Shown here: positions 1 through 64,000 of the stretch, piece after piece
How the letters are laid out: every line of letters starts with the position of its first letter
Numbering within the stretch: position 1 is the stretch's first letter
Assembly: GCA_002840165.1 (NCBI GenBank)
Contig: PGZN01000005.1
Span: forward strand, 7,478 to 71,477
Reading direction: 5' to 3'
Length of the DNA stretch: 64,000 nucleotides
DNA from: Firmicutes bacterium HGW-Firmicutes-8
Lineage (GTDB): Bacteria; Bacillota; Thermincolia; Thermincolales; UBA2595
Translations under genes and position numbers: made by a program
The notes under the pieces: generated by a model
The model's database searches: none
What the model saw: only the letters and a program-made list of their open reading frames with translations
What the model was told of the DNA's origin: nothing

Positions 1-470
1 TGAAGCAACAGCCCTGTAATCCAGAGTTGAAACACGAGTTCAACCCATGAGATAACCAGGAGTTGGCGGGCAGCGGTACCGTTTAAGGATAAAAACATCC
101 AGGCTATTGGGGCGAATATAATTAAACCGACGAGGTTGGAACTAATAAACCTCGAGCGGAAACTTGATTTAACGGTGGTAAATGCCGCTGCAAGGTATAT
201 AAAACTGGCCACCCGTAAGGAATAATCCAGGATGTTAACAGTATTTTGGAAAGCCGGGCTGCCTACCAAACGGGAGTTTGCTAAGATTACAGTCATCATG
301 ATAATCTGGGCGAACATAATCCCAAAACCCAGGGCCAGGTATTTGTACATCGCATTTCTATTACGGCGCCATTCTACCACTGCCATCTGGGTCACTATTA
401 AGGCAACCAGAAAAGCCATTATTTGAATTGATAACCGTAATTCGATACTTTCGATACTGGGTAAACCCAA
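1..470 (-). CDS. Polytopic membrane protein, N-terminal part (gene runs off the left edge)
   Basis: The minus-strand frame is open from TTG at 470 (RBS GGGGAGA 9 nt upstream; alternative ATG at 419) to position 1. The translation is hydrophobic (..MAFLVALIVTQMAVVEW..LALGFGIMFAQIIMMTVIL..). It is absent from the ORF track because there is no stop in the window. Confidence 0.5.
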   Translation of the reverse strand, partial: MGLPSIESIELRLSIQIMAFLVALIVTQMAVVEWRRNRNAMYKYLALGFGIMFAQIIMMTVILANSRLVGSPAFQNTVNILDYSLRVASFIYLAAAFTTVKSSFRSRFISSNLVGLIIFAPIAWMFLSLNGTAARQLLVISWVELVFQLWITGLLL

Positions 471-662
471 TCAGCTCATCTCCCCACACTGTTTAAGGGC
501 ATTCATGCTAAAAAGTCAGTATTGCCATAATCTTCTGTATTATTAAGATTCGACACTGTGTCGATTTGTCCTTCAAAATTTGTACTAAAACTGAAAAACA
601 TTTTTAGTCGGAAGAAGATTCACCTTGCAAAATGGGGCCTGATAGTTTATAATACTTTAAGT

Positions 663-739
663 CGGGGCGTAGCTCAGTTTGGTAGAGCGCTACCTTGGGG
701 TGGTAGAGGCCGCATGTTCAAGTCATGTCGCTCCGACCA
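663..739 (+). tRNA. tRNA-Pro (anticodon GGG), CCA encoded
   Basis: Cloverleaf read by hand: acceptor CGGGGCG/CGCTCCG, D arm GCTC/GAGC, anticodon stem CTACC/GGTAG with loop TTGGGGT (GGG, G37), T arm GCATG-TTCAAGT-CATGT, discriminator A plus CCA. Confidence 0.85.
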
Positions 740-846
740 ATAAAGAGTATGGCTACAGTAGGTGGTTGAGCTTCACGGATACCTGGCAGGCTTTAGTGAC
801 GGCCTGGTCCTGAGCAAACTACTACAGGAACATGATACCGACTATA

Positions 847-880
847 AAGAGAGGGGGGGCGAAAGCCTCTCTTTTTATTT
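847..880 (+). terminator. Rho-independent terminator downstream of tRNA-Pro
   Basis: Stem AGAGAGG / CCTCTCT with a G-rich loop, followed by TTTTTATTT. Confidence 0.7.
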
Positions 881-1154
881 CTGCCCGCTTGAATAATATG
901 CCAAATATGGTTTGTATCCAACAGGAAGTTATGGTATGTTCTTGTTAGGTTAGAAAAATGTCTAAAAACCCACTACTTTAGCCGAAGGAGAAATGAATGT
1001 TTTGACAATGTTTACAGAGGGAAAAACGTCTTCAAAGGCTGTATTAATGATATAAGCGAAATTGCCTTTGAGGGAGGCTGAAGGTAAATGTTACATGAAC
1101 AAATAATATGAACGGCCAGGTCCGCCTGGAAATTCCGGAGGAGGGTAAAAATTG

Positions 1155-1328
1155 ATGTACAAAGGTTACAAGATTTATAAAAACAATTTAGGTCGCTGGT
1201 GCGTCCATAATTCGCAAAGTCCTTATGGCAAAGAGTCTGACCACAAGGTATTTGGCACTCAGCAACAATGTAAAGAATATATTAATCAAGTAGTTTTAAC
1301 TCCCCCGGCTCCTGTGCCGGGCCAATGA
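1155..1328 (+). CDS. Small hypothetical protein (57 aa)
   Basis: ATG preceded by GGAGGAGGG about 9 nt upstream. ORF MYKGYKIYKNNLGRWCVHNSQSPYGKESDHKVFGTQQQCKEYINQVVLTPPAPVPGQ. It is below the track length cutoff, and I recognise no family. Confidence 0.35.
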   Translation: MYKGYKIYKNNLGRWCVHNSQSPYGKESDHKVFGTQQQCKEYINQVVLTPPAPVPGQ

Positions 1329-1509
1329 AAGGTTGGTGCAGAAATGGCCGAAATATTTAAATAAAGTTGTAACAGGTCTTTCCAAATTATAGGGAAGGCT
1401 TTTTTCACTTTCAATAGAATTTGTCAAAATGTATCGAAGAAGGAGAAAGGGAGTATGGGTAGAATTAAATAATGTAGGTTTATAGTGGGTTCTAAATGAG
1501 GGGTGTGAA

Positions 1510-2346
1510 ATGGACCAATTAGCTCTTGGAAAACTAATTATGCGGGTTAACGAACTACCGGCGCTACCTCATACAGCGGCCAGGGTTATTATGCTGACAA
1601 GTGATCCAAAGTCTACAACTCACGAGATATCCAGCGCAATCTGCCGGGACCAGGTTATAGCTTCAAAAGTGCTTAAACTGGTTAATTCGGCTTACTATGG
1701 TTTACCTCGAAAAATAGCAGGTGTAACTGAAGCTATTACCATTCTGGGCATAGAGACAATCAGGACTCTCGTTGTAGGGGCGTCGGTTTACCACACCCTT
1801 AGTGACCTACGGTCAAAACGGATGCTCAGTCCCCAAAAAATATGGCGGCATGCCGCCGCCTGTGCTCAATCATGCAAAATACTGGCTGCGGAATACGGGG
1901 TTGACCAGACCGAACATGTTTTTGTGACTGGGCTGCTTCACGATATAGGGAAGATAATACTTAACCATTTCTGGTCAGATGGTTACTCAACTGTAATTGA
2001 AACAGCTGAAATTAAAGGGTGTTCGATTATCAAGGCGGAAATGGAGCTTCTCAATTCGACCCATGCCGAGGTCGGGATGATTATCGCCGAGAAGTGGAAC
2101 CTGCCGTTAATCCTCGTTGAAACAATCGGCTACCATCACGACCCATTACACAACTGCGACAACTCCGACCTCATACAGCTCGTCCACTTGGGTGATATCA
2201 TGGCAGCGATGGCTGGATACAGCGCTTCCGGTAAAGTAGTCTATGACCTTGACCCCGATGTTCTTAAAAAGTGGGACCTCACCGAACTACAGCTGAAAAA
2301 GCTGTCGGTTAAGACAAAAGAAGATATCAGTTTTGAATTTCTGTAA
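1510..2346 (+). CDS. HDOD domain signalling protein
   Basis: HDOD-type N-terminus (LPALPHTAARVIMLTSDP..ISSAICRDQVIASKVLKLVNSAYYGL) and an HD-like LLHDIGK motif. Confidence 0.75.
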   Translation: MDQLALGKLIMRVNELPALPHTAARVIMLTSDPKSTTHEISSAICRDQVIASKVLKLVNSAYYGLPRKIAGVTEAITILGIETIRTLVVGASVYHTLSDLRSKRMLSPQKIWRHAAACAQSCKILAAEYGVDQTEHVFVTGLLHDIGKIILNHFWSDGYSTVIETAEIKGCSIIKAEMELLNSTHAEVGMIIAEKWNLPLILVETIGYHHDPLHNCDNSDLIQLVHLGDIMAAMAGYSASGKVVYDLDPDVLKKWDLTELQLKKLSVKTKEDISFEFL

Positions 2347-2370
2347 ACCGCCGAGTGGCGGTTTTTTATT
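2346..2370 (+). terminator. Rho-independent terminator
   Basis: AACCGCC-GAGT-GGCGGTT followed by a T run. Confidence 0.8.
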
Positions 2371-2454
2371 AATTTAACTATTATTGGAAATAATAAGAAA
2401 CAGTGTGGTGATTTCGATAAATATACAAGCGCTGGGCGAGAGGGTGGCAGAGCG

Positions 2455-4572
2455 GTGTGCTTCGGAAACGGAAAACATAATAAAGGAATATCGTTTCAAT
2501 CCGGCTTGTTCGCATTAATGCTCATACTTTGGACCGTGGTGTGTTTGTCAGGTTCGGCAGCGGCTGCAGCCGAAAGCCCGGAGCATAAGGTTATTGTATT
2601 CATTGTTGACAATATTACTCTGGCAGACCTGCAGTCCAACCAGCTGCCGGTATTTAAAGAAATTATCAATTCAGGTGGTTTTGGGTTAATGAATATCAGG
2701 ACCAAGCCGCTGTTATCGACTAACCGGACGAGCGCTTATCTGACTGTTGGGATGGGAGCGCAGGTACAGGTTCGGGACGAGGATGTAGGAAAAGAATATC
2801 CAAACAATTCCCCCGGCAAAATAGGTGACGCAGCCAGACGGTACGGAAAAAAAATATCGCTGGTAGGTAATGCCGATACAGACAGGCCCCAACGGGAAGC
2901 CGCCTTAATGGCCATGGACAGTCGGGGAAACCTGGGGATGGGAAACACCGGAAGGGATTTACTGGTTCCGGATACCCGGTTTCCCTGGGGATACAGGACG
3001 AACACCGTAAAGCTGCTCGCGGATTCGCTTTCGGCGCTAAAAATGGCAGACATCTTGTTTATTGACTTCGGTGATACGGCCAGAGTTGGGGAAGCTGAGC
3101 GCAGAGCTAAACAAGCTGTTCCGGGATTGGCCCAACTGAGGGCTGAAGCAATGAAAAATGCAGACAATTTTTTAGGGGAATTGCTGGGGAGAACTGACAG
3201 CCAAAATGTAGTCCTGATGATTATCAGCCCTACATCTTTTACGAGGGAAATATCTCATGTTAACAGGAACTTAACCCCCATAATTATTTACGAAAAAGGG
3301 GGACCTGTCGGTGTGTTGACCTCAAACACAACCAGACGTACAGGCCTCGTATCCAATATTGATATAGGTCCCACGATAATCGCCGGAACGGGTTTAAAAC
3401 CGGGCGCAGTGGGTTTTTTAGGTGAACAGATAACGGTTATTCCTGATAAAAATAACTTCCAAACCGTTGTCCGCAATTTATCCGGGTATATAAATTTAAA
3501 GAAATCCCGGTATGCTATCCACAGTATGTATGTGTTTCTACTAATTACGGCCCTGACTGTCATCTATCTGCCCAGATTAAAAGGTGTGAGGTTGATCAAT
3601 GAGAGGGCCGGGCGGGCCTTTGGAGTAATGGTTTTGGCCCTCCCGGCATTTACCTTTTTTGTCCCGGCTGTGATAAGAGACCACTATTATGTGAGTCTCG
3701 TGTTGATAGGCACGGGGACTGTACTTACAGGCATCCTGCTGTCCGGGGATTTGCACCGGGCCCTGGCAGGTATGGCTTGGTTGAGTCTCGCCACATCGTT
3801 TTACATTATCGGCGGTTTGCTGGCTCATTCCATATCGATGCTGAGCACCCCTTTAGGCTTTAATGATATCTTTGCCGGGGGGCGTTACTATGGAATAAAT
3901 AACGACTGCATGGGTATTATGCTGGGCTCTACGATATTTGCGATGTTTTATTTTTTTGAGGAATTTAAATTGAGCAGGCATTTTAAAATTGCCTTAGCGG
4001 CTGTGGTCATGTCATTGATGGTACTGTCCCAGACCCCAGGCTACGGAGCTAAGGTTGGCGGGACTATAGCCGCTATGACCGTGGGGGTGGCAGCAATAAT
4101 GGTCTTATCGAATGAACATCCATTGAAAAAAAAGAACATTATTGTAACTATAATAATAGTTTTTATGATAGAAATTCTCATTGCTTATTTAGATAACGGG
4201 TACGGTCAGCCAACCCATGCCGGAAAAACAATCCGGGTTCTGATTTCGCAGGGGCCTGGAAAAATCTTTGAAGTATTGCAGCAAAAGCTTGGTCTATTTG
4301 GGATTATGCTCGTTCTTCCACCATGGAACATCCTTTTGGGAGCCGAGGTATATATTATTTATGCTGTCCAAAAGCGTTTTAACAGGGTATTAAAGGAAAT
4401 CAGGCGAAAATTTACCGTTTTATCAGGCTCTTTTGAGGTTATTCTGTACGGGGGCCTTGTAGCCTTTGGTTTTAACGATACCGGTGTGATTGCAACAGCT
4501 CTGATGTTTACATATTTGACTATACCTGCCGGTGTTTTGATGTTAAATCAGGTGAATACAGACCAAGGTTAA
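2455..4572 (+). CDS. Large membrane protein: signal anchor, soluble ectodomain, polytopic C-terminal half (paralog of 9645..11915)
   Basis: 705-aa ORF. It shares KVIVFIVDNITLADL.., GGRYYGINNDCMGIMLG and GAKVGGTIAAM blocks with the 756-aa paralog. The family is unassigned; an alkaline-phosphatase-like ectodomain is only a guess. Confidence 0.7.
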   Translation: MCFGNGKHNKGISFQSGLFALMLILWTVVCLSGSAAAAAESPEHKVIVFIVDNITLADLQSNQLPVFKEIINSGGFGLMNIRTKPLLSTNRTSAYLTVGMGAQVQVRDEDVGKEYPNNSPGKIGDAARRYGKKISLVGNADTDRPQREAALMAMDSRGNLGMGNTGRDLLVPDTRFPWGYRTNTVKLLADSLSALKMADILFIDFGDTARVGEAERRAKQAVPGLAQLRAEAMKNADNFLGELLGRTDSQNVVLMIISPTSFTREISHVNRNLTPIIIYEKGGPVGVLTSNTTRRTGLVSNIDIGPTIIAGTGLKPGAVGFLGEQITVIPDKNNFQTVVRNLSGYINLKKSRYAIHSMYVFLLITALTVIYLPRLKGVRLINERAGRAFGVMVLALPAFTFFVPAVIRDHYYVSLVLIGTGTVLTGILLSGDLHRALAGMAWLSLATSFYIIGGLLAHSISMLSTPLGFNDIFAGGRYYGINNDCMGIMLGSTIFAMFYFFEEFKLSRHFKIALAAVVMSLMVLSQTPGYGAKVGGTIAAMTVGVAAIMVLSNEHPLKKKNIIVTIIIVFMIEILIAYLDNGYGQPTHAGKTIRVLISQGPGKIFEVLQQKLGLFGIMLVLPPWNILLGAEVYIIYAVQKRFNRVLKEIRRKFTVLSGSFEVILYGGLVAFGFNDTGVIATALMFTYLTIPAGVLMLNQVNTDQG

Positions 4573-4615
4573 CACACAGAATATAAGAGAGATTTTAGTT
4601 TAAGGAGATGAGGCT

Positions 4616-5593
4616 TTGGGCAATAAATCTCTCTTATCAAAGCTGCAAATGTTGATCATGGCTGCCTGTATAACTGCAGTCACAGGCTTGTTCATCATCA
4701 GTCCGGCGTGCCTGGCTGCAGCTCAGGAATGGCAGGGTCCCACCTGCTGCCCGGGTGAAATTTATCCGCAGGACTTCCAGGTGACAAAGCCGTATATGCA
4801 TGATGAAGAAATATCGGAACTGCAGGTGGCCCTTAAGCAGCTTGGATTCTACAAGGGAAAAATTAACGGGGATTTTGACCCGGCGACGGAAACGGCGGTT
4901 AAAGAGTTTCAGCAAACCTATAAGTTGACCTGTGACGGAATAGTCGGCATGGAAACGAGGGAAAAGCTGACCCATCTTTTTGAAAAAAGCATCACCCATA
5001 CATCCACACCAGTTTCTCCCAAGGGGATTATAGAAATTGTAATTGATGTTGATAAAAAAACACTGACTGTAAATGAAAACGATAAGAGGTTTAAGGAATA
5101 CTACGTCGCTGTGGGCAAAGAAAAGACACCTACACCGATAGGGGAATGGAAGATATCCCGGAAAGCCAGGAACTGGGGGACGGGATTTGGGACAAGGTGG
5201 ATGGAACTGAGTGTGCCCTGGGGCATATATGGGATACACGGTACTAACAAGCCGTGGTCTATTGGTACACAAGCCAGTGGAGGATGTATCAGAATGTTTA
5301 ACTGGGATGTTGAAGAACTGTACCAATGGGTTAAGGTTGGTACTACGGTCAGAATAGTTGGCGAACTGTACCCACCCTTGTATGAAGACAGAGACAAGGT
5401 GTTTAAAGGTTGTAATGGTGCAGTGGTAATGCTGATTCAGCAGGGTCTAAGAGCAGAAGGTTACCTGGACCAGCCACCTGACGGGGTATTTGGGCAGGCC
5501 ACCGAGAATGCTCTGAAGAAGCTGCAGAAGGGTCGCAAATTTGAGGTGACAGGCCAGGTTGATATTGATATTTGGCCGGTATTAGGTTTATAA
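4616..5593 (+). CDS. L,D-transpeptidase (YkuD domain) with two peptidoglycan-binding domains
   Basis: YGIHGTN..GGCIRM catalytic motif, with PG_binding_1-like repeats (LQVALKQLGFYKGKINGDFD.., LIQQGLRAEGYLDQPPDGVFG..). Confidence 0.85.
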   Translation: MGNKSLLSKLQMLIMAACITAVTGLFIISPACLAAAQEWQGPTCCPGEIYPQDFQVTKPYMHDEEISELQVALKQLGFYKGKINGDFDPATETAVKEFQQTYKLTCDGIVGMETREKLTHLFEKSITHTSTPVSPKGIIEIVIDVDKKTLTVNENDKRFKEYYVAVGKEKTPTPIGEWKISRKARNWGTGFGTRWMELSVPWGIYGIHGTNKPWSIGTQASGGCIRMFNWDVEELYQWVKVGTTVRIVGELYPPLYEDRDKVFKGCNGAVVMLIQQGLRAEGYLDQPPDGVFGQATENALKKLQKGRKFEVTGQVDIDIWPVLGL

Positions 5594-5720
5594 GAAGGTG
5601 AACCGGAAAAACCGTCGAATTAAAATATTAATTTAGAGGGGCGCTGGTTGACCCAAAGCTCAAAAGGGTTACAATTTTGCAACCCTGTCTGAGTTGCTGC
5701 CAAACGAGGGGGGAGAGTAA

Positions 5721-6677
5721 ATGATTAAAACATATCAGTTTCAACCTGATACAGGGTTGATTATAACCGCTTCCCCCAAAAAAACAGCGCAGCCGGGCGG
5801 TCTTACCTGGACAGATATTGAAAAGCCGGATAACCAGGAAACCAATGTCCTGCGGGAAGTGTTTGATTTTCACCCCCTGGCAGTGGAAGACTGTATTAAC
5901 ATGAGACAAAGGGCCAAGCTTGACGATTATAAGGATTACTTCTTTGTTGTTTTACACTGGGCGGCTGACCACAGTACCGGCAGCCGGATAGAAGTACGGG
6001 AGTTAGGTATCTTTGTCGGTCATAATTATATTGTCACTTTTCACAGGGATGAGATTGGGCCGGTTTCCTCTGTCCGCGACAGGATCGAAAAAACCCCGGA
6101 GCTTTTGTCCAGAGGGATTGATTACATCCTTTACCTGATAATCGATGCGGTGATAGATGATTATTTCCCGATTCTCGACCGTGTTGATGATGATTTTTCA
6201 TCTGTCGAGTCCCAGCTGCTGGGCAGTCCGGGAACAGCGGACTTTAACGACCTGTTCAAACTTAGAAGGGCACTTGTGGATATACGCAAGATACTGAGCC
6301 CTCATCGTGAAATGATCAATGCCCTGATCAGGCATGAAGGTCTACTTATCAAAGAAGAAAACAGGGTTTTTTACCTTGACGTATATGACCACCTGATGAG
6401 GATTTTCGATTTTCTTGATACATACAGGGATTTAATCAGTGGTTCGCAGGAGATCTATCTCACGGCAGTTTCAAACAAGATGAATGAAGTCATGAAAACC
6501 CTTACGGTAATTGCTACAATAGTACTGCCGCTGACCCTTATCTCAAGTATTTATGGCATGAACTTCCGGTTTATGCCGGAACTGGGTTGGCGGTACGGCT
6601 ACTTCTGGGCCTTGGGGCTCATGTTAGTTACGGCAGGGGGGTTGGTATACTATTTTTGGAGGAAAAAATGGTTTTAA
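5721..6677 (+). CDS. corA: CorA-family magnesium/cobalt transporter
   Basis: YGMNF signature ahead of two C-terminal TM helices, and typical length of 318 aa. Confidence 0.9.
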   Translation: MIKTYQFQPDTGLIITASPKKTAQPGGLTWTDIEKPDNQETNVLREVFDFHPLAVEDCINMRQRAKLDDYKDYFFVVLHWAADHSTGSRIEVRELGIFVGHNYIVTFHRDEIGPVSSVRDRIEKTPELLSRGIDYILYLIIDAVIDDYFPILDRVDDDFSSVESQLLGSPGTADFNDLFKLRRALVDIRKILSPHREMINALIRHEGLLIKEENRVFYLDVYDHLMRIFDFLDTYRDLISGSQEIYLTAVSNKMNEVMKTLTVIATIVLPLTLISSIYGMNFRFMPELGWRYGYFWALGLMLVTAGGLVYYFWRKKWF

Positions 6678-6708
6678 AAACAAAATAAAATGAAAGGGGA
6701 ATCATTTT

Positions 6709-7983
6709 TTGGCGGGGAATCAAAAAGAAAAAATACACGATGACATAGTTGAGCGCACGATATACAATTATGAACAATACATAAACCCCTCATTGACACG
6801 GGTCTTTAAGCTTATGGGGCTGCCCCTGGAGGTGTCGGCTGAAGGGTGCTACATATATGACAACGACGGCAGACGATATCTCGACTGCCTCGGTGGATAC
6901 GGGACCTACAGCTTGGGGCATCGTCACCCTAAAGTAGTTGACGCAGTCAAAAAACAACTTGATAAAATGCCGATGAGTTCGAGGATATTGTTTAATGAGA
7001 CTGTCGGCAGTCTGGCTGCAAAGCTGGCCCGTATTACGCCAGGGGACTTGAAATACAGCTTTTTCTGTCACAGTGGTACCGAGGCTGTTGAAGGAGCGTT
7101 AAAACTGGCCCGCCTGTGTAAACAAAAACCGGGCATAATTTCAACATTTAATTCCTTTCATGGAAAAACCCTCGGCAGTCTCAGCGCTACGGGCCGGGAC
7201 ATTTTCCGCGGACCCTGTGAGCCGCTCCTGCCCCATTTTAAACACGTCCCATTTGATGATCCGGATAGTATCGAAGATGCGATAGATGAAAATACAGCAG
7301 CAGTCATTATTGAGCCGATCCAGGGCGAAGGAGGCATCATAGTGCCCCGGGATGATTATCTTCCTAAAGTGCGGGAGATATGCAGCAGAAGGGGTGTCCT
7401 GTTGATTGCGGATGAGGTTCAGACCGGCCTCGGCCGGACCGGCCGGATGTTTGCTGTTGAACACTGGGGTATCAGCCCTGATATCATGTGTATCGCCAAA
7501 GCGTTAGGCGGCGGTGTTATGCCGATGGGGGCTTTTATTGCTATACCGGAAGTCTGGGATGTATTTATTGCGAGTCCTTATATACATACCAGCACCCTCG
7601 GAGGGAACCCACTGGCTGCATCAGCTGCCCTGGCCTGCCTGGAAGTGCTCGAAGAACAGGAGTTGGCCCGGCAGGCGGCAGAAAAAGGAGAACTCCTGTT
7701 AAACGGCCTGAATGATATGGCTGCACAATTTCCAGGGGTTGTTTCCGAGATACGGGGAAAGGGTTTGATGATTGGTATCGAATTATGCCGGGAAGGATTT
7801 GGCGGTTTTGTGCTGTCTGAGCTGATTCAGGACGGAATACTGGCTGCATTCACCTTTAATAACCAAAAAGTCATCAGACTGGAACCACCGCTCATCATAA
7901 CCCTTGAACAGGTAGAAGAAGTGGTTGCCTCAATGAAAAATGCTATTAGTAAAGCAAATGAAATGGTGGATGAAATAGAATAA
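6709..7983 (+). CDS. Class-III PLP-dependent aminotransferase (acetylornithine/putrescine aminotransferase-like)
   Basis: [13 protein letters not shown]-like block, [11 protein letters not shown], and PLP-lysine context [12 protein letters not shown]. Confidence 0.8.
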
Positions 7984-8032
7984 ATGGTGAATGAACCGGA
8001 ATAGATGGTGGATGAAACAGAATAGGAGGATT

Positions 8033-8476
8033 ATGATGCCTTATATAGAACTTACGGCATTTGCCCGCGGTGAAGCAGGCAGAGCATATGAAATGGCCAA
8101 GAAAATGGAGGAATATCCGAAATTCATGGAAAACCTCGAAAGTGTAAAAGTGATTGAACAAGGCCCGGGCTATACGATTACCGACTGGGTGGCCAAAGTC
8201 GATGGGAACGATTTCAAGTGGCAGGAAAAGGATGTTTTTGATGATGAAAACATGACTATTACATATAAACAGACAGCGGGAGACCTCAAAAAATTCGAAG
8301 GACAGTGGAGGTTTACAAAGGAACCCGAAGGGACAAGAATCACCCTCACCGTCGACTTTGAAATGGGTATCCCGGTACTGGCCGTCATGCTGAATCCAAT
8401 CTTAAAAAAGAAGGTCAAAAGCAACAGTGAGGCGATGCTGGAGGGCATCAAAAAACAGGTTGAAAAGAACAGGTGA
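8033..8476 (+). CDS. SRPBCC (cyclase/dehydrase, RatA-like) family protein
   Basis: About 147 aa with polyketide_cyc2-like features. AGGAGG precedes ATG 8033/8036; the track ORF starts earlier at 7991. Confidence 0.6.
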   Translation: MMPYIELTAFARGEAGRAYEMAKKMEEYPKFMENLESVKVIEQGPGYTITDWVAKVDGNDFKWQEKDVFDDENMTITYKQTAGDLKKFEGQWRFTKEPEGTRITLTVDFEMGIPVLAVMLNPILKKKVKSNSEAMLEGIKKQVEKNR

Positions 8477-8489
8477 TACCGGAGGATAT

Positions 8490-9641
8490 ATGGCTCCAAA
8501 AAAAATACTTCATGTAATCAGGCCTGCCGAAGGTGGGATGAAAGACCATCTGGTAACCCTCAGCGGCGGCCTGCGGGAAAAAGGATATCAGGTTGAAGTG
8601 GCCTGCCCGCCAAATTCTGTCCTGGCCTCGGAAATAGAAAAACTGGGCTTGGCAGTGCGTCCCATTAATCTGGTTGGGCCTTTAAGCCCCGGGAATGACT
8701 GGGTTTGCCTGAATCAGCTGCAGGCCATGATGCGCAGCGGTCGGTATGACATAGTCCATTTCCATGGCTCCAAGGCGGGACTGGTGGGAAGGACTGCGGC
8801 AGTTCTGGCCCGGTGTAAAAAAACAGTCCAGACAGTACATAATTTTGTGGTTTATGAGGAGGTCCCGGCAGCCAGGAAAATACTATACAGGTCCGGGGAA
8901 AATTTGTTAAGTCGCGTAACCTCCAAGATAATCACAGTTTCAGAGGCATTAAAAGAGGACCTCGTCAAACATTATAAGATAAAACCGGAAAAGATAAAGG
9001 TCATTTATAACGGAATTGAGCCTCCCGGTCCGGAGAGTTTTGATAAAACAGGCTGCCGGGCCCGGTTCGGAATCCAGCCGGGGACAGTCGTAATCGGCAC
9101 AATAGCGCGAATGGCCCCTCAGAAAGGGCTGAACTATTTGATTGAAGCTGTTCCTCTAATAGAGGCAGCCTTAATGCAGAGTGAGGAACCTGTCGACATC
9201 AGCTTTATCATAGCCGGGGATGGGCCTTTGCGGCCCGGCCTGGAGGAACTGGCCGGGAAGCTGGGAGTAACTGACAAGGTCCTGTTTCCCGGTTTCATTG
9301 ATAATATCTGGGAAACACTGTCCTGTTTCGATATTTTTGTCACTCCATCGATAGCAGAAGGTCTGTCAATAACTACAATTCAAGCGATGGCGGCGGGTCT
9401 GCCGGTCGCCGCATCCCGCGCAGGGGGGCTGCCTGAGGTCGTCAAGGAAGGTGTCACCGGATTCTTGGTTCGGCCGAGAGGCTCGGTGGAATTGGCTCAG
9501 GCCGTTGTCCGGCTTGTTACAGACCGGGAGACCAGACAGCAGTTTGGTTCAAACGGGAGAAGTTTTGCGGTCGAGCGATTCAGCAACATCCAAATGATAA
9601 ACGAAACTGCCGGAATTTATGAGCAGATACTGGGGTTGTGA
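8490..9641 (+). CDS. Glycosyltransferase, GT4/GT1 family
   Basis: N-terminus KILHVIRPAEGGM and a C-terminal EX7E-type region (PSIAEGLSITTIQAMAAGLPV). RBS GGAGGA lies before ATG 8490. Confidence 0.8.
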   Translation: MAPKKILHVIRPAEGGMKDHLVTLSGGLREKGYQVEVACPPNSVLASEIEKLGLAVRPINLVGPLSPGNDWVCLNQLQAMMRSGRYDIVHFHGSKAGLVGRTAAVLARCKKTVQTVHNFVVYEEVPAARKILYRSGENLLSRVTSKIITVSEALKEDLVKHYKIKPEKIKVIYNGIEPPGPESFDKTGCRARFGIQPGTVVIGTIARMAPQKGLNYLIEAVPLIEAALMQSEEPVDISFIIAGDGPLRPGLEELAGKLGVTDKVLFPGFIDNIWETLSCFDIFVTPSIAEGLSITTIQAMAAGLPVAASRAGGLPEVVKEGVTGFLVRPRGSVELAQAVVRLVTDRETRQQFGSNGRSFAVERFSNIQMINETAGIYEQILGL

Positions 9642-9644
9642 ATA

Positions 9645-11915
9645 TTGCCAAAGAGAATCAAAATATTTATCAGTCTGATTTTATTTATTATTTATACTCT
9701 GGCCTTGGCCGCCGGACCTCTGGCCGCCAAAGGTCCGGATAAGAACCTGCCGGAGCATGGGCGGGCTGTTATAGTTGTAATTGATAAGATTTCGTGGGGC
9801 GATTTTGAGAAAGCCAATATCCCGGCGCTGAAAAAACTCGCCTCTGAAGGGGCCGTCGGGTTAATGACAACAAACCCGGCCGGAGGGAGCCCCAGAATAT
9901 CTCAAAACACGTATACTACAATCGGCGCCGGCGCTAAAGTACAGGGTTCCCAGTCAGGAGGCATGGCCTTCCACTCAACGGAGAAATATGAAAACGATAC
10001 CGCCGGTGTCGAATATTACAGGCGGACAGGCCTGCATGCAGGTGACAGGCAGGTAGTTCATCTGGGCATCGGCGAAACGAAAAAAGTCAATCTTAGCTTA
10101 AAATACAGTTATTCAATTGGGGCAATCGGAACTGTACTGCACCAGAACGAGTTAAAGACAGCTGTTATCGGCAATGCCGATATGCCCGGTTACCCTCAGC
10201 GGGAACAAAGGTATCACCGCGAGGCCGTGAATATCGCCATGGATAACTCCGGGATCGTAGACTATGGCAGTATATCATCCAATTCCTATTTGCCTGATCC
10301 ACGCAGTTTGGCCGGTGTTAAAACAGACTACAGGGCATTGTTGAACGAGTTTAACTATTTAAGCCAAAAAGCCAACCTGATCGTCATAGAAACCGGCGAT
10401 ACTTCCAGAATTGAGGAAATGACTCATCTAACCTCAGACGGTGTCGGGTCGGACGAAAAACTGAAAGCCCTGGCAGAGGTTGATACATTTATCGGTCAGC
10501 TGGTTAACATAATTGACTTGAAAAAAGACCTGCTGATGGTGGTCGCACCCGGGCCGTCAAATGAGGCGATGGAGCAGGGGGACTTCCTGACTCCATTTAT
10601 CATGGCCGGGAAAGATATCAGTAAGGGGTTAGTGTGGTCCGGAACGATAAAACGAAACGGGCTCATTGCAAATATCGATGTGGCCTCCAAAATTCTCGGT
10701 TATTTCACGCTTCCTCAGGTGGTTAAGGGCGACGGAACCGAGAAAGATATTTCGCTTGGCGGTCAGGTTATTGAGAGCAGGAATTCTGCTGACCCTATGG
10801 GGAAAATATCAAAACTCGGCAGAAATGCGGTTTTTTTGTATAATGCCCGATATCCTTTTGTCAAAAGCTATATAAATTCCGAACTTATTGTCCTCATCAT
10901 ATTTCTAGGCGCTGTTATCTGGCGAAAAAAAATCGGCAGATACCTGACACCCCTATTTCTGGGGTTTACTACCGTGCCTGGGATAATGCTGTGGGTCAAT
11001 TTGTTCCCCCGCCCCTCATTGGGTATTCTGGGAATAGAAGTAATCGGGGCTGCAGCCGTGATTACTCTTGGGGCACTGTTTATTGGACGAAAAAGGCCTT
11101 TGACCCCCTTCTTGATTACTTCAGGTTTAACTGCATTATTGATCGTTATAGATATATTTATCGGCGCCCCGCTGGCCAAAACATCTCCCTTCAGTTATGA
11201 TGTGATGTCAGGGGCCAGGTTTTACGGTATCGGCAATGAATACGCGGGAGTTCTTATTGGCTGTACAGTTGTTTTTGCCGGCCTGCTTATGGATATGTTT
11301 AAACACAGTCTCAAAATAATAAAGGTAATTAACTTAATAATGTTTTTAACGGTAATATATACGATAGCGGCTCCAAATCTTGGCACGGAGGTAGGTGGTA
11401 CAATTGCCGCCGCAGCCGGGTTCGGTATCACCGGGCTGATAATGTACGGGGGGAGTATAAATAGGAGGGCTGTTATCACGATAACGGTATCAGTCGTGGC
11501 GGTTCTAACTTGTTTTATCGCTTATGATTTGACAAGAGCAGTGGAAGCCCAATCCCACATCGGTCGGACAATCACCCTAATCAGCAGTGGTGGGCCGGAC
11601 GAGATAGGCAATATTATCACTCGTAAATGGATTGTCAATTGGAGATTGATAACAGGGACTACATGGAGTTGGTATTACTTTATCAGTGTGTTGGCCGTTC
11701 CTTTATTGGGCAGGCGTTTTCCCAGTGAATGCACGAGGTTTAAAGAAAACTATCCCTGGTTCAATAAATTCCTGACCGGGGTTTTTGTGAGCAGTATCTT
11801 TACTCTTCTTTTAAACGATTCCGGCATCGTATCTGCTGCGATGATGATAACTTACGCCATTTGGCCGTTCCTGACAGGCATCATTGCGAGTTGTCAGTTG
11901 ACAGTTGACAGTTGA
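9645..11915 (+). CDS. Large membrane protein, paralog of 2455..4572
   Basis: 756 aa with the same architecture and conserved blocks (GARFYGIGNEYAGVLIG, GTEVGGTIAAAAG). The last residues (..QLTVDS) and the stop are encoded by a heptamer array. Confidence 0.7.
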   Translation: MPKRIKIFISLILFIIYTLALAAGPLAAKGPDKNLPEHGRAVIVVIDKISWGDFEKANIPALKKLASEGAVGLMTTNPAGGSPRISQNTYTTIGAGAKVQGSQSGGMAFHSTEKYENDTAGVEYYRRTGLHAGDRQVVHLGIGETKKVNLSLKYSYSIGAIGTVLHQNELKTAVIGNADMPGYPQREQRYHREAVNIAMDNSGIVDYGSISSNSYLPDPRSLAGVKTDYRALLNEFNYLSQKANLIVIETGDTSRIEEMTHLTSDGVGSDEKLKALAEVDTFIGQLVNIIDLKKDLLMVVAPGPSNEAMEQGDFLTPFIMAGKDISKGLVWSGTIKRNGLIANIDVASKILGYFTLPQVVKGDGTEKDISLGGQVIESRNSADPMGKISKLGRNAVFLYNARYPFVKSYINSELIVLIIFLGAVIWRKKIGRYLTPLFLGFTTVPGIMLWVNLFPRPSLGILGIEVIGAAAVITLGALFIGRKRPLTPFLITSGLTALLIVIDIFIGAPLAKTSPFSYDVMSGARFYGIGNEYAGVLIGCTVVFAGLLMDMFKHSLKIIKVINLIMFLTVIYTIAAPNLGTEVGGTIAAAAGFGITGLIMYGGSINRRAVITITVSVVAVLTCFIAYDLTRAVEAQSHIGRTITLISSGGPDEIGNIITRKWIVNWRLITGTTWSWYYFISVLAVPLLGRRFPSECTRFKENYPWFNKFLTGVFVSSIFTLLLNDSGIVSAAMMITYAIWPFLTGIIASCQLTVDS

Positions 11916-12002
11916 CAGTATAAAACATTTTAGCATCGTTCCCAGTAATGCGGAATGATATATATCAGATATCTGACAACTGTCAACTGACAACTGTCAA
12001 CT
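11890..12002. repeat. Inverted pair of heptamer arrays: (GTTGACA)x4 at 11890-11919 and (CTGACAA/CTGTCAA)x4 at 11973-12002
   Basis: Period-7 tandem units read directly. The second array is an imperfect reverse complement of the first, with a 53-nt spacer. Confidence 0.9.
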
Positions 12003-12021
12003 ATTAAGGAGGTATGAATTA

Positions 12022-12570
12022 ATGAAAGTAGGAATCCTCAGTGATACCCATGGTTCGGCCCTGGCTTGGGAAAAGGCCTGTAAAATTCTTGCCGGCTGTG
12101 AACTGATTGTCCATGCTGGGGATGTCCTTTATCACGGGCCGCGCAACCCTTTACCTGATGGGCATAACCCGCAGAAACTGGCTGAACTGATTAACAGCAG
12201 TCCAGTTCCCGTCATTTTTGCCAAAGGTAACTGCGACGCTGACATCGACTCGGTTCTAATCAGATACCCAATCCAGTCCCCCTATGCAGTGATTTATATT
12301 AACGGTAAGACCGTCGTAGCTGCGCACGGGACTGATATGGATGATACTGTCATCGCTGAAAAAGCTGTGATATATAAGGCGGATATTTTCATCAGCGGAC
12401 ACACCCATATTCCGAGGCTGGAAAGAAGCGGCGCCACCATATTTGTCAACCCCGGGAGCTGCGCACTGCCCAAGGGTAGTGCGGGCCCGACCGCTGCCGT
12501 TTGGGATGAAAGAGGGATAACCGTGCTGGGCATTAACGACGGTACAGTTGTTAAAGATATTAGGTTTTAG
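12022..12570 (+). CDS. YfcE/MJ0936-family metallophosphoesterase
   Basis: MKVGILSDTHG, GDVLYHGPRN, GNCD and GHTH motifs. Confidence 0.8.
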   Translation: MKVGILSDTHGSALAWEKACKILAGCELIVHAGDVLYHGPRNPLPDGHNPQKLAELINSSPVPVIFAKGNCDADIDSVLIRYPIQSPYAVIYINGKTVVAAHGTDMDDTVIAEKAVIYKADIFISGHTHIPRLERSGATIFVNPGSCALPKGSAGPTAAVWDERGITVLGINDGTVVKDIRF

Positions 12571-12661
12571 TAACATAACTGGGTTAGGGAATAGTATATA
12601 TAAAGTAAAAAAGCCACCTAAAAGGTGACTTTCACTCAAAACATTTTTGTTTAATTCTTTT

Positions 12662-12695
12662 ACTGGCCACTGGTCACTGGCAACCGGCCACTGAC
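12662..12695. repeat. Heptamer array ACTGGCC/ACTGGTC/ACTGGCA/ACCGGCC/ACTGAC
   Basis: Five consecutive 7-nt units that overlap the 3' end and stop codon of rpmB. Confidence 0.8.
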
Positions 12696-12883
12696 TTTAC
12701 GGCCCGGGTAACTTTTCCCGAACGCAGGCACCTTGTGCATACATTGAGCCGGATAGGTGTCCCGTTGACCATGGCACGAACTTTTTGGATATTAGGTGAC
12801 CATGTCCTCTTGGTCCGGATATGGGAGTGACTTACCTGAATACCTGTTGAAACTCCCTTACCGCAGATTTCACATTTAGCCAC
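12674..12883 (-). CDS. rpmB: 50S ribosomal protein L28
   Basis: MAKCEICGKGVSTGIQVSHSHIRTKRTWSPNIQKVRA.. is a typical L28. The C-terminal tail VKSVAGCQ is encoded by the heptamer array. Confidence 0.9.
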   Translation of the reverse strand: MAKCEICGKGVSTGIQVSHSHIRTKRTWSPNIQKVRAMVNGTPIRLNVCTRCLRSGKVTRAVKSVAGCQ

Positions 12884-13015
12884 GGAGATCCACCTCCTTT
12901 ACGAATTCATAGCTTTACTATTGTATCAAATAACTGGTTTAAATGCAAGACAATACAATTAAATTTGTTCCAGAGGAGGATTTATCTAGGTTTTTGTAGA
13001 AAGCTACACATGAAT

Positions 13016-13092
13016 ACAATTGACAATTGACAATTGACAATTGACAATTAGCAGCTAGCAGCTAGCAGCTAGCAACTAGCAACTAGCAACTA
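13016..13092. repeat. Composite heptamer array: (ACAATTG)x5 then (TAGCAGC)x3 then (TAGCAAC)x3
   Basis: Eleven contiguous 7-nt units that end a few nt before the RBS GAAGGAGGG of the next gene. Confidence 0.9.
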
Positions 13093-13112
13093 TTAAAGAA
13101 GGAGGGCCTGAC

Positions 13113-13310
13113 ATGTTTCGTAAAGAAATGTCTATAATGGAAGCCCTGCAGGTACACCCGAAAGCAAGGGATATCTTCAAAAAACATGGAATGGCCTGTC
13201 TTAGCTGCATGGGTGCAATGCAAGAGACAATACAGGTCGGTGCAGAAATGCATGACATAAAGACTGATGTTCTAATAAAAGAGTTAAACGCTTTGCTGGT
13301 GGAAAATTGA
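13113..13310 (+). CDS. DUF1858 / hybrid-cluster-protein-associated redox disulfide domain protein
   Basis: A 65-aa ORF with ..IFKKHGMACLSCMGAMQETI..HDI..LIKELN, a typical DUF1858 pattern. Confidence 0.6.
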   Translation: MFRKEMSIMEALQVHPKARDIFKKHGMACLSCMGAMQETIQVGAEMHDIKTDVLIKELNALLVEN

Positions 13311-13375
13311 TAAAGATGAGGATTATACCTCATCTTTTTTAGAAGAAAAAGTTTCAAACCTTAGTATCGGAAGGG

Positions 13376-13741
13376 GTGAAAAGTTTGGGTCAAAAGCAGG
13401 ATATGGGTTCAGTTAATATATCGGAAGAAGTTATTGCGACTATTGCCGGGGCTGCAGCAATTGAGTGCTGCGGGTTGGTTGGGATGTCTTCCATGAAATT
13501 AAAAGATGGACTGGCTCAGTTGTTAGGCAAGGAAGATCTTAAAAAAGGTGTTCAGGTATCAATCGAAGGAGAGGAAGTTGTCCTGGACCTTTTTATTGTT
13601 GTTGGCTACGGGGTCAATATAGCCGAAGTGGCCAGAAATGTGATAGAACGTGTACAATATAATATAGAAAACCAAACCGGGTTAAAGGTGAAAAATATTA
13701 ATATAAATGTTCAAGGGATAAAGGTTACCAATGAAGTGTGA
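13376..13741 (+). CDS. Asp23/Gls24-family alkaline shock protein (YloU-like)
   Basis: VNISEEVIATIAGAAAIECCGLVGM.. Asp23 signature, and Bacillus-like position next to yloV. The start could be ATG 13403. Confidence 0.8.
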   Translation: MKSLGQKQDMGSVNISEEVIATIAGAAAIECCGLVGMSSMKLKDGLAQLLGKEDLKKGVQVSIEGEEVVLDLFIVVGYGVNIAEVARNVIERVQYNIENQTGLKVKNININVQGIKVTNEV

Positions 13742-15362
13742 ATCCCAGAGGGAGGAGCGTGTGGAGACAAGCATTCTAAATGGGCTTGACCTGAAAAGGA
13801 TGCTCGATTCGGGTTTAGCCCGGTTAACTGACAGGTATAAAGAGGTTGATTCCCTGAATGTGTTTCCTGTCCCGGACGGTGATACCGGGACAAATATGTA
13901 TTTAACCCTCGTTGGAGCCGTTAACGAGACGGACACGGCGGCTGACAAAATTTCCATAGGTGATGTTGCCGCGGCCGCTGCCAGAGGAGCTTTGATGGGC
14001 GCCAGAGGCAATTCGGGGGTTATTCTTTCCCAGTTATTAAGAGGTTTAGCGAAGGGTTTAAAGGATATGGACAGGGTGACCGGCAAGGTTTTTGCCGAGG
14101 CCCTTGATGAAGGAGTTAAGGCTGCTTTTAAGGCTGTAATGAAACCGGTGGAAGGGACGATCTTAACGGTGGCGAGGGAAGCCGCCAAAGAAGCGGTCAG
14201 GGCTGCCGGACAAAATTCAGCTGTGATCAATATTTTGCAGGCTTCCTGTATAGCAGCGGAAAAGACCCTGGACTTGACCCCAGAACTGCTCCCAGTCTTA
14301 AAGGAAGCCGGGGTAGTGGATGCCGGAGGGATGGGTTGGCTGATTATCCTGCAGGGTTTCTGTTTAGCCCAGGAAGGCGGGGAAATTGTAAATGCTAATT
14401 ATGCCGTTTTACCTGCCCAAAAAATCAATGCCGCGGCAGAAGGTCAAGGCAGCTTTAAATACCCTTACTGTACCGAGGCGCTCGTCAAGAAGAACAAGTC
14501 AAATGTCATGGGCCTAAGAGAAAAACTGTCAAAGTACGGTGACAGTTTAATGGTAGTCGAAACCGAAGGGTACATCAGGGTACATATCCACAGCGACCAT
14601 CCGGGTGAAGTGCTCGAAATATGCCTCAAATACGGTTCTCTGAAAAATGTCAAAATCAATAATATGAAAGAACAGGCGGCCGGTAAAACATCCCCGAAAG
14701 ACGCTAAACCTTACGGTATAGTAGCTGTCGCCCCAGGGGAGGGTTTAAAAGAGATAATGGAAAGCCTCGGGGCTGACCGGATAGTCCTGGGTGGGCAGAC
14801 AATGAACCCCAGCATTCGGGAATTGTTACAGGGAGTTGAAGAAATAGATTCTGATACGGCGATAATTTTACCGAATAACAGCAACATCCTGATGACAGCC
14901 AATCAAGTCGGCTCACTTACTCCCAAACAGATTAAGGTAATCCCGGCAACGACTGTCCCTCAAGGGATCGCTGCTTTGATGGCTTATACACCGGGGACGC
15001 AGATAGATAAAATAACAGGATTAATGAATGAATCCCTCAAACGCGTCAAAACCGGTGAAGTTACTTATGCTGTGAGGAAAAGCAAATACGATGGACAAGT
15101 GATTAAAAAGGGCAGTATTATCGGGCTTTTTGACGATAAAATAGTGAATGTAGGTAGTAACGTCACAGAAGTGGTATTAAGCCTGCTGAAAAAGATGGTT
15201 ACCCCGGCAGATGAGGTTTGCACCCTCTATTACGGTGATATGATTACGAGCCTGGAGGCAAAAAACCTGATGGAGAGGATAGCAGAACAATTTGCTGATA
15301 TGGAATTTGAACTGCACTATGGGGGTCAACCGCTCTATTATTATATAATATCAGTAGAGTAG
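13731..15362 (+). CDS. DAK2 domain fusion protein (YloV-like)
   Basis: DGDTGTNM motif, about 540 aa, with synteny to asp23 and degV/recG. An alternative GTG start lies at 13761. Confidence 0.85.
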   Translation: MKCESQREERVETSILNGLDLKRMLDSGLARLTDRYKEVDSLNVFPVPDGDTGTNMYLTLVGAVNETDTAADKISIGDVAAAAARGALMGARGNSGVILSQLLRGLAKGLKDMDRVTGKVFAEALDEGVKAAFKAVMKPVEGTILTVAREAAKEAVRAAGQNSAVINILQASCIAAEKTLDLTPELLPVLKEAGVVDAGGMGWLIILQGFCLAQEGGEIVNANYAVLPAQKINAAAEGQGSFKYPYCTEALVKKNKSNVMGLREKLSKYGDSLMVVETEGYIRVHIHSDHPGEVLEICLKYGSLKNVKINNMKEQAAGKTSPKDAKPYGIVAVAPGEGLKEIMESLGADRIVLGGQTMNPSIRELLQGVEEIDSDTAIILPNNSNILMTANQVGSLTPKQIKVIPATTVPQGIAALMAYTPGTQIDKITGLMNESLKRVKTGEVTYAVRKSKYDGQVIKKGSIIGLFDDKIVNVGSNVTEVVLSLLKKMVTPADEVCTLYYGDMITSLEAKNLMERIAEQFADMEFELHYGGQPLYYYIISVE

Positions 15363-15382
15363 ACTTAAAGAGAGGTATTTTT

Positions 15383-16228
15383 ATGGGCAGGGTCAGGATA
15401 GTAACTGACAGTACAGCCGACATACCCCAGGAACTGGTAGACGAGTTAGGTATCATCGTGGTTCCCCTGAAGGTAAGCTTCGGCAGTGACATTTACCGGG
15501 ATGGGGTTGATATTAAGCCCAGGGAGTTTATTGCCCTGATGGAAAAAGAGAAAGTAATGCCAACCACGTCGCAGCCGTCTCCAGGTGAATTTGTCTCTGT
15601 ATATGAAAATCTGGCAGCCAAAGGGGATACCGTAGTATCTATCCATTTATCAGGCAAGCTTAGCGGGACAGTGCAGTCTGCCCAAACCGCCAAGGCGATG
15701 ACAGGCGCCCGTGATGTTTATATAATTGACTCCAAAACAGCCAGCATGGGGTTGGGGTTAATAGTCCTGGCTGCTGCGAAAGCGGCCAAGGAAGGCCAAC
15801 CGATTAGAGAGGTTATGTCTGTAATTAAATACAAGATGGCAAGAACGTTTGTCATTTTTCTCGTTGACACCTTAGAATACCTGGAAAAGGGCGGGCGGAT
15901 CGGTAAAGCAAGCGCTCTTCTGGGGACCATGTTAAAGATTAAACCCATTCTGACTGTAGATGCAGGGCAGGTTATCCCACTTGAGAAAGTCCGGGGGAAA
16001 GCCGCAGCTATTGATCGGATAGCCCAAATAGTTACAGACAGGACCGATATTTCCAAACACTATGTATGTTCTTTTCTGTATGGAAATGACTATGAGGCCA
16101 TGACCAGCCTAAAAGAAAAGGTCCTGCCGGTTTTCAACTGCGGAAATCTTATTGTTACAGAGGTAGGGCCGGTAATCATGTCCCATACAGGACCCGGAAT
16201 CGTTGGAGTTGTTCTGTGCCGAGCCTAG
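15383..16228 (+). CDS. DegV-family fatty-acid-binding protein
   Basis: RIVTDSTADIPQEL.., TSQPSPGEF. Confidence 0.85.
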   Translation: MGRVRIVTDSTADIPQELVDELGIIVVPLKVSFGSDIYRDGVDIKPREFIALMEKEKVMPTTSQPSPGEFVSVYENLAAKGDTVVSIHLSGKLSGTVQSAQTAKAMTGARDVYIIDSKTASMGLGLIVLAAAKAAKEGQPIREVMSVIKYKMARTFVIFLVDTLEYLEKGGRIGKASALLGTMLKIKPILTVDAGQVIPLEKVRGKAAAIDRIAQIVTDRTDISKHYVCSFLYGNDYEAMTSLKEKVLPVFNCGNLIVTEVGPVIMSHTGPGIVGVVLCRA

Positions 16229-16243
16229 ATAAAAATCTGGTGG

Positions 16244-18661
16244 GTGCTGAGAATGGAAGATGTCTTAAGGCTTATTGACATGATAAAAAAGGCTTCAATT
16301 GTGGAAACTAAAATGGGATATAAAAATGCCGCCGTTTTCGGCGGTTTTAGTGCTTTTGTTGTTTCTTCCACCCTGAATATCTGCGCGATTCTTGGAAATA
16401 CTATGCCCCCTGAAGGTTTGGCTGAGATCTGCCGCGTATCAGGCTTAATGAAAAAATATACAGACAATGGGCCAAAGGAGAGGGAAAACATCGTCAAAGA
16501 TACGATGCGTGTTTTAAAGCTGTTGGCTGAGAAGATCGGGCAGTCAAAGCATGGAACCATTGTCACCAAACAGGCTAAGGCTGCCGTTGTCCCTAGAAAG
16601 GTTACGGCTGGTACGGGCCTGCAGTTTTTAAAGAGTGTAGGCCCCAAGAGAGCGAGTCTCCTTAACCGGCTCGGGATTAATACTGTTAAGGACCTCCTGT
16701 ACCATTTTCCGAGAAGATACGAAGACAGGAGCCGGTTAAAAAAATTTCACGAACTGCAGGATGGTGATACAGATACCGTCATGGGGACCGTCGTAGGGTG
16801 CCAGGAAATCAGGCCGCGCAGGGGTTTAACGATAACGAAGGCCGCTGTTCACGATGGCAGTTCAGTTGGTTATGCTGTCTGGTTTAATCAACCCTATGTA
16901 AAGAAACAGCTGGCTCAGGGCACTGAATTACTTGTTACCGGTAAGGTTGAGCGTAAATACGGGAATGTCCAGATTACTGTTGCTGATTTTGAGACATCTG
17001 ATAAAGAAGACCAGGTCCACAGTGGGCGAATTGTCCCTGTCTATCCGGCCACCGAGGGCCTGCAGGCCAGGACCCTGCGCTCAATCATGAAAACAGCTGT
17101 TGACCGTTATGTAAACGAACAGGAAGAGTTTTTACCAACAAGTCTGATCAAAAAATACGGGTTTTTCATTCTGCCCCAGGCTCTAACCAACATTCATTTT
17201 CCCGAAAAAATGAAGGATGTGGAAGAAGCCCGGCGCCGCCTCGTTTTTGAAGAACTTTTTATCCTGCAGCTGGGAGTTGGCTTACAAAAGGTTACTCAGC
17301 TCGAGGAAAAGGGAATCAGGCACAAAAAAAATATGGACTTAATGGAGATGTTCCTGCAGAGCCTGCCGTTCCCCCTGACCGGGGCCCAGCATGTCGTGCT
17401 GAATGAAATTTACAGTGATATGGAAGACAGTAAAACTATGAACCGGCTCCTGCAGGGAGATGTTGGCTCAGGTAAAACCGTAGTAGCCGTATCAGCCTTA
17501 GTTAAGACAGTTGAGAGCGGGTATCAGGGGGCGATGATGGCCCCTACGGAAATTCTGGCTGAACAGCATTTCCAGGGTTTATCCAGGCTTCTTCAGCCGT
17601 TGGGTATCAAGGTCGCTCTGCTGACCGGAAGCCTGTCTAAGAAAGAAAAAGAAGAAGTGATTGCAGATACCGGGAGTGGAAGAGTTGATATAGTTGTCGG
17701 AACCCACGCCGTTATCCAGGAAGAGGTTGTGTTTCAAAAACTGGGCTTGGCAGTAACAGACGAACAGCACAGGTTTGGGGTCAAACAGAGGGCAAAACTT
17801 AGAGAAAAGGGTTATAATCCGGATGTCCTTGTGATGACAGCCACCCCCATTCCCCGCACACTTGCTCTGACTGTTTACGGAGACCTCGATATATCGGTCC
17901 TGGATGAGCTGCCGCCAGGCCGGCGGCCGATTAAAACATACTGGATATCAAGTAAAATGAAGCCCAGGGTGTACAATTTTATCAGGGAACAGGTCAAAGA
18001 CGGGAAACAGGTATATTATGTATGTCCACTTGTTGAGGAGTCCGAAAAAATTGATGTCAGTGCGGCTGTCGAACTGGCGGAAACATTGCAGACGAAGGTA
18101 TTCCCTGACCTTACAGTCGGGCTGCTGCACGGGAGGTTGAAACAGGAAGCCAAGGAGACTGTGATGAATGAATTTAAAAAAGGCACAGCCAATATTTTAG
18201 TGGCCACAACTGTCGTCGAAGTGGGAGTCGATGTACCAAATGCCACGATGATTGTTATCGAGGATGCCGACCGGTTTGGCCTGGCTCAACTGCATCAGCT
18301 GCGCGGACGTGTCGGTCGGGGCGCCCACCAGTCTTACTGTATCCTGGTGGCAAATCCCTCTACCGAAGAGGGGAAATCCCGGCTTCGGGTTATGCAGTCC
18401 ACTTGTGACGGGTTTGTCATTGCCGAAGAAGACTTAAAACTGAGAGGGCCGGGGGAATTTTTCGGCACGAAACAGTCCGGGCTTCCTGATCTAAAGATAG
18501 CTGATATTATAAGGGATGTAAAAATACTGCAGACTGCCAGAGAAGAGGCTTTAAACCTTATCAGGCAGGACCCCGGCCTGCAAAGACCGGAACATGCTAA
18601 ACTTAGAAAAAAGGTTATTGATAAGTTTAAAGGGGTAGGAAACTATATAAAGATAAGTTAA
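16244..18661 (+). CDS. recG: ATP-dependent DNA helicase RecG
   Basis: Wedge region (HFPRRYEDR), Walker [25 protein letters not shown]. The ORF has an N-terminal extension of about 120 aa relative to the B. subtilis length, so the start is uncertain. Confidence 0.9.
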
Positions 18662-18689
18662 GAGACATGGAAGGCTAAGGGGGGATTAG

Positions 18690-20639
18690 ATGAATTCCTA
18701 TGGATTTATAAGAGCTGCGGCGGCATCTCCAAAATTAAAGGTGGCAGACCCGGAGTATAATATTAAGGAAATTACGAAACTGATCAGGGCATCTAGCTCA
18801 GAGGAAGCCGCTGTGATAGTGTTTCCGGAACTCTGCATGACAGGATATACATGTGGGGATTTATTTGGACAAAAACTACTTCTTGATAAATCTCTCGATT
18901 GTTTGGCTGCGCTGTTGAAAAATACCGCCGATACCTCTGTTATGGCCCTAATCGGGATGCCGCTTTTAGTCGAACAAAAACTGTATAACTGTGCCGTAGT
19001 AATTCAACACGGTGAAGTCCTCGGAGTCGTTCCTAAAATATACCCCGCTAATTACAAAGAGTTCTACGAAAATAGGTGGTTTTCATCCGGACAGGCAATT
19101 AGTAAAAAGGCAGTTGAGATAAGCCTGCTCGGTCACTCAGCGCCTTTTGGCAGCCTTATTTTCAAATGCGCGGAACAATATGCCCTGGGGGTCGAAATAT
19201 GTGAGGACCTTTGGACAGTTATCCCGCCCAGTTCCTATATGGTATTGAACGGCGCCAACATTATTGCCAACCTGTCAGCCAGTAACGAATTAGTAAGCAA
19301 GTCTGACTACAGGCGGCAGCTTGTTGTTCAACAGAGCGCCAGGTGTCTGAGTGGGTACATCTATGCATCCTCAGGCGTACATGAATCAACAACCGATATC
19401 GTTTTTGGGGGGGACTGTATAATCGCTGAGAATGGGAATCTTTTAAAGGTTTCCGAGAGGTTTAACAGAGAGAATTCAATAATATATTCCGAAATTGATA
19501 TTGAACGCCTCATATCAGAACGGCAAGTAAATAGAACCTATGCCGATAATTGTGTATTTGACGGAGACTGCCGCCAATACAGAACAGTAAATGTTTTATC
19601 CCAAAAACCTATAAAAATCAAAAAAGGCAGTTTTTACAGAACTATCCATCCACATCCATTTGTCCCTGAAAACCCTCTTACAAGGGACGAACGGTGTGCG
19701 GAGATATTTAACATTCAGGTGGCCGGGCTAGCCAAAAGAATAGAACACACCGGCCTCAAATATGCGGTAATCGGCGTTTCCGGCGGGCTTGATTCCACAT
19801 TGGCATTACTGGCTTCAGCCAAAACATTCAAGATTCTGAACATCCCTTTAAAAAATATTTTAGCTGTTACTATGCCGGGGTTTGGGACCACAGATACGAC
19901 ATATGCCAATGCAGTACGGCTGATGAAATCATTAAAGGTTAAAATCAATGAAATAAATATAGAACCGGCCTGTCTGCAGCATTTTAGTGATATAGGACAG
20001 GATGCCAAAAAACACGATACCACCTTCGAAAACGTTCAGGCCAGGGAGCGTACTCAAATTCTCATGGATATGGCTAATAAGGTTAACGGTTTGGTTGTCG
20101 GCACGGGTGACTTATCTGAACTTGCCCTGGGATGGGCTACTTATAATGGTGACCATATGTCTATGTATGGCGTCAACTGCGGGATTCCCAAGACCCTGGT
20201 CAAATTTTTAGTAAAATGGGTTGCCGACAATGTAGTAGGTGATAATATAAGGGTTGTCCTTGATGAAATATTAAATACACCTATCAGCCCTGAACTTCTG
20301 CCGCCTGATTCCAGCGGTAAAATACAGCAAAAAACAGAAGAAGTTGTCGGCCCTTACGAACTTCATGACTTTTTTTTGTATTATGCGATCAGGCACGGGA
20401 TGGCGCCGCAAAAGATTTTGGTCCTGGCAGAACTGGCTTTTGATGGCAGGTATTCCGGTCGGGAAATAAAAAAGTGGTTAAAGGTCTTTTACGAAAGGTT
20501 TTTTAGCCAGCAGTATAAACGTTCCTGCCTGCCTGACGGGCCTAAAGTCGGAACTGTCAGTTTGTCTCCAAGAGGGGATTGGCGGATGCCAAGTGATGCC
20601 GAGGCGTCCCTGTGGTTGAAGCAGTTAGCTCAGAAATAA
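18690..20639 (+). CDS. nadE: Glutamine-dependent NAD+ synthetase (CN-hydrolase + NAD synthase domains)
   Basis: N-terminal nitrilase-like domain, SGGLDS P-loop, 649 aa. Confidence 0.85.
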   Translation: MNSYGFIRAAAASPKLKVADPEYNIKEITKLIRASSSEEAAVIVFPELCMTGYTCGDLFGQKLLLDKSLDCLAALLKNTADTSVMALIGMPLLVEQKLYNCAVVIQHGEVLGVVPKIYPANYKEFYENRWFSSGQAISKKAVEISLLGHSAPFGSLIFKCAEQYALGVEICEDLWTVIPPSSYMVLNGANIIANLSASNELVSKSDYRRQLVVQQSARCLSGYIYASSGVHESTTDIVFGGDCIIAENGNLLKVSERFNRENSIIYSEIDIERLISERQVNRTYADNCVFDGDCRQYRTVNVLSQKPIKIKKGSFYRTIHPHPFVPENPLTRDERCAEIFNIQVAGLAKRIEHTGLKYAVIGVSGGLDSTLALLASAKTFKILNIPLKNILAVTMPGFGTTDTTYANAVRLMKSLKVKINEINIEPACLQHFSDIGQDAKKHDTTFENVQARERTQILMDMANKVNGLVVGTGDLSELALGWATYNGDHMSMYGVNCGIPKTLVKFLVKWVADNVVGDNIRVVLDEILNTPISPELLPPDSSGKIQQKTEEVVGPYELHDFFLYYAIRHGMAPQKILVLAELAFDGRYSGREIKKWLKVFYERFFSQQYKRSCLPDGPKVGTVSLSPRGDWRMPSDAEASLWLKQLAQK

Positions 20640-20657
20640 GGTCAATGGGGGCTGTCC

Positions 20658-22445
20658 CTACTTTTGGGAAAGCCCCTTCATACTGTTTGCTGACCCCTGT
20701 AAGTCATAGAGGGGAATCTCCGTATAGACGGTGTGCAGCAGCTGCCGGGAACGTTCACCCAAAGGCTGGCCCAGGAATTCATCGTACAGTTTTTTTATGT
20801 ATGGGTTTTCGTGGGCTTTTCGTATTTCTTTAAGCTTATCCTCTCTAAAAAGGGCTTCGGCGCGTTTATATCTCTGTTCCATCTGCCCGTCCCAAGTGTC
20901 CAGACCCGGGTAAACAGGCTGTCCGCCGCCGCCGACACATCCACCCGGACAGGCCATGATCTCAATAAAATCAAACTGAAGTTCCCCGGACTTTACTTTA
21001 TCAATCAAGCGGCGCGCTTCTCCGGTTGTCCGCGCAACGGCGCAGCGGATTTTGCGGTCACCAAGATCGATCTCTGCTTCCTGTACTTTTTCAAATGACA
21101 TTAATTCCCGCAGTGGAACAGATTCCAGCGGTTGACCGGTCATTTTCTCGTAAACGGTACGCATTGTCGCTTCCAGGACACCGCCCCCTGAACCGAAGAT
21201 GATTCCTGCCCCGGATGCGTATCCCATGGGGTTATCGAACGCCTCTTCAGGCATTTCGGCCAGGTTAATCCCGGCAGTCCTGATCATTTGAGCCAGTTCG
21301 CGGGTCGTTAAAACGACATCAACATCCCACCCGCCGCTGGCCTTTGTCCCTTCCTCCCTGACGGCCTCCCATTTTTTGGCGACACAAGGCATGACTGAGA
21401 CACTGAAAATGGTTTTAGGGTCAAGTCCCGCCTTTTGGGCGTAGTAAGTCTTAACAAGGGCGCCAAAAACCTGCTGTGGTGATTTTACACTGGACAGGTG
21501 GGGAATAAGTTCCGGATAAAAAAGCAGGCACAGCCTTAACCAACCTGGACAGCATGATGTGAATTGGGGCAGGGGACCGCTGTTTTTCAGCCGGTGCATT
21601 AATTCGTGGCCTTCTTCCATCACGACAATATCGGCTCCGAAACAATCATCAAATACCTTATCAAATCCCAGGCGGCGGACAGCCGCCACCATTTTTCCCG
21701 TGACCAGGGAACCTACCGGCATCCCAAAAAGCTCACCGATTGTAGCCCTAATTGACGGAGCGGTTTGAATAATGACGTGTTTTTGAGGATCATTTAAGGC
21801 TTCCCAGACCTTTTCCTGGTCTTCCCGTTCATGGATTGCTGCGGTCGGACACAATAACAGGCATTGGCCGCAATAGATGCAGGGCGTTTCTGCCAGGCTT
21901 TTTTTAAAAGCGGGAGAGGCTACAGCATCAAAACCTCTCTCCACTATCTGATAAATACCGATTTCCTGGATATCCTTACATACCCTTACACACCTCCGGC
22001 AGACCACACATTTGCTTGGTTCTCTAACCATCGCGGGGGACTGGTCATCTTTAGGAGGTGTTATTCTGTCACCCTGCGCCACCAGGTTTGTAATGTGATA
22101 TCTCTCGGCAAGTGATTGCAGTTCACAGACCTGATTCCGGACACAGGTCAGGCAATCAAAGGGATGGTTAGACAGGTATAGTTCCAGGACCATTTTTCGG
22201 GCCTTGATTACCCGTGGAGAATGGGTGTGGATGATCATACCCTGGGCGGCCGGAATTGCACACGATGGCTGGAGGGCTTTGGCGCCTTCCAGTTCCACGA
22301 GGCAGATCCGGCATGCTCCAATAACATTAAGTTCTTTTAAATAACACATAGTGGGTATGTAAATACCAATACTCTTGGCAGCTTCCAGTATCGTGGCGCC
22401 TGGTTCCACTTCGAGCTTAGTCCCGTCTATCATCAGAGAAATCAA
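20658..22445 (-). CDS. hydA: [FeFe]-hydrogenase, monomeric CpI-like (2Fe-2S + 4Fe-4S domains + H-cluster domain)
   Basis: H-cluster motifs TSCCPGW, MPCVAKK and ACPGGCVGGGGQP, an N-terminal 2Fe-2S fold and ferredoxin-like Cys clusters. TTG start. Confidence 0.9.
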   Translation of the reverse strand: MISLMIDGTKLEVEPGATILEAAKSIGIYIPTMCYLKELNVIGACRICLVELEGAKALQPSCAIPAAQGMIIHTHSPRVIKARKMVLELYLSNHPFDCLTCVRNQVCELQSLAERYHITNLVAQGDRITPPKDDQSPAMVREPSKCVVCRRCVRVCKDIQEIGIYQIVERGFDAVASPAFKKSLAETPCIYCGQCLLLCPTAAIHEREDQEKVWEALNDPQKHVIIQTAPSIRATIGELFGMPVGSLVTGKMVAAVRRLGFDKVFDDCFGADIVVMEEGHELMHRLKNSGPLPQFTSCCPGWLRLCLLFYPELIPHLSSVKSPQQVFGALVKTYYAQKAGLDPKTIFSVSVMPCVAKKWEAVREEGTKASGGWDVDVVLTTRELAQMIRTAGINLAEMPEEAFDNPMGYASGAGIIFGSGGGVLEATMRTVYEKMTGQPLESVPLRELMSFEKVQEAEIDLGDRKIRCAVARTTGEARRLIDKVKSGELQFDFIEIMACPGGCVGGGGQPVYPGLDTWDGQMEQRYKRAEALFREDKLKEIRKAHENPYIKKLYDEFLGQPLGERSRQLLHTVYTEIPLYDLQGSANSMKGLSQK

Positions 22446-22639
22446 TCAGCCTTTCACCCTTTCGGTCTAATAGACTTTATTCAGCAAAAAAAAATTTAAA
22501 AAATACGATGTTAGTATGCCCCAGACGCCAGAATCTAATTTGTGATAGAACAAAAAATAAGTTGTTAATTGCCCCAACAATTACACAGTATACATATGCA
22601 TCTTGAGACAATAATACTAAATGAGGAGGAGGTGATTTA

Positions 22640-22855
22640 ATGGGTACTGGTCAAAAACGTAATCAATTGGTAGTTCCTCAAGCTCAGAACGCTATGTGGC
22701 AATTTAAGAACGAAATGGCTTCTGAAGTTGGTATCACCGGTCAGATTCAAGGTGGATACTGGGGAAACATTGCTTCCCGTGACTGTGGCGCAGTTGGAGG
22801 TCACATGGTCAAGAGGATGATTGAAGCTTATGAGCAATCACTGGCAGGTAAGTAA
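22640..22855 (+). CDS. Alpha/beta-type small acid-soluble spore protein
   Basis: MGTGQKRNQLVVPQAQNAMWQFKNEMASEVGI..AVGGHMVKRMIE; strong RBS GAGGAGGAGG. Confidence 0.9.
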   Translation: MGTGQKRNQLVVPQAQNAMWQFKNEMASEVGITGQIQGGYWGNIASRDCGAVGGHMVKRMIEAYEQSLAGK

Positions 22856-22913
22856 TTTCCTAATAGTGAGATTCAGATACCAAAATCAGGTTTAAGTGAG
22901 GGGGGAAAAATTA

Positions 22914-23135
22914 ATGGGTACTGGACAAAAACGTAATCAACTGGTTGTACCACAGGCAGCTAATGCTATGTACAACTTCAAGTATGAAATGGCTAATGAA
23001 GTAGGTGTCACCAATCAGATTCAGGGTGGCTACTGGGGCCATATTCCGTCCAGGGACTGCGGAGCGGTAGGAGGTCATATGGTCAAAAGAATGATCGAGG
23101 CCTACGAGCAATCCCTCGCCGGAAAACAATTTTAG
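22914..23135 (+). CDS. Alpha/beta-type small acid-soluble spore protein (second copy)
   Basis: Close paralog of 22640..22855. RBS GAGGGGGG before ATG 22914; the track ORF starts 18 nt earlier. Confidence 0.9.
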   Translation: MGTGQKRNQLVVPQAANAMYNFKYEMANEVGVTNQIQGGYWGHIPSRDCGAVGGHMVKRMIEAYEQSLAGKQF

Positions 23136-23202
23136 CTTACAGGTAAGCGGGCACTGCCCGCTTACTTCACTTATTCTACATAACATAGATAATACAGCGC
23201 TT

Positions 23203-24189
23203 TTAATGCAGGTACATATGAAACTCTTCAGGGTCGACTGAAGGATGCAGGGCAATGGAAACCCCGCCGGATACTATTTTGCTGATGGCCTCGATCAAAT
23301 CATCAATTTCTTTTGGTGTAACCATCAGGTTATTACTATAAGGCCCAAGCACACTTTTAACAACCTGTTCCAACGTAATCGGATTTATATTTTTGACAGC
23401 CTGGCTCGCTACGGGATTTTGAGCCAACTGCTGTAAAAATTGGTCGAGGGCGCCCTGGGCTATTACTGCCGCATTTACAACAGTAGGTACTCCTATGGCA
23501 ATAACAGGAACCCCCATGCTCTCCAGATTAATCCCCATCCTCTGGTTGCCAATACCGGAACCGGGTGCGATACCGGTATCAGCCAGTTGAATCGAGGTCG
23601 CAATCCGGTCGGTACTTTGGGATGCCAGGGCATCAATCGCAATAATAAGTTTAGGCTGGGTTTTTTCCACAACCCCTTTTATTATTTCGGCGGTTTCAAT
23701 TCCGGTTATCCCAAGGACCCCGGGGGCTAAGGCGCTGACACATCTAAGCCCTCCGCTTAAATCCTGGGGAGCGTATTTTTTAAGGTGTCTCGTTACGAGA
23801 GTGTAATTAACGACCCGGGGGCCGAGAGCATCAGGGGTGGAATTCCAGTTACCCAAACCGACTATCAGGACACTGTCGTCAGGGCCCAGTTTAAGCAGGG
23901 CGCTCAACTGTTGGGCCAGTATTTCCGCTATCTCATTATGTATCTGTTTGTTGTTCTGCCTAATCTCAGGGGCATCAATTGTGATATACGTGCCGACCGG
24001 TTTTCCCATCACCTGTACGGCGGATTGTTCCAACACTTTGATAATAGTAACCTGGGCATGCTTAAACGATTGTTTATCCATCTGCACTCCCGGTATTTCC
24101 CGACCGGTTTCACCCCTCACAATATCATGAGCTTCCAGGGCCATGTCGATGTTTATCCCCATATTTCTGTACAATTCACTTCTTCCCAC
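23203..24189 (-). CDS. gpr: GPR endopeptidase (spore germination protease)
   Basis: 328 aa with GLGNWNSTPDALGPRV and IAIDALAS blocks typical of GPR. GTG start with RBS AGGTGGTG. Confidence 0.85.
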   Translation of the reverse strand: MGRSELYRNMGINIDMALEAHDIVRGETGREIPGVQMDKQSFKHAQVTIIKVLEQSAVQVMGKPVGTYITIDAPEIRQNNKQIHNEIAEILAQQLSALLKLGPDDSVLIVGLGNWNSTPDALGPRVVNYTLVTRHLKKYAPQDLSGGLRCVSALAPGVLGITGIETAEIIKGVVEKTQPKLIIAIDALASQSTDRIATSIQLADTGIAPGSGIGNQRMGINLESMGVPVIAIGVPTVVNAAVIAQGALDQFLQQLAQNPVASQAVKNINPITLEQVVKSVLGPYSNNLMVTPKEIDDLIEAISKIVSGGVSIALHPSVDPEEFHMYLH

Positions 24190-24268
24190 TACCGCACCAC
24201 CTGTCTATTGTCATAATCTTTTCATACATTACTTAGAATTATCATTTGATGAAAAAATTATTCACTAA

Positions 24269-24300
24269 GTTGACAGTTGACAGATGACAGTTGACAGTGA
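24269..24300. repeat. Heptamer array GTTGACA x4 (one GATGACA variant)
   Basis: Direct reading. It lies at the left boundary of the AT-rich islet. Confidence 0.85.
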
Positions 24301-24522
24301 TAAAAAGGATAATCCGGATACCTAGTACTATACACACGGATTATGCGGATATAGAGGCTGGGAATATTGGTCGGATAATAATTTATATAAAACAACAACA
24401 GGCATAGATCATCCAGATAAAATCAGCCAATACCAAACAAGAGTTCTATTGTTTAATTATACCGAATATGATATATTTATATTACATACTAGATATAAAA
24501 TAATTATTTTTAGGGAATACTT

Positions 24523-24927
24523 ATGATTGATGATGAATTCAAATATGGTATCGAATTTTATAAAGAAGGTAAGTCAACAAAGCGCACTGCTTGGTATTTT
24601 CTAAATCAATTAGGTAATAAAAACGACCAAGTAAGTTTCTCTCTTTTTAATGCAATTTATCATCAAATTGGTTTACTTAGGCAATTAGGTCCACTTCTAC
24701 CTATGCCTCATTCTCGAAAATTTAAGGGTAGAAAACAAAAAATACGTGAACTTAGACTCAAACATGTTACAGGATATCATAGAATATTTTACTGCCCTTG
24801 GGTTTCCAAAACATTTGTTCTACTTAATCATTTTGTAAAAGATACTGATGATACCCCACCAGAAGATATTTCTTTAGCTGAATCTCTTATGGATGATTGG
24901 CTAAGAAAAAAAGGAGGTAAAAAATAA
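24523..24927 (+). CDS. RelE/HigB-superfamily toxin, phage Gp49-like (DUF891-type)
   Basis: ..IRELRLKHVTGYHRIFYCPWVSKTFVLLNHFVKDTDDTPPEDISLAESLMDDW matches the Gp49/HigB pattern (ELR..YRIFY..vLLh.F.KKt.KTP..EI..A). The stop overlaps the next ATG (TAATG). Confidence 0.65.
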   Translation: MIDDEFKYGIEFYKEGKSTKRTAWYFLNQLGNKNDQVSFSLFNAIYHQIGLLRQLGPLLPMPHSRKFKGRKQKIRELRLKHVTGYHRIFYCPWVSKTFVLLNHFVKDTDDTPPEDISLAESLMDDWLRKKGGKK

Positions 24928-25487
24928 TGCCATCTTGGGAAGACCTTGAAAAATTAGCTAGAAAAGTTAATAACGATGAAAACTACGAAAAACTAAATAT
25001 TGGAATCGATTTTGCCTCAAAACTAATTAAAGCTAGACAAAAACATAATCTAACTCAATCTGAATTAGCTGAACTTGCTGGTTTAACACAATCGGCTATT
25101 GCAAGAATTGAAAATCACGGTAGCTTTCCTAGGTTAGACACTATTTATAAAATTGCTAATGCAATTGATTCTAATTTGGATTTTTATCCTAATAACAACG
25201 ATTTGACAGAACAATCTTCTAATGTTGATAAACTGAATGAAAAATTAACCAATTTAGAAAAACTAGTAAAAGACCTATTAATTGAAGTTCAATCTCTAAG
25301 AAAGCAAAATAAGCGTCCTTTTATTATTTTGCCAACTGGAATGTCATTCTCTGCAATAGAAACCTATAAATCTAGAATTTCTACATCTACTGGCACTGTT
25401 ATTGACGTATTACCCATCTATGCTACTCTAAAGGGAGGCGATACCTATGCTCGCAAAAACCAACAAAGATATCAATTTGTTAATTAA
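24927..25487 (+). CDS. XRE-family HTH protein with ~100-aa C-terminal extension (putative antitoxin/regulator)
   Basis: HTH LTQSELAELAGLTQSAIARIENHGSFPRLDTIYKIANAI followed by a coiled-coil-like segment (NVDKLNEKLTNLEKLVKDLLIEVQSLRKQN). Translationally coupled to the toxin gene. Confidence 0.7.
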   Translation: MPSWEDLEKLARKVNNDENYEKLNIGIDFASKLIKARQKHNLTQSELAELAGLTQSAIARIENHGSFPRLDTIYKIANAIDSNLDFYPNNNDLTEQSSNVDKLNEKLTNLEKLVKDLLIEVQSLRKQNKRPFIILPTGMSFSAIETYKSRISTSTGTVIDVLPIYATLKGGDTYARKNQQRYQFVN

Positions 25488-26139
25488 CTGGTTTAATTCT
25501 TTAGAACCTAATGATCAAGTAAATATTTTAGATTATATTCATGACAAAACAGACAAATTATTACTATCAGACGAATACCTCGATGAATTAAGTAAATTAA
25601 TTGACACTATAGAATTAATAATTATCAAAAATGGAGACGAAGAAGAAAAAATAGTAAATTTATTAATTGATTCCGGACTTGATAAAATTTTTGCTAAAGG
25701 TTTTTATAATTTTTGTGTAGAAACTGCCGCACCATATTTAGATGCAAAAGTTATATCAAAAATGCTTAAAACTAATTTAGAAAAGCTTTGCTCATTTGTA
25801 TTAAATAAAATCATTCTATTTAGAGAGTATGAGGAAACTGTATTCATAGATTTCATGAAACTAGTAGGTTTTCAAAACGATGAAAAATCCGCCAGGCGTT
25901 CTTTAAGAATTATTCGCATTCTTTATTCTGAAGTAAGTAATAGAAAGTACAGTCCTGAAACTTTAAAAATCAAACTAGAACATAAATATAAAATAAAAAA
26001 AGACAGAATTGATATTATAGTAAATCCTTTAATTGAAAACATACCTGAAATATATCATGCTAATTTACTTAATCAAGTAAATAAACTGTTATCCGACATT
26101 TCTTCTTTTTCCGCTGGATTAAACGAACCGTTAGAATAA
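25447..26139 (+). CDS. Hypothetical 230-aa protein, no recognisable domain
   Basis: Strong RBS AAGGGAGG 8 nt before the ATG. It overlaps the upstream gene by 41 nt, has the same AT-rich composition, and looks helical and Lys/Glu/Ile-rich. Confidence 0.55.
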   Translation: MLAKTNKDINLLINWFNSLEPNDQVNILDYIHDKTDKLLLSDEYLDELSKLIDTIELIIIKNGDEEEKIVNLLIDSGLDKIFAKGFYNFCVETAAPYLDAKVISKMLKTNLEKLCSFVLNKIILFREYEETVFIDFMKLVGFQNDEKSARRSLRIIRILYSEVSNRKYSPETLKIKLEHKYKIKKDRIDIIVNPLIENIPEIYHANLLNQVNKLLSDISSFSAGLNEPLE

Positions 26140-26385
26140 TATTTCATTTTTCAACATACCTTACATATAAATTTTTCTTACCGGATATTGACCATATTTC
26201 GATGTGTAACTTTCTACTTTTATACAAGTGCCGCTTGAGACAGAGAACTCAGCAGTTTATGCTGAGTTCTTCTTCGAGCTTTCGGACATAACAAAACCCC
26301 TTTTCGTCAAAAAGTCGATTGGGGGTATTTCAAATATAAACCAGACCAAATCGCGCCATCCAGTGAATCATCCATTATTATTTTT

Positions 26386-26428
26386 ATCCGCGTCGTTCCA
26401 ATCCGCGTAATCCGCGTTCATCCGCGGC
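26386..26428. repeat. GCGGAT-cluster repeat (inverted orientation copy)
   Basis: TATCCGCG..AATCCGCG..AATCCGCG..CATCCGCGGC. Its reverse complement aligns with 58016-58058 and 60344-60387. Confidence 0.8.
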
Positions 26429-26576
26429 TAATTTAATTTTGAGTTTTTCCGTACCCGGCTAGTAAGAAAAAAGTGGGGGTTGTCGCTTACCCTCTGTGTC
26501 ATCTATTTTCACTGAATCCTCGAAAACCTCTGTGTCCTGTGCCTTCTTTTCACACTGTCATCTGCCAACTGATTTA

Positions 26577-27893
26577 TCAGATTGCTGCAAACACAAACCC
26601 CTGCTCTTCGACCTCTGTCCTGGAATACAGGTTCTTCGTATCTACAATAACAGGTTGGCCTGCTTTGCTCATCAGATTACGGAACAGCTTAAAGTTGGTA
26701 TAACCGATACCGTTCTGTTTGGCGAGGACAAGGACGGCGTGGGCATCACTGACGGCATCTTCGAGGGAGTCAACTTTATAAGTGTATTTAGAAGGGACAG
26801 CCGGGTCGAATGCTGCGACCTTCATGCCTGACATTTCGAGAAGTTTAATTATTTCCAGGGCTGGGCTTAACCTGTCATCACTGGAATAATCCTTCATGGC
26901 AATCCCGAGGACAGCCACTTTGGCTTTTTTGGCGGGAACCGGCAGATTTTTGGAGACCAGGCTGACAACAAAGGCCGGAATATCTTCATTGATTCTTCTG
27001 GCTGTCCGGAGAAGCTTAAGGGGAACTCCGAGGTCATCCGCTTTGGGAGTAAGATAATGGAGAGCATTGGGGATACAGTAACCACCGACCCCTGGACCGG
27101 GTGTCAGGAGTTTGACGCGTTTATGTGTGTTGGCAAGCTTAATTACTTCAAATATGTCAATTCCCAATCCCTCACAGAACCTGGCAAACTCATTAACCAT
27201 GGCGATATTGACATCACGGGAAATGTTTTCCATAACCTTAGCGGATTCAACAACTTCCATAGAACTGGCCATGTGCAGTTCTTTTGTCACAACACCCATC
27301 AGCTGGGCGGCTTTTTCCCTGCTGGAGTCATTGATTCCGCTTATCAGGGCCGGCATATTCTCGAATTCATCAAAGGCCTTACCCTCAGCGATTCGCTCTG
27401 AAGAGTAAGCCAGGTAAAAATCATCGCCGGCCCTTAGACCGGACTCCTCTAAAATCGGTTTTACATAACTGCGGGTCATGCCAGGAACCATCGTGCTGCG
27501 CACGAGGACAAGGTCGCTTTTTTTAATTCCGGAGGCAATTGTCCTGGCGCATGAATCGATATGGCTGAAGTCATGTCGCCCGTCTATAACCGGAATGCCC
27601 ACTGTCATAATAAAGTTATTACATTGGTCCAGGGCTTCCTGCGGATTGGCGGTAGCTTTAAATCTACCGTTATCGAGCTGTTCAGCCAATACTTCCTGGA
27701 TTGGCGTTTCACGGTATTTTTCCAGGTGGTGAGTTATTCCACGATTGAGTTGGTCTATCAGGTTCCGGTCGACATCAACACCGACCACGGTGCAGCCGCG
27801 GAGGGCATAGCTTAGGGCCAAAGGCAGCCCGACAAAACCAAGGCCAAAAATAGCAATTTTGACTTCTGCTGGATTGAGCTGTTTTGCAGTCAA
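26577..27893 (-). CDS. Nucleotide-sugar dehydrogenase (UDP-glucose/GDP-mannose dehydrogenase family, WecC/Cap5O-like)
   Basis: NAD-binding IAIFGLGFVGLPLA, catalytic-Cys context GVGGYCIPNA, 438 aa. TTG start with RBS AGGGGGA. Confidence 0.85.
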   Translation of the reverse strand: MTAKQLNPAEVKIAIFGLGFVGLPLALSYALRGCTVVGVDVDRNLIDQLNRGITHHLEKYRETPIQEVLAEQLDNGRFKATANPQEALDQCNNFIMTVGIPVIDGRHDFSHIDSCARTIASGIKKSDLVLVRSTMVPGMTRSYVKPILEESGLRAGDDFYLAYSSERIAEGKAFDEFENMPALISGINDSSREKAAQLMGVVTKELHMASSMEVVESAKVMENISRDVNIAMVNEFARFCEGLGIDIFEVIKLANTHKRVKLLTPGPGVGGYCIPNALHYLTPKADDLGVPLKLLRTARRINEDIPAFVVSLVSKNLPVPAKKAKVAVLGIAMKDYSSDDRLSPALEIIKLLEMSGMKVAAFDPAVPSKYTYKVDSLEDAVSDAHAVLVLAKQNGIGYTNFKLFRNLMSKAGQPVIVDTKNLYSRTEVEEQGFVFAAI

Positions 27894-27920
27894 CGAGTAT
27901 TCCCCCTAAAATTTATTTCA

Positions 27921-29114
27921 TCAGGAATTAAGCTTTTCCAAAATCTTATCTGACATAAATTCAACCCTGCTCTCCCAGGAGTTCTCAAGGGCTCTGGCCA
28001 AACGGGCTTTTAGTTTCCCCGGTGTTTCTTCTTTAATGGCCCGTTCGATCCCATTGATAAACCCTTCGCTGTTATCAGCTGTTTCAATTACATCAGAGAA
28101 ACTGTCCACTCCTGGCATTTTCACCGAGACGATGGGTTTACCGGAGGCCAGGTATTCGTAAAACTTCAAAGGGCTGACCTTGTCTGTAAGGTCATTAATC
28201 TTAAAGGGATTGATACAGACATCAAAAGCCTTAATATAATTAGGCAGTTCCCGGACATCTTTACGGCCTAATAAATAAACATTCGGCAAAGAGCGAAGGG
28301 GGGAAACATCTATCCCCACACCCACTGGGCCGACCATCACGACCGACCATTCGGGGTGAGTAACAGCGATTTCCCGTACCAGGCCAAGGTCTATCCAGTC
28401 CTGGATTACTCCGACAAAACCGACAATTGATCCCGGTATCGAGGCTATTTCATTCGGGACAATGGTAGCAGGATCCTGGGCCTTCATAAAATGGCTTATA
28501 TCGGCGGCATTCGGCGAATAGTGGATTGACCGGGCCAGGTCTTTTTTGGCGTCATACAGGCCCTGGGCTGTAACGAAAACAACGTCACACTCAGCCATCA
28601 AATCATTCTCCATAACGGTCATCGTTTCCTTGTTTATCAATCCGGAATACTCTGAGTGTTCATCAACACAATCATAGACGAGAAGTTTTCGTTCCCCCAG
28701 TTTATCAATGAGGTCAGCCGAGTTCGGCATATAAGTCCATATTATCGGGGGCTTTATTTTTAACCGGGATATTACGTTTTTCAAAAACAGGGATATCCAG
28801 TACTGGTTAAAACGGTTTATAAAACGGTACTTGTTGCCGAATGGGATGATTACCGGCGGTGAGTATAAATATATATTTTCATTAAGCCGTCGGATTCCAG
28901 AAAACCACGAGCCCCATTTGCTCCACATCCTAGAGTCTTTAAAAGGAGATATCAGCGTAATCGGTGGCTCCACGTAAAGAATTGTATTAGACTTGGGCAG
29001 GCGTTTCATAACCTGCTGTTTCCTGGTTAGGAGCGGGTTCCAGTCCACAGACGATATGCAGATAATATGTTCATTTTCCAGGTTAGCCAAAATTAAGCCT
29101 CCAACATACAGCAT
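27921..29114 (-). CDS. Glycosyltransferase (GT1/GT4-like, TuaH-like)
   Basis: ..HIICISSVDWNPLLTRKQQVM.. N-terminus and a C-terminal GT-B region. The start is ambiguous (ATG 29114, TTG 29090 with GGAGG; the track gives 29186). Confidence 0.7.
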   Translation of the reverse strand: MLYVGGLILANLENEHIICISSVDWNPLLTRKQQVMKRLPKSNTILYVEPPITLISPFKDSRMWSKWGSWFSGIRRLNENIYLYSPPVIIPFGNKYRFINRFNQYWISLFLKNVISRLKIKPPIIWTYMPNSADLIDKLGERKLLVYDCVDEHSEYSGLINKETMTVMENDLMAECDVVFVTAQGLYDAKKDLARSIHYSPNAADISHFMKAQDPATIVPNEIASIPGSIVGFVGVIQDWIDLGLVREIAVTHPEWSVVMVGPVGVGIDVSPLRSLPNVYLLGRKDVRELPNYIKAFDVCINPFKINDLTDKVSPLKFYEYLASGKPIVSVKMPGVDSFSDVIETADNSEGFINGIERAIKEETPGKLKARLARALENSWESRVEFMSDKILEKLNS

Positions 29115-29315
29115 CTTTAGACATAAAGTACCTTTAATACGAGAAGACAGACGAAATTCTACCTTTTCTATAATATTACATGTCAAAAAAAAAGTAAAGG
29201 AACTGATGAGTAATGATTTCTTAACCTAAACTTAATGAACATGTAATACTCAGTTAACACAATCATACTACAATTTGATTGGGGTACTATGAAACATCCC
29301 GGGATGGTGGTATTA

Positions 29316-30029
29316 ATGCCTAAGATTCTGGTGGTGGACGACGAGAGGCATATTGTTGAGCTGATCAGGTTTAACCTGATCAAAGAGGGTTGGAGTATCG
29401 ATACGGCTTTTGACGGCCGCACTGCTTTAAACCAGGCGGCTACAAAAAAACCGGACCTGATTGTTTTGGATATTATGCTGCCGGAAGTGGACGGTTTTGA
29501 AGTATGCCGGTTACTGCGGGCTAATAGAGATACATCCTCAATTCCGATCATTATGCTCAGCGCCAAAACAGAGGAATTGGACAAAATACTGGGCCTGGAA
29601 ATAGGGGCTGATGACTATATGACCAAACCGTTCAGCCCACGTGAACTGGTAGCTCGAATTAAGGCCCGGCTGAGGGAAAAGAACTATGAAAACAAAATCA
29701 TTGTCAGGAGAGAATCTTTGATTAAAGTTGGCCATGTTTCATTAGATCCGGAGAACTTCGAAGCATGGGTAAATGGAGTAAAAAATAGTTTTACATTAAA
29801 GGAGTTTGAACTGCTTCGCCTGCTTATAACAAACCCTGGCCGGGTTTTTACGAGGGAGTTTTTACTGGAGATGGTGTGGGGTTATGAATACAGCCATGAC
29901 ACTAGAACCGTTGATGTGCATATCAGGCACCTCAGGCAAAAAATTGAGGATGACTCATCTAACCCTAAATATATTGAAACAATTAGAGGAGTAGGGTACA
30001 GATACAGGGAACAAAATAGTGTTCAATAG
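29316..30029 (+). CDS. OmpR/PhoB-family response regulator (PhoP-like); no cognate kinase gene adjacent
   Basis: MPKILVVDDE.., DLIVLDIMLPEVDG, KP motif, and winged-helix RTVDVHIRHLRQKIE..IETIRGVGYR. Confidence 0.85.
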   Translation: MPKILVVDDERHIVELIRFNLIKEGWSIDTAFDGRTALNQAATKKPDLIVLDIMLPEVDGFEVCRLLRANRDTSSIPIIMLSAKTEELDKILGLEIGADDYMTKPFSPRELVARIKARLREKNYENKIIVRRESLIKVGHVSLDPENFEAWVNGVKNSFTLKEFELLRLLITNPGRVFTREFLLEMVWGYEYSHDTRTVDVHIRHLRQKIEDDSSNPKYIETIRGVGYRYREQNSVQ

Positions 30030-30069
30030 GCAGAAATCAAAAACATCGATATTGGGGGGGCAGAGTTAA

Positions 30070-30492
30070 ATGGCCAAACCTATGGTATACTTTTTATGTA
30101 CCGGTAATTCGTGTCGAAGCCAAATGGCTGAAGGATATGCCAAAAAATACGGTGAAGGCAGGATCACTGTTTTCAGCGCCGGTATTGAGCAGCACAGCCT
30201 AAATCCCCTGGCGGTAAAAGCAATGGCGGAAGATGGTATTGACATTTCAAAGCAAACATCAGACCTGATTAATGAAGAAATCCTGAAGCACAGTGAGTAT
30301 ATAGTTACTCTTTGCGGTGATGCCAATGACAAATGCCCTGTCCCTCCGCCGGGTGTGCATAAGGAGCATTGGAATCTCAATGACCCGGCTAAAGCAGCCG
30401 GAAACGACCAGGAAATCATGGATGTTTTTAGGAAAGTAAGAAATGAAGTCAAGGCGAGGGTTGAGGATTTTCTTAACAGAATTGAGAAATAA
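30070..30492 (+). CDS. arsC: Arsenate reductase, thioredoxin-coupled LMW-PTPase family
   Basis: [14 protein letters not shown]-loop and downstream Cys pair ([11 protein letters not shown]). Confidence 0.85.
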
Positions 30493-30508
30493 TAATTTTT
30501 TTCAAGAT

Positions 30509-30533
30509 GACACCTAAAGGTGTCGTTTTTTTG
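30509..30533 (+). terminator. Rho-independent terminator
   Basis: GACACC-TAAA-GGTGTC followed by T7. Confidence 0.8.
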
Positions 30534-30681
30534 TTGTTAGATTTTTAGTGTGCATTATGTTTATAATTATTTATTTTGATAGAAAATAAGCATAAAATAG
30601 AACATGCCACAAAATGTTAAAATTTTAGGGGTGTCCAAATTTGTTTACATTTGTTATAATTAATGTTGGAGTGTGGTGAAT

Positions 30682-31149
30682 ATGGACTTTATCAGTCCCA
30701 CTTTGGGCAGGATTACTGCAGACAGAATGTATGATGACATTACGGGTTTTATAAAAAAACACCCGCGGGACAGGTTTAGGTTAATTATCGGTACCGATTC
30801 CCAACCCGGAAAACAGACATGCTTTGTTACCGCTGTTATTATCCACCGGGAAGGAAAAGGCGCCAGGTGTTATTATCGCCGGTCTTACCATAAGACACCT
30901 CTCACCTTAAGGCACCGGATATTTGAAGAGGCTTCCCGCAGCCTGGAAATGGCGGGTAAGGTGATAGAATACATGGCCAATATGCACCCTGATATGACAA
31001 TTGAGATTCATGTCGATATCGGCGAAAAAGGCCAGACGAGGGAATTAATTCAACAGGTTGTAAGAATGATCAATATGAGTGGGTTCATGGCTAAGGTAAA
31101 ACCTTATTCTTACGGGGCCACAAAGGTAGCTGACCGGTTCACAAAATAG
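30682..31149 (+). CDS. YkuK-family RNase H-like protein (DUF458)
   Basis: ..FRLIIGTDSQPGKQTCFVTAVIIHREGKGARCYYRR.. is a typical DUF458 core. ATG 30682 lies 10 nt after GGAG. Confidence 0.7.
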   Translation: MDFISPTLGRITADRMYDDITGFIKKHPRDRFRLIIGTDSQPGKQTCFVTAVIIHREGKGARCYYRRSYHKTPLTLRHRIFEEASRSLEMAGKVIEYMANMHPDMTIEIHVDIGEKGQTRELIQQVVRMINMSGFMAKVKPYSYGATKVADRFTK

Positions 31150-31194
31150 ACTGGCTGTCATATGTCATATCGGTTGTATGGTGACAGCATTTTC

Positions 31195-31211
31195 TTAACG
31201 AAAAATTAACA
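31195..31211 (+). promoter_or_regulatory. Putative PhoP-box dimer (TTAACG-N5-TTAACA) upstream of pstB-phoU
   Basis: Two TT(A/T/C)ACA-like hexamers with 11-bp periodicity, followed by TATGATAAT as a -10 candidate. The model is the B. subtilis Pho box. Confidence 0.45.
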
Positions 31212-31309
31212 ATATGATAATATGAAGATAATAATTAAATGATATAGTAGAGTCGGCTCTTGTGGCCGACTTTTTGCTTTACTTTAAAAAGATAGGGGGA
31301 CTAATCGGT

Positions 31310-32065
31310 ATGTCTTCCAAGATTAAGGTAAACAACCTTTACCTTTACTACGGCGATTTTTGTGCTTTAAACAATGTCAATATGGACATTCAACCCAATC
31401 AGGTAACGGCCTTGATTGGGCCTTCAGGCTGTGGGAAGTCAACCTTTCTGCGTACATTAAATAGAATGAATGACCTCATCGATATTTGTAAAATTGTCGG
31501 TGAGGTAATCATCGATGGTGAAAATATTCTAGATCCCGAAATGGATGTGGTCCAGCTCAGGAAAAGAGTCTGCATGGTATTTCAAAGGCCCAACCCGTTT
31601 CCGATGACGGTATATGACAATGTAGCGTATGGTCCCAGGATACACGGAATGAAAGAGAAAAGTAAACTGGATGAGATTGTGGAAAAAAGCCTCAAAGCGT
31701 CAGCTTTGTGGGGGGAAGTCAAAGACAGGTTGAAAAAACCGGCTTTAGGCCTTTCCGGGGGGCAGCAGCAGAGGCTCTGCATCGCCAGGCTGCTGGCGAT
31801 AGAGCCGGAAGTTTTGCTGATGGATGAGCCCACCTCTGCCCTGGACCCGATTTCCACCCTCAAGATAGAAGAACTGATGGAAGAACTCAAACAGAAATAC
31901 ACCATAATTATTGTCACTCATAATATGCAGCAGGCCGCCAGGGTATCTGACTATACAGGCTTTTTCCTTACTGGTGATATGGTCGAATTTGATGTTACGG
32001 AAAATATTTTCACGAAACCGTGTGATAAGCGAACAGAGGATTACATTACCGGGCGTTTCGGATAG
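31310..32065 (+). CDS. pstB: Phosphate ABC transporter ATP-binding protein
   Basis: Walker [18 protein letters not shown], PstB-specific N-terminus. RBS AGGGGGA precedes ATG 31310; the longer track ORF would include an upstream hairpin. Confidence 0.9.
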
Positions 32066-32116
32066 AATCCGCGGAGCAGTTCACTGACAAATAAACAAAA
32101 AAAGGAGAGAGTTGAT

Positions 32117-32779
32117 ATGAGTTCCACGAGGCATTCTTTTGACCAGGCCCTGGAAGAGCTCCAGCAGGAAATATTAAGAATGGGGAGTCTGGTAGAACAG
32201 GCCATCTACAATTCTGTTCATTCCCTGGCTTCCAAGAACGTCCCTCTGGCTGAAGAAGTAATCAAGGGGGACAGGGTTATTGACCAGATGGAAACAGACA
32301 TCGAGTATATGTGCCTTAAGTTGATAGCCACACAGCAGCCTATTGCCGGAGACCTCAGAAAAATCAGTACCGGGTTTAAAATCATTACAGACCTTGAGCG
32401 GATGGCTGATCATGCTGTAGATATTGCCAAAGTGACCAGGCGGATAGCCGGACAGCCTTTAATTAAACCCCTGGTTGATATCCCAAGAATGGCAGCCTTA
32501 AGTCAGCAGATGGTTAAAGACGGTTTGGATGCATATGTAAAAGGCGATGTTGAATTAGCTAAAACCCTCAATGATAAGGACGATCAGGTAGACCATATAT
32601 ACTCCCAGATTTTTAGGGAACTTTTGACCTATATGATGGAAGACCCCAGGACAATTACGCAGGCAACGTATCTAATTCTGGTCGGAAGGTATATCGAAAG
32701 AATCGCCGACCATGCCACAAATATCGGTGAACGAGTAATCTACCTTGTCACCGGAGAGCGTCCTGACCTGAATGAATAA
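32117..32779 (+). CDS. phoU: Phosphate signalling complex protein PhoU
   Basis: Two PhoU repeats (E..D..ID, ADHA.NI). Confidence 0.9.
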   Translation: MSSTRHSFDQALEELQQEILRMGSLVEQAIYNSVHSLASKNVPLAEEVIKGDRVIDQMETDIEYMCLKLIATQQPIAGDLRKISTGFKIITDLERMADHAVDIAKVTRRIAGQPLIKPLVDIPRMAALSQQMVKDGLDAYVKGDVELAKTLNDKDDQVDHIYSQIFRELLTYMMEDPRTITQATYLILVGRYIERIADHATNIGERVIYLVTGERPDLNE

Positions 32780-32782
32780 GTT

Positions 32783-32821
32783 TTTACCGAACCTTAACCG
32801 AACCTTAACTCTTAGTTCATG
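32783..32821 (+). promoter_or_regulatory. Putative tandem PhoP boxes (4 hexamers, 11-bp phasing) upstream of pstS
   Basis: TTTACC-gaacc-TTAACC-gaacc-TTAACT-cttag-TTCATG, with TATAAT at 32842-32847 and no obvious -35. Confidence 0.55.
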
Positions 32822-32910
32822 GTATTTTTACAGGTATGTCTTATAATCACAAGTGTGGTTATTTGATAACCAAAAAATGACCGCCAGAAAAAGGAGGAGA
32901 AAGCGTTAAT

Positions 32911-33789
32911 ATGATGACTTTAAAAAGGTTCAAAATTGTTGTGATCTTGGTAGCTGCATTGGTGGTTACAGTCGCAGTGGTTGGGTGCAGCGGCAGCAAG
33001 AGCGAGGACAAGGCTGCCACAGATGGGACAGAAAATGCTGGCCAGACCGGGGGACAAATCAAGGGGACCGTAAAGGTTGCAGGTTCCTCATCAGTACAGC
33101 CGTTGGCCGAAGAGCTGGCAGAAGCGTTTATGGAAAAGAACCAGGACGTAACAGTAAGTGTACAGGGTGGAGGTTCCAGCGCCGGGATTGAATCAGCAAA
33201 TAAAGGAACCGCTCAGATCGGAACTTCTTCCAGGGAATTAAAACCTGAAGAAAAAGGCTATGGCCTAAAAGAAACAGTTATTGCCAAAGACGGTATCGCA
33301 GTTATCGTTAATTCCGGGAATAAAGTTACAGCTCTAACCAAAGAGCAGATCAAGAAAATATTTGCCGGTGAAGTGAAGGATTGGAGTGAAGTTGGCGACC
33401 TAAAGGGACCGATAACTGTAGTTGTTCGTGAGGAAGGTTCAGGAACCAGAGATGCTTTTCAGGAAATTGTACTCAGCAAAGAGGTTAAGTTTATCAGTAA
33501 TGCGGTTGTACAGAATTCCACAGGGGCTATAAAAACGGCAGTAACCAAAGACATTAATGCCATCGGATTTATTTCCAGCGGTTCGGTGGACAGTGCCGTT
33601 AAAGCCCTCAGTGTAGACGGGGTGCTGCCTTCTGAGGCTACTGTACTGAACGGATCATATAAGATTTCCAGGCCGTTCCTTTTCCTGACCAAAAGCGAAC
33701 CTGATGCGGCTGCCAAGGCTTTCATTGACTATGTATTAAGTGAAGAAGGCCAGAAAATAGTATCCGAAAAATTCGTCAAAGTAAAATAA
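32911..33789 (+). CDS. pstS: Phosphate ABC transporter substrate-binding lipoprotein
   Basis: Lipobox VVGC, and PBP-like SGTRDAF and GSSSVQP motifs. Confidence 0.9.
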   Translation: MMTLKRFKIVVILVAALVVTVAVVGCSGSKSEDKAATDGTENAGQTGGQIKGTVKVAGSSSVQPLAEELAEAFMEKNQDVTVSVQGGGSSAGIESANKGTAQIGTSSRELKPEEKGYGLKETVIAKDGIAVIVNSGNKVTALTKEQIKKIFAGEVKDWSEVGDLKGPITVVVREEGSGTRDAFQEIVLSKEVKFISNAVVQNSTGAIKTAVTKDINAIGFISSGSVDSAVKALSVDGVLPSEATVLNGSYKISRPFLFLTKSEPDAAAKAFIDYVLSEEGQKIVSEKFVKVK

Positions 33790-33820
33790 TAACCCTGTCC
33801 CTGTTTGGAGTGGATACTCA

Positions 33821-34714
33821 ATGAATTACAAAACAAAAGAAAAAATATATGAAAAAATCCTGCTTACCAGCGCCTTTGTTTCTGTTATTACGATAATTCT
33901 GATCGGCGGGTTTGTATTTAAAGAAGGCGCGCCCTTAATTGCCAAAGTCGGGTTGGTTAAATTTTTGTTTGGTACCCAGTGGTTTCCCACATCTGGGGAA
34001 TATGGAATTTTCCCCATGATCCTCGGGACCTTTGCGGTGACTCTTGTGGCCCTGGCCATGGGTGTGCCGCTTGGTGTTTCTACGGCAATATTCCTGGCCG
34101 AATTTGCTCCGCCAAAAGTGACCAGAGTAGTCCGGCCGGCCGTTGAACTTCTGGCCGGAATACCTTCTGTTGTTTATGGGTTGTTTGGGATGGTTATTGT
34201 CAATGACATCATAATGTATGTGGAAAGAACATACCTGGCCGGTATCTTGAAACCCGAATACCAGCGCGGTTACAGTATCCTGTCAGCTTCCATAATCCTG
34301 GCCATAATGATCTTGCCGACAGTAATCAACATCTCAGAAGATGCCATCAGGTCTGTCCCCAATGAATACAAGGAAGCTTCCCTGGCCTTGGGGGCTACGG
34401 AGTGGCAGACGATATACAAGGTTCTCCTGCCGGCGGCAAGTTCGGGTATTGTTGCCGCGGTGGTGCTCGGGATGGGACGGGCAATCGGAGAGACCATGGC
34501 TGTTATCATGGTAGCTGGCAATACGGTGGCTGTTCCTGATTCCATTTTTGCTCCGGTCAGAACCCTGACTGGAAATATCGCTATCGAAATGGGCTATGCC
34601 TCCGGAGACCACGTGAGGGCACTGTTTGCGACAGGGATTGTACTGTTTGTAATAATAATGGTGCTTAACTCAGTGGCGACTTTTATCGCCAAAAAAGGGG
34701 TGAGCAGGTCATGA
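33821..34714 (+). CDS. pstC: Phosphate ABC transporter permease PstC
   Basis: Six-TM permease with an EAA-like loop (EASLALGATEWQTIYKVLLP). Confidence 0.9.
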   Translation: MNYKTKEKIYEKILLTSAFVSVITIILIGGFVFKEGAPLIAKVGLVKFLFGTQWFPTSGEYGIFPMILGTFAVTLVALAMGVPLGVSTAIFLAEFAPPKVTRVVRPAVELLAGIPSVVYGLFGMVIVNDIIMYVERTYLAGILKPEYQRGYSILSASIILAIMILPTVINISEDAIRSVPNEYKEASLALGATEWQTIYKVLLPAASSGIVAAVVLGMGRAIGETMAVIMVAGNTVAVPDSIFAPVRTLTGNIAIEMGYASGDHVRALFATGIVLFVIIMVLNSVATFIAKKGVSRS

Positions 34715-35553
34715 TGTCTGTCAAAACCACCCAGAAAATGGCCAAAGCTGCCCTGTGGACGGCCGGGTTTTGTACTGTAGCGGTCCTATCACTGGTCATA
34801 GGTTATGTTATGTTTGAGGGTATTCCTCATGTAAACTGGCAGTTCCTGACGATGAAGCCCAAGAAAATGGGCTCAGAAGGCGGCATCTTCCCAATCATTG
34901 TTTCTACGATTTACTTTACTGCGCTGACCTTGGCCATAGCCACCCCAATCGGTGTGGGAGCTGCTATTTACCTGACCGAATACACAAGAGAAGGAAAAAT
35001 TACTAAGATTATCAGATTTGGCACCGAAGCCCTGGCCGGAATACCTTCAATAGTGTTCGGGCTATTTGGTTTCGCTTTTTTTGTCATTGCTCTTGAACCG
35101 ATAACCCGCGGTTGGTCTCTGCTGTCAGGGGCGCTGACCGGGGCTACAATGATTTTACCCACCCTCATAAGGACGTCGGAAGAGGCTATCAAAACCGTAC
35201 CTGTTTCATACCGGGAAGGCAGTCTGGCTCTCGGGGCCACTAAATGGCAGACAATATGCAGAGTTGTCCTGCCGAGCGCCCTGCCGGGAATTGTGACCGG
35301 TGTTATATTATCTATCGGCAGGGTTGTGGGGGAGACGGCAGCCCTGATGCTCACCCTTGGCGGCTCGATGAGAATGCCTGGCAGTATCTTTGACTCAGCC
35401 CGGACGATGTCTATGCACCTTTATCTGGTTGCTCTTGAGGTCGGCACCAAACCGGCCCTCGATAAGGCCTTCGCCACTGCTACTGTTCTTATTTTAACGA
35501 TATTCATCATAAACACAACAGCCAACTGGCTAATGAAACATTTCATTTCGTAG
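34711..35553 (+). CDS. pstA: Phosphate ABC transporter permease PstA
   Basis: EGSLALGATKWQTICRVVLP motif. ATGA overlap with the pstC stop. Confidence 0.9.
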   Translation: MMSVKTTQKMAKAALWTAGFCTVAVLSLVIGYVMFEGIPHVNWQFLTMKPKKMGSEGGIFPIIVSTIYFTALTLAIATPIGVGAAIYLTEYTREGKITKIIRFGTEALAGIPSIVFGLFGFAFFVIALEPITRGWSLLSGALTGATMILPTLIRTSEEAIKTVPVSYREGSLALGATKWQTICRVVLPSALPGIVTGVILSIGRVVGETAALMLTLGGSMRMPGSIFDSARTMSMHLYLVALEVGTKPALDKAFATATVLILTIFIINTTANWLMKHFIS

Positions 35554-35620
35554 GGGCTTCCCCAATTTGGCGGAATCGCCGGGGGAGGTTTTGGGCAAGA
35601 TAAGCTCAAAAAAGGAGTGA

Positions 35621-36013
35621 TTGTCTGTGCCCAGTCCTATTGTCAAATGCGAGGTCAAGAGTTGCAACCATTGGCTTCCGGGAGATTATTGCGGTGCGGA
35701 AAACATCGATATCTTAAATGAGGAAGAAGAAAAAATGTCTGATACGGCCGAACAGACAGAGTGTAAGACCTTTTCCGAAAGAAAAGGAGTTGCCAACATG
35801 ATTGGCACGCTTGATAATGTCAACTGGGGGGGCCTGGCTGCAGGTATGTTCCTGGATGGACAGCAGGTTACTCCAACGGTTACCTGTATAGTTAACAGCT
35901 GTATTTTTTGGGAAGACGGTGACCTTTGCAATGCCGGAAATATTTCAGTTACCGGCCGGCACGCAAGGGAATGCCAGGATACTAACTGCTATACTTTTAA
36001 GAACAGGGATTAA
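35621..36013 (+). CDS. DUF1540 domain protein (two repeats)
   Basis: Two copies of the V.C.V.SC..W..GD.C.A..I.. Cys pattern. The start may be GTG 35627. Confidence 0.65.
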   Translation: MSVPSPIVKCEVKSCNHWLPGDYCGAENIDILNEEEEKMSDTAEQTECKTFSERKGVANMIGTLDNVNWGGLAAGMFLDGQQVTPTVTCIVNSCIFWEDGDLCNAGNISVTGRHARECQDTNCYTFKNRD

Positions 36014-36222
36014 GGATGAGGGGGACTGTCTCATAATTAAAGAGACGGTCCTTCTGTTTATCACACCTCCGCAGTCTTACATAAATATTTTTGACAACTG
36101 GTTTTAGAGTTAGTTTTGGACAAGATATCTAAAAATATATATGATTAAAATCGATTTTTAAGAAATAATATGTTATAATTCTATTATGTTAAAATTTCCA
36201 TCTATAGAGGTGATGGGAAGAA

Positions 36223-36774
36223 TTGCGGGTTATTACCGGTACAGCCAAAGGACGCAAATTAAAAGCTCCAAAGGGTAAAGAAACACGTCCGACTTCGGAC
36301 CGGACCAAAGAATCCATTTTTAATATCATTGGCCCCAGGGTTATAAATGCAAAATTTCTGGACTTGTATGCAGGGACAGGAGCAATCGGTATCGAAGCAC
36401 TTAGTAGAGGCGCCGATTTATCTGTGTTTATTGAAAAAAACCCGCAGGCCGTCAAAAACATTAAAAGTAATCTTGAACTGACAGGTCTGGCAGACCGGGC
36501 TGAGGTTATCAGACAGGAGGCCGAGAAGGCCGTTAATATGCTGGCGGCATGGGAAAGAACGTTTGATATCATTTTTGTTGACCCTCCTTATCTTAAGGGA
36601 TTAGTAAATGAAAGCTTATTAAAAATTAATAAGAGTAGATTGCTCGCCTCCGGGGGAGTAGTCATTACAGAGAGCAACAAGTTGGATGTACTGCCTGTAC
36701 AAGCAGGGCTGTTAAAAATGGTCAGACATGAAAAGTACGGTGATACAATCCTATCGTTTTACCAGGAAATTTGA
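36223..36774 (+). CDS. rsmD: 16S rRNA (guanine966-N2)-methyltransferase RsmD
   Basis: MRVITGTAKGRKLK, DLYAGTGAIGIEALSRG and DPPY motifs. Located upstream of coaD, as B. subtilis ylbH is. Confidence 0.85.
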   Translation: MRVITGTAKGRKLKAPKGKETRPTSDRTKESIFNIIGPRVINAKFLDLYAGTGAIGIEALSRGADLSVFIEKNPQAVKNIKSNLELTGLADRAEVIRQEAEKAVNMLAAWERTFDIIFVDPPYLKGLVNESLLKINKSRLLASGGVVITESNKLDVLPVQAGLLKMVRHEKYGDTILSFYQEI

Positions 36775-36800
36775 CAACTTTTACTGAGAGGATGAATCTG

Positions 36801-37298
36801 ATGAAACTGGCGATCTGCCCGGGAAGTTTTGACCCGGTTACGAACGGGCACGTTGATATCATTAAACGGGCTGCCCTCCTGTTTGACCATATAATAGTCG
36901 CCGTCTCAGTTAATTCGGGTAAAAAGCCGCTCTTTACGGAGAAAGAACGGGTAGAGCTGTTGAAATCGGTGCTTAAACCATTTAATAACGTATCTGTAGA
37001 CAGTTTCGAGGGTCTGACCGTTAACTACACGGCTCAGAAAAATGCTCAGGCTATCATTCGTGGATTACGGGCGATCTCTGATTTTGAAAACGAGTTTCAG
37101 ATGGCCCTTACGAACAAAAAACTGCAGCCTAAAGTTGAAACTGTTTTTATGATGGCTCAGGCCCAATGGTCATTCTTAAGTTCCAGTGTAGTCAAAGAGG
37201 TTGCTTCGTTCGGAGGGTGTATCACAGATTTGGTCCCGCCGTTAATAGAGAAAAGGTTAAAAGAAAAGTTTTCTGCTTTACACCCCGGAAAAAACTAA
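36801..37298 (+). CDS. coaD: Phosphopantetheine adenylyltransferase
   Basis: MKLAICPGSFDPVTNGHVDII signature. Confidence 0.9.
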   Translation: MKLAICPGSFDPVTNGHVDIIKRAALLFDHIIVAVSVNSGKKPLFTEKERVELLKSVLKPFNNVSVDSFEGLTVNYTAQKNAQAIIRGLRAISDFENEFQMALTNKKLQPKVETVFMMAQAQWSFLSSSVVKEVASFGGCITDLVPPLIEKRLKEKFSALHPGKN

Positions 37299-37319
37299 GT
37301 TCGTAGGAGGGTTGGACAG

Positions 37320-37802
37320 ATGGATATCCTGGACGTCTTGAATGAGTTGGAGGAATTGGTAGAAGAGAGTACTAAGATCCCATTGGTACGTAAAATCATG
37401 GTTGATGATGAACTTATCCTTGATATGATTGATCATATCAGGACCGCCTTGCCTGAAGAGATGAGGATGGCCAAGTCGATTTCTGCAGAACGGGAGAAAA
37501 TTATTGAAGAAGCCAGGCTGGAAGCGAAAAGGATTGTCTCAGAAGCCAAGGAAGAATTGAACAGAATGGCCGGTGAGAATGAATTGGTCAAACAGGCCCG
37601 CCAGCAGGCATCGGAATTAATTGAGCAGGCCAAGGCCCTGTCGAGGGAAATCAAAATTGGGGCGTACCAGTTTGCCGATGATTTATTGCTGAGCAGTGAG
37701 GAAACCCTTGATAAGGCTCTGACTCAGGTTAAGAGCGCCAGGAGCGAACTCCGTAAACCTCCTAAGAGTATTGAACAGGAAGCCGCCATCACGAAACAAT
37801 AG
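37320..37802 (+). CDS. Hypothetical coiled-coil protein
   Basis: 160-aa Glu/Lys/Ala-rich helical ORF with RBS GTAGGAGGG. I cannot name a family confidently. Confidence 0.55.
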   Translation: MDILDVLNELEELVEESTKIPLVRKIMVDDELILDMIDHIRTALPEEMRMAKSISAEREKIIEEARLEAKRIVSEAKEELNRMAGENELVKQARQQASELIEQAKALSREIKIGAYQFADDLLLSSEETLDKALTQVKSARSELRKPPKSIEQEAAITKQ

Positions 37803-37835
37803 GACTCGGCAGGAGTGTAGCCGTTGCTATAAAAA

Positions 37836-37870
37836 CAAACCCCTCCTCTACTAAGAGGCGGGGTTTTTTA
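37836..37870 (+). terminator. Rho-independent terminator
   Basis: AACCCCTCCTC / GAGGCGGGGTT stem followed by a T run. Confidence 0.8.
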
Positions 37871-38075
37871 CATATTTTTGCCTACCGGTACGTGACCTTT
37901 ATTTAGGCTCTGATGAACGGTTATTAGACATTTATATACATAATTCCTCCCCTTTTTCACTTCCTAGTATGGGTTATTTGTTTCTCTCTGTGTCCTCTAT
38001 TTTCACTGAATCATTCGAACCTCTGTGCGCTCTGTGTTTTCTTTTTTTTCATTTTTTGTCGGTTTTATTTATTGG

Positions 38076-39314
38076 TTATTTTAACCTAAGACGAATTATG
38101 GAAAACGAATGCCAAACGTATATGACAAGGGCCAGAAGCGCCCATATTAGGATGGCGTAGACGCAGAGCCGGCTGTAGTAAAGAAGGTTGGCTGACCATG
38201 AAGAAGCGGCCTGCGAATATAGTTGTCCAGTTAAGGCCGGCCTTGACAGCCAAGCCTGAACCACCTCGCTGCGCAGGAGCAGGAGGCTGAAAATACCGGC
38301 TGTAATTGCATGGAATAACCTGCTTAAGATAAACAAACCCATCTTCAGGTCTGTTTCACTTATCATTGCTGAAACCTGGGCCAGCACAGAAATTCCGCTC
38401 CAACCCAATATCACGCTGGCCGCTGTTACTTTTTGGGTCAAAGATGCTGCAGCTTCAGCAGCCGCCTTCGTACCTAGGGTAATTTCAAAAAAGCCGCACC
38501 CTAAAGACTGCACTGCCGGTTTTGTGAAGCCTAATGGGCCAGCAGCGATAGCCAGCACACTGGTGACTACTGCCATCAGCCCGGTGAGCGTACAAATTTT
38601 GATAATTACTGAGAAGATGATGACAAAACCACCGATAACGAGTAGTTTGTTCACTGATGAAGTGATGGCATCCCCCAGTATTTGGGCAAACGGCCTGGGA
38701 TTGGCCCGGTAAGCCTTCAGCATTTCCGCCACTGCCTCGCGGAAAAGACTGCCGCGGCGCAGCTTAGCCGGTTTGAACTCGGGGTCATCAGATTTATAGA
38801 ATCGAAGCAAAAATCCCAGCAGGAGGTTGCCTGCATAATGGCCCATGGCGATGATTATCCCCAGCCGGGGGTTGTTAAACATCCCTACCCCGACGGCTAC
38901 CAGCATGAAGAGGGGGCTGGCATTGTTCGTAAAACACATCAGCCTTTCGGCCTCGAGTCTGGTGCACAGTCTGTCCTTTCTGAGGCGGGCTGTCAGAGAG
39001 GCGCTGATCGGGAACCCGGAGGTGTATCCGACTGCCAGAACGAATGAACTTGCCCCGGGAAGGTTAAACAGGGGCCTCATCACCGGTTCCAACAGGACCC
39101 CCATAAACTGGATTACTCCATAATTCATCAGGAGTTCGGAGCTGATAAAAAACGGGAGCAGGGCCGGAAAAACTATATTCCACCAGGCGTTAACCCCTGT
39201 CTTAGAGGCTTGAAAAACGGCCGCCGGGTAAATTATCATACAGATTATAAAGACAACAATGGCCACAACTGTAAGGCGCACAGGAGTAAACATGCTTTTG
39301 GCTCTGAAAGACAT
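38076..39314 (-). CDS. ylbJ: Sporulation integral membrane protein YlbJ (nucleoside-recognition-domain membrane protein)
   Basis: 412-aa polytopic protein, convergent with coaD exactly as in the B. subtilis ylbH-coaD-ylbJ arrangement. Confidence 0.7.
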   Translation of the reverse strand: MSFRAKSMFTPVRLTVVAIVVFIICMIIYPAAVFQASKTGVNAWWNIVFPALLPFFISSELLMNYGVIQFMGVLLEPVMRPLFNLPGASSFVLAVGYTSGFPISASLTARLRKDRLCTRLEAERLMCFTNNASPLFMLVAVGVGMFNNPRLGIIIAMGHYAGNLLLGFLLRFYKSDDPEFKPAKLRRGSLFREAVAEMLKAYRANPRPFAQILGDAITSSVNKLLVIGGFVIIFSVIIKICTLTGLMAVVTSVLAIAAGPLGFTKPAVQSLGCGFFEITLGTKAAAEAAASLTQKVTAASVILGWSGISVLAQVSAMISETDLKMGLFILSRLFHAITAGIFSLLLLRSEVVQAWLSRPALTGQLYSQAASSWSANLLYYSRLCVYAILIWALLALVIYVWHSFSIIRLRLK

Positions 39315-39375
39315 AAAGGCCCCTCCTACGTTTACTTAAGCAGTAAAAATATATAGGAGAAGCGGGGGGATTAGA

Positions 39376-39459
39376 ACAATTGACAATTGACAATGGACAA
39401 TGGACAATTGACAATGGAGAGTGGAGAGTGGAGAGTGGAGAGTGGAGAGTGGAGAGTGC
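39376..39459. repeat. 12-unit heptamer array: ACAATTG x2, ACAATGG x2, ACAATTG, ACAATGG, AGAGTGG x5, AGAGTGC
   Basis: Direct reading. Translation through it creates the spurious N-terminus of track ORF 39387. Confidence 0.9.
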
Positions 39460-39644
39460 TCTACGCCCTGCGGGCTCCGAGGGGGTCGGAAGAGTTTGCT
39501 GGCGCAAACTCTCGATTATATAAAAAGACTGCCAGCCTTTTGTCATTACTGAGTCCCCAAATTTATGCAGGAAAAATTAGTTTTTTGTCTAATAGTCCAT
39601 TTATACTGCTCAATAATAATGAGCATGAATCGAGTGTGATAACA

Positions 39645-40571
39645 ATGCCAAGGTCAAAAGGCAAAGATATGTGTGAGATTTTTGGTTTTACTCCGGACGA
39701 TTTAACGTCTGAGTGTAGAAATTATTGGGCTAGAGAAATTTGTCCATTTATTGGAACTAAGTGTACCAAGTATAATCACGATAAGTCATTAATCTACGGA
39801 GTATGTTCGGTTGTAACAAGCAATCAAGAAACAATAATATGCCCAAAGCGTTTATATGCCGAAAGTTATAAAACTTTAAGAGATGTATGTGCTGACGCTT
39901 TTGGATATCTTCCACTTTACCTAGTGAATGAAGTAAAAACACTTGAACTTGTTAAAGAAAAACCAAACGAGTTTGTAGTTGCATTTGGACAAAATTCCGG
40001 CAGAGAAATTCAGGTCGGCTCTAGTAGAAATAAACTCAGTATGGATTGGGTCTTAGTCCGAGTAGTTGATGGCAAAGCATTTGAAATTGCGGGTGTTGAA
40101 GTCCAAAGCATTGATATAACCAACAATTATAGAACAATTTGGGAAGCTTATAGAAACCTAGAATCTAATCCTAACATATCAATACCTGTTTCTACTCATG
40201 GAATGAATTGGGCTAATGTACATAAACGTTTAATCCCACAAATAATTAGAAAAGGTCAAATATATGCTGATTCTAAGCTAGCAACAAAAGGTATGTACTT
40301 TATTTTGCCGGATACAGTCTATTCAAGGTTTGAAGATATTGTAGGACATACGACTCCCAAAGCTTTACCTGGCAAAGGAATTCTAAGTGTTTTTACTTAT
40401 TCATTAGGTAAATCGGTAGACCGTGGGAAAATACGAAATTTAGAAAGGACAAGAATTATTAGAGTGTCTCTTGAAGAATTTGCTTTAAATTTCATATCTG
40501 GAGGGAAAATACCCGGTTCCAGTCTTGATGAGGCAGTTGAGCAACAAGTACTAAATCTGTTAAAAAATTAA
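39645..40571 (+). CDS. Type II restriction endonuclease, NotI-like family
   Basis: The N-terminal Cys cluster (..ICPFIGTKCTKYN..GVCSVV..IICPKRL) and the blocks SMDWVLVRV..GVEVQSIDITNNY and NWANVHKRLIPQI parallel what I recall of NotI. AT-rich, and adjacent to a C5-MTase. The start is uncertain (39645 or 39669). Confidence 0.6.
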   Translation: MPRSKGKDMCEIFGFTPDDLTSECRNYWAREICPFIGTKCTKYNHDKSLIYGVCSVVTSNQETIICPKRLYAESYKTLRDVCADAFGYLPLYLVNEVKTLELVKEKPNEFVVAFGQNSGREIQVGSSRNKLSMDWVLVRVVDGKAFEIAGVEVQSIDITNNYRTIWEAYRNLESNPNISIPVSTHGMNWANVHKRLIPQIIRKGQIYADSKLATKGMYFILPDTVYSRFEDIVGHTTPKALPGKGILSVFTYSLGKSVDRGKIRNLERTRIIRVSLEEFALNFISGGKIPGSSLDEAVEQQVLNLLKN

Positions 40572-40602
40572 GTGTGATTAATTTACAGTCGGGGTGAATT
40601 TT

Positions 40603-41814
40603 ATGTCTAAATTGTATGCCATTGACTTGTTCTGTGGTGCTGGTGGATTATCCGAGGGTCTTGCTCAAGCCGGATTTCAGATTAATTTTGCTAGTGATAT
40701 TAATAAGACCTATACACAGACACATAAATACAACCATCCAAACACTTATGTTTATACCGACGATATTAGAAATCTATCGAACAACCAAGTTCTAGAACTT
40801 TGTAAAGTCATGCCAGGAGAATTAGATTTACTAGCAGGCGGTCCACCTTGTCAAGGATTTTCAATTAATGCTCCTATTAGAACAATGAAAGACGATAGAA
40901 ATCATCTTTTCAAAGAATTTCTGCGTATTGCTGAAACGCTTAATCCTAAATACATCCTTATAGAAAACGTTCCTGGAATTGTTTCATTAGAAAAGGGTGC
41001 TGTAGTAAAAGCAATTTACTATTCACTTAATAAGTTGGGCTACAAAGTAAATCACATGATTTTATTCGCCGCACATTATGGAGTTCCACAAATGAGATGG
41101 AGAACTTTCTTTATTGCATCGAGATTAACTAATGGCGCCTGTACATTCCCTGAACCTACTCATTATGCGCAGGGTGTTGCTAATTTTACTGGAGGAAGAA
41201 ATCTTTGTTTTAAACTGTTTTCTAAAGACAGTCTCTTTGGACCTCAATTGATAGACCATACGACTGTTTGGGAAGCAATATCCGACCTCCCGATTATATC
41301 TAACGGTGGTGGTTTTGATGAAATGCAATATGACTCCCCGCCACTCACGAAGTATCAACAACAACTACGGGAAGGCTCAAAGACTCTTTTTAATCATAAA
41401 GCTCCTTCACTGGGGAAAATAAATCTAGAAAGAATGAATTATATACCTCAAGGAGGCAGTTGGAGAGACATACCATATGATTTACTCCCAGCAGGACTAA
41501 AAAGAGCGAGAAGAAGTGATCATACCAAACGATATGGTCGGTTAGACCCAGATGGAATCTGCTCAACAATATTGACTAAATGTGACCCACATTGGGGATC
41601 GTTTTTCCACCCAACACAAGAAAGAACGCTTACCGTTAGAGAAGCCGCTAGGATTCAGTCTTTCCCTGACAAATTTAGGTTTTTGGGGAGTTTAACTGAA
41701 CAATATGAACAAGTTGGAAATGCTGTTCCACCACTTCTAGCTAAAGCAATTGGAGAAATAATTGCAGAGCAAATTAATACTATTCAAGAAAATAGTGAAC
41801 TAAAAGCAGTATAA
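40603..41814 (+). CDS. dcm: DNA (cytosine-5)-methyltransferase
   Basis: Motif I DLFCGAGG, motif IV GGPPCQGFS, motif VI ENV, then RTLTVREAARIQSFPD and GNAVPP. Confidence 0.9.
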   Translation: MSKLYAIDLFCGAGGLSEGLAQAGFQINFASDINKTYTQTHKYNHPNTYVYTDDIRNLSNNQVLELCKVMPGELDLLAGGPPCQGFSINAPIRTMKDDRNHLFKEFLRIAETLNPKYILIENVPGIVSLEKGAVVKAIYYSLNKLGYKVNHMILFAAHYGVPQMRWRTFFIASRLTNGACTFPEPTHYAQGVANFTGGRNLCFKLFSKDSLFGPQLIDHTTVWEAISDLPIISNGGGFDEMQYDSPPLTKYQQQLREGSKTLFNHKAPSLGKINLERMNYIPQGGSWRDIPYDLLPAGLKRARRSDHTKRYGRLDPDGICSTILTKCDPHWGSFFHPTQERTLTVREAARIQSFPDKFRFLGSLTEQYEQVGNAVPPLLAKAIGEIIAEQINTIQENSELKAV

Positions 41815-41821
41815 ACAATAA

Positions 41822-41860
41822 AGAGAGTGATATAGAACCACTCTCTATTTTTGTTTTTTG
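41822..41860 (+). terminator. Rho-independent terminator after the RM genes
   Basis: AGAGAGTG / CACTCTCT stem followed by a long T-rich run. Confidence 0.8.
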
Positions 41861-41951
41861 ATAACAATAATACTGACCAACATTGGAGTCAGGCATTTGT
41901 TACTGCATATAGTGGCGCCTCTGGAAGCACAATATCTTTGAGGTGAATACT

Positions 41952-42170
41952 GTGGAGTTTACAGTGCGGAAAAATTTGGGTACCAATGACAGGGTTATCA
42001 GAGGAATTATGGCCATTTATCTTTTTGTGACTGGGCTTTCCACTGCCGCCCTTCCGGTTTGGGGCCATTTGGTGCTGTTTGCTTTGGGTGTGGGTTTTCT
42101 ACTGGAAGCAATTTCCGGCTACTGACCTGTTTATGATCTGTTGGGTTGGTCAACCCGAAGAAAGGTGTAA
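41952..42170 (+). CDS. DUF2892/YgaP-like small membrane protein with in-frame TGA (candidate selenocysteine) at 42123-42125
   Basis: Track ORF 41943..42125 ends ..LLEAISGY-TGA. The same frame continues PVYDLLGWSTRRKV-TAA (stop 42168-42170). Together this gives N.G..DR..R .. G(Y)-U-PVYDLLGWST, matching the family C-terminal G(F/W)CP(L)Y.LLG.ST motif with TGA at the Cys position. A hairpin lies at 42137-42161. RBS GAGGTG precedes GTG 41952. Confidence 0.6.
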
Positions 42171-42182
42171 TATGACTTTTCA

Positions 42183-42215
42183 AATTGTCAATTGTCAATT
42201 ATCAATTGTCAATTG
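42183..42215. repeat. Heptamer array AATTGTC x4-5 (one AATTATC variant)
   Basis: Direct reading. It is inverted relative to the ACAATTG units at 39376 and contains the stop codon of the minus-strand tmcAL-like gene. Confidence 0.9.
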
Positions 42216-43462
42216 GTGACATACGGCATCACCTTACAGTCCAACCCCTGTCTAGTTATGCTTTGACCGGGGTACATCAACGTATATATATCTGTGGCCT
42301 TCACATCGAATTTGAGCATTAATGCGGTGTCGTCATTTTGTGATAAAAAAGGGGAAGTCCTGGTAATTACTGGGATGTCGGCCTCTTTTTTGACCTTTTT
42401 TAACAGTGACCGTCCTGCGGATGATAAGCCTAAAACCCTGATATAGCGGGGGCCGGCCAGGTCAAAAGACTCGGCTAAAGACTTCGTATATCCCAATAAA
42501 ATATAGGAAAGAATCCTCTGCAGGCGGGTCCTTGTATATCGCTTTGTTTTAAGCTTGGACAGCAGGTCTTGTACGGAATCAGCAGACCGGGAAATTTCCA
42601 TAATGCGGTTTTCCAGCCCCTCAGAGACATCATACATTTCGGCTATTTGCTCTGGTGGGAGCGAGCGCAGCAAATAAAAAAGCATTTTCGAGTAATCCCT
42701 TATGAAGACCGGACCGCGGGCAGCTAAAGTCTCCTGTTTCATCACTTCAAACGAAGCCTCCGGAACGACCGGGCCAACTGCCTCGGTGATTGCCCCCTTG
42801 TCCTGAAGTTCCTCTCTGATACTGGTGGCGCTTGCAATCATAACATTTGAGTCAATATTCATGTCATGGTAACCGGCAGCAAACCTCTTGATCGTAGTTG
42901 GTCTGATATCACTTTTTACCTTCAATAGAGATTTCAGGTATTCTATCCCTAAAATGTTGTTTGGGGCCGCATAAATCTCAGGTGATATCCCGACCGATGC
43001 AGTGTCTGCCAGATATCTGGTTATAGCCCCGGCCCTGGCTGCAGGGTAGGATATTCCCGTATCTATTAATTGGCGCAAGAGAGCCTTAAACAAGGCTGGT
43101 TCATTAAACAGGAGGCGGGCTGCCGGCCACAGACTGTCAACATTACCTGATTCTGTGCCAAAGCAGAGGTGGGTCACCACCCTCATGGAATTGAGGATTG
43201 ACACTGCGCCCAGAGCAAAAGAGCTGGCACTGCGGACCGAAAACGCTGTAGGCAGCTCAATTACGAGATCGACCCCTCCCAAGACAGCCATTTTAGCCCG
43301 GGCCCACTTATTAAAAAGGGCGGGTTCGCCTCTTTGCAGGAAATGTCCGCTCATAACTGAAACTACCAGATCAGCATCGCATTGGACCCTGGCTTTTTCG
43401 ACATGATAAAGATGACCGTTATGAAAAGGGTTATGCTCTGTTATTATCCCTACAACATTCAT
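42209..43462 (-). CDS. tmcAL: tRNA(Met) cytidine acetate ligase (YlbM/TmcAL-family nucleotidyltransferase)
   Basis: GIITEHNPFHNGHLYH (HxGH) N-terminus, about 417 aa, with Bacillus ylbM-ylbN-rpmF synteny. Confidence 0.8.
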   Translation of the reverse strand: MNVVGIITEHNPFHNGHLYHVEKARVQCDADLVVSVMSGHFLQRGEPALFNKWARAKMAVLGGVDLVIELPTAFSVRSASSFALGAVSILNSMRVVTHLCFGTESGNVDSLWPAARLLFNEPALFKALLRQLIDTGISYPAARAGAITRYLADTASVGISPEIYAAPNNILGIEYLKSLLKVKSDIRPTTIKRFAAGYHDMNIDSNVMIASATSIREELQDKGAITEAVGPVVPEASFEVMKQETLAARGPVFIRDYSKMLFYLLRSLPPEQIAEMYDVSEGLENRIMEISRSADSVQDLLSKLKTKRYTRTRLQRILSYILLGYTKSLAESFDLAGPRYIRVLGLSSAGRSLLKKVKKEADIPVITRTSPFLSQNDDTALMLKFDVKATDIYTLMYPGQSITRQGLDCKVMPYVTN

Positions 43463-43481
43463 TATTTCCTCCGCATAAGTT

Positions 43482-43516
43482 AATTGTCAATTGTCAATTG
43501 TCCATTGTCAATTGTA
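43482..43516. repeat. Heptamer array AATTGTC x3 + CATTGTC + AATTGTA
   Basis: Direct reading, immediately upstream (minus sense) of the tmcAL start. Confidence 0.9.
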
Positions 43517-43657
43517 TTTATTGTTTCCATCTAAAACCAATAAAACCTTCCTGACTGAAAATTGTTAGGTAAAATTAGGCGGTCAAACCTAGTTTTCCTT
43601 GACAAATTAAAAACAAAATGAGTATAATACTTGTTGTGATATAATGAGGTGAAATAG

Positions 43658-44179
43658 ATGTACATTGACGTAAGTGACATCAGAAAGACCCGCGGCCAGA
43701 CGTTTCATTTCGATTTGACACAGGAAATGCAGCCTCTTGATGTGGGTAATTGCGAAATAACTTTTAAAAAACCGTTAAGCATCTCTCTAAATATCAGGAG
43801 CGCCGGAAAAGAACTGATTTTTACAGGCAATATAAAAGGAGATACCCAACTTGTCTGCAACAGGTGTCTGGAACAGTACGGTTTTTGTTTTAACACCGAT
43901 TTTGAAGAGGAATTCTGCCATGCCTCCGACCTGGATGAGTTCAGGGAAGAAGGGCGGAACACTGATGACATCCATGTTTTTGAGGGAAACAGGATAAACC
44001 TTGAAGATATTATCCGCGAAAGCGTCTTATTGAGCATTCCGATGAAAACCGTTTGTGATGAGAACTGCCGTGGTTTATGTCCTGTTTGCGGCAAAAATTT
44101 AAATAAAGATAACTGCGGCTGCGAGATTACAACAGTCGATCCGCGGTTAGCAGATTTAAAAAAGTATTTTGAACGTTAG
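43658..44179 (+). CDS. YceD/YlbN family (DUF177) ribosome-maturation-associated protein
   Basis: C-terminal CDENCRGLCPVCGKNLNKDNCGC motif, located upstream of rpmF. Confidence 0.85.
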   Translation: MYIDVSDIRKTRGQTFHFDLTQEMQPLDVGNCEITFKKPLSISLNIRSAGKELIFTGNIKGDTQLVCNRCLEQYGFCFNTDFEEEFCHASDLDEFREEGRNTDDIHVFEGNRINLEDIIRESVLLSIPMKTVCDENCRGLCPVCGKNLNKDNCGCEITTVDPRLADLKKYFER

Positions 44180-44202
44180 AATCTTGAAGGAGGTGTTTAA
44201 AA

Positions 44203-44388
44203 ATGGGTGTACCTAAAAGAAGAAGGTCCAGTACGAAAAACAGAATGCGGAGAGCCCAGCAGAAAATTGATGCCCCGGGATTTATCTCCTGTCCGCAGTG
44301 TCATGAGCCAAAAATGCCGCACAAGGTTTGTCCCTCGTGTGGATATTACAAGGATAAAGAAGTTGTGGCAGTTGCAGCGGCGAAGTAG
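44203..44388 (+). CDS. rpmF: 50S ribosomal protein L32
   Basis: MGVPKRRRSSTKNRMRRA.. and a CxxC..CxxC zinc ribbon. Confidence 0.9.
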   Translation: MGVPKRRRSSTKNRMRRAQQKIDAPGFISCPQCHEPKMPHKVCPSCGYYKDKEVVAVAAAK

Positions 44389-44557
44389 TTACTAGTTGCT
44401 AGTGGCTAGTGGCTGGTATAAAGTTATTAATGTCAATTATTTAATCAGGCGGTTCGCGTTTTGACGCGAACCGCCTGATTTTATACCTTCCTCGAAGCCG
44501 CAGGCATAGGGCATGTTTCATTGACAACTAACAACTAGCAACTAGCAACTAGCAACT
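44386..44557. repeat. Heptamer-array inverted-repeat module: (TAGTTGC-type)x4, internal GGTTCGCG hairpin/terminator (44443-44484), (CTAGCAA-type)x5
   Basis: The arrays at 44386-44416 and 44524-44557 are reverse complements. The hairpin is AATCAGGCGGTTCGCG/CGCGAACCGCCTGATT plus T4. The internal sequence is related to the module at 55051-55342. Confidence 0.85.
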
Positions 44558-44645
44558 CTTTTTTGCGTTTTTCGATTTTCTTTGTTATTGCAAAATGAAA
44601 AGAGGTATAATATACTGTATTTAGAATATGGTATTATATGCTGAA

Positions 44646-44663
44646 TATAATATCTGGTACTAA
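44646..44663 (+). promoter_or_regulatory. Candidate fapR promoter -10 (TATAAT) with adjacent GGTACTAA half-site (possible FapR operator)
   Basis: TATAAT at 44646-44651 and GGTACTAA at 44656-44663. Only one half of the FapR inverted repeat, as I recall it, is matched. Confidence 0.3.
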
Positions 44664-44692
44664 ACAAATCGGTTTAACGGTGGTGAGCTTAA

Positions 44693-45286
44693 TTGGTCAA
44701 TTCATCTGTTCCAAAGCCGATGCGCCTGAAAAAGTTAAATATCCATATAGAAGAAAACCCGTTTGTCACTGATGATGAGCTGTCTAAATTATTTAAAGTA
44801 AGTGTGCAGACAATCAGGCTGGACCGCCTGGAACTGGGTATTCCCGAACTGCGAGAAAGGATGAAGCAGTATGCGAAAAAATCTTACACTCAGGTAAAGT
44901 CCCTGGCCGTCCCGGAAATTATCGGTGAACTGCTGGACATCGAATTAGATAAAACAGGGATTTCCCTGCTTGAGGTTACAGATGATATGGTTTTTCGGAA
45001 AAACGGCATTGCCAGGGGGCACGTCCTTTTTGCCCAGGCAAATTCCCTTGCTGTGGCTATTGTTGATACCGAAGTGGCTCTGACCGGGATGGCCAAGGTA
45101 ACATTTATTAAACCGGTCAGGCTTGGTGAAAAAATAGTTGCCAAAGCGGTTATAAACAGCAGGAGTGGTAATAAATATAATATTTGGGTTACTTCAAAAT
45201 CTGATAATGAGGTGGTTTTTAAAGGCGGGTTTAGGGTTTTTGCCGTGGATTACAAGGAGGGTGCTGCTGGTGAAAATCGTAGTTGA
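44693..45286 (+). CDS. fapR: Fatty acid/phospholipid synthesis transcription factor FapR
   Basis: N-terminal HTH (DDELSKLFKVSVQTIRLDRLELGIPELRERMK) plus a hot-dog thioesterase-like C-terminus, upstream of plsX. Confidence 0.85.
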   Translation: MVNSSVPKPMRLKKLNIHIEENPFVTDDELSKLFKVSVQTIRLDRLELGIPELRERMKQYAKKSYTQVKSLAVPEIIGELLDIELDKTGISLLEVTDDMVFRKNGIARGHVLFAQANSLAVAIVDTEVALTGMAKVTFIKPVRLGEKIVAKAVINSRSGNKYNIWVTSKSDNEVVFKGGFRVFAVDYKEGAAGENRS

Positions 45287-46289
45287 CGCCATGGGTGGGG
45301 ACTACGCCCCGGTCGAAATTGTCAAAGGTTCTATAGATGCGGCCAGAGAGTATAATATTGAGATTATCTTAGTCGGTGACGAGGTCAGAGTTAAAGCTGA
45401 GATTGCCAAATACAATACGCAACAACTAACCATTTCGGTTGTGCATGCCCCCGAAGTAATTGAAATGGGAGAACCACCTGCATCAGCCCTCAGAAAAAAG
45501 AAGAATTCTTCTATTGCGCTGAGTACTAAACTTGTCAAAGAAGGCGCCGGTGAAGCCTTCGTGTCAGCCGGAAATACGGGAGCAGTAATGGGCTCAGCAC
45601 TGTTTGGGTTCGGCCGGATTAAAGGGATTCACCGACCTGCTATCGCCGGGATTCTGCCTACCATTAAAGGGATTACTCTACTCCTCGATATTGGGGCCAA
45701 TGCCGAATGTGATGCCCAAAACCTGCTGCAGTTTGCGGTGATGGGGAATATTTATTCCAGCAAAATACTCGGTATAAATCATCCAAAGATTGGGTTACTA
45801 AATATAGGTCAGGAAGAGACGAAGGGGAATCCCCTGTATGTGGAAGCCTATAAAATGATTAAGGAAAGCGGCCTGAATTTTATCGGAAACGTGGAAGGCC
45901 GTGAAATCACCAGCGGCATCGCAGATGTCATAGTTTGTGACGGCTTTGTGGGAAATGTGGTCCTGAAATTCGGTGAAGGATTAGCCAGGGATCTGATGAC
46001 AATGATAAAAGAGGAACTGGAGAAAAACATCTTTGTTAAAATCGGGGCTGCCCTTGTTTTTTCCCAGGCTAAAGGACTCCGTAAAAGGATAGACTATGCT
46101 GAACACGGTGGCGCACTGCTTTTGGGGGTCAACGGAGTATGTGTTGTCGGTCATGGCAGCAACCAGGCCAAAGCGATGAAAAATGCCATCAGGGTGGCCA
46201 AGGAATGTATTGAAACCAATGTTGTCAGCAGTATCATGGAGATTATTGGTAATAATCTGAATGGAGATGATTCTGGTGCCGAATTGTAA
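45270..46289 (+). CDS. plsX: Phosphate acyltransferase PlsX
   Basis: VKIVVDAMGGDYAP start region with RBS AAGGAGGG. The track ORF (45165) overlaps fapR out of frame. Confidence 0.9.
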   Translation: MKIVVDAMGGDYAPVEIVKGSIDAAREYNIEIILVGDEVRVKAEIAKYNTQQLTISVVHAPEVIEMGEPPASALRKKKNSSIALSTKLVKEGAGEAFVSAGNTGAVMGSALFGFGRIKGIHRPAIAGILPTIKGITLLLDIGANAECDAQNLLQFAVMGNIYSSKILGINHPKIGLLNIGQEETKGNPLYVEAYKMIKESGLNFIGNVEGREITSGIADVIVCDGFVGNVVLKFGEGLARDLMTMIKEELEKNIFVKIGAALVFSQAKGLRKRIDYAEHGGALLLGVNGVCVVGHGSNQAKAMKNAIRVAKECIETNVVSSIMEIIGNNLNGDDSGAEL

Positions 46290-47277
46290 CAACCTGTCTG
46301 TTGGGATTGTCGGGACAGGTGTTTACCTGCCGGAGACGGTGTTAACAAACGCTGAACTGGAAAAAACGGTTGACACCAGTGATGAGTGGATCAGATCCAG
46401 GTCAGGCATCTGTGAACGCAGAATCATAAACGAAGGTGAGGCAACTTCCGATATAGCTTGCAGAGCGGCCAGAATGGCTGTACAGGATGCCGGTATTTCA
46501 CTTCAGGAAGTGGATGCCATTGTAGTTGCCACGGTAACCCCTGACATGTTATTTCCCTCTACGGCCTGCCTGGTCCAGAACGGGTTGGGTCTGAACAGGG
46601 TGGCTGCCTTTGATGTGGGGGCAGGGTGTTCAGGGTTCGTCTATGCAATGGGGATTGGCAGCCAGTTTATCAAAACAGGTATGTATAATACAGTCCTGGT
46701 AATTGGGGCCGAGTCGTTGTCCCGGATAATCAATTGGCAGGACAGAAACACCTGTGTCCTTTTTGGGGATGGCGCCGGGGCTGCGGTATTGAGGCCGGTG
46801 CCGGAAGGGTTTGGGATCCTGTCTCTGGACCTGGGGGCAGACGGTTCAGGCGCCGATTTATTAAAACTGCCGGCCGGTGGTTCGCGGATGCCGGTTACCC
46901 ATGAGAACTGTTGTAGCACTGACCATTATTTAAACATGTCCGGCCGGGAGGTTTTCAAATTTGCCGTCAAGATAATCGGTGAGAGCGCATTAAATGCCCT
47001 GGAGAAAGCCGGTTTGGACAAAAAGGATGTCGATTGTTTCATCCCTCACCAGGCTAATATTAGAATAATTGAGGCCGCAGTGAGAAGGCTGAACCTTCCG
47101 ATGGATAAAGTATTTGTAAATGTTCAAAAATACGGCAATACTTCGGCGGCATCAATACCTGTCGCAGTTCATGAAGCAGTGGCCGAGGGAAGGATTAAAA
47201 GAGGTGACATCGTAGTCTTGGTAGGGTTTGGGGCCGGTCTAACCTGGGGCGCCAGTGTAATCAAGTGGGCTAAATAG
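46261..47277 (+). CDS. fabH: 3-oxoacyl-ACP synthase III
   Basis: Active-site context AGCSGFVYA, plus HQAN and GNTSAAS motifs. The start is ambiguous (46261, 46267 or 46276). Confidence 0.9.
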   Translation: MEMILVPNCNNLSVGIVGTGVYLPETVLTNAELEKTVDTSDEWIRSRSGICERRIINEGEATSDIACRAARMAVQDAGISLQEVDAIVVATVTPDMLFPSTACLVQNGLGLNRVAAFDVGAGCSGFVYAMGIGSQFIKTGMYNTVLVIGAESLSRIINWQDRNTCVLFGDGAGAAVLRPVPEGFGILSLDLGADGSGADLLKLPAGGSRMPVTHENCCSTDHYLNMSGREVFKFAVKIIGESALNALEKAGLDKKDVDCFIPHQANIRIIEAAVRRLNLPMDKVFVNVQKYGNTSAASIPVAVHEAVAEGRIKRGDIVVLVGFGAGLTWGASVIKWAK

Positions 47278-47336
47278 CAGATGAAGCTGCGTTTTAGGTT
47301 ACCGGTTGATTTAAATATCAGGGGAGGAGGAATCAG

Positions 47337-48275
47337 ATGATTAGAACACCGTTATGTGATTTATTGGGAATTGAGTACCCGGTTCTCCAGGGGGGGATGG
47401 CTTGGGTCTCCACAGCCAAGCTTGCCGCAGCAGTGTCTGAAGCAGGTGGTTTAGGCATTATCGGTTCAGGGCATAACGATGCCAGGTGGGTCAGAGAACA
47501 GATAATTGAGACCAGAAAGAATACAAGCAAACCGTTTGGTGTTAATGTTATGATGATGTCACCCCATGTCGAGCATGTTATGCAGGTGATTTTAGAGGAA
47601 AGGGTCCCGGTTATTACGACCGGGGCAGGAAATCCGGCGAAATATATCTCACAGCTTAAAGAAATTGGGACGAAAGTAATTCCGGTTATCCCTTCCGTGG
47701 CCTTAGCCCAGAGACTGGAAAAGGCCGGGGTCGATGCGGTTGTAGCAGAAGGAATGGAATCCGGTGGACATATAGGTGAATTAACGACCATGGCGCTGGT
47801 ACCTCAGGTTGTAAGCGGGGTAACTATCCCGGTTATTGCCGCCGGTGGTATTGCTGACGGCAGGGGTCTGGTCGCAGCGCTGGCCCTGGGGGCCCAGGGA
47901 ATACAGATGGGCACGAGGTTTATGTGCGCTTCAGAATGCGAGATACATGAAAATATAAAACAGATGATCCTGAAAGCAAAAGACAGGGATACCACGGTAA
48001 GCGGGCGTTCCACAGGACACCCGATCAGGTCCCTGAAAAACAAGCTGACGAAACAGTATGAAGAAATGGAAAGAAAATGTGTGCCGGTCGAACAACTCGA
48101 AGAGCTTGGCATAGGCCGTCTAAGGGACGCGATGATTGAGGGAGACAGCGAAACAGGTACTGTAGCCTGTGGACAGATCGCCGGACTCGTCAAAGAGATT
48201 CAACCGGCTAAAGTAATTATTGCTGACATTATCCAAGGGGCGGAGGAAGCCATGCGCTCCCTGGGGGTGAGATAG
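47337..48275 (+). CDS. fabK: Enoyl-ACP reductase FabK (NPD/nitronate monooxygenase fold)
   Basis: GGMAWVS.., AAGGIADGRG and QMGTRF motifs, positioned between fabH and fabD. Confidence 0.75.
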   Translation: MIRTPLCDLLGIEYPVLQGGMAWVSTAKLAAAVSEAGGLGIIGSGHNDARWVREQIIETRKNTSKPFGVNVMMMSPHVEHVMQVILEERVPVITTGAGNPAKYISQLKEIGTKVIPVIPSVALAQRLEKAGVDAVVAEGMESGGHIGELTTMALVPQVVSGVTIPVIAAGGIADGRGLVAALALGAQGIQMGTRFMCASECEIHENIKQMILKAKDRDTTVSGRSTGHPIRSLKNKLTKQYEEMERKCVPVEQLEELGIGRLRDAMIEGDSETGTVACGQIAGLVKEIQPAKVIIADIIQGAEEAMRSLGVR

Positions 48276-48276
48276 G

Positions 48277-49212
48277 TTGAAACCGGTTTTTGTTTTCCCC
48301 GGACAGGGGTCCCAAAACGTAGGTATGGGGAAGGAACTGTATGAGAATTTTGCGGCGGCCCGCGAAGTTTTTGAACAGGCCAATGACCTGCTCGGTTTTG
48401 ATATTAAAAAGATGTGTTTTGAAGGGCCCGAAAGCGAGCTGAAAATAACGTCCCACACCCAGCCGGCTATCCTCACAGTCAGTGTGGCAGCATGGCTTAT
48501 CCTGCGAGAACTGGGAGCTGTGCCTGCGGCTGTGGCCGGGCACAGCCTGGGGGAGTACTCGGCTTTGGTTGCTGCCCAAGCCCTTGACTTTGCTGACGCT
48601 GTGAAGCTTGTCCATAAAAGAGGGAAATTCATGCAGGAATGCGCGCCTGCAGGTGGCGGTATGGCCGCCGTCCTGGGACTGGCCGGAGATATCGCTGCCA
48701 AAGCCTGCAGCGAAGCCTCAACAGTGGGGGTTGTTGAAGTTGCCAACTATAACTGCCCTGGTCAGATAGTAATTGCCGGAGAGGCGGCGGCCCTGGAAAA
48801 AGCCGGGGAGCTATGCAGATCATTTGGCGCTAAAAGGGTGATTCCCCTCCAGGTAAGTGGACCTTTTCACTCCAGCTTGATGGTTGAAGCCGGAAAAAGA
48901 CTGGCTGATGAGCTGGCAGGTGTTAAAATTAAAGAACCGGTTTGTCCGGTTGTATCGAATGTCAGCGCTGAGCCGGTTACATCTTCTAGTGATATTAAGG
49001 ACCTGCTCGTCAGACAGGTCAGCAGTTCAGTAAGGTGGGAAGAATGTATCCTCAGGCTGGCAGCACTCAACCCCGGACTTTATGTTGAGGTTGGACCGGG
49101 CAAAGTGCTTACCGGATTAGTCAAAAAGATTATCAGGGACGGAAGGCATGCTAATGTAGAGGATTTATTATCTTTAGAAAATGCCCTTGATGATTTAAAG
49201 GAGGTTTTATAG
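48277..49212 (+). CDS. fabD: Malonyl-CoA:ACP transacylase
   Basis: FPGQGSQ and GHSLGEYSA motifs. Confidence 0.9.
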   Translation: MKPVFVFPGQGSQNVGMGKELYENFAAAREVFEQANDLLGFDIKKMCFEGPESELKITSHTQPAILTVSVAAWLILRELGAVPAAVAGHSLGEYSALVAAQALDFADAVKLVHKRGKFMQECAPAGGGMAAVLGLAGDIAAKACSEASTVGVVEVANYNCPGQIVIAGEAAALEKAGELCRSFGAKRVIPLQVSGPFHSSLMVEAGKRLADELAGVKIKEPVCPVVSNVSAEPVTSSSDIKDLLVRQVSSSVRWEECILRLAALNPGLYVEVGPGKVLTGLVKKIIRDGRHANVEDLLSLENALDDLKEVL

Positions 49213-49213
49213 A

Positions 49214-49957
49214 ATGGTGCTAAAGGACAAAACTGCCATCGTCACCGGTGCGTCAAGGGGAATTGGGAAGGCTATTGCGCTGACCCTGGCCGAAAACGGG
49301 GCAGATGTGGCTGTTATCGACCTTAATCTGGAACAGGCTGATGAGGTTGCTGCCGAGATAAAGCGGATGGGCCGCCGAGCTGTGGCTTTGGCCGGCAATG
49401 TCGCTGACGCTGATTCTGTTGAAGACTTTGTCACAAAGGCTGCCCAAGAACTTGGCAAAATTGATATTTTGGTGAATAATGCAGGTATTACGCGAGATAC
49501 ACTGTTAGTTAGAATGAAGGAAGATGACTGGGACGCGGTCTTAGATGTAAACCTAAAGGGGACATTTAACTGCACCAAAGCTGTGGCCCGGATTATGATG
49601 AAACAGAAATACGGGCGGATTGTGAATATAGCATCAGTTATCGGATTAATGGGCAATGCCGGGCAGGCCAACTACGGGGCTTCCAAGGCAGGTATGATAG
49701 GATTCACTAAGTCCGTTGCCCGGGAACTGGCTTCCCGGAATATTACCGCTAATGCGATAGCCCCCGGATTTATAGTGACAAGTATGACCCAGGTGCTGTC
49801 TGACGATATGAAGGAAAAGCTGAAAGAACAGATACCCCTGGCCAGACTTGGCACTCCCAGCGATGTGGCTAACGCCGTGTTGTTTTTTGCCTCTGATGCG
49901 GCCAGTTATATTACTGGGCAGACCATTGCCGTTGACGGCGGGATGGTAATGCAGTAA
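49214..49957 (+). CDS. fabG: 3-oxoacyl-ACP reductase
   Basis: TGASRGIG, NNAG, YGASKAG (SDR). Confidence 0.9.
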   Translation: MVLKDKTAIVTGASRGIGKAIALTLAENGADVAVIDLNLEQADEVAAEIKRMGRRAVALAGNVADADSVEDFVTKAAQELGKIDILVNNAGITRDTLLVRMKEDDWDAVLDVNLKGTFNCTKAVARIMMKQKYGRIVNIASVIGLMGNAGQANYGASKAGMIGFTKSVARELASRNITANAIAPGFIVTSMTQVLSDDMKEKLKEQIPLARLGTPSDVANAVLFFASDAASYITGQTIAVDGGMVMQ

Positions 49958-49997
49958 TTTAAAAATAATTTAATGTTCTTTGGAAGGAGGTGTCAAT

Positions 49998-50237
49998 ATG
50001 TCATCTGTGTATGATAAGGTTAAAGCAATTATTGTTGAGCAGCTGGGTGTGGAAGAAGAAGAAGTTAAGATGGAATCCACTTTTGTTGACGATATGGGGG
50101 CTGATTCTCTCGATATAGTCGAGCTTGTAATGGCCCTTGAAGAAGAGTTCGATACAGAGATTCCCGACGAAGATGCTGAAAAAATCAAAACTGTTGGTGA
50201 TGCTGTAAAATATATCGAAGATAGAGAGAATCAATAG
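49998..50237 (+). CDS. acpP: Acyl carrier protein
   Basis: [33 protein letters not shown] before ATG 49998. Confidence 0.9.
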
Positions 50238-50320
50238 AGACGGCTTTGTCAAGGTCCTTTACCGGATATAGGACCTTTCCCGGATTTGTCCTCTTTGTTT
50301 TGAAGAATGGAGGAAAATAA

Positions 50321-51280
50321 GTGAAACTTACGGATTTAGAAATTGGTCACTTGATACCCAAACTGCCGATTATTCAAGGTGGGATGGCAGTTAGAATATC
50401 TACCGCTCCCCTGGCCGCAGCTGTTGCGGAGGAGGGGGGGATAGGTTTGATTGCGGCAACTGGGATGAGTGTAGAGGAATTAAAACAAGAAATAGCAAAA
50501 GCCCGTGATTTGACAAAAGGCATTATCGGTATCAACATAATGTTCGCTGCCTCCCAGTTTGCCAATCTGGTGAAAGCTGCAATTGAAGAGGGTATTGACC
50601 TGGTAGTTTCCGGAGCAGGATTTTCCCGGGATATGTTTTCATGGGGGAAATCGGCCGGTATACCTATAGTTCCCATAGTTTCTTCACCGAAATTAGCCCA
50701 GTTATCAGAGAAACTGGGCGCCGCAGCCGTTGTCGTAGAAGGAAAAGAAGCCGGAGGACATTTAGGGACAACTTTATCAATGAAAGAGCTTCTGCCAAAA
50801 GTAAAACAGGCTGTCAAAATACCGGTTATCGCTGCTGGCGGGATTATTGACGGGAAGGCTGTTAAAGAAGCTCTGAGCCTGGGCGCCGACGGTGTGCAGA
50901 TGGGTACCAGGTTTGCGGCCAGTAAGGAAAGTAATGCTTCTGATGAATTTAAAAAGATGTATCTCGATGCTAAACCGGAAGATGTTGTTTTGATCGACAG
51001 CCCGGTGGGACTTAAGGGCAGGTGTATTTTAAATGCCTTTGTAAAGAGGTTATTTAACGGTGACAATTTGAAACCAAATGAGTGTGACAACTGCCTGAAA
51101 CATTGTTCCCGGAGTTTTTGTATCCTCAAGGCCCTGATTAGGGCACAGCAGGGCGATGTTGAAACCGGCCTCGTATTCTCAGGTGAAAGGGTCGGTGAAA
51201 TCAAAGACGTACTTTCAGTAAAAGATATCATTAAAAACCTTATTTTCGAAATGGAACAGCCCGAAGTGGGGTGTGATTAA
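50321..51280 (+). CDS. Second NPD/nitronate-monooxygenase-fold protein (FabK-like paralog)
   Basis: [10 protein letters not shown].., AAGGIIDGK and QMGTRF motifs, with an extra Cys-rich C-terminal segment ([13 protein letters not shown]). Confidence 0.7.
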
Positions 51281-52518
51281 TGAAAAAAAGAGTAGTAATT
51301 ACCGGCCTGGGTCTGGTGACACCCGTCGGGCTTGGGAAGGAAGCCTTCTGGACTTCTTTGGTCAACGGCAGAAGCGGTATTGTATCAATATCACGTTTTG
51401 ATGCCAGTGAACTGGCTACCAAAATAGCTGGGGAAGTTAGGGATTTTGACCCCTTAAATTACCTGGACAAAAAAGAAGCACGCCGGATGGACAGGTTTAC
51501 CCATTTTGCCTGTGCCGCGACTCAAATGGCCCTGGAGGATGCCGGCCTGACGCCTGAAGGTCTGGCCTCGGAAACAGTAGGGGTAATAATCGGGTCCGGG
51601 GTTGGCGGGATAGAGACAGTTGAAGAACAGGCCAGAGTACTTTTTTCTAAGGGACCCAGCCGGGTCAGCCCTTTTTTTGTGCCGATGATGATTGCCAATA
51701 TCGCCGGCGCCCAAATCGCCATCAATTTCGGTTTTAAAGGGCCCAATCTAACTACCGTGACCGCCTGTGCATCAAGTACAAACTCTATCGGAGAAGCCTT
51801 CCGGCTGATCCAGAACGGTGAAATTGAAGTGATGGTGACCGGTGGTACGGAAGCGCCTGTTATACCTTTGGCGATGGCGGGATTCTGTGCGATGAGGGCA
51901 ATGTCTACAAAAAATGACACCCCTGATAAAGCCAGCCGGCCATTTGATGCGGAACGGGACGGTTTTGTAATGGGTGAGGGGGCTGGTATTTTTATCATCG
52001 AATCACTTGAGCATGCCCAGGCCAGAGGGGCTCATATTTATGCTGAGGTGGCCGGATATGGGGTTACCTGTGATGCTTATCATATCACAGCTACTGATCC
52101 CGATGGCGCGGGTGCGGCCAAGGCGATGGAAATGTCCATTAAGGACGCCGGGCTTAACCCTGAAGATGTCGATTATATAAATGCTCATGGGACTTCAACC
52201 CCAATTGGTGATACCAGCGAAACGAAGGCTGTTAAAAGCCTGTTTGGCAGTTATGCCGGAAAACTGGCGATCAGTTCAACGAAGTCTATGACCGGACATT
52301 TGCTCGGCGCCGCCGGAGGAATTGAGACAATTGCCTGTGCCCTGGCAATCGAAACAGGAGAAATTCCCCCGACTATAAACTATGAAAATCCTGACCCGGA
52401 ATGTGACCTGAATTACGTTCCAAATAAATCGATCCGTAAAGAAGTTAATGTTGCTATGTCAAATTCTTTTGGCTTTGGCGGTCACAATGCCACTGTTTTG
52501 GTGAAAAAGTATCAATAG
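51280..52518 (+). CDS. fabF: 3-oxoacyl-ACP synthase II
   Basis: ACASS active site, [21 protein letters not shown]. Confidence 0.9.
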
Positions 52519-52543
52519 AAAATTAATTGTTTTTTCGAATCAG

Positions 52544-53293
52544 GTGATCGAAGTGCTCGCAAATTATCCGACACTGCAAATATTATCAGATATGCTTGGA
52601 ATTGCATGGAACAATCACGAGTATTTTATCCAAGCCCTTACCCACAGTTCTTATGCCCATGAAAACAAGCATTTGAACATGGAACACAACCAGCGTTTGG
52701 AGTTTTTAGGTGATGCTGTTTTAGAGCTGGCTGTCAGCGATTATCTATACCGCAACTTTCCTAATTATCCTGAGGGAACACTGACGAAGGTTAGGGCAGG
52801 GATAGTTTGTGAACCTTCCTTGGCTTTAGTGTCCAAGGAATTAAATTTGGGAGAGTTCCTTTTGATGGGTAAAGGTGAAGAACGGAGCGGCGGTCGAAAG
52901 CGCCCCTCTATACTTGCTGATGCTATGGAATCCCTAATCGGGGCCGTCTACTTAGACCAGGGTATGGTTGGGGCATTTTTGTTTATTCTCAACAGGCTGG
53001 CTCCGGTTATTCAGAAGGTTACGCGAAACGGTGGTTTAAATACGGACTTCAAAACCCAGCTGCAGGAATTTGCCCAAAAAAACTCTGATGGGATTTTAGG
53101 CTATAAAATCATTGAAGAACACGGTCCGGACCACTGTAAGACCTTTGTGGCTGAAGTCAGTTACGGGGGCGAATTGTGGGGCTCAGGCAGCGGCCGGACC
53201 AAAAAAGAAGCCGAACAGGCTGCGGCGAGACATGCCCTGGAAAAGCTGAGTTCCAGTGAACTGGACTTTTCCAATGGTGAAAACGATGAGTAA
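52544..53293 (+). CDS. rnc: Ribonuclease III
   Basis: ERLEFLGDAVLEL signature and a C-terminal dsRBD (GSGRTKKEAEQAAA). Confidence 0.9.
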   Translation: MIEVLANYPTLQILSDMLGIAWNNHEYFIQALTHSSYAHENKHLNMEHNQRLEFLGDAVLELAVSDYLYRNFPNYPEGTLTKVRAGIVCEPSLALVSKELNLGEFLLMGKGEERSGGRKRPSILADAMESLIGAVYLDQGMVGAFLFILNRLAPVIQKVTRNGGLNTDFKTQLQEFAQKNSDGILGYKIIEEHGPDHCKTFVAEVSYGGELWGSGSGRTKKEAEQAAARHALEKLSSSELDFSNGENDE

Positions 53294-54362
53294 ATCTCAC
53301 TATATAATTCCAGTTTTTGTCCCTGACCTTGGCTGTCCGCATCAGTGTGTTTTCTGTAATCAGAAAATGATTACCGGACAGGTGAGCTGCCCCACTCAAG
53401 AAGAAGTGCAGCTGACAATTACCGACTATCTAGGCACTATCCCGAGGGAGACTGGGATATTCAAAGAAGTGGCCTTCTACGGGGGAAGTTTTACATCTGT
53501 TGACCCACTCCTGCAGAAAGAACTCCTGACTCCGGCCTATAAGGCGCTGAAAAGCGGCGCTATTGAAGGCATCAGGGTATCGACAAGGCCGGATTCAATA
53601 TCGGAAGAGACGTTAGCCCTGCTGGCAAGCTACGGGGTAAGTATCGTTGAATTAGGAGTACAGTCAATGGATGATGAGGTCCTTTGCCGGTCAGGCCGGG
53701 GCCACACGAGCAGGGATGTTCTGCGGGCAGCTGCCTTAATCAAGAGTTGGGGCATCGACTTGGGGTTTCAGATGATGATTGGCCTCCCGGGAGATACAGA
53801 AGAGAAGGATATATTTACAGCATCTGAACTAATCAGCATGAAACCGGATTTGGTGCGAATTTATCCCTGCTTGGTATTGAAAAACACCAGATTGGCAGAT
53901 TTACACAAAAACGGTGATTATATTCCGCTTAATCTTGAACAGGCAGTAGTTTGCTGTAAAAGACTACTGCTGATGTTTGAAAACGCAGGAATAAACGTTA
54001 TCAGGATTGGATTACAGCCAAGCGAGCAGATCAACCTGCAGGGCGATGTGCTGGCCGGGCCGTATCATCCGGCTTTCCGTGAACTTGTGGAAACAGCAGC
54101 AGCCCGTGACCAAGTGGAACTGCTGCTGAAAAAGGCCGGCGTAAAATCGGCAAAGTTAATCGAAATTGCTGTCCCGGAGCAGGACATCTCTATAACTAGG
54201 GGGCATAAAGGGAGCAATATCGAGTATTTCAGCCGAAATCACGGAGTAACCGATTTTGTTACCGTAACAGCCCCTGAACTACCCCGCGGCACATTAAAAT
54301 TAATCAGTGTCGACGGCAGGGAGTATGGATTCACAGTAAGTAGAAAAGAACTTAGTTGCTAG
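53286..54362 (+). CDS. Radical SAM protein (Elp3/MiaB-like core)
   Basis: CPHQCVFCNQ CxxxCxxC motif near the N-terminus. The stop TAG is the first unit of a TAGTTGC array. Confidence 0.75.
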   Translation: MSKSHYIIPVFVPDLGCPHQCVFCNQKMITGQVSCPTQEEVQLTITDYLGTIPRETGIFKEVAFYGGSFTSVDPLLQKELLTPAYKALKSGAIEGIRVSTRPDSISEETLALLASYGVSIVELGVQSMDDEVLCRSGRGHTSRDVLRAAALIKSWGIDLGFQMMIGLPGDTEEKDIFTASELISMKPDLVRIYPCLVLKNTRLADLHKNGDYIPLNLEQAVVCCKRLLLMFENAGINVIRIGLQPSEQINLQGDVLAGPYHPAFRELVETAAARDQVELLLKKAGVKSAKLIEIAVPEQDISITRGHKGSNIEYFSRNHGVTDFVTVTAPELPRGTLKLISVDGREYGFTVSRKELSC

Positions 54363-54526
54363 TTGCTAGTTCCTAGTTGCTAGTATAGAGTAGGATTCAA
54401 GAGAAAAAAATGGACAGTACCTGCTTTGCGGGGACTGTCCATTTACATATTACGCTAAATACCCAACAATGAAACATTACACACTAGCACCTAACAACTA
54501 ACAACTAGCAACTAGCACCTAGCAAC
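54353..54526. repeat. Heptamer-array inverted-repeat module with internal bidirectional hairpin (54410-54442)
   Basis: (TAGTTGC/TAGTTCC)x4 at 54353-54385, the hairpin ATGGACAGT/ACTGTCCAT flanked by A7 and T3, and (CTAGCAC/CTAACAA/CTAGCAA)x6 at 54483-54526. Confidence 0.85.
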
Positions 54527-54532
54527 TGCTTT

Positions 54533-54982
54533 TCACACTTGAAACACCATCAGCTCTTCTATCATATTAGTGGCCCATGATTTCATAAAACCCAGTTTAA
54601 TTAGTTCCCGGCAGTGCAGAATACTCTTTTTTCCTGCTTCCGGGTCGAGCTTATGGTTATCATAATGGATTTGAGCCAGATTGGCATGGGTCCAAGCCGC
54701 ATCTTCAGGATCAGCAGCAATTGACAGGGCGTGGTCCAGCAGTTTTTTGGCGAATTCGAATTCCCTGTGAGGGATAGCATTGGCCGCAGTTGCCCAAAGA
54801 AACTGAGCCCCGTTGGTGACGACAAAACACCCCTCACAGTTAGGGGAACAGTTAGGAATTTTTTGAGGAGTACAGTTAAGGTACTTTGAGTACTTAGCGA
54901 AATTTGACTTGTCGTCAACAGAAAGGGAAAAGTAAAATTCGGTTAAACCAAAGGACTTTAGTGTCCGCACTAAATCTTGCAT
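54533..54982 (-). CDS. Hypothetical 149-aa protein with C-x8-C-x3-C-x2-C motif
   Basis: ORF with NCTPQKIPNCSPNCEGC and a helical, TPR-like C-terminal half. I recognise no family. It is bracketed by two heptamer modules. Confidence 0.5.
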   Translation of the reverse strand: MQDLVRTLKSFGLTEFYFSLSVDDKSNFAKYSKYLNCTPQKIPNCSPNCEGCFVVTNGAQFLWATAANAIPHREFEFAKKLLDHALSIAADPEDAAWTHANLAQIHYDNHKLDPEAGKKSILHCRELIKLGFMKSWATNMIEELMVFQV

Positions 54983-55050
54983 GCCAAATCTCCTTTTACA
55001 ATTTACCGTTACTCTACCCCAATTTATTGCATGATATGTAAAAAACAGGT

Positions 55051-55342
55051 GCTAGTTCCTAGTTCCTAGTTGCTAGTTGCAAGTACTGGTGATAAATGAA
55101 TTATGAGAATGTGTGGCAGGTAAAAAAGAATGACGGTTCGCGTTGAGATGCGAACCGTCATTTATAAAACCGGATTCATAAGCTGCTTTAGCGGAAACGG
55201 TCTCTGCAGCAACAAGTAGCAGCAGGGCTTCAGGGCATACTGAAGATAAAACATACTGTTATGTACAAGCTACAAAACTGAACTTAGCAACTGCGAACTA
55301 GCAACTAGCAACTAGCAACTAGCAACTAGCAACTAGCAACTA
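55051..55342. repeat. Heptamer-array inverted-repeat module: (TAGTTCC/TAGTTGC)x4, GGTTCGCG hairpin (55130-55163), (TAGCAAC)x8
   Basis: Arrays at 55051-55083 and 55285-55342. The hairpin AATGACGGTTCGC/GCGAACCGTCATT has a T run on the minus strand and so acts as the cobT terminator. The internal ..AGGGCAT.. segment resembles the 44386-44557 module. Confidence 0.85.
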
Positions 55343-55344
55343 TA

Positions 55345-56385
55345 TCACATGCCTATATCCTTAAACGTGGCCATCTCATTCAATATTTTTATTGAGGCAT
55401 CCAGGATATTCATCGCCAGGGCAGCCCCTGTGCCTTCCCCGAGCCTCATCTTCATGTCAAGCATAGGCATTAACCCGATAGATTCCAACATTATTCTATG
55501 GGCCTGCTCGGCTGAGCAGTGAGAAGGAATCATGAAGTTTACTGATTTGGGAGCCAGACGTGCTGCCACCAGGGCGCCGGCGCTGCAGATAAATCCGTCA
55601 ATGACAACAGGGACCCTGTTGGCGGCAGCCGCCAGGATAGTTCCGGCAATCCCCGCAATTTCGAGCCCTCCGACCTTGGCCAGGACATCAATGGGGTCAT
55701 TTGGGTCAGGTTTGTTGATTTCGATGGCTGACCTGATGATGTTGGCCTTATTGGCCTGAGCTTCGTCATTAACCCCTGTCCCGCGGCCCGTCACTTCTTC
55801 CGGGGTAAAACCTCCAAATACAGCTAACAGAGCGCTGCTCGGGGTAGTGTTGCCGATGCCCATATCACCGGTGCCCAGGACGACGGCGCCTTTTTTGATT
55901 TCTTCATTCGCGATATCTATCCCCACTTCGACTGCGCGGACAGCTTCGTCACGTGTCATGGCCGGACCCTTGGCCATATTGTCTGTGCCTGGTTTAACTT
56001 TTCTATTCAGCACCCCCGGGTGTTCGATGGGTGAGGCGACTCCGATATCGACTGCGGTAACAGATGCCCCGACATGTCTGGCTAAAACACTAACCCCGGC
56101 TACACCGTTGGGGAACTGGGGCATCATCAGTGTCGTTACGATTGATGGGAAAGCGCTGACTCCTTCCTGGACGACCCCGTGGTCTCCGCCCATGACGATA
56201 ATTGCCTTTTTGCCGATTTTGGGCCTCGGTTCTCCGTAAATCCCGCTGAGCTGTAAGGCCAGTTCCTCTAAAACACCCAGACTGCCCGGTGGTTTAATAA
56301 GATTGTTCAGCCTGTCCTGGGTTTCCTCCATAGATATGCGGTCTAAGTCACCGATTTGGGAAATTGTTTTTTCCAATAAACTCAT
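55345..56385 (-). CDS. cobT: Nicotinate-nucleotide--dimethylbenzimidazole phosphoribosyltransferase
   Basis: GDMGIGNTT.. and RLGEGTGA motifs. RBS AAAGGAGGAG before ATG 56385. Confidence 0.9.
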   Translation of the reverse strand: MSLLEKTISQIGDLDRISMEETQDRLNNLIKPPGSLGVLEELALQLSGIYGEPRPKIGKKAIIVMGGDHGVVQEGVSAFPSIVTTLMMPQFPNGVAGVSVLARHVGASVTAVDIGVASPIEHPGVLNRKVKPGTDNMAKGPAMTRDEAVRAVEVGIDIANEEIKKGAVVLGTGDMGIGNTTPSSALLAVFGGFTPEEVTGRGTGVNDEAQANKANIIRSAIEINKPDPNDPIDVLAKVGGLEIAGIAGTILAAAANRVPVVIDGFICSAGALVAARLAPKSVNFMIPSHCSAEQAHRIMLESIGLMPMLDMKMRLGEGTGAALAMNILDASIKILNEMATFKDIGM

Positions 56386-56414
56386 TTTTACTCCTCCTTT
56401 ATGATTTTTGGCAA

Positions 56415-56448
56415 AATAAAAAGTTCGCAACCTTTTCAGGTTGTGAAC
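56415..56448 (-). terminator. Expression-platform terminator of the cobalamin riboswitch
   Basis: Minus strand: GTTCACAACC-TGAAAA-GGTTGCGAAC followed by TTTTT, about 30 nt upstream of the cobT RBS. Confidence 0.7.
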
Positions 56449-56454
56449 TTTACC

Positions 56455-56636
56455 ATCCTTCACATAAACCAGCTGGTTTAACAGCTAATGGCAGGTCTCC
56501 TGGCTTGTGGTCATCACATGCATTCGCCTTCCCCGGAGCGGCCGAGTGGCTGTTGAAGCATGTTCCTCACATACAGTGGCGGGTCCGCTTGGGATTTGCA
56601 CCCAATTCCCTATTCTCCTCTTTGAGGCACCAATAA
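56455..56636 (-). ncRNA. Cobalamin (B12) riboswitch aptamer
   Basis: The minus strand reads ..GGTGCCTCAAAGAGGAGAATAGGGAATTGGGTGCAAATCCCAAGCGGACCCGCCACTGTA.. and ends with the B12 box AGCCAGGAGACCTGCC (56490-56505). Confidence 0.85.
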
Positions 56637-56890
56637 CTTTTTTGTGGAATATTCTAAAAATTATATTCTAGACAGCCCTTAAAAATCCTGCTATTTAGGG
56701 AAAAAAATATTTTTTTTATAAGTGCTCAAAACCTTTCTTAGGTAATCGGGAGGCCAGAGGCCCTTTGTCGCAAAATAGGAGAAAATGTCGTCAAAAACCG
56801 ATGGTCTATAGGAGGAAACGTAATATAAAATGTAGAATTGATAATATTCACATGGAAATAAAACCAGTCTTGCCAAATTTACTATAAAGG

Positions 56891-57907
56891 GTGTATTTGA
56901 TGGTTGGATTTAACTCAGTTCCCAAGAGCCAAACCTTTATTCTGATAATGAGATTGGTCATTATCGGGTTGAGCCCAATATTATATAGTGTAAGCGGATT
57001 ATGGCCCCACTCCTATGACCTTTTGACAATTATAATATTTTCATTTATTACGATGGTCCTGACAATTTGTCATTTTAAACACTTATATCTCAAGCCGGTA
57101 CACTGGGGCATCGTTCATATTGTTGACTTAATCGCCATCAGCCTGATGGTTTTGGGCCGAAATGGGATTCACAGTGAAAGTTTCAATCTATATTACCTCG
57201 TCGTATTGCAGGCCGGACTGGTATTTGGGGTTAGGCAGGCCTTGGTATGTTTGCTGTTCGGCAACATTTTTTACGCCGGGGCGGTAATGCTGACCTCTCC
57301 GGTTGATGCCGATATCAAAAGGCTGATAGTCAGAATTATATACAGCTGGTTGGTAGGGATAACAGGCGCGTACCTGTCCTATCTGGAGAAAACGCACCAG
57401 AAGCAATCTATCATGGACTGTCTTACAAGTACTTACAACAGGTCGTTTCTTGACCAGTCTCTGAGGCATGAATTCAAACGCGCCGCTAACCGCAAAACCA
57501 ATCTCAGTGTTATCATGATTGATATTGACAATTTTAAGGTAGTTAATGATATGTACGGGCACAAGGAAGGCGATTTAGTGCTGGAACAGGTTGCCAGGAT
57601 TATTCAGTCAAACATCAGGGATGTTGACTTTGTGGCCAGGTACGGGGGCGAGGAATTCTTTGTAACACTGCCCGGGATAGGGATCGACAAGGCCCTCGAA
57701 GTAGCTGAACGGATCCGCAATGCTGTTGAAGACTCGCCTTTCAATAGACACAATACTACTCAGGAGATTCCGGTCACGGTCAGCTGTGGAGTTGCCAGTT
57801 ACCCATTCCAGGCCGAAAACCTCGACGAACTCATGAAAAGAGCTGATGATTACCTATATGAGGCCAAAAGGGCCGGAAGAAACAGGGTCCATTATAAAGC
57901 AGGATAG
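56891..57907 (+). CDS. Membrane-anchored diguanylate cyclase (GGDEF)
   Basis: Five or six N-terminal TM helices and a GGDEF domain with RYGGEEF and an RxxD-like I-site context. Confidence 0.85.
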   Translation: MYLMVGFNSVPKSQTFILIMRLVIIGLSPILYSVSGLWPHSYDLLTIIIFSFITMVLTICHFKHLYLKPVHWGIVHIVDLIAISLMVLGRNGIHSESFNLYYLVVLQAGLVFGVRQALVCLLFGNIFYAGAVMLTSPVDADIKRLIVRIIYSWLVGITGAYLSYLEKTHQKQSIMDCLTSTYNRSFLDQSLRHEFKRAANRKTNLSVIMIDIDNFKVVNDMYGHKEGDLVLEQVARIIQSNIRDVDFVARYGGEEFFVTLPGIGIDKALEVAERIRNAVEDSPFNRHNTTQEIPVTVSCGVASYPFQAENLDELMKRADDYLYEAKRAGRNRVHYKAG

Positions 57908-57914
57908 GGCTAGC

Positions 57915-57939
57915 TGACAATTGATAATTGACAATTGAC
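57915..57939. repeat. Heptamer array TGACAAT/TGATAAT/TGACAAT(+partial)
   Basis: Direct reading. The inverted partner is at 58734-58752. Confidence 0.8.
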
Positions 57940-58015
57940 CGACAGTAAAACCAGTCACAGGTTATAAAAATCAACAGTTTTACTCAACAAAGGTGCGCCT
58001 TGCAGAGTAAAAACA

Positions 58016-58058
58016 GCCGCGGATGACGCTGATAACGCGGATTAGAACGACGCGGATA
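58016..58058. repeat. GCGGAT-cluster repeat copy
   Basis: GCCGCGGATGACGCTGATAACGCGGATTAGAACGACGCGGATA aligns with 60344-60387 and with the reverse complement of 26386-26428. Confidence 0.8.
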
Positions 58059-58170
58059 AAACATATCACAAATGATAATACCCCACCAGGAAAGATACCC
58101 TGGTGGGGTATTTCTTGCTGCCATTCTTATGCATGGTAGTGTCCAGACAGATTATAACACCGCTGTCGTA

Positions 58171-58446
58171 TCATTTTGCAGTTTTTATTACTTTTAGTTC
58201 AATGTCGTGCCGTTCAACAGTTGTAGCGAGTTTATCAACCTTATTTTCTAGAACCTCAAGCTTTTCGTAATTCTGTTTGTAACCATCAAAAAGAATGTCC
58301 TTAGCTTCTTTTAACTCATTTTCTAATTTAACCTGGCCTTTTTCCAGCCTTTGCAGACCTTCTTTTAACTCACCTCGAAGTTCCTTAAAACCATTCTGCA
58401 TTTCACTATACATTTTTTCCATTAACCCAAACATCTTATCGTTCAT
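58171..58446 (-). CDS. Hypothetical coiled-coil protein (91 aa)
   Basis: RBS GTGGGGGA before the ATG (MNDKMFGLMEKMYSEMQNGFKELRGELKEGLQRLEKGQ..). The track ORF extends further upstream. Confidence 0.5.
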   Translation of the reverse strand: MNDKMFGLMEKMYSEMQNGFKELRGELKEGLQRLEKGQVKLENELKEAKDILFDGYKQNYEKLEVLENKVDKLATTVERHDIELKVIKTAK

Positions 58447-58575
58447 TGTTAATTTTCCCCCACCATTCATTTCAAATACAATTTTATCATAAGTTATATC
58501 AATATAATACCAAACGAGTGTTCGTTTGTAAATGCCTCTAAGGTTCCCCAAGCAAAAAATATCTCATCAAAGAAT

Positions 58576-58688
58576 ATACAAAGCTTGTCGATGTGCAGTA
58601 TAATATGTAGTAGCTGGGACTTAAAAGAAGATAATTAGGGAACTAAGATGTGTGGTGCAGCATTCGTCTTGGTTTCCTTTTTGTTTAC
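58576..58688 (+). promoter_or_regulatory. Duplicated promoter-leader-terminator element, copy 1
   Basis: TATAAT at 58609-58614, a transcript of about 60 nt, then stem GGAACTAAGATG / CGTCTTGGTTTCC followed by T5. Highly similar to 60399-60512. Confidence 0.55.
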
Positions 58689-58733
58689 CTGGACAATGCA
58701 CAATACACAATGGTTTCAGACTCCTATTTTTTT

Positions 58734-58752
58734 AATTGTCAATTGTCAATTG
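58734..58752. repeat. Heptamer array AATTGTC x2 + AATTGGT, followed by CTGTGGGTCGG motif (58756-58766)
   Basis: Direct reading. (ACAATGC/ACAATAC/ACAATGG) units in the opposite orientation lie at 58693-58713. Confidence 0.8.
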
Positions 58753-58774
58753 GTACTGTGGGTCGGGGGAGTTA

Positions 58775-59587
58775 TTAGCCGATAAATTCTGCTAATTCCT
58801 TGTTAAATTTATCACGCTCATCATAGAAGAGTCCGTGACCGCTGTATATAAATGGCACAAGCTTGGAATTGCTTATCCCTTGTCTTTGCGCTTCAGCCAA
58901 TGGAAAGAGACAAACTTTGTCGTGAATACCGTGAAGAATTAATGTAGGGACGCGTATTTTCCCAAGATCAGAAAATAAACCTTCTTCATTTAACCAAGAG
59001 GATGCAACCGCCACGGTGGACCAACCTGCAGCCTGTAGTCCTAATTGGAAAAACCATTCTGAAAAAGGCTCAGTCACATGCTGGAAGAAAAACGTGTTTC
59101 CAAATCCCCGCAGCATCTGAGGGCGGTCATTATATGTTTCTTGAATAAGTTTATTTACGTCTTCTTTTGATAAACCGTAAGGGAAATATGGGCGTTGAAT
59201 AAGACTGGGAGCTGCAGCTGCAAAAAGGGCGAGCTTTGATACCCCAAATCCGTTGTGGCGGGCCATGTATCGAATAGCAATCGCTCCCCCTGTGGAATGT
59301 CCAGCTAGTATGAAATATTGTAATTTAAATGCTTCAACCACATATCGAACATCGTCTGCTAACCGATCATAGTCATAGCCTCTCCAAGGCTTATCGGAAT
59401 TACCGAAGCCTCTGGTATCTATGCCGATGCAGCGATATCCCATTTTGGGCAGCTGATCAAACTGATATTCAAACATCCTATGGTTCGCAGGCCAACCGTG
59501 TATAAACAAAATTGTCTTTCTGCCCCCTGGATTAAGATCTTCTACATAAATATTTACGTCTGGTTCGACTCTAACATAGTATCCCAT
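58775..59587 (-). CDS. Alpha/beta hydrolase (non-haem haloperoxidase/arylesterase-like)
   Basis: HGWP.., nucleophile elbow GHSTGG, and C-terminal HG..D. RBS TGGAGGA before ATG 59587. Confidence 0.8.
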   Translation of the reverse strand: MGYYVRVEPDVNIYVEDLNPGGRKTILFIHGWPANHRMFEYQFDQLPKMGYRCIGIDTRGFGNSDKPWRGYDYDRLADDVRYVVEAFKLQYFILAGHSTGGAIAIRYMARHNGFGVSKLALFAAAAPSLIQRPYFPYGLSKEDVNKLIQETYNDRPQMLRGFGNTFFFQHVTEPFSEWFFQLGLQAAGWSTVAVASSWLNEEGLFSDLGKIRVPTLILHGIHDKVCLFPLAEAQRQGISNSKLVPFIYSGHGLFYDERDKFNKELAEFIG

Positions 59588-59663
59588 GTGAATTCCTCCA
59601 TTTAGCAAAGGTTTTTGTAGTAACAATATATTGACATGGGCATTAATAGGTGAGCTGCCTTAA

Positions 59664-59684
59664 ACAATTAACAATTGACAATGC
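59664..59684. repeat. Heptamer array ACAATTA/ACAATTG/ACAATGC
   Basis: Direct reading. The inverted partner is at 60798-60818. Confidence 0.75.
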
Positions 59685-59721
59685 CCGCTTAATATAGGTA
59701 CAAAATTAAGGGAAGGGACTG

Positions 59722-60180
59722 GTGTATCTGCAAATTAAAAAAGTTGTCGGCAGTACTGTTGCAATGTTATCTGTGAGCGGGATGCTGCTCACGGGGCCTT
59801 TCAGCATGTCTCCGGTAACAGCCTCTGTATCATCAGGGCAATTGCAGACCTACACGGCTCATGGTCAAACACATGGGGGAAAACATGGCTGTAAAATGCT
59901 GGATACAGTCAGCCAACTCACAGGTTTAACCCCTGACCAGATTAAAATCCAGCGCAAGGCCGGGAAATCCCTGGCCCAAATCGCCCAAAGCAAGGGAGTA
60001 TCTGAGGAGAAGCTGATTGCAGCCATCATGGAGCCGATTAAAGCCAAGTTCCAGAAACGAGTCAGCGAAGGCAAAATCACTCCGGAAAAAGCCAAAGAAA
60101 TCCTGGCCAAAATCGAACAGAAGGTTAAAACCAGGGTTAACAACACCAAACCCCCGCAGGAGCACCGCATCAAAGGCTAG
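59722..60180 (+). CDS. Hypothetical secreted protein (152 aa)
   Basis: GTG start with RBS AAGGGAAGGGA, a signal-peptide-like N-terminus and a Lys-rich helical C-terminus. Confidence 0.5.
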   Translation: MYLQIKKVVGSTVAMLSVSGMLLTGPFSMSPVTASVSSGQLQTYTAHGQTHGGKHGCKMLDTVSQLTGLTPDQIKIQRKAGKSLAQIAQSKGVSEEKLIAAIMEPIKAKFQKRVSEGKITPEKAKEILAKIEQKVKTRVNNTKPPQEHRIKG

Positions 60181-60224
60181 CATCGCATCAATAAAGCCTT
60201 TGTGAGCCGCAGGACCGACCCGCA

Positions 60225-60271
60225 AAAGAGCAGCCTCTGCCGGCCAAATACCGCAGAGGGCTGCTCTTTTA
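60225..60271 (+). terminator. Rho-independent terminator
   Basis: AGAGCAGCCTCTGC / GCAGAGGGCTGCTCT stem followed by TTT. Confidence 0.7.
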
Positions 60272-60343
60272 GTGACCACTAGCCAGTAAAAAGAAATCAC
60301 CGAGGGCACAGAGTGTCAAAGTAGAGAACACAGAGAAAAAAAC

Positions 60344-60387
60344 GGCCACGGATGGCACGGAATACGCGGATTAGAACGACGCGGATA
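60344..60387. repeat. GCGGAT-cluster repeat copy (preceded by CACAGAG motifs 60305-60335)
   Basis: GGCCACGGATGGCACGGAATACGCGGATTAGAACGACGCGGATA. Confidence 0.8.
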
Positions 60388-60398
60388 TAATGGATGAA

Positions 60399-60512
60399 TA
60401 GACAAAGCCTGTCGATGTGCGGTATAATATGTAGTAAGCTGGGACTTATAAGAAGATAATTAGGGAACTAAGATGAGTGGTGCAGCATTCGTCTGAGTTT
60501 CCTTTTTGTTTT
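60399..60512 (+). promoter_or_regulatory. Duplicated promoter-leader-terminator element, copy 2
   Basis: TATAAT at 60423-60428, stem 60466-60477 / 60490-60502, then T5. Lies upstream of the small membrane ORF 60594..60788. Confidence 0.55.
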
Positions 60513-60593
60513 GTTTGGCTTTCACCAACTAGTCTCGCTTCACCGGCTGTCACGGTTTTAGCGAAATAAACTTAATAAAAGAGGGGTGTTGTT

Positions 60594-60788
60594 ATGTTTA
60601 GAGCAATTCCATTTGCATTCTTTTCCGTTATTTATTTAGTAACACTGGGATTCTCAATCTATGGATTTGTGCTTTTTATTAAACTAGCTCGCAGAGGAAT
60701 CACTGCTCTTGATATTTATATCAATGAGAAATCAAAAATGGAGAACATGGATCCTATGGAACGCGAGCAGTTAGGCCGGCAGGAGTAA
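60594..60788 (+). CDS. Small membrane protein (64 aa)
   Basis: RBS AGAGGGGTG 6 nt before the ATG, one or two TM helices (IPFAFFSVIYLVTLGFSIYGFVLFI) and an acidic tail. Confidence 0.5.
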   Translation: MFRAIPFAFFSVIYLVTLGFSIYGFVLFIKLARRGITALDIYINEKSKMENMDPMEREQLGRQE

Positions 60789-60797
60789 TCTCTTTAT

Positions 60798-60818
60798 AAT
60801 TGTCAATTGTTAATTGCA
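60798..60818. repeat. Heptamer array AATTGTC/AATTGTT/AATTGCA followed by CTGTGGGTCGG (60823-60833)
   Basis: Direct reading. Confidence 0.75.
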
Positions 60819-60900
60819 GGCCCTGTGGGTCGGACAAATTCGTTTAGCCAATATGCGAAATGTTTTTAAACGAAATAAAAAGAACTCCAAATAAGAGTTC

Positions 60901-61365
60901 TTAGAATCTAATCTCTTTTAAAGGCCTGTTTTTCTTGGCCCAAGAGAAAAAGTCTCTTGGAGTTCCAATTGGAATTTCTTTAAAGTTATCAAGTTTTAGC
61001 ATGTGCCGGTAATCAGCTGAAATAATATACTCCGCACCGCCTGTCTCTGCCGCAAAGAGAAATGGGTCATCGTCTCTATCAGGTGATGCCGGTGGCCAAT
61101 CAGTTGGCATTTCTCTGACTTTGTCACTTTCATCAAAAACTAAATTAAGTAGGTTTACAACATCATAGGGATCCACGTCAGTCTTCTTTTTGTAGAGGGG
61201 ACCTAATCTTGCTATTATTTCTACTGCTTCGTTGTAGATAAAGGAATTCCAGACCCAAACCAGATTGCCTTTTAGAACAAAATCAAATAGACGTGTTCGA
61301 CTGTATAAACTAGGAACTAGTATATTAGTGTCTATTACTACTGGAACGACGACTTGTCTTGACAT
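60901..61365 (-). CDS. PIN-domain toxin (TIGR00305-like PIN family)
   Basis: MSRQVVVPVVIDTNILV.. N-terminal acidic motif, about 154 aa. The terminator hairpin AGAACTC/GAGTTCT lies just downstream (60874-60903). Confidence 0.75.
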   Translation of the reverse strand: MSRQVVVPVVIDTNILVPSLYSRTRLFDFVLKGNLVWVWNSFIYNEAVEIIARLGPLYKKKTDVDPYDVVNLLNLVFDESDKVREMPTDWPPASPDRDDDPFLFAAETGGAEYIISADYRHMLKLDNFKEIPIGTPRDFFSWAKKNRPLKEIRF

Positions 61366-61579
61366 CCTTAAATACCCGTTTAACATCTTTTTCTATTTGA
61401 TCAACATTTAAACCAGCGGCAACAGTTTTTTTACTTATAGCACTTGATAGCTTTTTTGCTTGCGCTAACTTTTCTTGTCTTGAAGGTATCCTTTTGGTTA
61501 GTACAGACAATTTCATCACCTTCCCATCTACAAAGGAGTATCTTTTCAATGTGGATTTATGTTGGATTCTTTTAAACAT
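61325..61579 (-). CDS. Putative antitoxin of the PIN toxin (84 aa)
   Basis: RBS AAGGAGA 9 nt before ATG 61579. A basic small protein directly upstream of the PIN gene. The 3' end overlaps the PIN start by about 41 nt. Confidence 0.5.
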   Translation of the reverse strand: MFKRIQHKSTLKRYSFVDGKVMKLSVLTKRIPSRQEKLAQAKKLSSAISKKTVAAGLNVDQIEKDVKRVFKDVKTSRRSSSNRH

Positions 61580-61683
61580 ATTGTACCATCTCCTTACAGC
61601 ACATTCAATATATAGTATTATCTAACTATGAGGAAATATCTCGGGATGGTAAAATATGTTATAATGATTTAAGAATAATAGTG

Positions 61684-61769
61684 CCGGTATGAAAAACACA
61701 TCACAACAGGCTAAACGGCGTCTTACGAGCAGATTATTCCTGCCGGCCCAACTGTCCCGCGTCCTCGGT
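61684..61769. repeat. Conserved ~85-nt non-coding element, copy 1
   Basis: CCGG..GAAAAACACATCACAACAGGCTAAACGGCGTCT..TGCCGGCCCAACTGTCCCGCGTCCTCGG. By my hand alignment it matches 62940-63021 at most positions. Confidence 0.8.
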
Positions 61770-62074
61770 TGCGGGTAAGCGGGAGAAGAGCGGCGTCCCT
61801 ATCTCTACACTCCCCGACTCAGAACTGGCCAATGGCCACTGTATGGCCTGTGGGTCGTTTAGCCAATAACGTGAAACGAAGGAATGTAAGGGGCCAATAA
61901 CCGGCACCCCGTGAGATATGAGAGGTTTGCCACAGAGAATTTTGGTGGATGGTTTTATCCGCAAAGTGATATTTAAAGCTACCAGGAAAAAACGGAAGAT
62001 ATTTTGCTTTGCGGAGAAAGGTAAAATGTTTTTTCAACTTTTAGGCAATAGAAAAAGACCCCTTGTAAGAGGTC

Positions 62075-62580
62075 TTATGGCAAAAATCTGACCATTTGAA
62101 CCAATTCGGCTTCTTGTAGAAAAACAAATCCGTTTTTGACATAAAACTCGATTAAATTATCGTCATTTATACATTCCACTAGGATAATTCTTCCTCCGAC
62201 GTACTGAAACGATTTTAATATAACGGACAAAGCGTATTCGATGATTTCCTGACCACTTATACAATCTGTATATTTGTCATTTTTACCCAACTGTCCAATT
62301 AAATAAACCGGAGTTTCTTGAATGTTTTTATAAAGTCCATCCAACTTTTTAATTAAAGTTTTAGGGATTGAATCGGATATTTTTAAGACTTTTAGTGCAA
62401 TGGTAAAATAAGCGAAGAGCTCAAAATCTCCTTTAGCCAAACCTTCTTCATTTACAACTAGGTAAGTTCTGCTTTTTGATTTCTTTTCAAATATGATAGC
62501 TCTTTCTTGTAGAAAACATTCAACATCTGTATCTCTTTTACATTCGAAGGATGAAAAAACTGACCGTATTGAGTCTTCAT
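62075..62580 (-). pseudogene. GNAT-family acetyltransferase toxin (TacT-like), reading frame broken at a T6 (plus-strand A6) tract 62554-62559
   Basis: ATG 62580 abuts the upstream stop (TAGATG) and gives MKTQYGQFF.., then an off-frame stop. The GNAT-like sequence ..SSFECKRDTDVECFLQERAIIFEKKSKSRTYLVVNEEG.. continues in the -1 frame into track ORF 62075..62440. One extra T would give a 168-aa ORF. A terminator lies at 62043-62073. Confidence 0.6.
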
Positions 62581-62820
62581 CTATTTCTGATAGGACTTCT
62601 TGGAGTGAGAGGAGAACTTTCTTAATGCTGATTTCCCTCTTTTAAATTCTTCTTCGACGTCAATCTTATAATTGGGTAATTGCTTATTTGAATCTTGAGA
62701 TAACCCATTCATAAGGACATCAACAGCTTTCTTATCTTTTACAATTATTTCCCTGTCAAAAGACGCAGTAGCCATTTTAGTCACCTTCTTTTTTGTAAAG
62801 AGATTTGTTTTCTTAGCCAT
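62581..62820 (-). CDS. Putative antitoxin partner of the GNAT toxin (79 aa)
   Basis: RBS GAGAGGTG 7 nt before ATG 62820 (MAKKTNLFTKKKVTKMATASFDREIIV..). The stop abuts the GNAT ATG. Confidence 0.45.
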   Translation of the reverse strand: MAKKTNLFTKKKVTKMATASFDREIIVKDKKAVDVLMNGLSQDSNKQLPNYKIDVEEEFKRGKSALRKFSSHSKKSYQK

Positions 62821-62939
62821 ATTGTAACACCTCTCAATAGAAACTTCAATGCTTTCCCAATTTGAATATCGAGATCCTAACATTGGTTTTGATTATATAA
62901 AATATTATTCACTGAATGCTTTAAAATGAATCTTGGGAG

Positions 62940-63021
62940 CCGGAAAAAACACATCACAACAGGCTAAACGGCGTCTCACGGGCAGGTTACGCTTGCCGGC
63001 CCAACTGTCCCACGTCCTCGG
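62940..63021. repeat. Conserved ~85-nt non-coding element, copy 2
   Basis: Aligns with 61684-61769. It is followed by GGCTGTCACGGTTTTTGCG, which also occurs at 60543-60563. Confidence 0.8.
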
Positions 63022-63269
63022 CTGTCACGGTTTTTGCGTGAGCAATAATCGCGCCACCGAGAACCTAAATATCCTGCTTCCGCAAGAGACTGTACCCGGC
63101 CTATCCTAACCCGGATGGCCTGCCCGCAACCGTACGTTATCTCACCGGTCCTATTATGGAGCACACATATGAATCCAAACAGGGTCTTATAAACTTTGTT
63201 AATCATTATTTCGAACCTACTGATACATGAATCCAAAAGTTAGCAGAAAGCCTTAAAGGAGTGGTGTAT

Positions 63270-64000
63270 ATGGTCTTTTCATCTTCTTTTGAAGATATTA
63301 AAACTTCTGATATTGAATTTCTTCAGACCAGGGGTGTAAAAGAATTCTCTCAATTAGATTTTAAGCGCGAGCTTCTACCATTAAATCAAGATGGTAAATT
63401 TGAGTTACTGAAAGATATATCAGCAATGGCTAATGCTGATGGTGGGTTTATTATATATGGTGTTGAACAAGATTCCGATGGGGCTCCAGCTAATTTACCA
63501 GGGCTTGAAATCCAAGATACAGACCACTTACAGAACCAAATTGATCAGATTATAAGTAGTGGGATTGAAGAGGCCATTTATGGAGTAAGACATCGAAGCA
63601 TTGCTCGTAATGACGGGAGATATTACTACATAATAAAGATTCCTTCAAGCTATCTTGCACCTCATATGATAAACATTCAAACGACAAAACCACGTTTTTA
63701 TCAAAGAATGAATACGGTTAATGTTCCTTTAAATGTACGCCAGATAAAGGAGGCCGTCTTAAAAATGCAGGGAGCTGAACAAAAAGCAATAGAATATATT
63801 CAAGGACGAAAAATAAAGTTGTCGCAAAGATTAAAAAAGTCCTTTTATACATTACATATATTTCCCTTATATGGACGTATCGGATCTTTAGATTTAACTT
63901 CTGGCAATGTAACGGAAAAGCTCGTTTCATTAGGAGATGGTAATCCAAGGTATACAATTGATGGATTCAGTATTATTTGGCATTCAGGAGATTCAAATAA
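63270..64000 (+). CDS. AlbA_2/Schlafen-like putative DNA-binding domain protein (5' part; runs off the right edge)
   Basis: RBS AAAGGAG before ATG 63270, with the frame open to the window end. ..EFSQLDFKRELLPLNQDGKFELLKDISAMANADGGFIIYGVEQDSDG.. matches the AlbA_2 pattern (E.K......i.k.i.AfaN..GG.l.iGV). Confidence 0.6.
   Translation, partial: MVFSSSFEDIKTSDIEFLQTRGVKEFSQLDFKRELLPLNQDGKFELLKDISAMANADGGFIIYGVEQDSDGAPANLPGLEIQDTDHLQNQIDQIISSGIEEAIYGVRHRSIARNDGRYYYIIKIPSSYLAPHMINIQTTKPRFYQRMNTVNVPLNVRQIKEAVLKMQGAEQKAIEYIQGRKIKLSQRLKKSFYTLHIFPLYGRIGSLDLTSGNVTEKLVSLGDGNPRYTIDGFSIIWHSGDSN

Follow-up and report, generated by a model that had tools for sequence, protein, structure and literature searches.

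Heptanucleotide tandem arrays in the gene spacers of a Thermincola-like bacterium, with inverted pairs around terminator-like hairpins

Results

Period-7 arrays in a 64-kb stretch

We analyzed a stretch of 64,000 nucleotides from Firmicutes bacterium HGW-Firmicutes-8 (contig PGZN01000005.1, positions 7,478 to 71,477), here called the window. The host is an uncultured, Thermincola/Phosphitispora-like bacterium. With TRF and an independent period scan we counted 19 period-7 arrays. Every array listed in an earlier sequence-only reading was found again, with coordinates that agree to 1-2 nt, and one array (58693-58711) was additional. The arrays and the hairpins among them are as follows.

11889..11919, + strand: array B, (A)GTTGAC, 4.4 copies, 5' arm of an inverted pair; forms the final 9 codons and TGA stop of a gene for a 756-aa membrane protein
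11973..12002, - strand: array B', CTGACAA/CTGTCAA, 4.3 copies, reverse complement of B and 3' arm; ends 19 nt 5' of the ATG of a phosphoesterase gene, abutting the ribosome-binding site
12662..12695, no strand: array D, ACTGGCC, 4.6 copies, degenerate (76% matches); covers the last 7 codons of rpmB (minus strand)
13016..13049, + strand: array A, ACAATTG, 4.9 copies, in the spacer of the divergent rpmB and DUF1858 genes; reads TTGACAA on the + strand
13049..13092, - strand: arrays C'/C, TAGCAGC (3 copies) then TAGCAAC (3 copies), contiguous with array A; end 20 nt 5' of the DUF1858 gene ATG
24268..24298, + strand: array B, AGTTGAC, 4.4 copies, left edge of a low-GC toxin-antitoxin islet
39376..39458, + strand: composite array of 12 units, ACAATTG/ACAATGG (5.7 copies) then GGAGAGT (6.3 copies), left edge of a type II restriction-modification islet; the called endonuclease start codon lies within it
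42183..42215, - strand: array A, AATTGTC, 4.7 copies, right edge of the restriction-modification islet; overlaps the end of tmcAL (final 2 codons and stop; minus strand)
43482..43515, - strand: array A, AATTGTC, 4.9 copies; ends 19 nt 5' of the tmcAL start codon
44386..44416, + strand: array C, TAGTTGC/TAGTGGC, 4 copies, 5' arm; begins at the rpmF stop codon
44443..44480, + strand: terminator-like hairpin for rpmF, a 16-bp stem then TTTTAT, inside the C pair
44524..44557, - strand: array C, (A/G)CAACTA, 4.7 copies, 3' arm; upstream of a fapR promoter-like site
54353..54385, + strand: array C, TAGTTGC, 4.6 copies; arm of a pair lying between convergent genes; overlaps the final 3 codons of a radical SAM gene
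54410..54442, no strand: hairpin inside the second C pair, with A and T runs alongside that would allow termination both ways
54483..54527, - strand: array C, ACTAGCA/CCTAACA, 6.4 copies; ends 5 nt from the stop of a 149-aa gene (minus strand)
55050..55084, + strand: array C, TAGTTCC/TAGTTGC, 5 copies, upstream of the 149-aa gene; arm of the third C pair
55129..55162, - strand: intrinsic terminator for cobT, a 13-bp stem then CTTTTTT, inside the third C pair
55285..55342, - strand: array C, TAGCAAC, 8.3 copies; ends 2 nt from the cobT stop codon
57915..57939, + strand: array A, TGACAAT, 3.6 copies, 7 nt 3' of a GGDEF gene stop
58693..58711, + strand: short degenerate array, ACAATGC/ACAATAC, 2.7 copies, inverted relative to the array at 58734
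58734..58752, - strand: array A, AATTGTC, 2.7 copies, 22 nt 3' of a hydrolase gene stop (minus strand)
59663..59684, + strand: array A, AACAATT/GACAATG, 2.9 copies, 37 nt upstream of a DUF2680 gene
60798..60818, - strand: array A, AATTGTC, 2.7 copies, between convergent genes

The arrays at 58734, 59663 and 60798 thus have fewer than three copies each. At one strict threshold, the period scan gave 14 arrays of period 7 and one of period 11, and none of periods 4-6, 8-10 or 12. Array density was 219 per Mb in the window and 15.5 per Mb in unrelated metagenome contigs (452 kb), a difference of approximately 14-fold. Period 7 was the commonest repeat period in those contigs too.

The arrays are real and recur in independent assemblies. 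ENA and JGI contigs carried the window sequence, identical except for a 3-nt indel at 63114, outside all arrays. Two short Logan contigs were also identical to the window, and both terminated within arrays at either side. These assemblies of the strain were almost identical to one another and showed no copy-number polymorphism, so the case for slippage, developed below, comes only from patterns between species.

Arrays are confined to spacers and gene ends

We found that 16 of the 19 array midpoints were intergenic, in a window of which called genes make up 87.6%. The other three overlapped just 7-9 codons at a gene's end, or a start that was probably mis-called. Confinement to spacers or clipped gene ends has p about 3e-15. 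The arrays are therefore an intergenic family excluded from coding DNA, lying between genes or clipping last codons, as the sequence-only reading had proposed. Nine start within 10 nt of a stop codon, three stop 19-20 nt short of a start codon, abutting the ribosome-binding site, and about half are located at gene 3' ends. At loci from other phyla, ORFs held 35% of array bases and 85% of bases overall.

Positions are kept while units change

Changes of one or two bases lead from one unit type to the next (CAATTGA, CAGTTGA, TAGTTGC, TAGTGGC, CAGTGGC). Such steps can be seen inside one array: the composite at 39376-39458 shifts its unit by single-base steps from ACAATTG to ACAATGG to AGAGTGG.

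We compared five orthologous positions in two relatives at 93-97% nucleotide identity. The array was kept at all five and the unit differed at four. The array at 42183 had the identical unit in a relative at 95%. At the position of array 43482, every unit of relative L129 read ACAGTTG (type B), in register with the ACAATTG of the window, and relative L208 had a type B array at the position of 57915. In 21-kb syntenic loci of relatives with protein identities of 84%, 80% and 67%, we found no period-7 arrays. The sequence-only reading had looked to conservation of position or type in related genomes; position was kept in close relatives, unit type was not, and arrays were missing from relatives whose protein identity is 84% or lower. 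The arrays are fast-evolving.

Two inverted pairs changed unit in both arms jointly between close relatives, and complementarity was kept. In the window the rpmF|fapR pair reads TAGTTGC...GCAACTA, and L129 has GGAGTAC...GTACTCC. The window units recur in the pair 3' of cobT (TAGTTGC...GCAACTA), for which L208 has AGTTGAC...GTCAACT; the core of the cobT terminator enclosed by these arms shows about 95% identity between window and L208 despite the arm change. Between the rpmF arms, the L129 terminator appears reversed, with little similarity left in either orientation.

Arrays sharing a spacer are inverted and can enclose terminators

All five pairs of related arrays that share a spacer are inverted (11889/11973, 44386/44524, 54353/54483, 55050/55285 and 58693/58734), in agreement with the frequent inverted pairing noted in the sequence-only reading. 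In the minimum-energy folds, predicted arm-arm stems of roughly 30 bp are the dominant feature (z between -7.5 and -9.6), and this includes the fold from a relative with a different sequence. The predicted stem of 11889/11973 has an MFE of -49.4 (z -8.3) and the fold of 44386/44524 an MFE of -77.3 (z -9.5); z is -9.6 on the + strand and -9.2 on the - strand for 54353/54483, and -7.9 for 55050/55285. The stem predicted for 58693/58734 is weak (z -0.65). The sequence-only reading had also paired arrays 0.8-2.8 kb apart. These are merely neighbouring arrays and are not credible as stems; the stem has meaning only for pairs in one spacer, with gaps of about 20-200 nt.

All three C pairs enclose a terminator-like hairpin. 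Arms and hairpin are separated by 30-100 nt, which simple palindrome extension would not give. Variant units (e.g., TAGTTCC at 54353 and 55050) have no mirror at the pairing position in the opposite arm; the arms correspond in unit family but not base for base, which templated correction or drift fits as well as selection does. Many arrays, e.g., 13016, 24268, 43482 and 57915, are unpaired, and the stem therefore cannot explain why arrays exist.

Similar arrays in other genomes

We found a heptamer unit of the window, three times in tandem, at no fewer than 120 places in GTDB genomes (at least 120 stretches). The matches include the Clostridia Haloimpatiens, Clostridium liquoris and Oscillospiraceae. 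The sequence-only reading, which had rightly offered every function as inference, knew of no equivalent in Firmicutes; as sequence, heptamer arrays are neither peculiar to this lineage nor new to Firmicutes, and their over-representation across prokaryotes is already reported (Mrazek 2007, as described in PMC4679880 and PMC4692102).

Among related neighbouring arrays at loci from many phyla, 36 were inverted and 11 direct (p = 3e-4). The arm carrying TTGAC came first in 25 pairs and second in 3. Strong hairpins were present in 13 of 27 inter-arm loops, many followed by T runs. Array orientation depended on how far the stop codon was: it was split 28 to 9 at distances up to 20 nt, and the bias was reversed further away. 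In viral contigs, window units in three exact copies were found in 29, 16 and 11 stretches and control heptamers in 6 and 10; these arbitrary controls were also far above chance.

Discussion

The arrays are heptanucleotide microsatellites of the STRR or long-simple-sequence-repeat kind in a Bacillota lineage. They are neither CRISPR nor REP/BIME, and the cyanobacterial STRR proposed earlier is indeed the nearest analogue. The 7-bp STRR of cyanobacteria form intergenic hairpins thought to influence transcript stability or termination (PMC2670836); the phenomenon has long been known there. Heptamer repeats of Xanthomonas occupy the same gene pairs in related species while varying in length and sequence, and some make inverted pairs (PMC4692102). 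New here are the network of unit steps, the turnover of units at kept positions, the co-switching of arms, the predicted stems around terminators and, across phyla, the inverted excess and fixed polarity of related neighbouring arrays.

Our preferred explanation, to which we give about even odds (probability roughly 0.5) as a whole, joins slippage with a role for the pairs in read-through. Judging from these sequence patterns, replication slippage in non-coding spacers would create and continually remodel arrays, in a permissive lineage that appears narrow and recent. A mutated unit could spread through its array, so that the unit types would come to form a network connected by changes of one or two bases. 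Growth would stop at a functional boundary (a stop codon or ribosome-binding site), sometimes overrunning last codons. Where two arrays share a spacer, their complementarity and co-variation are plain from the comparisons above; we propose that arm-to-arm templated correction, selection, or both uphold them. The paired arms would form a stem of about 30 bp round the intrinsic terminator of the upstream gene. A normally terminated mRNA would carry the first arm alone. Both arms would be present only in a transcript that reads through the terminator, where they could form a long double-stranded stem that blocks or marks the transcript, e.g., as an RNase III substrate or exonuclease barrier. We infer from this arrangement a role of the pairs as RNA-level insulators; if so, the read-through stem would insulate neighbouring transcription units.

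It is also possible, although we think it doubtful, that the arrays are functionless, neutral or selfish microsatellites from a slippage-prone replication or repair background, tolerated where harmless, with arms matched purely by template switching (quasipalindrome correction) and not by selection. Polymerase slippage has already been proposed in the literature. The preference for period 7 in unrelated contigs, the abundance of arbitrary control heptamers in viral contigs, the filling of spacers up to stop codons and ribosome-binding sites with gene ends overrun, the fast turnover and absence from slightly more distant relatives, and the family-level likeness of arms all agree with it. However, slippage alone does not predict the pair polarity and inverted excess across phyla, and the dependence of orientation on stop-codon distance, the repeated enclosure of terminators and the keeping of positions while sequence turns over also argue against it.

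Periodic protein-binding sites seem an unlikely explanation. The binder would be the RNA polymerase sigma factor or a protein that takes up single-stranded RNA (for example a cold-shock protein, ribosomal protein S1 or a HutP-like ring), and the arrays would adjust promoter strength, translation or antitermination. Units A and B consist of TTGACA, the -35 consensus, and one further base, arrays of at least 5 units have an internal match to TTGACA-17 nt-GACAAT, and all five A/B arrays upstream of genes, the 3' arm at 11973 excepted, aim TTGACA at the gene. In the viral contigs, units containing TTGACA outnumbered the two control units 2-5 times. Type C arrays show UAG-N4 on both strands, and HutP, a ring-shaped regulator, reads UAG triplets 7 nt apart. 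The three arrays that abut a ribosome-binding site do so as reported for TAACTGA repeats. However, at least 5 unit types are interchangeable at the same position in close relatives, something that no sequence-specific binder would tolerate. TTGACA motifs in pairs face inward to the terminator and not the flanking genes, about half of the arrays are at gene 3' ends, and a 7-bp period is out of step with the helix for a protein that binds double-stranded DNA.

We consider it improbable that the arrays are recombination or insertion hot spots that mark or create entry sites for small mobile modules (restriction-modification, toxin-antitoxin) or segment inversions, although MacGregor suggested a rearrangement role for long arrays. 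The low-GC restriction-modification islet (about 39.5-41.8 kb) sits between arrays 39376 and 42183 and is missing from the 67% relative, where tmcAL directly adjoins the next gene; that relative also lacks the arrays, so cause and effect are inseparable. Array 24268 borders its toxin-antitoxin islet, and five arrays lie in a variable, toxin-antitoxin-rich region at 57-61 kb, but the L208 variable region has different toxin-antitoxin modules and no arrays among them. The apparent reversal between the rpmF arms in L129 could only tentatively be read as an inversion, because so little similarity is left either way. Most arrays adjoin conserved housekeeping genes (rpmB, rpmF, tmcAL, cobT) in unchanged gene order.

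Finally, it is very improbable that a small mobile element like a MITE or REPIN, with terminal inverted repeats that happen to consist of heptamers, gave rise to the array-terminator-array cassettes as its copies: three cassettes share the layout arm, hairpin, arm, two enclosed hairpins have similar stems (GGTTCGCG...CGCGAACC) and the Logan contigs break at arrays as at dispersed repeats, but cassette interiors have no significant similarity once arrays are masked, no target-site duplications or transposase genes are evident within the window, cassette positions are conserved in relatives, and at cobT both arms changed unit while interior and flanks are orthologous at about 95%, which amounts to turnover in place and not transposition.

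Period-7 arrays fill intergenic spacers in the window

We found that the heptamer arrays reported from the sequence alone are real, and the cautious reading given to them there is supported overall. Every array listed in the sequence-only reading was recovered in place by Tandem Repeats Finder and by a separate period scan, and both added a short array (58693-58711) that had been missed. The 19 arrays in the window contain 2.7-12 head-to-tail 7-nt units and are longer than expected by chance. At a strict threshold, the period scan of the window gave 14 arrays of period 7, one of period 11, and none of periods 4-6, 8-10, or 12. The density of period-7 arrays was 219/Mb, compared to 15.5/Mb in a background set of 452 kb of unrelated metagenome contigs. 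The commonest period in this background was also 7, and no arrays of periods 5, 6, 8, or 9 were found in its 452 kb.

The arrays are largely intergenic, as had been claimed. By the gene calls supplied with the source contigs, 87.6% of the window is coding. Despite this, the midpoints of 16 of 19 arrays fall between genes (p about 3e-15). At least five unit types are distributed over 13 spacers spanning 49 kb. Nine arrays start within 10 nt of a stop codon, and three directly abut a ribosome-binding site, ending 19-20 nt before the start codon. The exceptions to intergenic placement are three arrays that overlap gene ends:

Last 9 codons of the gene for a 756-aa membrane protein
Last 7 codons of rpmB
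First 15 codons, by the called start, of a restriction endonuclease gene

The called start of the endonuclease gene (39414, inside a GGAGAGT array) is probably wrong, because the match to the endonuclease profile begins about 40 residues after 39540. In real genes, array growth rewrites protein tails, since arrays encode C-terminal residues and stop codons. The tail of the 756-aa membrane protein (...CQLTVDS, 11889-11915) and that of ribosomal protein L28 (...SVAGCQ, 12674-12695) are encoded by arrays, each with its stop codon. TmcAL is 417 aa long in the window and 424 aa in a 95% identical relative; array sequence at 42209-42215 supplies its tail and stop.

No Rfam family matched at the arrays. 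The only features in the window to reach the gathering score were:

56473-56649, minus strand, cobalamin riboswitch (RF00174), 121 bits, upstream of cobT
663-739, tRNA-Pro, the only further Rfam or tRNA match

The arrays are the same in independent assemblies

We rejected the possibility of an assembly artefact, as the arrays are present with the same sequence in an ENA contig, a JGI contig, and two Logan contigs. The window lies inside ENA contig ERZ27239245:k141_26875. Over the roughly 62 kb compared, the sole difference of the window from this contig and from JGI contig Ga0246100_100257 is an indel of 3 nt (ACC at 63114), which is outside any array. This indel indicates that the window was assembled separately, from essentially one and the same strain. 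Two short Logan contigs from run SRR3546457 are identical to the window (11974-13045 and 42188-43509), and the ends of both fall inside the arrays on either side, the behavior expected of repeats present at many loci. Array lengths are the same among these near-identical assemblies and differ between relatives. A metagenome scan for further strains, in which copy-number variation was sought, returned one close match, the one already known. The arrays also have practical effects: short-read assemblies are broken at them, gene callers misplace starts and stops, and protein C-termini are altered.

Related arrays within a spacer are inverted and enclose hairpins

When read in one register, the unit types form a network in which neighbors differ by one or two bases: CAATTGA (type A), CAGTTGA (type B), TAGTTGC (type C), TAGTGGC, and CAGTGGC (type D). 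TAGTGGC is a variant of type C found in the array at 44386. A composite array (39376-39458) shows such steps in place, from ACAATTG to ACAATGG to AGAGTGG. Types A and B correspond to the -35 consensus TTGACA plus one base; in the TTGACA orientation, three units are enough to place a TGA in every reading frame. Because of its CTAG, type C has TAG on both strands. The one-base unit networks and the homogenization within arrays point to replication slippage as the likely generator.

We found that inverted pairing, also claimed previously, is the rule in the window: all five pairs of related arrays within one spacer are inverted. For four of the five, the two arms are predicted to form a periodically mismatched stem of ~30 bp (MFE -49 to -107 kcal/mol, z -7.9 to -9.6). 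The fifth pair (58693/58734) is short and its predicted stem is weak (z -0.65). Arms of a pair match by unit family and not base by base. A terminator-like hairpin lies between the arms of every type C pair, three in all:

44443-44480, after rpmF
54410-54442, between convergent genes
55129-55162, after cobT

Array positions are kept in close relatives and units are exchanged

We compared the window with two close relatives that contain arrays. One contig (L129, Logan run SRR24746585) has a TmcAL that is 95% identical and flanks that are about 97% identical; the other (L208, ENA sample ERZ27247322) has 93-95% nucleotide identity. Among named relatives, the most similar TmcAL and CobT are those of Phosphitispora and Thermincola (60-75% identity), which places the host among uncultured Bacillota of the former 'Peptococcaceae' group, as assumed in the sequence-only reading. 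Conservation in relatives was found for position and not for unit type: at the five orthologous positions compared, an array was kept at all five and the unit was different at four.

Units at orthologous array positions
yceD-tmcAL spacer: window ACAATTG; L129 ACAGTTG, in register in every unit
tmcAL 3' end: window GACAATT; L129 GACAATT
GGDEF gene 3' end: window type A; L208 type B
rpmF-fapR pair: window TAGTTGC...GCAACTA; L129 GGAGTAC...GTACTCC
cobT 3' pair: window TAGTTGC...GCAACTA; L208 AGTTGAC...GTCAACT

At both the rpmF-fapR and the cobT pairs, the two arms changed together and are still complementary. The predicted arm-to-arm fold of the rpmF-fapR pair is kept in L129 (z -7.5). In the loop between these arms in L129, the position of the hairpin and T-run fits an inversion; the rest aligns poorly either way. 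At cobT, the window and L208 share about 95% identity in the terminator core and flanks, both inside the pair and around it, which indicates that the arms turned over in place and that no new cassette was acquired.

The window and these two relatives amount to a natural experiment, in which positions were kept, units were swapped, and arms were co-changed at two loci. Co-changed arms around a terminator are the signature expected of a maintained structure. By comparison of sequences, we conclude that the arms co-vary at these two loci. The co-variation is compatible with either selection for the stem or templated correction between inverted repeats, and the family-level match of the arms suits either cause.

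The proliferation of arrays appears to be recent and limited to a narrow lineage, because more distant relatives (67-84% protein identity) do not have them. No period-7 arrays were found in the 21-kb syntenic loci of relatives with CobT 84%, CobT 80%, and TmcAL 67% identity, and the spacers of these relatives are much shorter. In the relatives with 80-84% CobT identity (L131 and L135), cobT adjoins smc and ftsY. In the window (56900-64000) and in L208, cobT adjoins a variable region instead, and its gene content differs between the two. The genes of the variable region include GGDEF, hydrolase, DUF2680, and PIN or other toxin-antitoxin genes, and a DDE transposase in L208.

Heptamer arrays are common in many phyla

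We found that arrays of the window's units are not confined to its lineage. In GTDB genomes, at least 120 stretches contain ACAATTG in three exact copies. Among the matches listed, the hosts are Cyanobacteria, Bacteroidota, Clostridia, Chloroflexota, Planctomycetota, Patescibacteria, and others; they include cultured strains with complete genomes, and Calothrix, Anabaena, Crocosphaera, and Microcoleus. Complete genomes with arrays are, for example, those of Haloimpatiens lingqiaonensis (CP172402), Calothrix NIES-2100 (AP018178), and Bacteroides stercorirosoris DSM 26884. Arrays of types A and B are both present in other Bacillota.

As a control, we counted stretches with three exact copies of a unit in viral contigs, using three of the window's units, a permuted unit, and a palindromic unit.

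Viral-contig stretches with three exact unit copies
ACAATTG: 29
GTTGACA: 16
TAGCAAC: 11
ATAGACT (permuted control): 6
AGAATTC (palindromic control): 10

All five units were far above chance for a 21-mer, and the excess of ACAATTG over the controls was only 3- to 5-fold. Arrays built from heptamers of many sequences turn up everywhere, with only a modest preference for the units of the window. These counts weaken the idea that a sequence-specific factor or horizontal transfer lies behind ACAATTG in many phyla. They also give no clear support to palindrome-driven expansion, as AGAATTC is not enriched over ATAGACT to the extent that ACAATTG is.

Four IMG/VR contigs (L141, L148, L153, and L165) contain inverted ACAATTG/ACAATGG pairs with gaps of 52-56 nt every ~660 bp. 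This recurrence suggests a larger tandem structure containing the pairs. Four otherwise ordinary background contigs, L214 (4058-4089 and 5302-5338), L217, L235, and L259, contain sporadic period-7 arrays with units unrelated to those of the window (TCGGTAG, AAGGTTC, AAATCCC). One background-contig array directly follows a cobT homologue.

Pairing, polarity, and terminators follow the same rules across phyla

We analyzed a cross-phylum set of 863 kb of fetched loci, chosen for containing ACAATTG arrays. The set contained 285 arrays of period 7, 34 of period 8, and fewer of other periods. Only 35% of array bases were in ORFs, compared to 85% of bases overall. Related neighbors no more than 400 nt apart were inverted in 36 cases and direct in 11 (p = 3e-4).

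We found that the inverted pairs have a fixed polarity. In A/B pairs, the arm with top-strand TTGAC came first in 25 cases and second in 3. Thermodynamics cannot explain this 25:3 ratio, because both layouts give the same duplex. For arrays near stop codons, we counted only those beginning after the stop, since ORFs end at sense-strand stops. Within 1-20 nt past the stop, the stop-containing orientation was on the sense strand in 28 vs 9 cases for A/B units and in 14 vs 7 for other units. At 21-80 nt downstream, the preference was reversed (12 vs 22). This dependence on distance fits a layout of stop codon, first arm, loop, and second arm. Strong hairpins (z below -2) were present in 13 of 27 inter-arm loops, many followed by T runs. 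The window obeys the same pairing and polarity rules as the cross-phylum set.

The polarity may arise because arrays lying against gene ends are tolerated only if they are stop-rich. It may also reflect avoidance of -35-like motifs that face outward, or it may be required for a real function.

Possible function of the inverted pairs

The layout would consist of a stop codon, a stop-rich first arm (e.g., (UUGACAA)n or (UAGUUGC)n), an intrinsic terminator, and a complementary arm. Under one possible mechanism, the first arm would provide stop codons in all three frames, and the stem would form only on transcripts that read through the enclosed terminator. We infer that such a read-through stem might act as an insulator or processing site. 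The window contains an rnc gene, for RNase III, at about 52.5-53.3 kb. On a broader reading, the inverted array pairs could be a widespread and previously unrecognized fail-safe terminator or insulator of fixed polarity, with arms selected to be complementary and otherwise free in sequence, in Bacillota, Bacteroidota, Cyanobacteria, and other phyla. We consider this unlikely, with a probability of roughly one in five. If true, it would be the first general function for heptamer repeats.

The main rival is that the arrays are purely neutral. Neutrality accounts for unit turnover, for spacers being filled, and for period 7 being so general, but leaves the polarity and the association with terminators unexplained. 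If the arrays are neutral, their on/off pattern between close relatives would point to a lineage-specific change in replication or repair. Arrays that bind a protein or serve as promoters, as the TTGACA-like units might suggest, are unlikely, as unit types are freely exchanged at one position and TTGACA points inward in pairs. The case for arrays as insertion hot spots is only anecdotal and consists of two islets next to arrays, one for restriction-modification and one for toxin-antitoxin. A mobile cassette, including a MITE, is contradicted and was rejected, since the loop interiors are unrelated once arrays are masked and arm replacement occurred in situ, with the interior conserved.

The value of these loci is in clean comparative evidence for co-evolving arms around terminators, together with cross-phylum regularities (inverted-pair excess, fixed polarity, stop-distance-dependent orientation, and terminators in loops) that make heptamer function testable.

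Comparison with known repeats

The arrays are securely assigned to a known type of element, the heptanucleotide microsatellites of the STRR or long-simple-sequence-repeat kind. STRR (short tandemly repeated repetitive) heptamers were reportedly described in filamentous cyanobacteria by Mazel in 1990, and their canonical units are CCCCAGT, TTGGTCA, and CAACAGT. To our knowledge, heptamer repeats have been known since about 1990 and are over-represented in prokaryotes, with neither function nor mechanism established. CRISPR repeats are about 23-50 nt long, with unique spacers of similar length between them. The exclusion of CRISPR in the sequence-only reading is borne out, as the units here are 7 nt, contiguous, and without spacers.

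The cyanobacterial 7-bp STRRs form intergenic hairpins with a proposed effect on transcript stability or termination (PMC2670836). They have in common with the window tandem 7-nt units, several types per genome, intergenic location, and frequent hairpins near gene 3' ends or between cistrons (PMC2670836). The window's arrays are tandem, non-coding, of multiple types, and lineage-specific, as are STRRs and heptanucleotide long simple sequence repeats in general. They are not STRRs in the strict cyanobacterial sense, as the host and its relatives are Bacillota and not heterocystous or filamentous cyanobacteria, and the units are not the canonical ones. With these differences, STRRs remain the nearest analogue, as first proposed. 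The title of Jackman and Mulligan 1995 refers to "highly variable but structured intergenic regions" of closely related cyanobacteria (reference in PMC2670836). Judged from this title and from secondary citations, the likeness extends to arm co-variation, with sequence varying and structure staying, as at the rpmF-fapR and cobT pairs of the window.

Long simple sequence repeats share with the window the excess of period 7, the sporadic distribution among lineages, and the intergenic bias. As summarized in other papers (PMC4679880, PMC4692102), Mrazek, Guo and Shah 2007 and Huang and Mrazek 2014 report an excess of arrays with 5-11-nt units, period 7 being the commonest, with sporadic occurrence across lineages and an intergenic bias, and propose polymerase slippage. 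That work is a census and not a study of a locus; inverted pairing around terminators and arm co-variation are not described in those summaries.

TAACTGA direct repeats (2-43 copies) occur in Beggiatoaceae, Cyanobacteria, and Bacteroidetes (MacGregor 2015, PMC4679880). As in the window, these repeats are found in distant phyla, lie directly before starts or after stops, have other heptamers mixed in, are missing from close relatives, and break contigs. The window unit CAACTGA is one base off TAACTGA, and both have stop codons in all three frames. In contrast to the window, with at least five unit types and inverted pairs as the rule, one unit dominates in Beggiatoa, with 1 indirect repeat in 170 sets. 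The idea of translational regulation by TAACTGA rests on genes without a ribosome-binding site, whereas genes in the window keep strong GGAGG sites. No TAACTGA arrays were found in the window, which places its arrays outside that family.

The GGGAATC and GGGGA(T/C)T heptamers of Xanthomonas and Nostoc have been studied for G-quadruplex formation (Rehm 2015, PMC4692102). They too are intergenic, and some are in inverted pairs able to form stem-loops; in Xanthomonas, position between the same genes is kept in related species while length and sequence vary (PMC4692102). However, these units are G-rich, and those of the window cannot form quadruplexes.

Heptanucleotide repeats upstream of hmw1A and hmw2A in Haemophilus influenzae are phase-variable (PMC8262952, PMC12721329), and an excerpt of one report indicates that the effect requires a 5'-UTR element targeted by RNase III (PMC12721329). 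These are also 7-nt tandem repeats, and in the hmw 5' region copy number shifts by slippage. The hmw genes are single contingency loci for surface adhesins, whereas the window's arrays are spread across housekeeping spacers, many at 3' ends.

In what the pairs would do, the closest analogue is the REP/BIME and REPIN elements of Proteobacteria. A REP is a single imperfect palindrome of 20-40 bp with conserved sequence, mobilized by RAYT transposases. As far as excerpted accounts go, these elements resemble the window's pairs in being extragenic, just past stop codons, and in inverted, hairpin-forming pairs, and REP elements are linked to termination and mRNA stabilization (PMC3733652). The arms in the window are instead tandem 7-mers turning over in place, with no conserved palindromic unit, in agreement with the earlier statement that they do not look like REP/BIME. 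We found no RAYT gene in the window and no transposase gene near the arms.

In searches of the literature, the sole matches to exact array strings were a primer for a synthetic lac promoter and the genome of a coronavirus, and no description of such arrays in Firmicutes was found.

Islets and dispersed repeats near the arrays

A type II restriction-modification islet (about 39540-41814, GC 0.37) encodes a NotI-like endonuclease and a C5 cytosine methyltransferase. It sits between tmcAL and a gene for a Gate-domain transporter, which are adjacent in the 67% relative GCA_016841045.1. A second low-GC islet (24523-26139, GC 0.31) begins just past the array at 24268-24298 and encodes a Gp49/HigB-like toxin, an HTH antitoxin, and a 230-aa protein of unknown function. 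Pfam and PADLOC analysis of these array-adjacent islets identified an ordinary toxin-antitoxin module and type II restriction-modification, with no candidate repeat-making enzyme.

A dispersed repeat of 116 bp is present at 58572-58686 and 60396-60511, and the copies are 93% identical. It contains a promoter-like sequence (TAGACA-18 nt-TATAAT, 60399-60428) and a hairpin followed by a T-rich tail (60471-60494), and may be a small RNA or leader element. A heptamer array follows the first copy within 7 nt, and a small ORF follows the second by ~80 nt. Pieces of this repeat are present in L208.

A second repeat family has ACGCGGAT-like motifs (e.g., ACGCGGATTAGAACGACGCGGATA) at 26382-26429, 58015-58061, and 60358-60387, with a similar sequence at 24310-24350. 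Its members are in spacers adjoining heptamer arrays and at the right edge of the low-GC islet. A direct repeat of 77 bp (61692-61768 and 62945-63021, 91% identical) is located in the variable region, which is rich in small ORFs.

Follow-up and report, generated by a model that had tools for sequence, protein, structure and literature searches.

The in-frame UGA codon at positions 42123-42125 of the 64-kb stretch of DNA analyzed here (the window) is most likely decoded as selenocysteine (Sec), a reading to which we would give a probability of about 85%, so that the small gene at 41952-42170 would be a true selenoprotein gene. The encoded protein belongs to the DUF2892/YgaP-like_TM family, which, judging from the comparison of homologous sequences presented below, probably constitutes a new family of selenoproteins. 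Selenoproteins of bacteria that have Cys homologs and a SECIS element within the coding region are well known, and it is the assignment of this particular family that appears to be new.

The gene can be read directly on the plus strand from a GTG start codon at 41952, although a second in-frame GTG at 41943 offers an alternative start. A Shine-Dalgarno-like GAGGTG (41940-41945), putatively functional and kept in two closely related loci (L001 and L002), lies 6 nt before the GTG. The first part of the coding sequence (41952-42122, 57 codons), with the frame EFTVRKNLGTNDRVIRGIMAIYLFVTGLSTAALPVWGHLVLFALGVGFLLEAISGY, carries an N-terminal NLGTNDRVIRG motif and two transmembrane helices and ends in ...EAISGY, right before the TGA at 42123-42125, which would be the Sec codon (codon 58). 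Past the TGA, the same frame goes on as PVYDLLGWSTRRKV and is closed by a TAA at 42168-42170, this second part of the coding sequence spanning 42126-42170. The recoded product has 72 residues, with the predicted Sec located 15 residues from the C-terminus in a local G-Y-U-P motif. No CxxU or UxxC redox motif occurs in the recoded protein, which would contain one chalcogen residue only. Upstream of the gene, an inverted repeat followed by a T-run (41817-41860, plus strand) is the likely terminator of a preceding DNA methylase gene, in which case the YgaP-like gene would form a separate transcription unit.

In GenBank the gene is deposited as a 57-aa "hypothetical protein" ending at the TGA (PKM47692.1), and the calls of ENA and JGI, where the same contig was independently assembled, are also 57 aa long and end at the same codon. 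Thus, both the open frame between the TGA and the TAA, which an initial annotation of this DNA had noticed, and its expectation that standard annotation would truncate the gene are borne out. The "Desulfotomaculum-type" lineage guessed in that annotation is not established: proteins encoded in the window have identical counterparts among entries PKM47661 to PKM47701 of the metagenome-assembled genome (MAG) "Firmicutes bacterium HGW-Firmicutes-8".

When Cys is substituted for the stop, the protein matches Pfam PF11127 (YgaP-like_TM, formerly DUF2892) with 56.2 bits over profile positions 2-64 of 66, versus 29.9 bits and positions 2-51 for the truncated ORF, both scores being above the gathering cut-off of the family (25.3 bits). 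The gain of 26 bits from the 14 codons after the TGA indicates that the read-through tail matches the C-terminal motif of the family. The window C-terminus, G-Y-[UGA]-P-V-Y-D-L-L-G-W-S-T, fits the motif G-[YFW]-C-P-x-Y-x-L-L-G, and the TGA occupies the place of the conserved Cys, just as the initial annotation had it. Relatives of the protein were hard to retrieve: a word-indexed search with the single protein gave only two of them, and the 60-aa truncated query found only four proteins. A match of this truncated query to a 1455-aa repeat protein (P0004) was discarded as spurious. A profile of eight reconstructed proteins was needed, which yielded 268 family members. The best 120 of these 268, together with P0003 and P0005 from an earlier search, were taken for alignment, and 121 proteins were counted. 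Among these best-scoring relatives, the UGA column is occupied by Cys in 108 of 121 proteins and by Ser in a single one, and the remaining 12 stop exactly one residue short of it. Nine of the 12 short entries correspond to UGA loci, the other three (P0003, P0007 and P0012) being protein entries only. The Cys forms read G-[YFW]-C-P-x-Y-x-L-L-G-W-S-T, with Pro following Cys in 98 of the 108, and Cys159 of E. coli YgaP falls in the same column of the alignment. On a rough tree, the UGA forms group into no fewer than two clusters, besides some singletons, and Cys forms sharing 40-50% identity are interspersed among them. Such a scattered distribution of Sec and Cys is usual for selenoprotein families.

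The only homolog with Ser in the conserved column is P0024, an 87-aa metagenomic protein (GYSPVYDLLGYSS). This protein may represent a replacement of Sec by Ser, since it appears on the rough tree as the sister of the UGA-containing cluster of the window. Searches with the window protein in NCBIfam, which carries the NCBI selenoprotein models, and in PADLOC gave no match, and none was obtained in NCBIfam for its Cys relatives either. Sequence search of the PDB, tblastn against plasmids and comparison with viral contigs also gave no match.

A TGA at this codon, and never a TAA or a TAG, is present in all 11 loci, which come from different assemblies with GC contents from 45 to 73%. Assemblies that carry the UGA form include GCA_016841605.1 (JAENYV01), JAJZZC01 (Bacillota TL1-5.bin93) and CAZGXM01 (Thermoanaerobacteraceae). 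Two of the ten orthologs are close relatives of the window locus (L001 and L002) and show the same TGA and the same 14-residue peptide, with five nucleotide differences from the window in that tail, all of them synonymous. The eight further loci came from scans of species-representative genomes and metagenomes and from look-ups of truncated database proteins, and comprise L003 (a Bacillota MAG with 72% GC), L004 (a Thermoanaerobacteraceae MAG), L005, L006, L007 (73% GC), L013 (GCA_016841605.1), L014 and L015. Their proteins share 36-63% identity with the window protein, and their in-frame tails read P[VL]Y.. (FVLDLIGWST in L013 and L014). L006 and L007 do not contain the exact tail peptide and must have been picked up by the N-terminal search pattern alone, and truncated protein entries led to L013, L014 and L015. 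None of these five loci was therefore selected for its tail, and the result is not an artefact of tail-based searching. The Sec-form loci have no common gene neighbourhood, the neighbours differing between loci. In L013 (9518-12238) and L014 (9032-12365), both of one sub-clade, the UGA gene has a nitrogen-regulation cluster on one side (glutamine synthetase, ammonium transporter and P-II) and mnmG on the other, a neighbourhood common to these two Sec-form loci only.

The second line of evidence is a SECIS-like hairpin on the plus strand (42137-42161) that begins 11 nt past the TGA. It is made of a lower stem (42137-42139 with 42159-42161), a bulged G (42140), an upper stem of 7 bp with one U.G pair (42141-42147 with 42152-42158) and an apical GGUC loop (42148-42151), which is found 22 nt after the UGA. 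The hairpin has a folding energy of -9.0 kcal/mol and ends 6 nt before the TAA, the tail being barely long enough to hold it. The published consensus for bacterial SECIS elements (PMC13188914, Fig. 2) describes an apical loop of 3-9 nt with a G in its first two positions, an upper stem of 4-16 bp, a UGA-loop distance of 16-37 nt and a minimum free energy (MFE) of -7.5 kcal/mol or lower, and the window hairpin agrees with it in all four respects. The initial annotation had described this SECIS-like element with the same coordinates, stems, bulge and loop, and its reading is supported by the agreement with the consensus and by the codon choices, foreign to the Cys forms, that keep the hairpin, as detailed below. 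On energy, the hairpin by itself is weak evidence for a SECIS: the comparison with dinucleotide shuffles is not significant (z = -0.2 to -0.5), and as many as 9.5% of all TGA trinucleotides in the window precede a hairpin that passes the same consensus model. Rfam gave only noise at the gene.

It could be argued that Sec is inserted at this UGA and that the hairpin at 42137-42161 is just a by-product of coding for L-L-G-W-S-T, the real SelB-binding element being located elsewhere. Encoding this peptide does predispose to self-pairing, because GGN-UGG-UCN-ACN tends to pair with itself, and a consensus-passing hairpin arises in 8-66% of synonymous resampling trials, depending on the locus. In the same resampling, the MFE values are weakly distinctive for each locus (p = 0.03-0.5). 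However, a strict implementation of the consensus is passed by 8 of the 11 loci, versus 2.8 expected on synonymous resampling with local codon usage (Poisson-binomial probability 5e-4, and smaller with one locus per lineage), and the other three, whose core stem is the same, fall just short of the threshold (about -7.1 to -7.8 kcal/mol). Ten of the 11 loci retain the 6-bp core, and L003 preserves a stem via a bulge. Double changes are seen at three pairs. The 3' arm is formed by variable codons after Thr that co-vary with the Leu codons of the 5' arm, and compensating changes turn G-C into A-U at pair 5 and U-A into C-G at pair 7. Five orthologs show a GGUCY or GUC loop.

The codons themselves point in the same direction. 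Thr is encoded by ACC in the 11 loci, against a local share of ACC among Thr codons of 31-48%, Ser is always UCN, and the Gly and Ser codons are coupled, GGU always occurring with UCA, in a tetraloop register, and GGG occurring with UCY, in a pentaloop register. In contrast, three Cys forms that share the LLGWST peptide (L025, L027 and L029) use GGC/GGA, AGC/TCG and ACG/ACT codons and form no such hairpin, a control that consists of three independent genes only. Eight plasmid-borne Cys forms do not show the hairpin either, but they have a limited control value, their tail being LG(I/L)(N/S)TC and not LLGWST. No alternative conserved structure was seen. From the excess of passing loci, the hairpin-compatible codons and the Cys forms devoid of the hairpin, the comparison of these genes indicates that the hairpin is more than a coding by-product of L-L-G-W-S-T, and a SelB-binding element located elsewhere is rather improbable.

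The main residual alternative to Sec insertion, in itself quite unlikely, would be a UGA at which a near-cognate or suppressor tRNA inserts Trp, Cys or Arg, or whose meaning has changed in this lineage, with a hairpin that merely slows termination. The weakness of the hairpin as stand-alone evidence would fit such a scenario, and so would the negative search for the Sec machinery: neither the 64-kb window nor some 150 kb of related loci contain selA, selB, selD or tRNA-Sec, the window from 53.5 to 64 kb being covered by ORF, tRNA and Rfam scans only. We infer the Sec trait of the organism from the gene itself. On the other hand, TGA is the ordinary stop of 9 of the 48 long ORFs in the window and terminates the L005 gene too, 14 codons past its internal TGA, which indicates that the genetic code is not reassigned. 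Moreover, the recoded column is one of Cys in the homologs, which is the signature of Sec, the spacing of the hairpin and its G-first loop, including the GGUC loop of fdhF, are of the SelB type, and lineages as different in GC content as 45% and 73% show the same solution. A scan of the window for ORFs split by TGA revealed no other selenoprotein gene. A DUF1858 (PF08984) gene at 13113-13310 (65 aa) was considered as a second one and rejected, as it is a Cys form (CLSC) with an ordinary stop. The DUF1858 family has CxxU selenoprotein members (PMC13188914).

A gene that truly ends at the TGA would give a 57-residue protein without the C-terminal motif, and the next 45 nt would be untranslated, perhaps a remnant of some longer ancestor or an RNA structure serving another purpose. 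The annotations in GenBank, ENA and JGI take this option, and even the truncated ORF scores above the Pfam threshold. As Sec decoding in bacteria is generally inefficient, some truncated product would be expected even with Sec insertion. However, the frame remains open, and P-V-Y-D-L-L-G-W-S-T is kept, mainly through synonymous substitutions, across loci that are 36-50% identical elsewhere. The ten tail codons of the 11 loci show 209 synonymous versus 92 nonsynonymous pairwise differences, with an invariant G-W-S-T and with P, V, Y, D, L and L varying mostly at third positions, a pattern that argues for a translated, constrained peptide under selection at the protein level. The same tail motif of the family follows Cys in 108 homologs. 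Moreover, all 11 loci have TGA as the internal stop, whereas their tails end in a mixture of TAA, TAG and TGA. As judged from these 11 loci, the conservation of the TGA position and of the tail is far beyond chance, and a true end at the TGA is very improbable. Finally, the window comes from a MAG, but the idea that the TGA stems from misassembly, a sequencing error or recent pseudogenization is effectively refuted by the identical gene in the independent ENA, JGI and NCBI assemblies, by the same TGA in ten loci of other samples and organisms, and by a downstream frame and peptide that a pseudogene would not keep.

Regarding the surroundings of the gene, a TTGTCAA/TTGACAA heptamer forms short tandem arrays of 2-5 units scattered over the window (11898-11918, 13020-13047, 24270-24283, 39380-39414, 42185-42212, 43484-43511, 57914-57941, 58729-58749, 59668-59681 and 60800-60813). 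The arrays that were placed relative to genes are intergenic, and one of them lies directly 3' of the YgaP-like gene. A search with a 14-mer gave 31 matches with up to two mismatches, versus 0.8 expected from shuffles, and arrays also flank the orthologous gene in L001 (5950-5975 and 6340-6360) and L002 (1280-1300 and 1600-1630). Between a "Gate"-domain gene and the YgaP-like gene there is a restriction-modification pair (39387-41814), formed by a NotI-like endonuclease (39387-40571, a weak Pfam hit) and a C5 DNA methylase (40594-41814). This pair looks like an insertion, because the "Gate"-domain and YgaP-like genes are adjacent in L001. The Rfam scan of the window detected only a tRNA and a cobalamin riboswitch (RF00174, 121 bits, 56473-56649 on the minus strand, upstream of the minus-strand ORF 55345-56463), both away from the YgaP-like gene.

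With Sec as the preferred reading of the UGA, the expression of the gene would start with the folding of the mRNA just 3' of this codon into the 42137-42161 hairpin as the ribosome approaches. SelB carrying Sec-tRNA(Sec) would bind the GGUC loop and insert Sec in competition with release factor 2, a SelB dependence that we infer. After Sec insertion, the 14 further codons would be translated, producing a 72-residue inner-membrane protein folded as a helical hairpin, in which Sec would stand in for the only conserved Cys of the family. The residue would sit at the membrane-cytoplasm interface, directly before the conserved Pro and between the end of the second transmembrane helix and a C-terminal helix. 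By analogy with YgaP, this site would face the cytoplasmic side of the membrane, and both ends of the protein are probably cytoplasmic, as suggested by their basic residues and by the topology of YgaP. In the AF2 model of a Cys homolog (P0022, not the window protein), helices span residues 15-33 and 40-58 (mean pLDDT 73.6), followed by a break at G-Y-C and by a short helix (62-67) that starts at the Pro. The hydrophobic stretches of the window protein align with the P0022 helices, and a Foldseek comparison of the AF2 model with the PDB gave no match.

Sec/Cys pairs normally mark redox-active or chalcogen-transferring residues, which suggests that the most likely role of this residue would be thiol/selenol redox chemistry or a persulfide-type transfer of sulfur or selenium at the membrane surface. 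As the only conserved Cys of the family has no CxxC-type partner, the reaction would take place between subunits, an option that agrees with the dimeric nature of the YgaP membrane domain, or through the transfer of sulfur or selenium as a persulfide or selenosulfide. The neighbours of the Cys forms include YeeE/YedE and OsmC genes, thioredoxins, catalase and Dps, and a metallo-beta-lactamase-fold (MBL-fold) hydrolase, which is consistent with sulfur or redox stress chemistry. We would lean towards an uncatalogued family of small integral-membrane selenoproteins in which the residue corresponding to YgaP C159 is a catalytic one, working in redox reactions or in sulfur/selenium transfer at the membrane face.

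If confirmed, these data would add one more selenoprotein family to the bacterial catalogue and correct a systematic truncation in GenBank, ENA and JGI, the scale of which can be seen in the at least 12 of 121 best-scoring relatives that end one residue before the conserved Cys column. The protein would also be among the few integral-membrane selenoproteins of bacteria, and its size would be very small. Sec/Cys pairs are well accepted as markers of cysteines that are critical for function and usually redox-active, and the pair described here would single out the one conserved Cys of DUF2892 (C159 in YgaP) as the working residue. The DUF2892 domain is found in many phyla, and the Sec/Cys pair, if true, would offer a first clue to the role of this widespread domain of unknown function, as well as a reason for a second look at the idea that the YgaP membrane domain exports thiocyanate.

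The characterised member of PF11127 is E. coli YgaP, a membrane thiosulfate sulfurtransferase. The window protein shares with this family the N-x-G-x-x-D-R-x-x-R motif, the two transmembrane helices and the G-[YFW]-C-P-x-Y-x-L-L-G motif, but it differs from E. coli YgaP in having a UGA (predicted Sec) in place of Cys, a GWST variant of the tail and a stand-alone architecture of 72 aa, without the N-terminal rhodanese domain of the E. coli protein. In YgaP, C159 is located at the end of the second transmembrane helix (L142-G160) of a dimeric membrane domain, for which thiocyanate export has been hypothesised only (PMC4730233).

In the case of the hairpin, the apical loop of the fdhF SECIS, read directly from the MG1655 sequence, is indeed the GGUC tetraloop named in the initial annotation, and both hairpins are found within the coding region just after the UGA, with one nucleotide bulged on the 5' side of the stem. 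However, the UGA-loop spacing is 22 nt in the window versus 18 nt in fdhF, and the stem sequences are unrelated. The bulges are also different: the window has a G seven pairs below the loop, a feature that varies among orthologs, and fdhF has a U on the 5' side, only three pairs away from the loop. This bulged U of fdhF is important for the binding of E. coli SelB, and in its absence the window hairpin is better classed under the general bSECIS model than as an fdhF-type element.

No mention of PF11127, DUF2892 or YgaP was found among the 119 prokaryotic selenoprotein families or subfamilies listed, with domain identifiers, in Table 1 of a 2026 review (PMC13188914), or in the deep-Sep paper and its supplements. 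A search of the literature gave no paper linking any of the three names to selenocysteine, an unnamed entry in an older supplement being possible, and no paper on HGW-Firmicutes-8. The membrane examples of that review comprise the YeeE/YedE family, the SO_0444 family transporter, a putative mercuric transport protein and SaoP (PMC13188914). The candidate family described here has in common with the catalogued ones the type of evidence on which they stand, that is, a UGA at a Cys column, orthologs with the same UGA, homologs with Cys and a bSECIS-like hairpin downstream.
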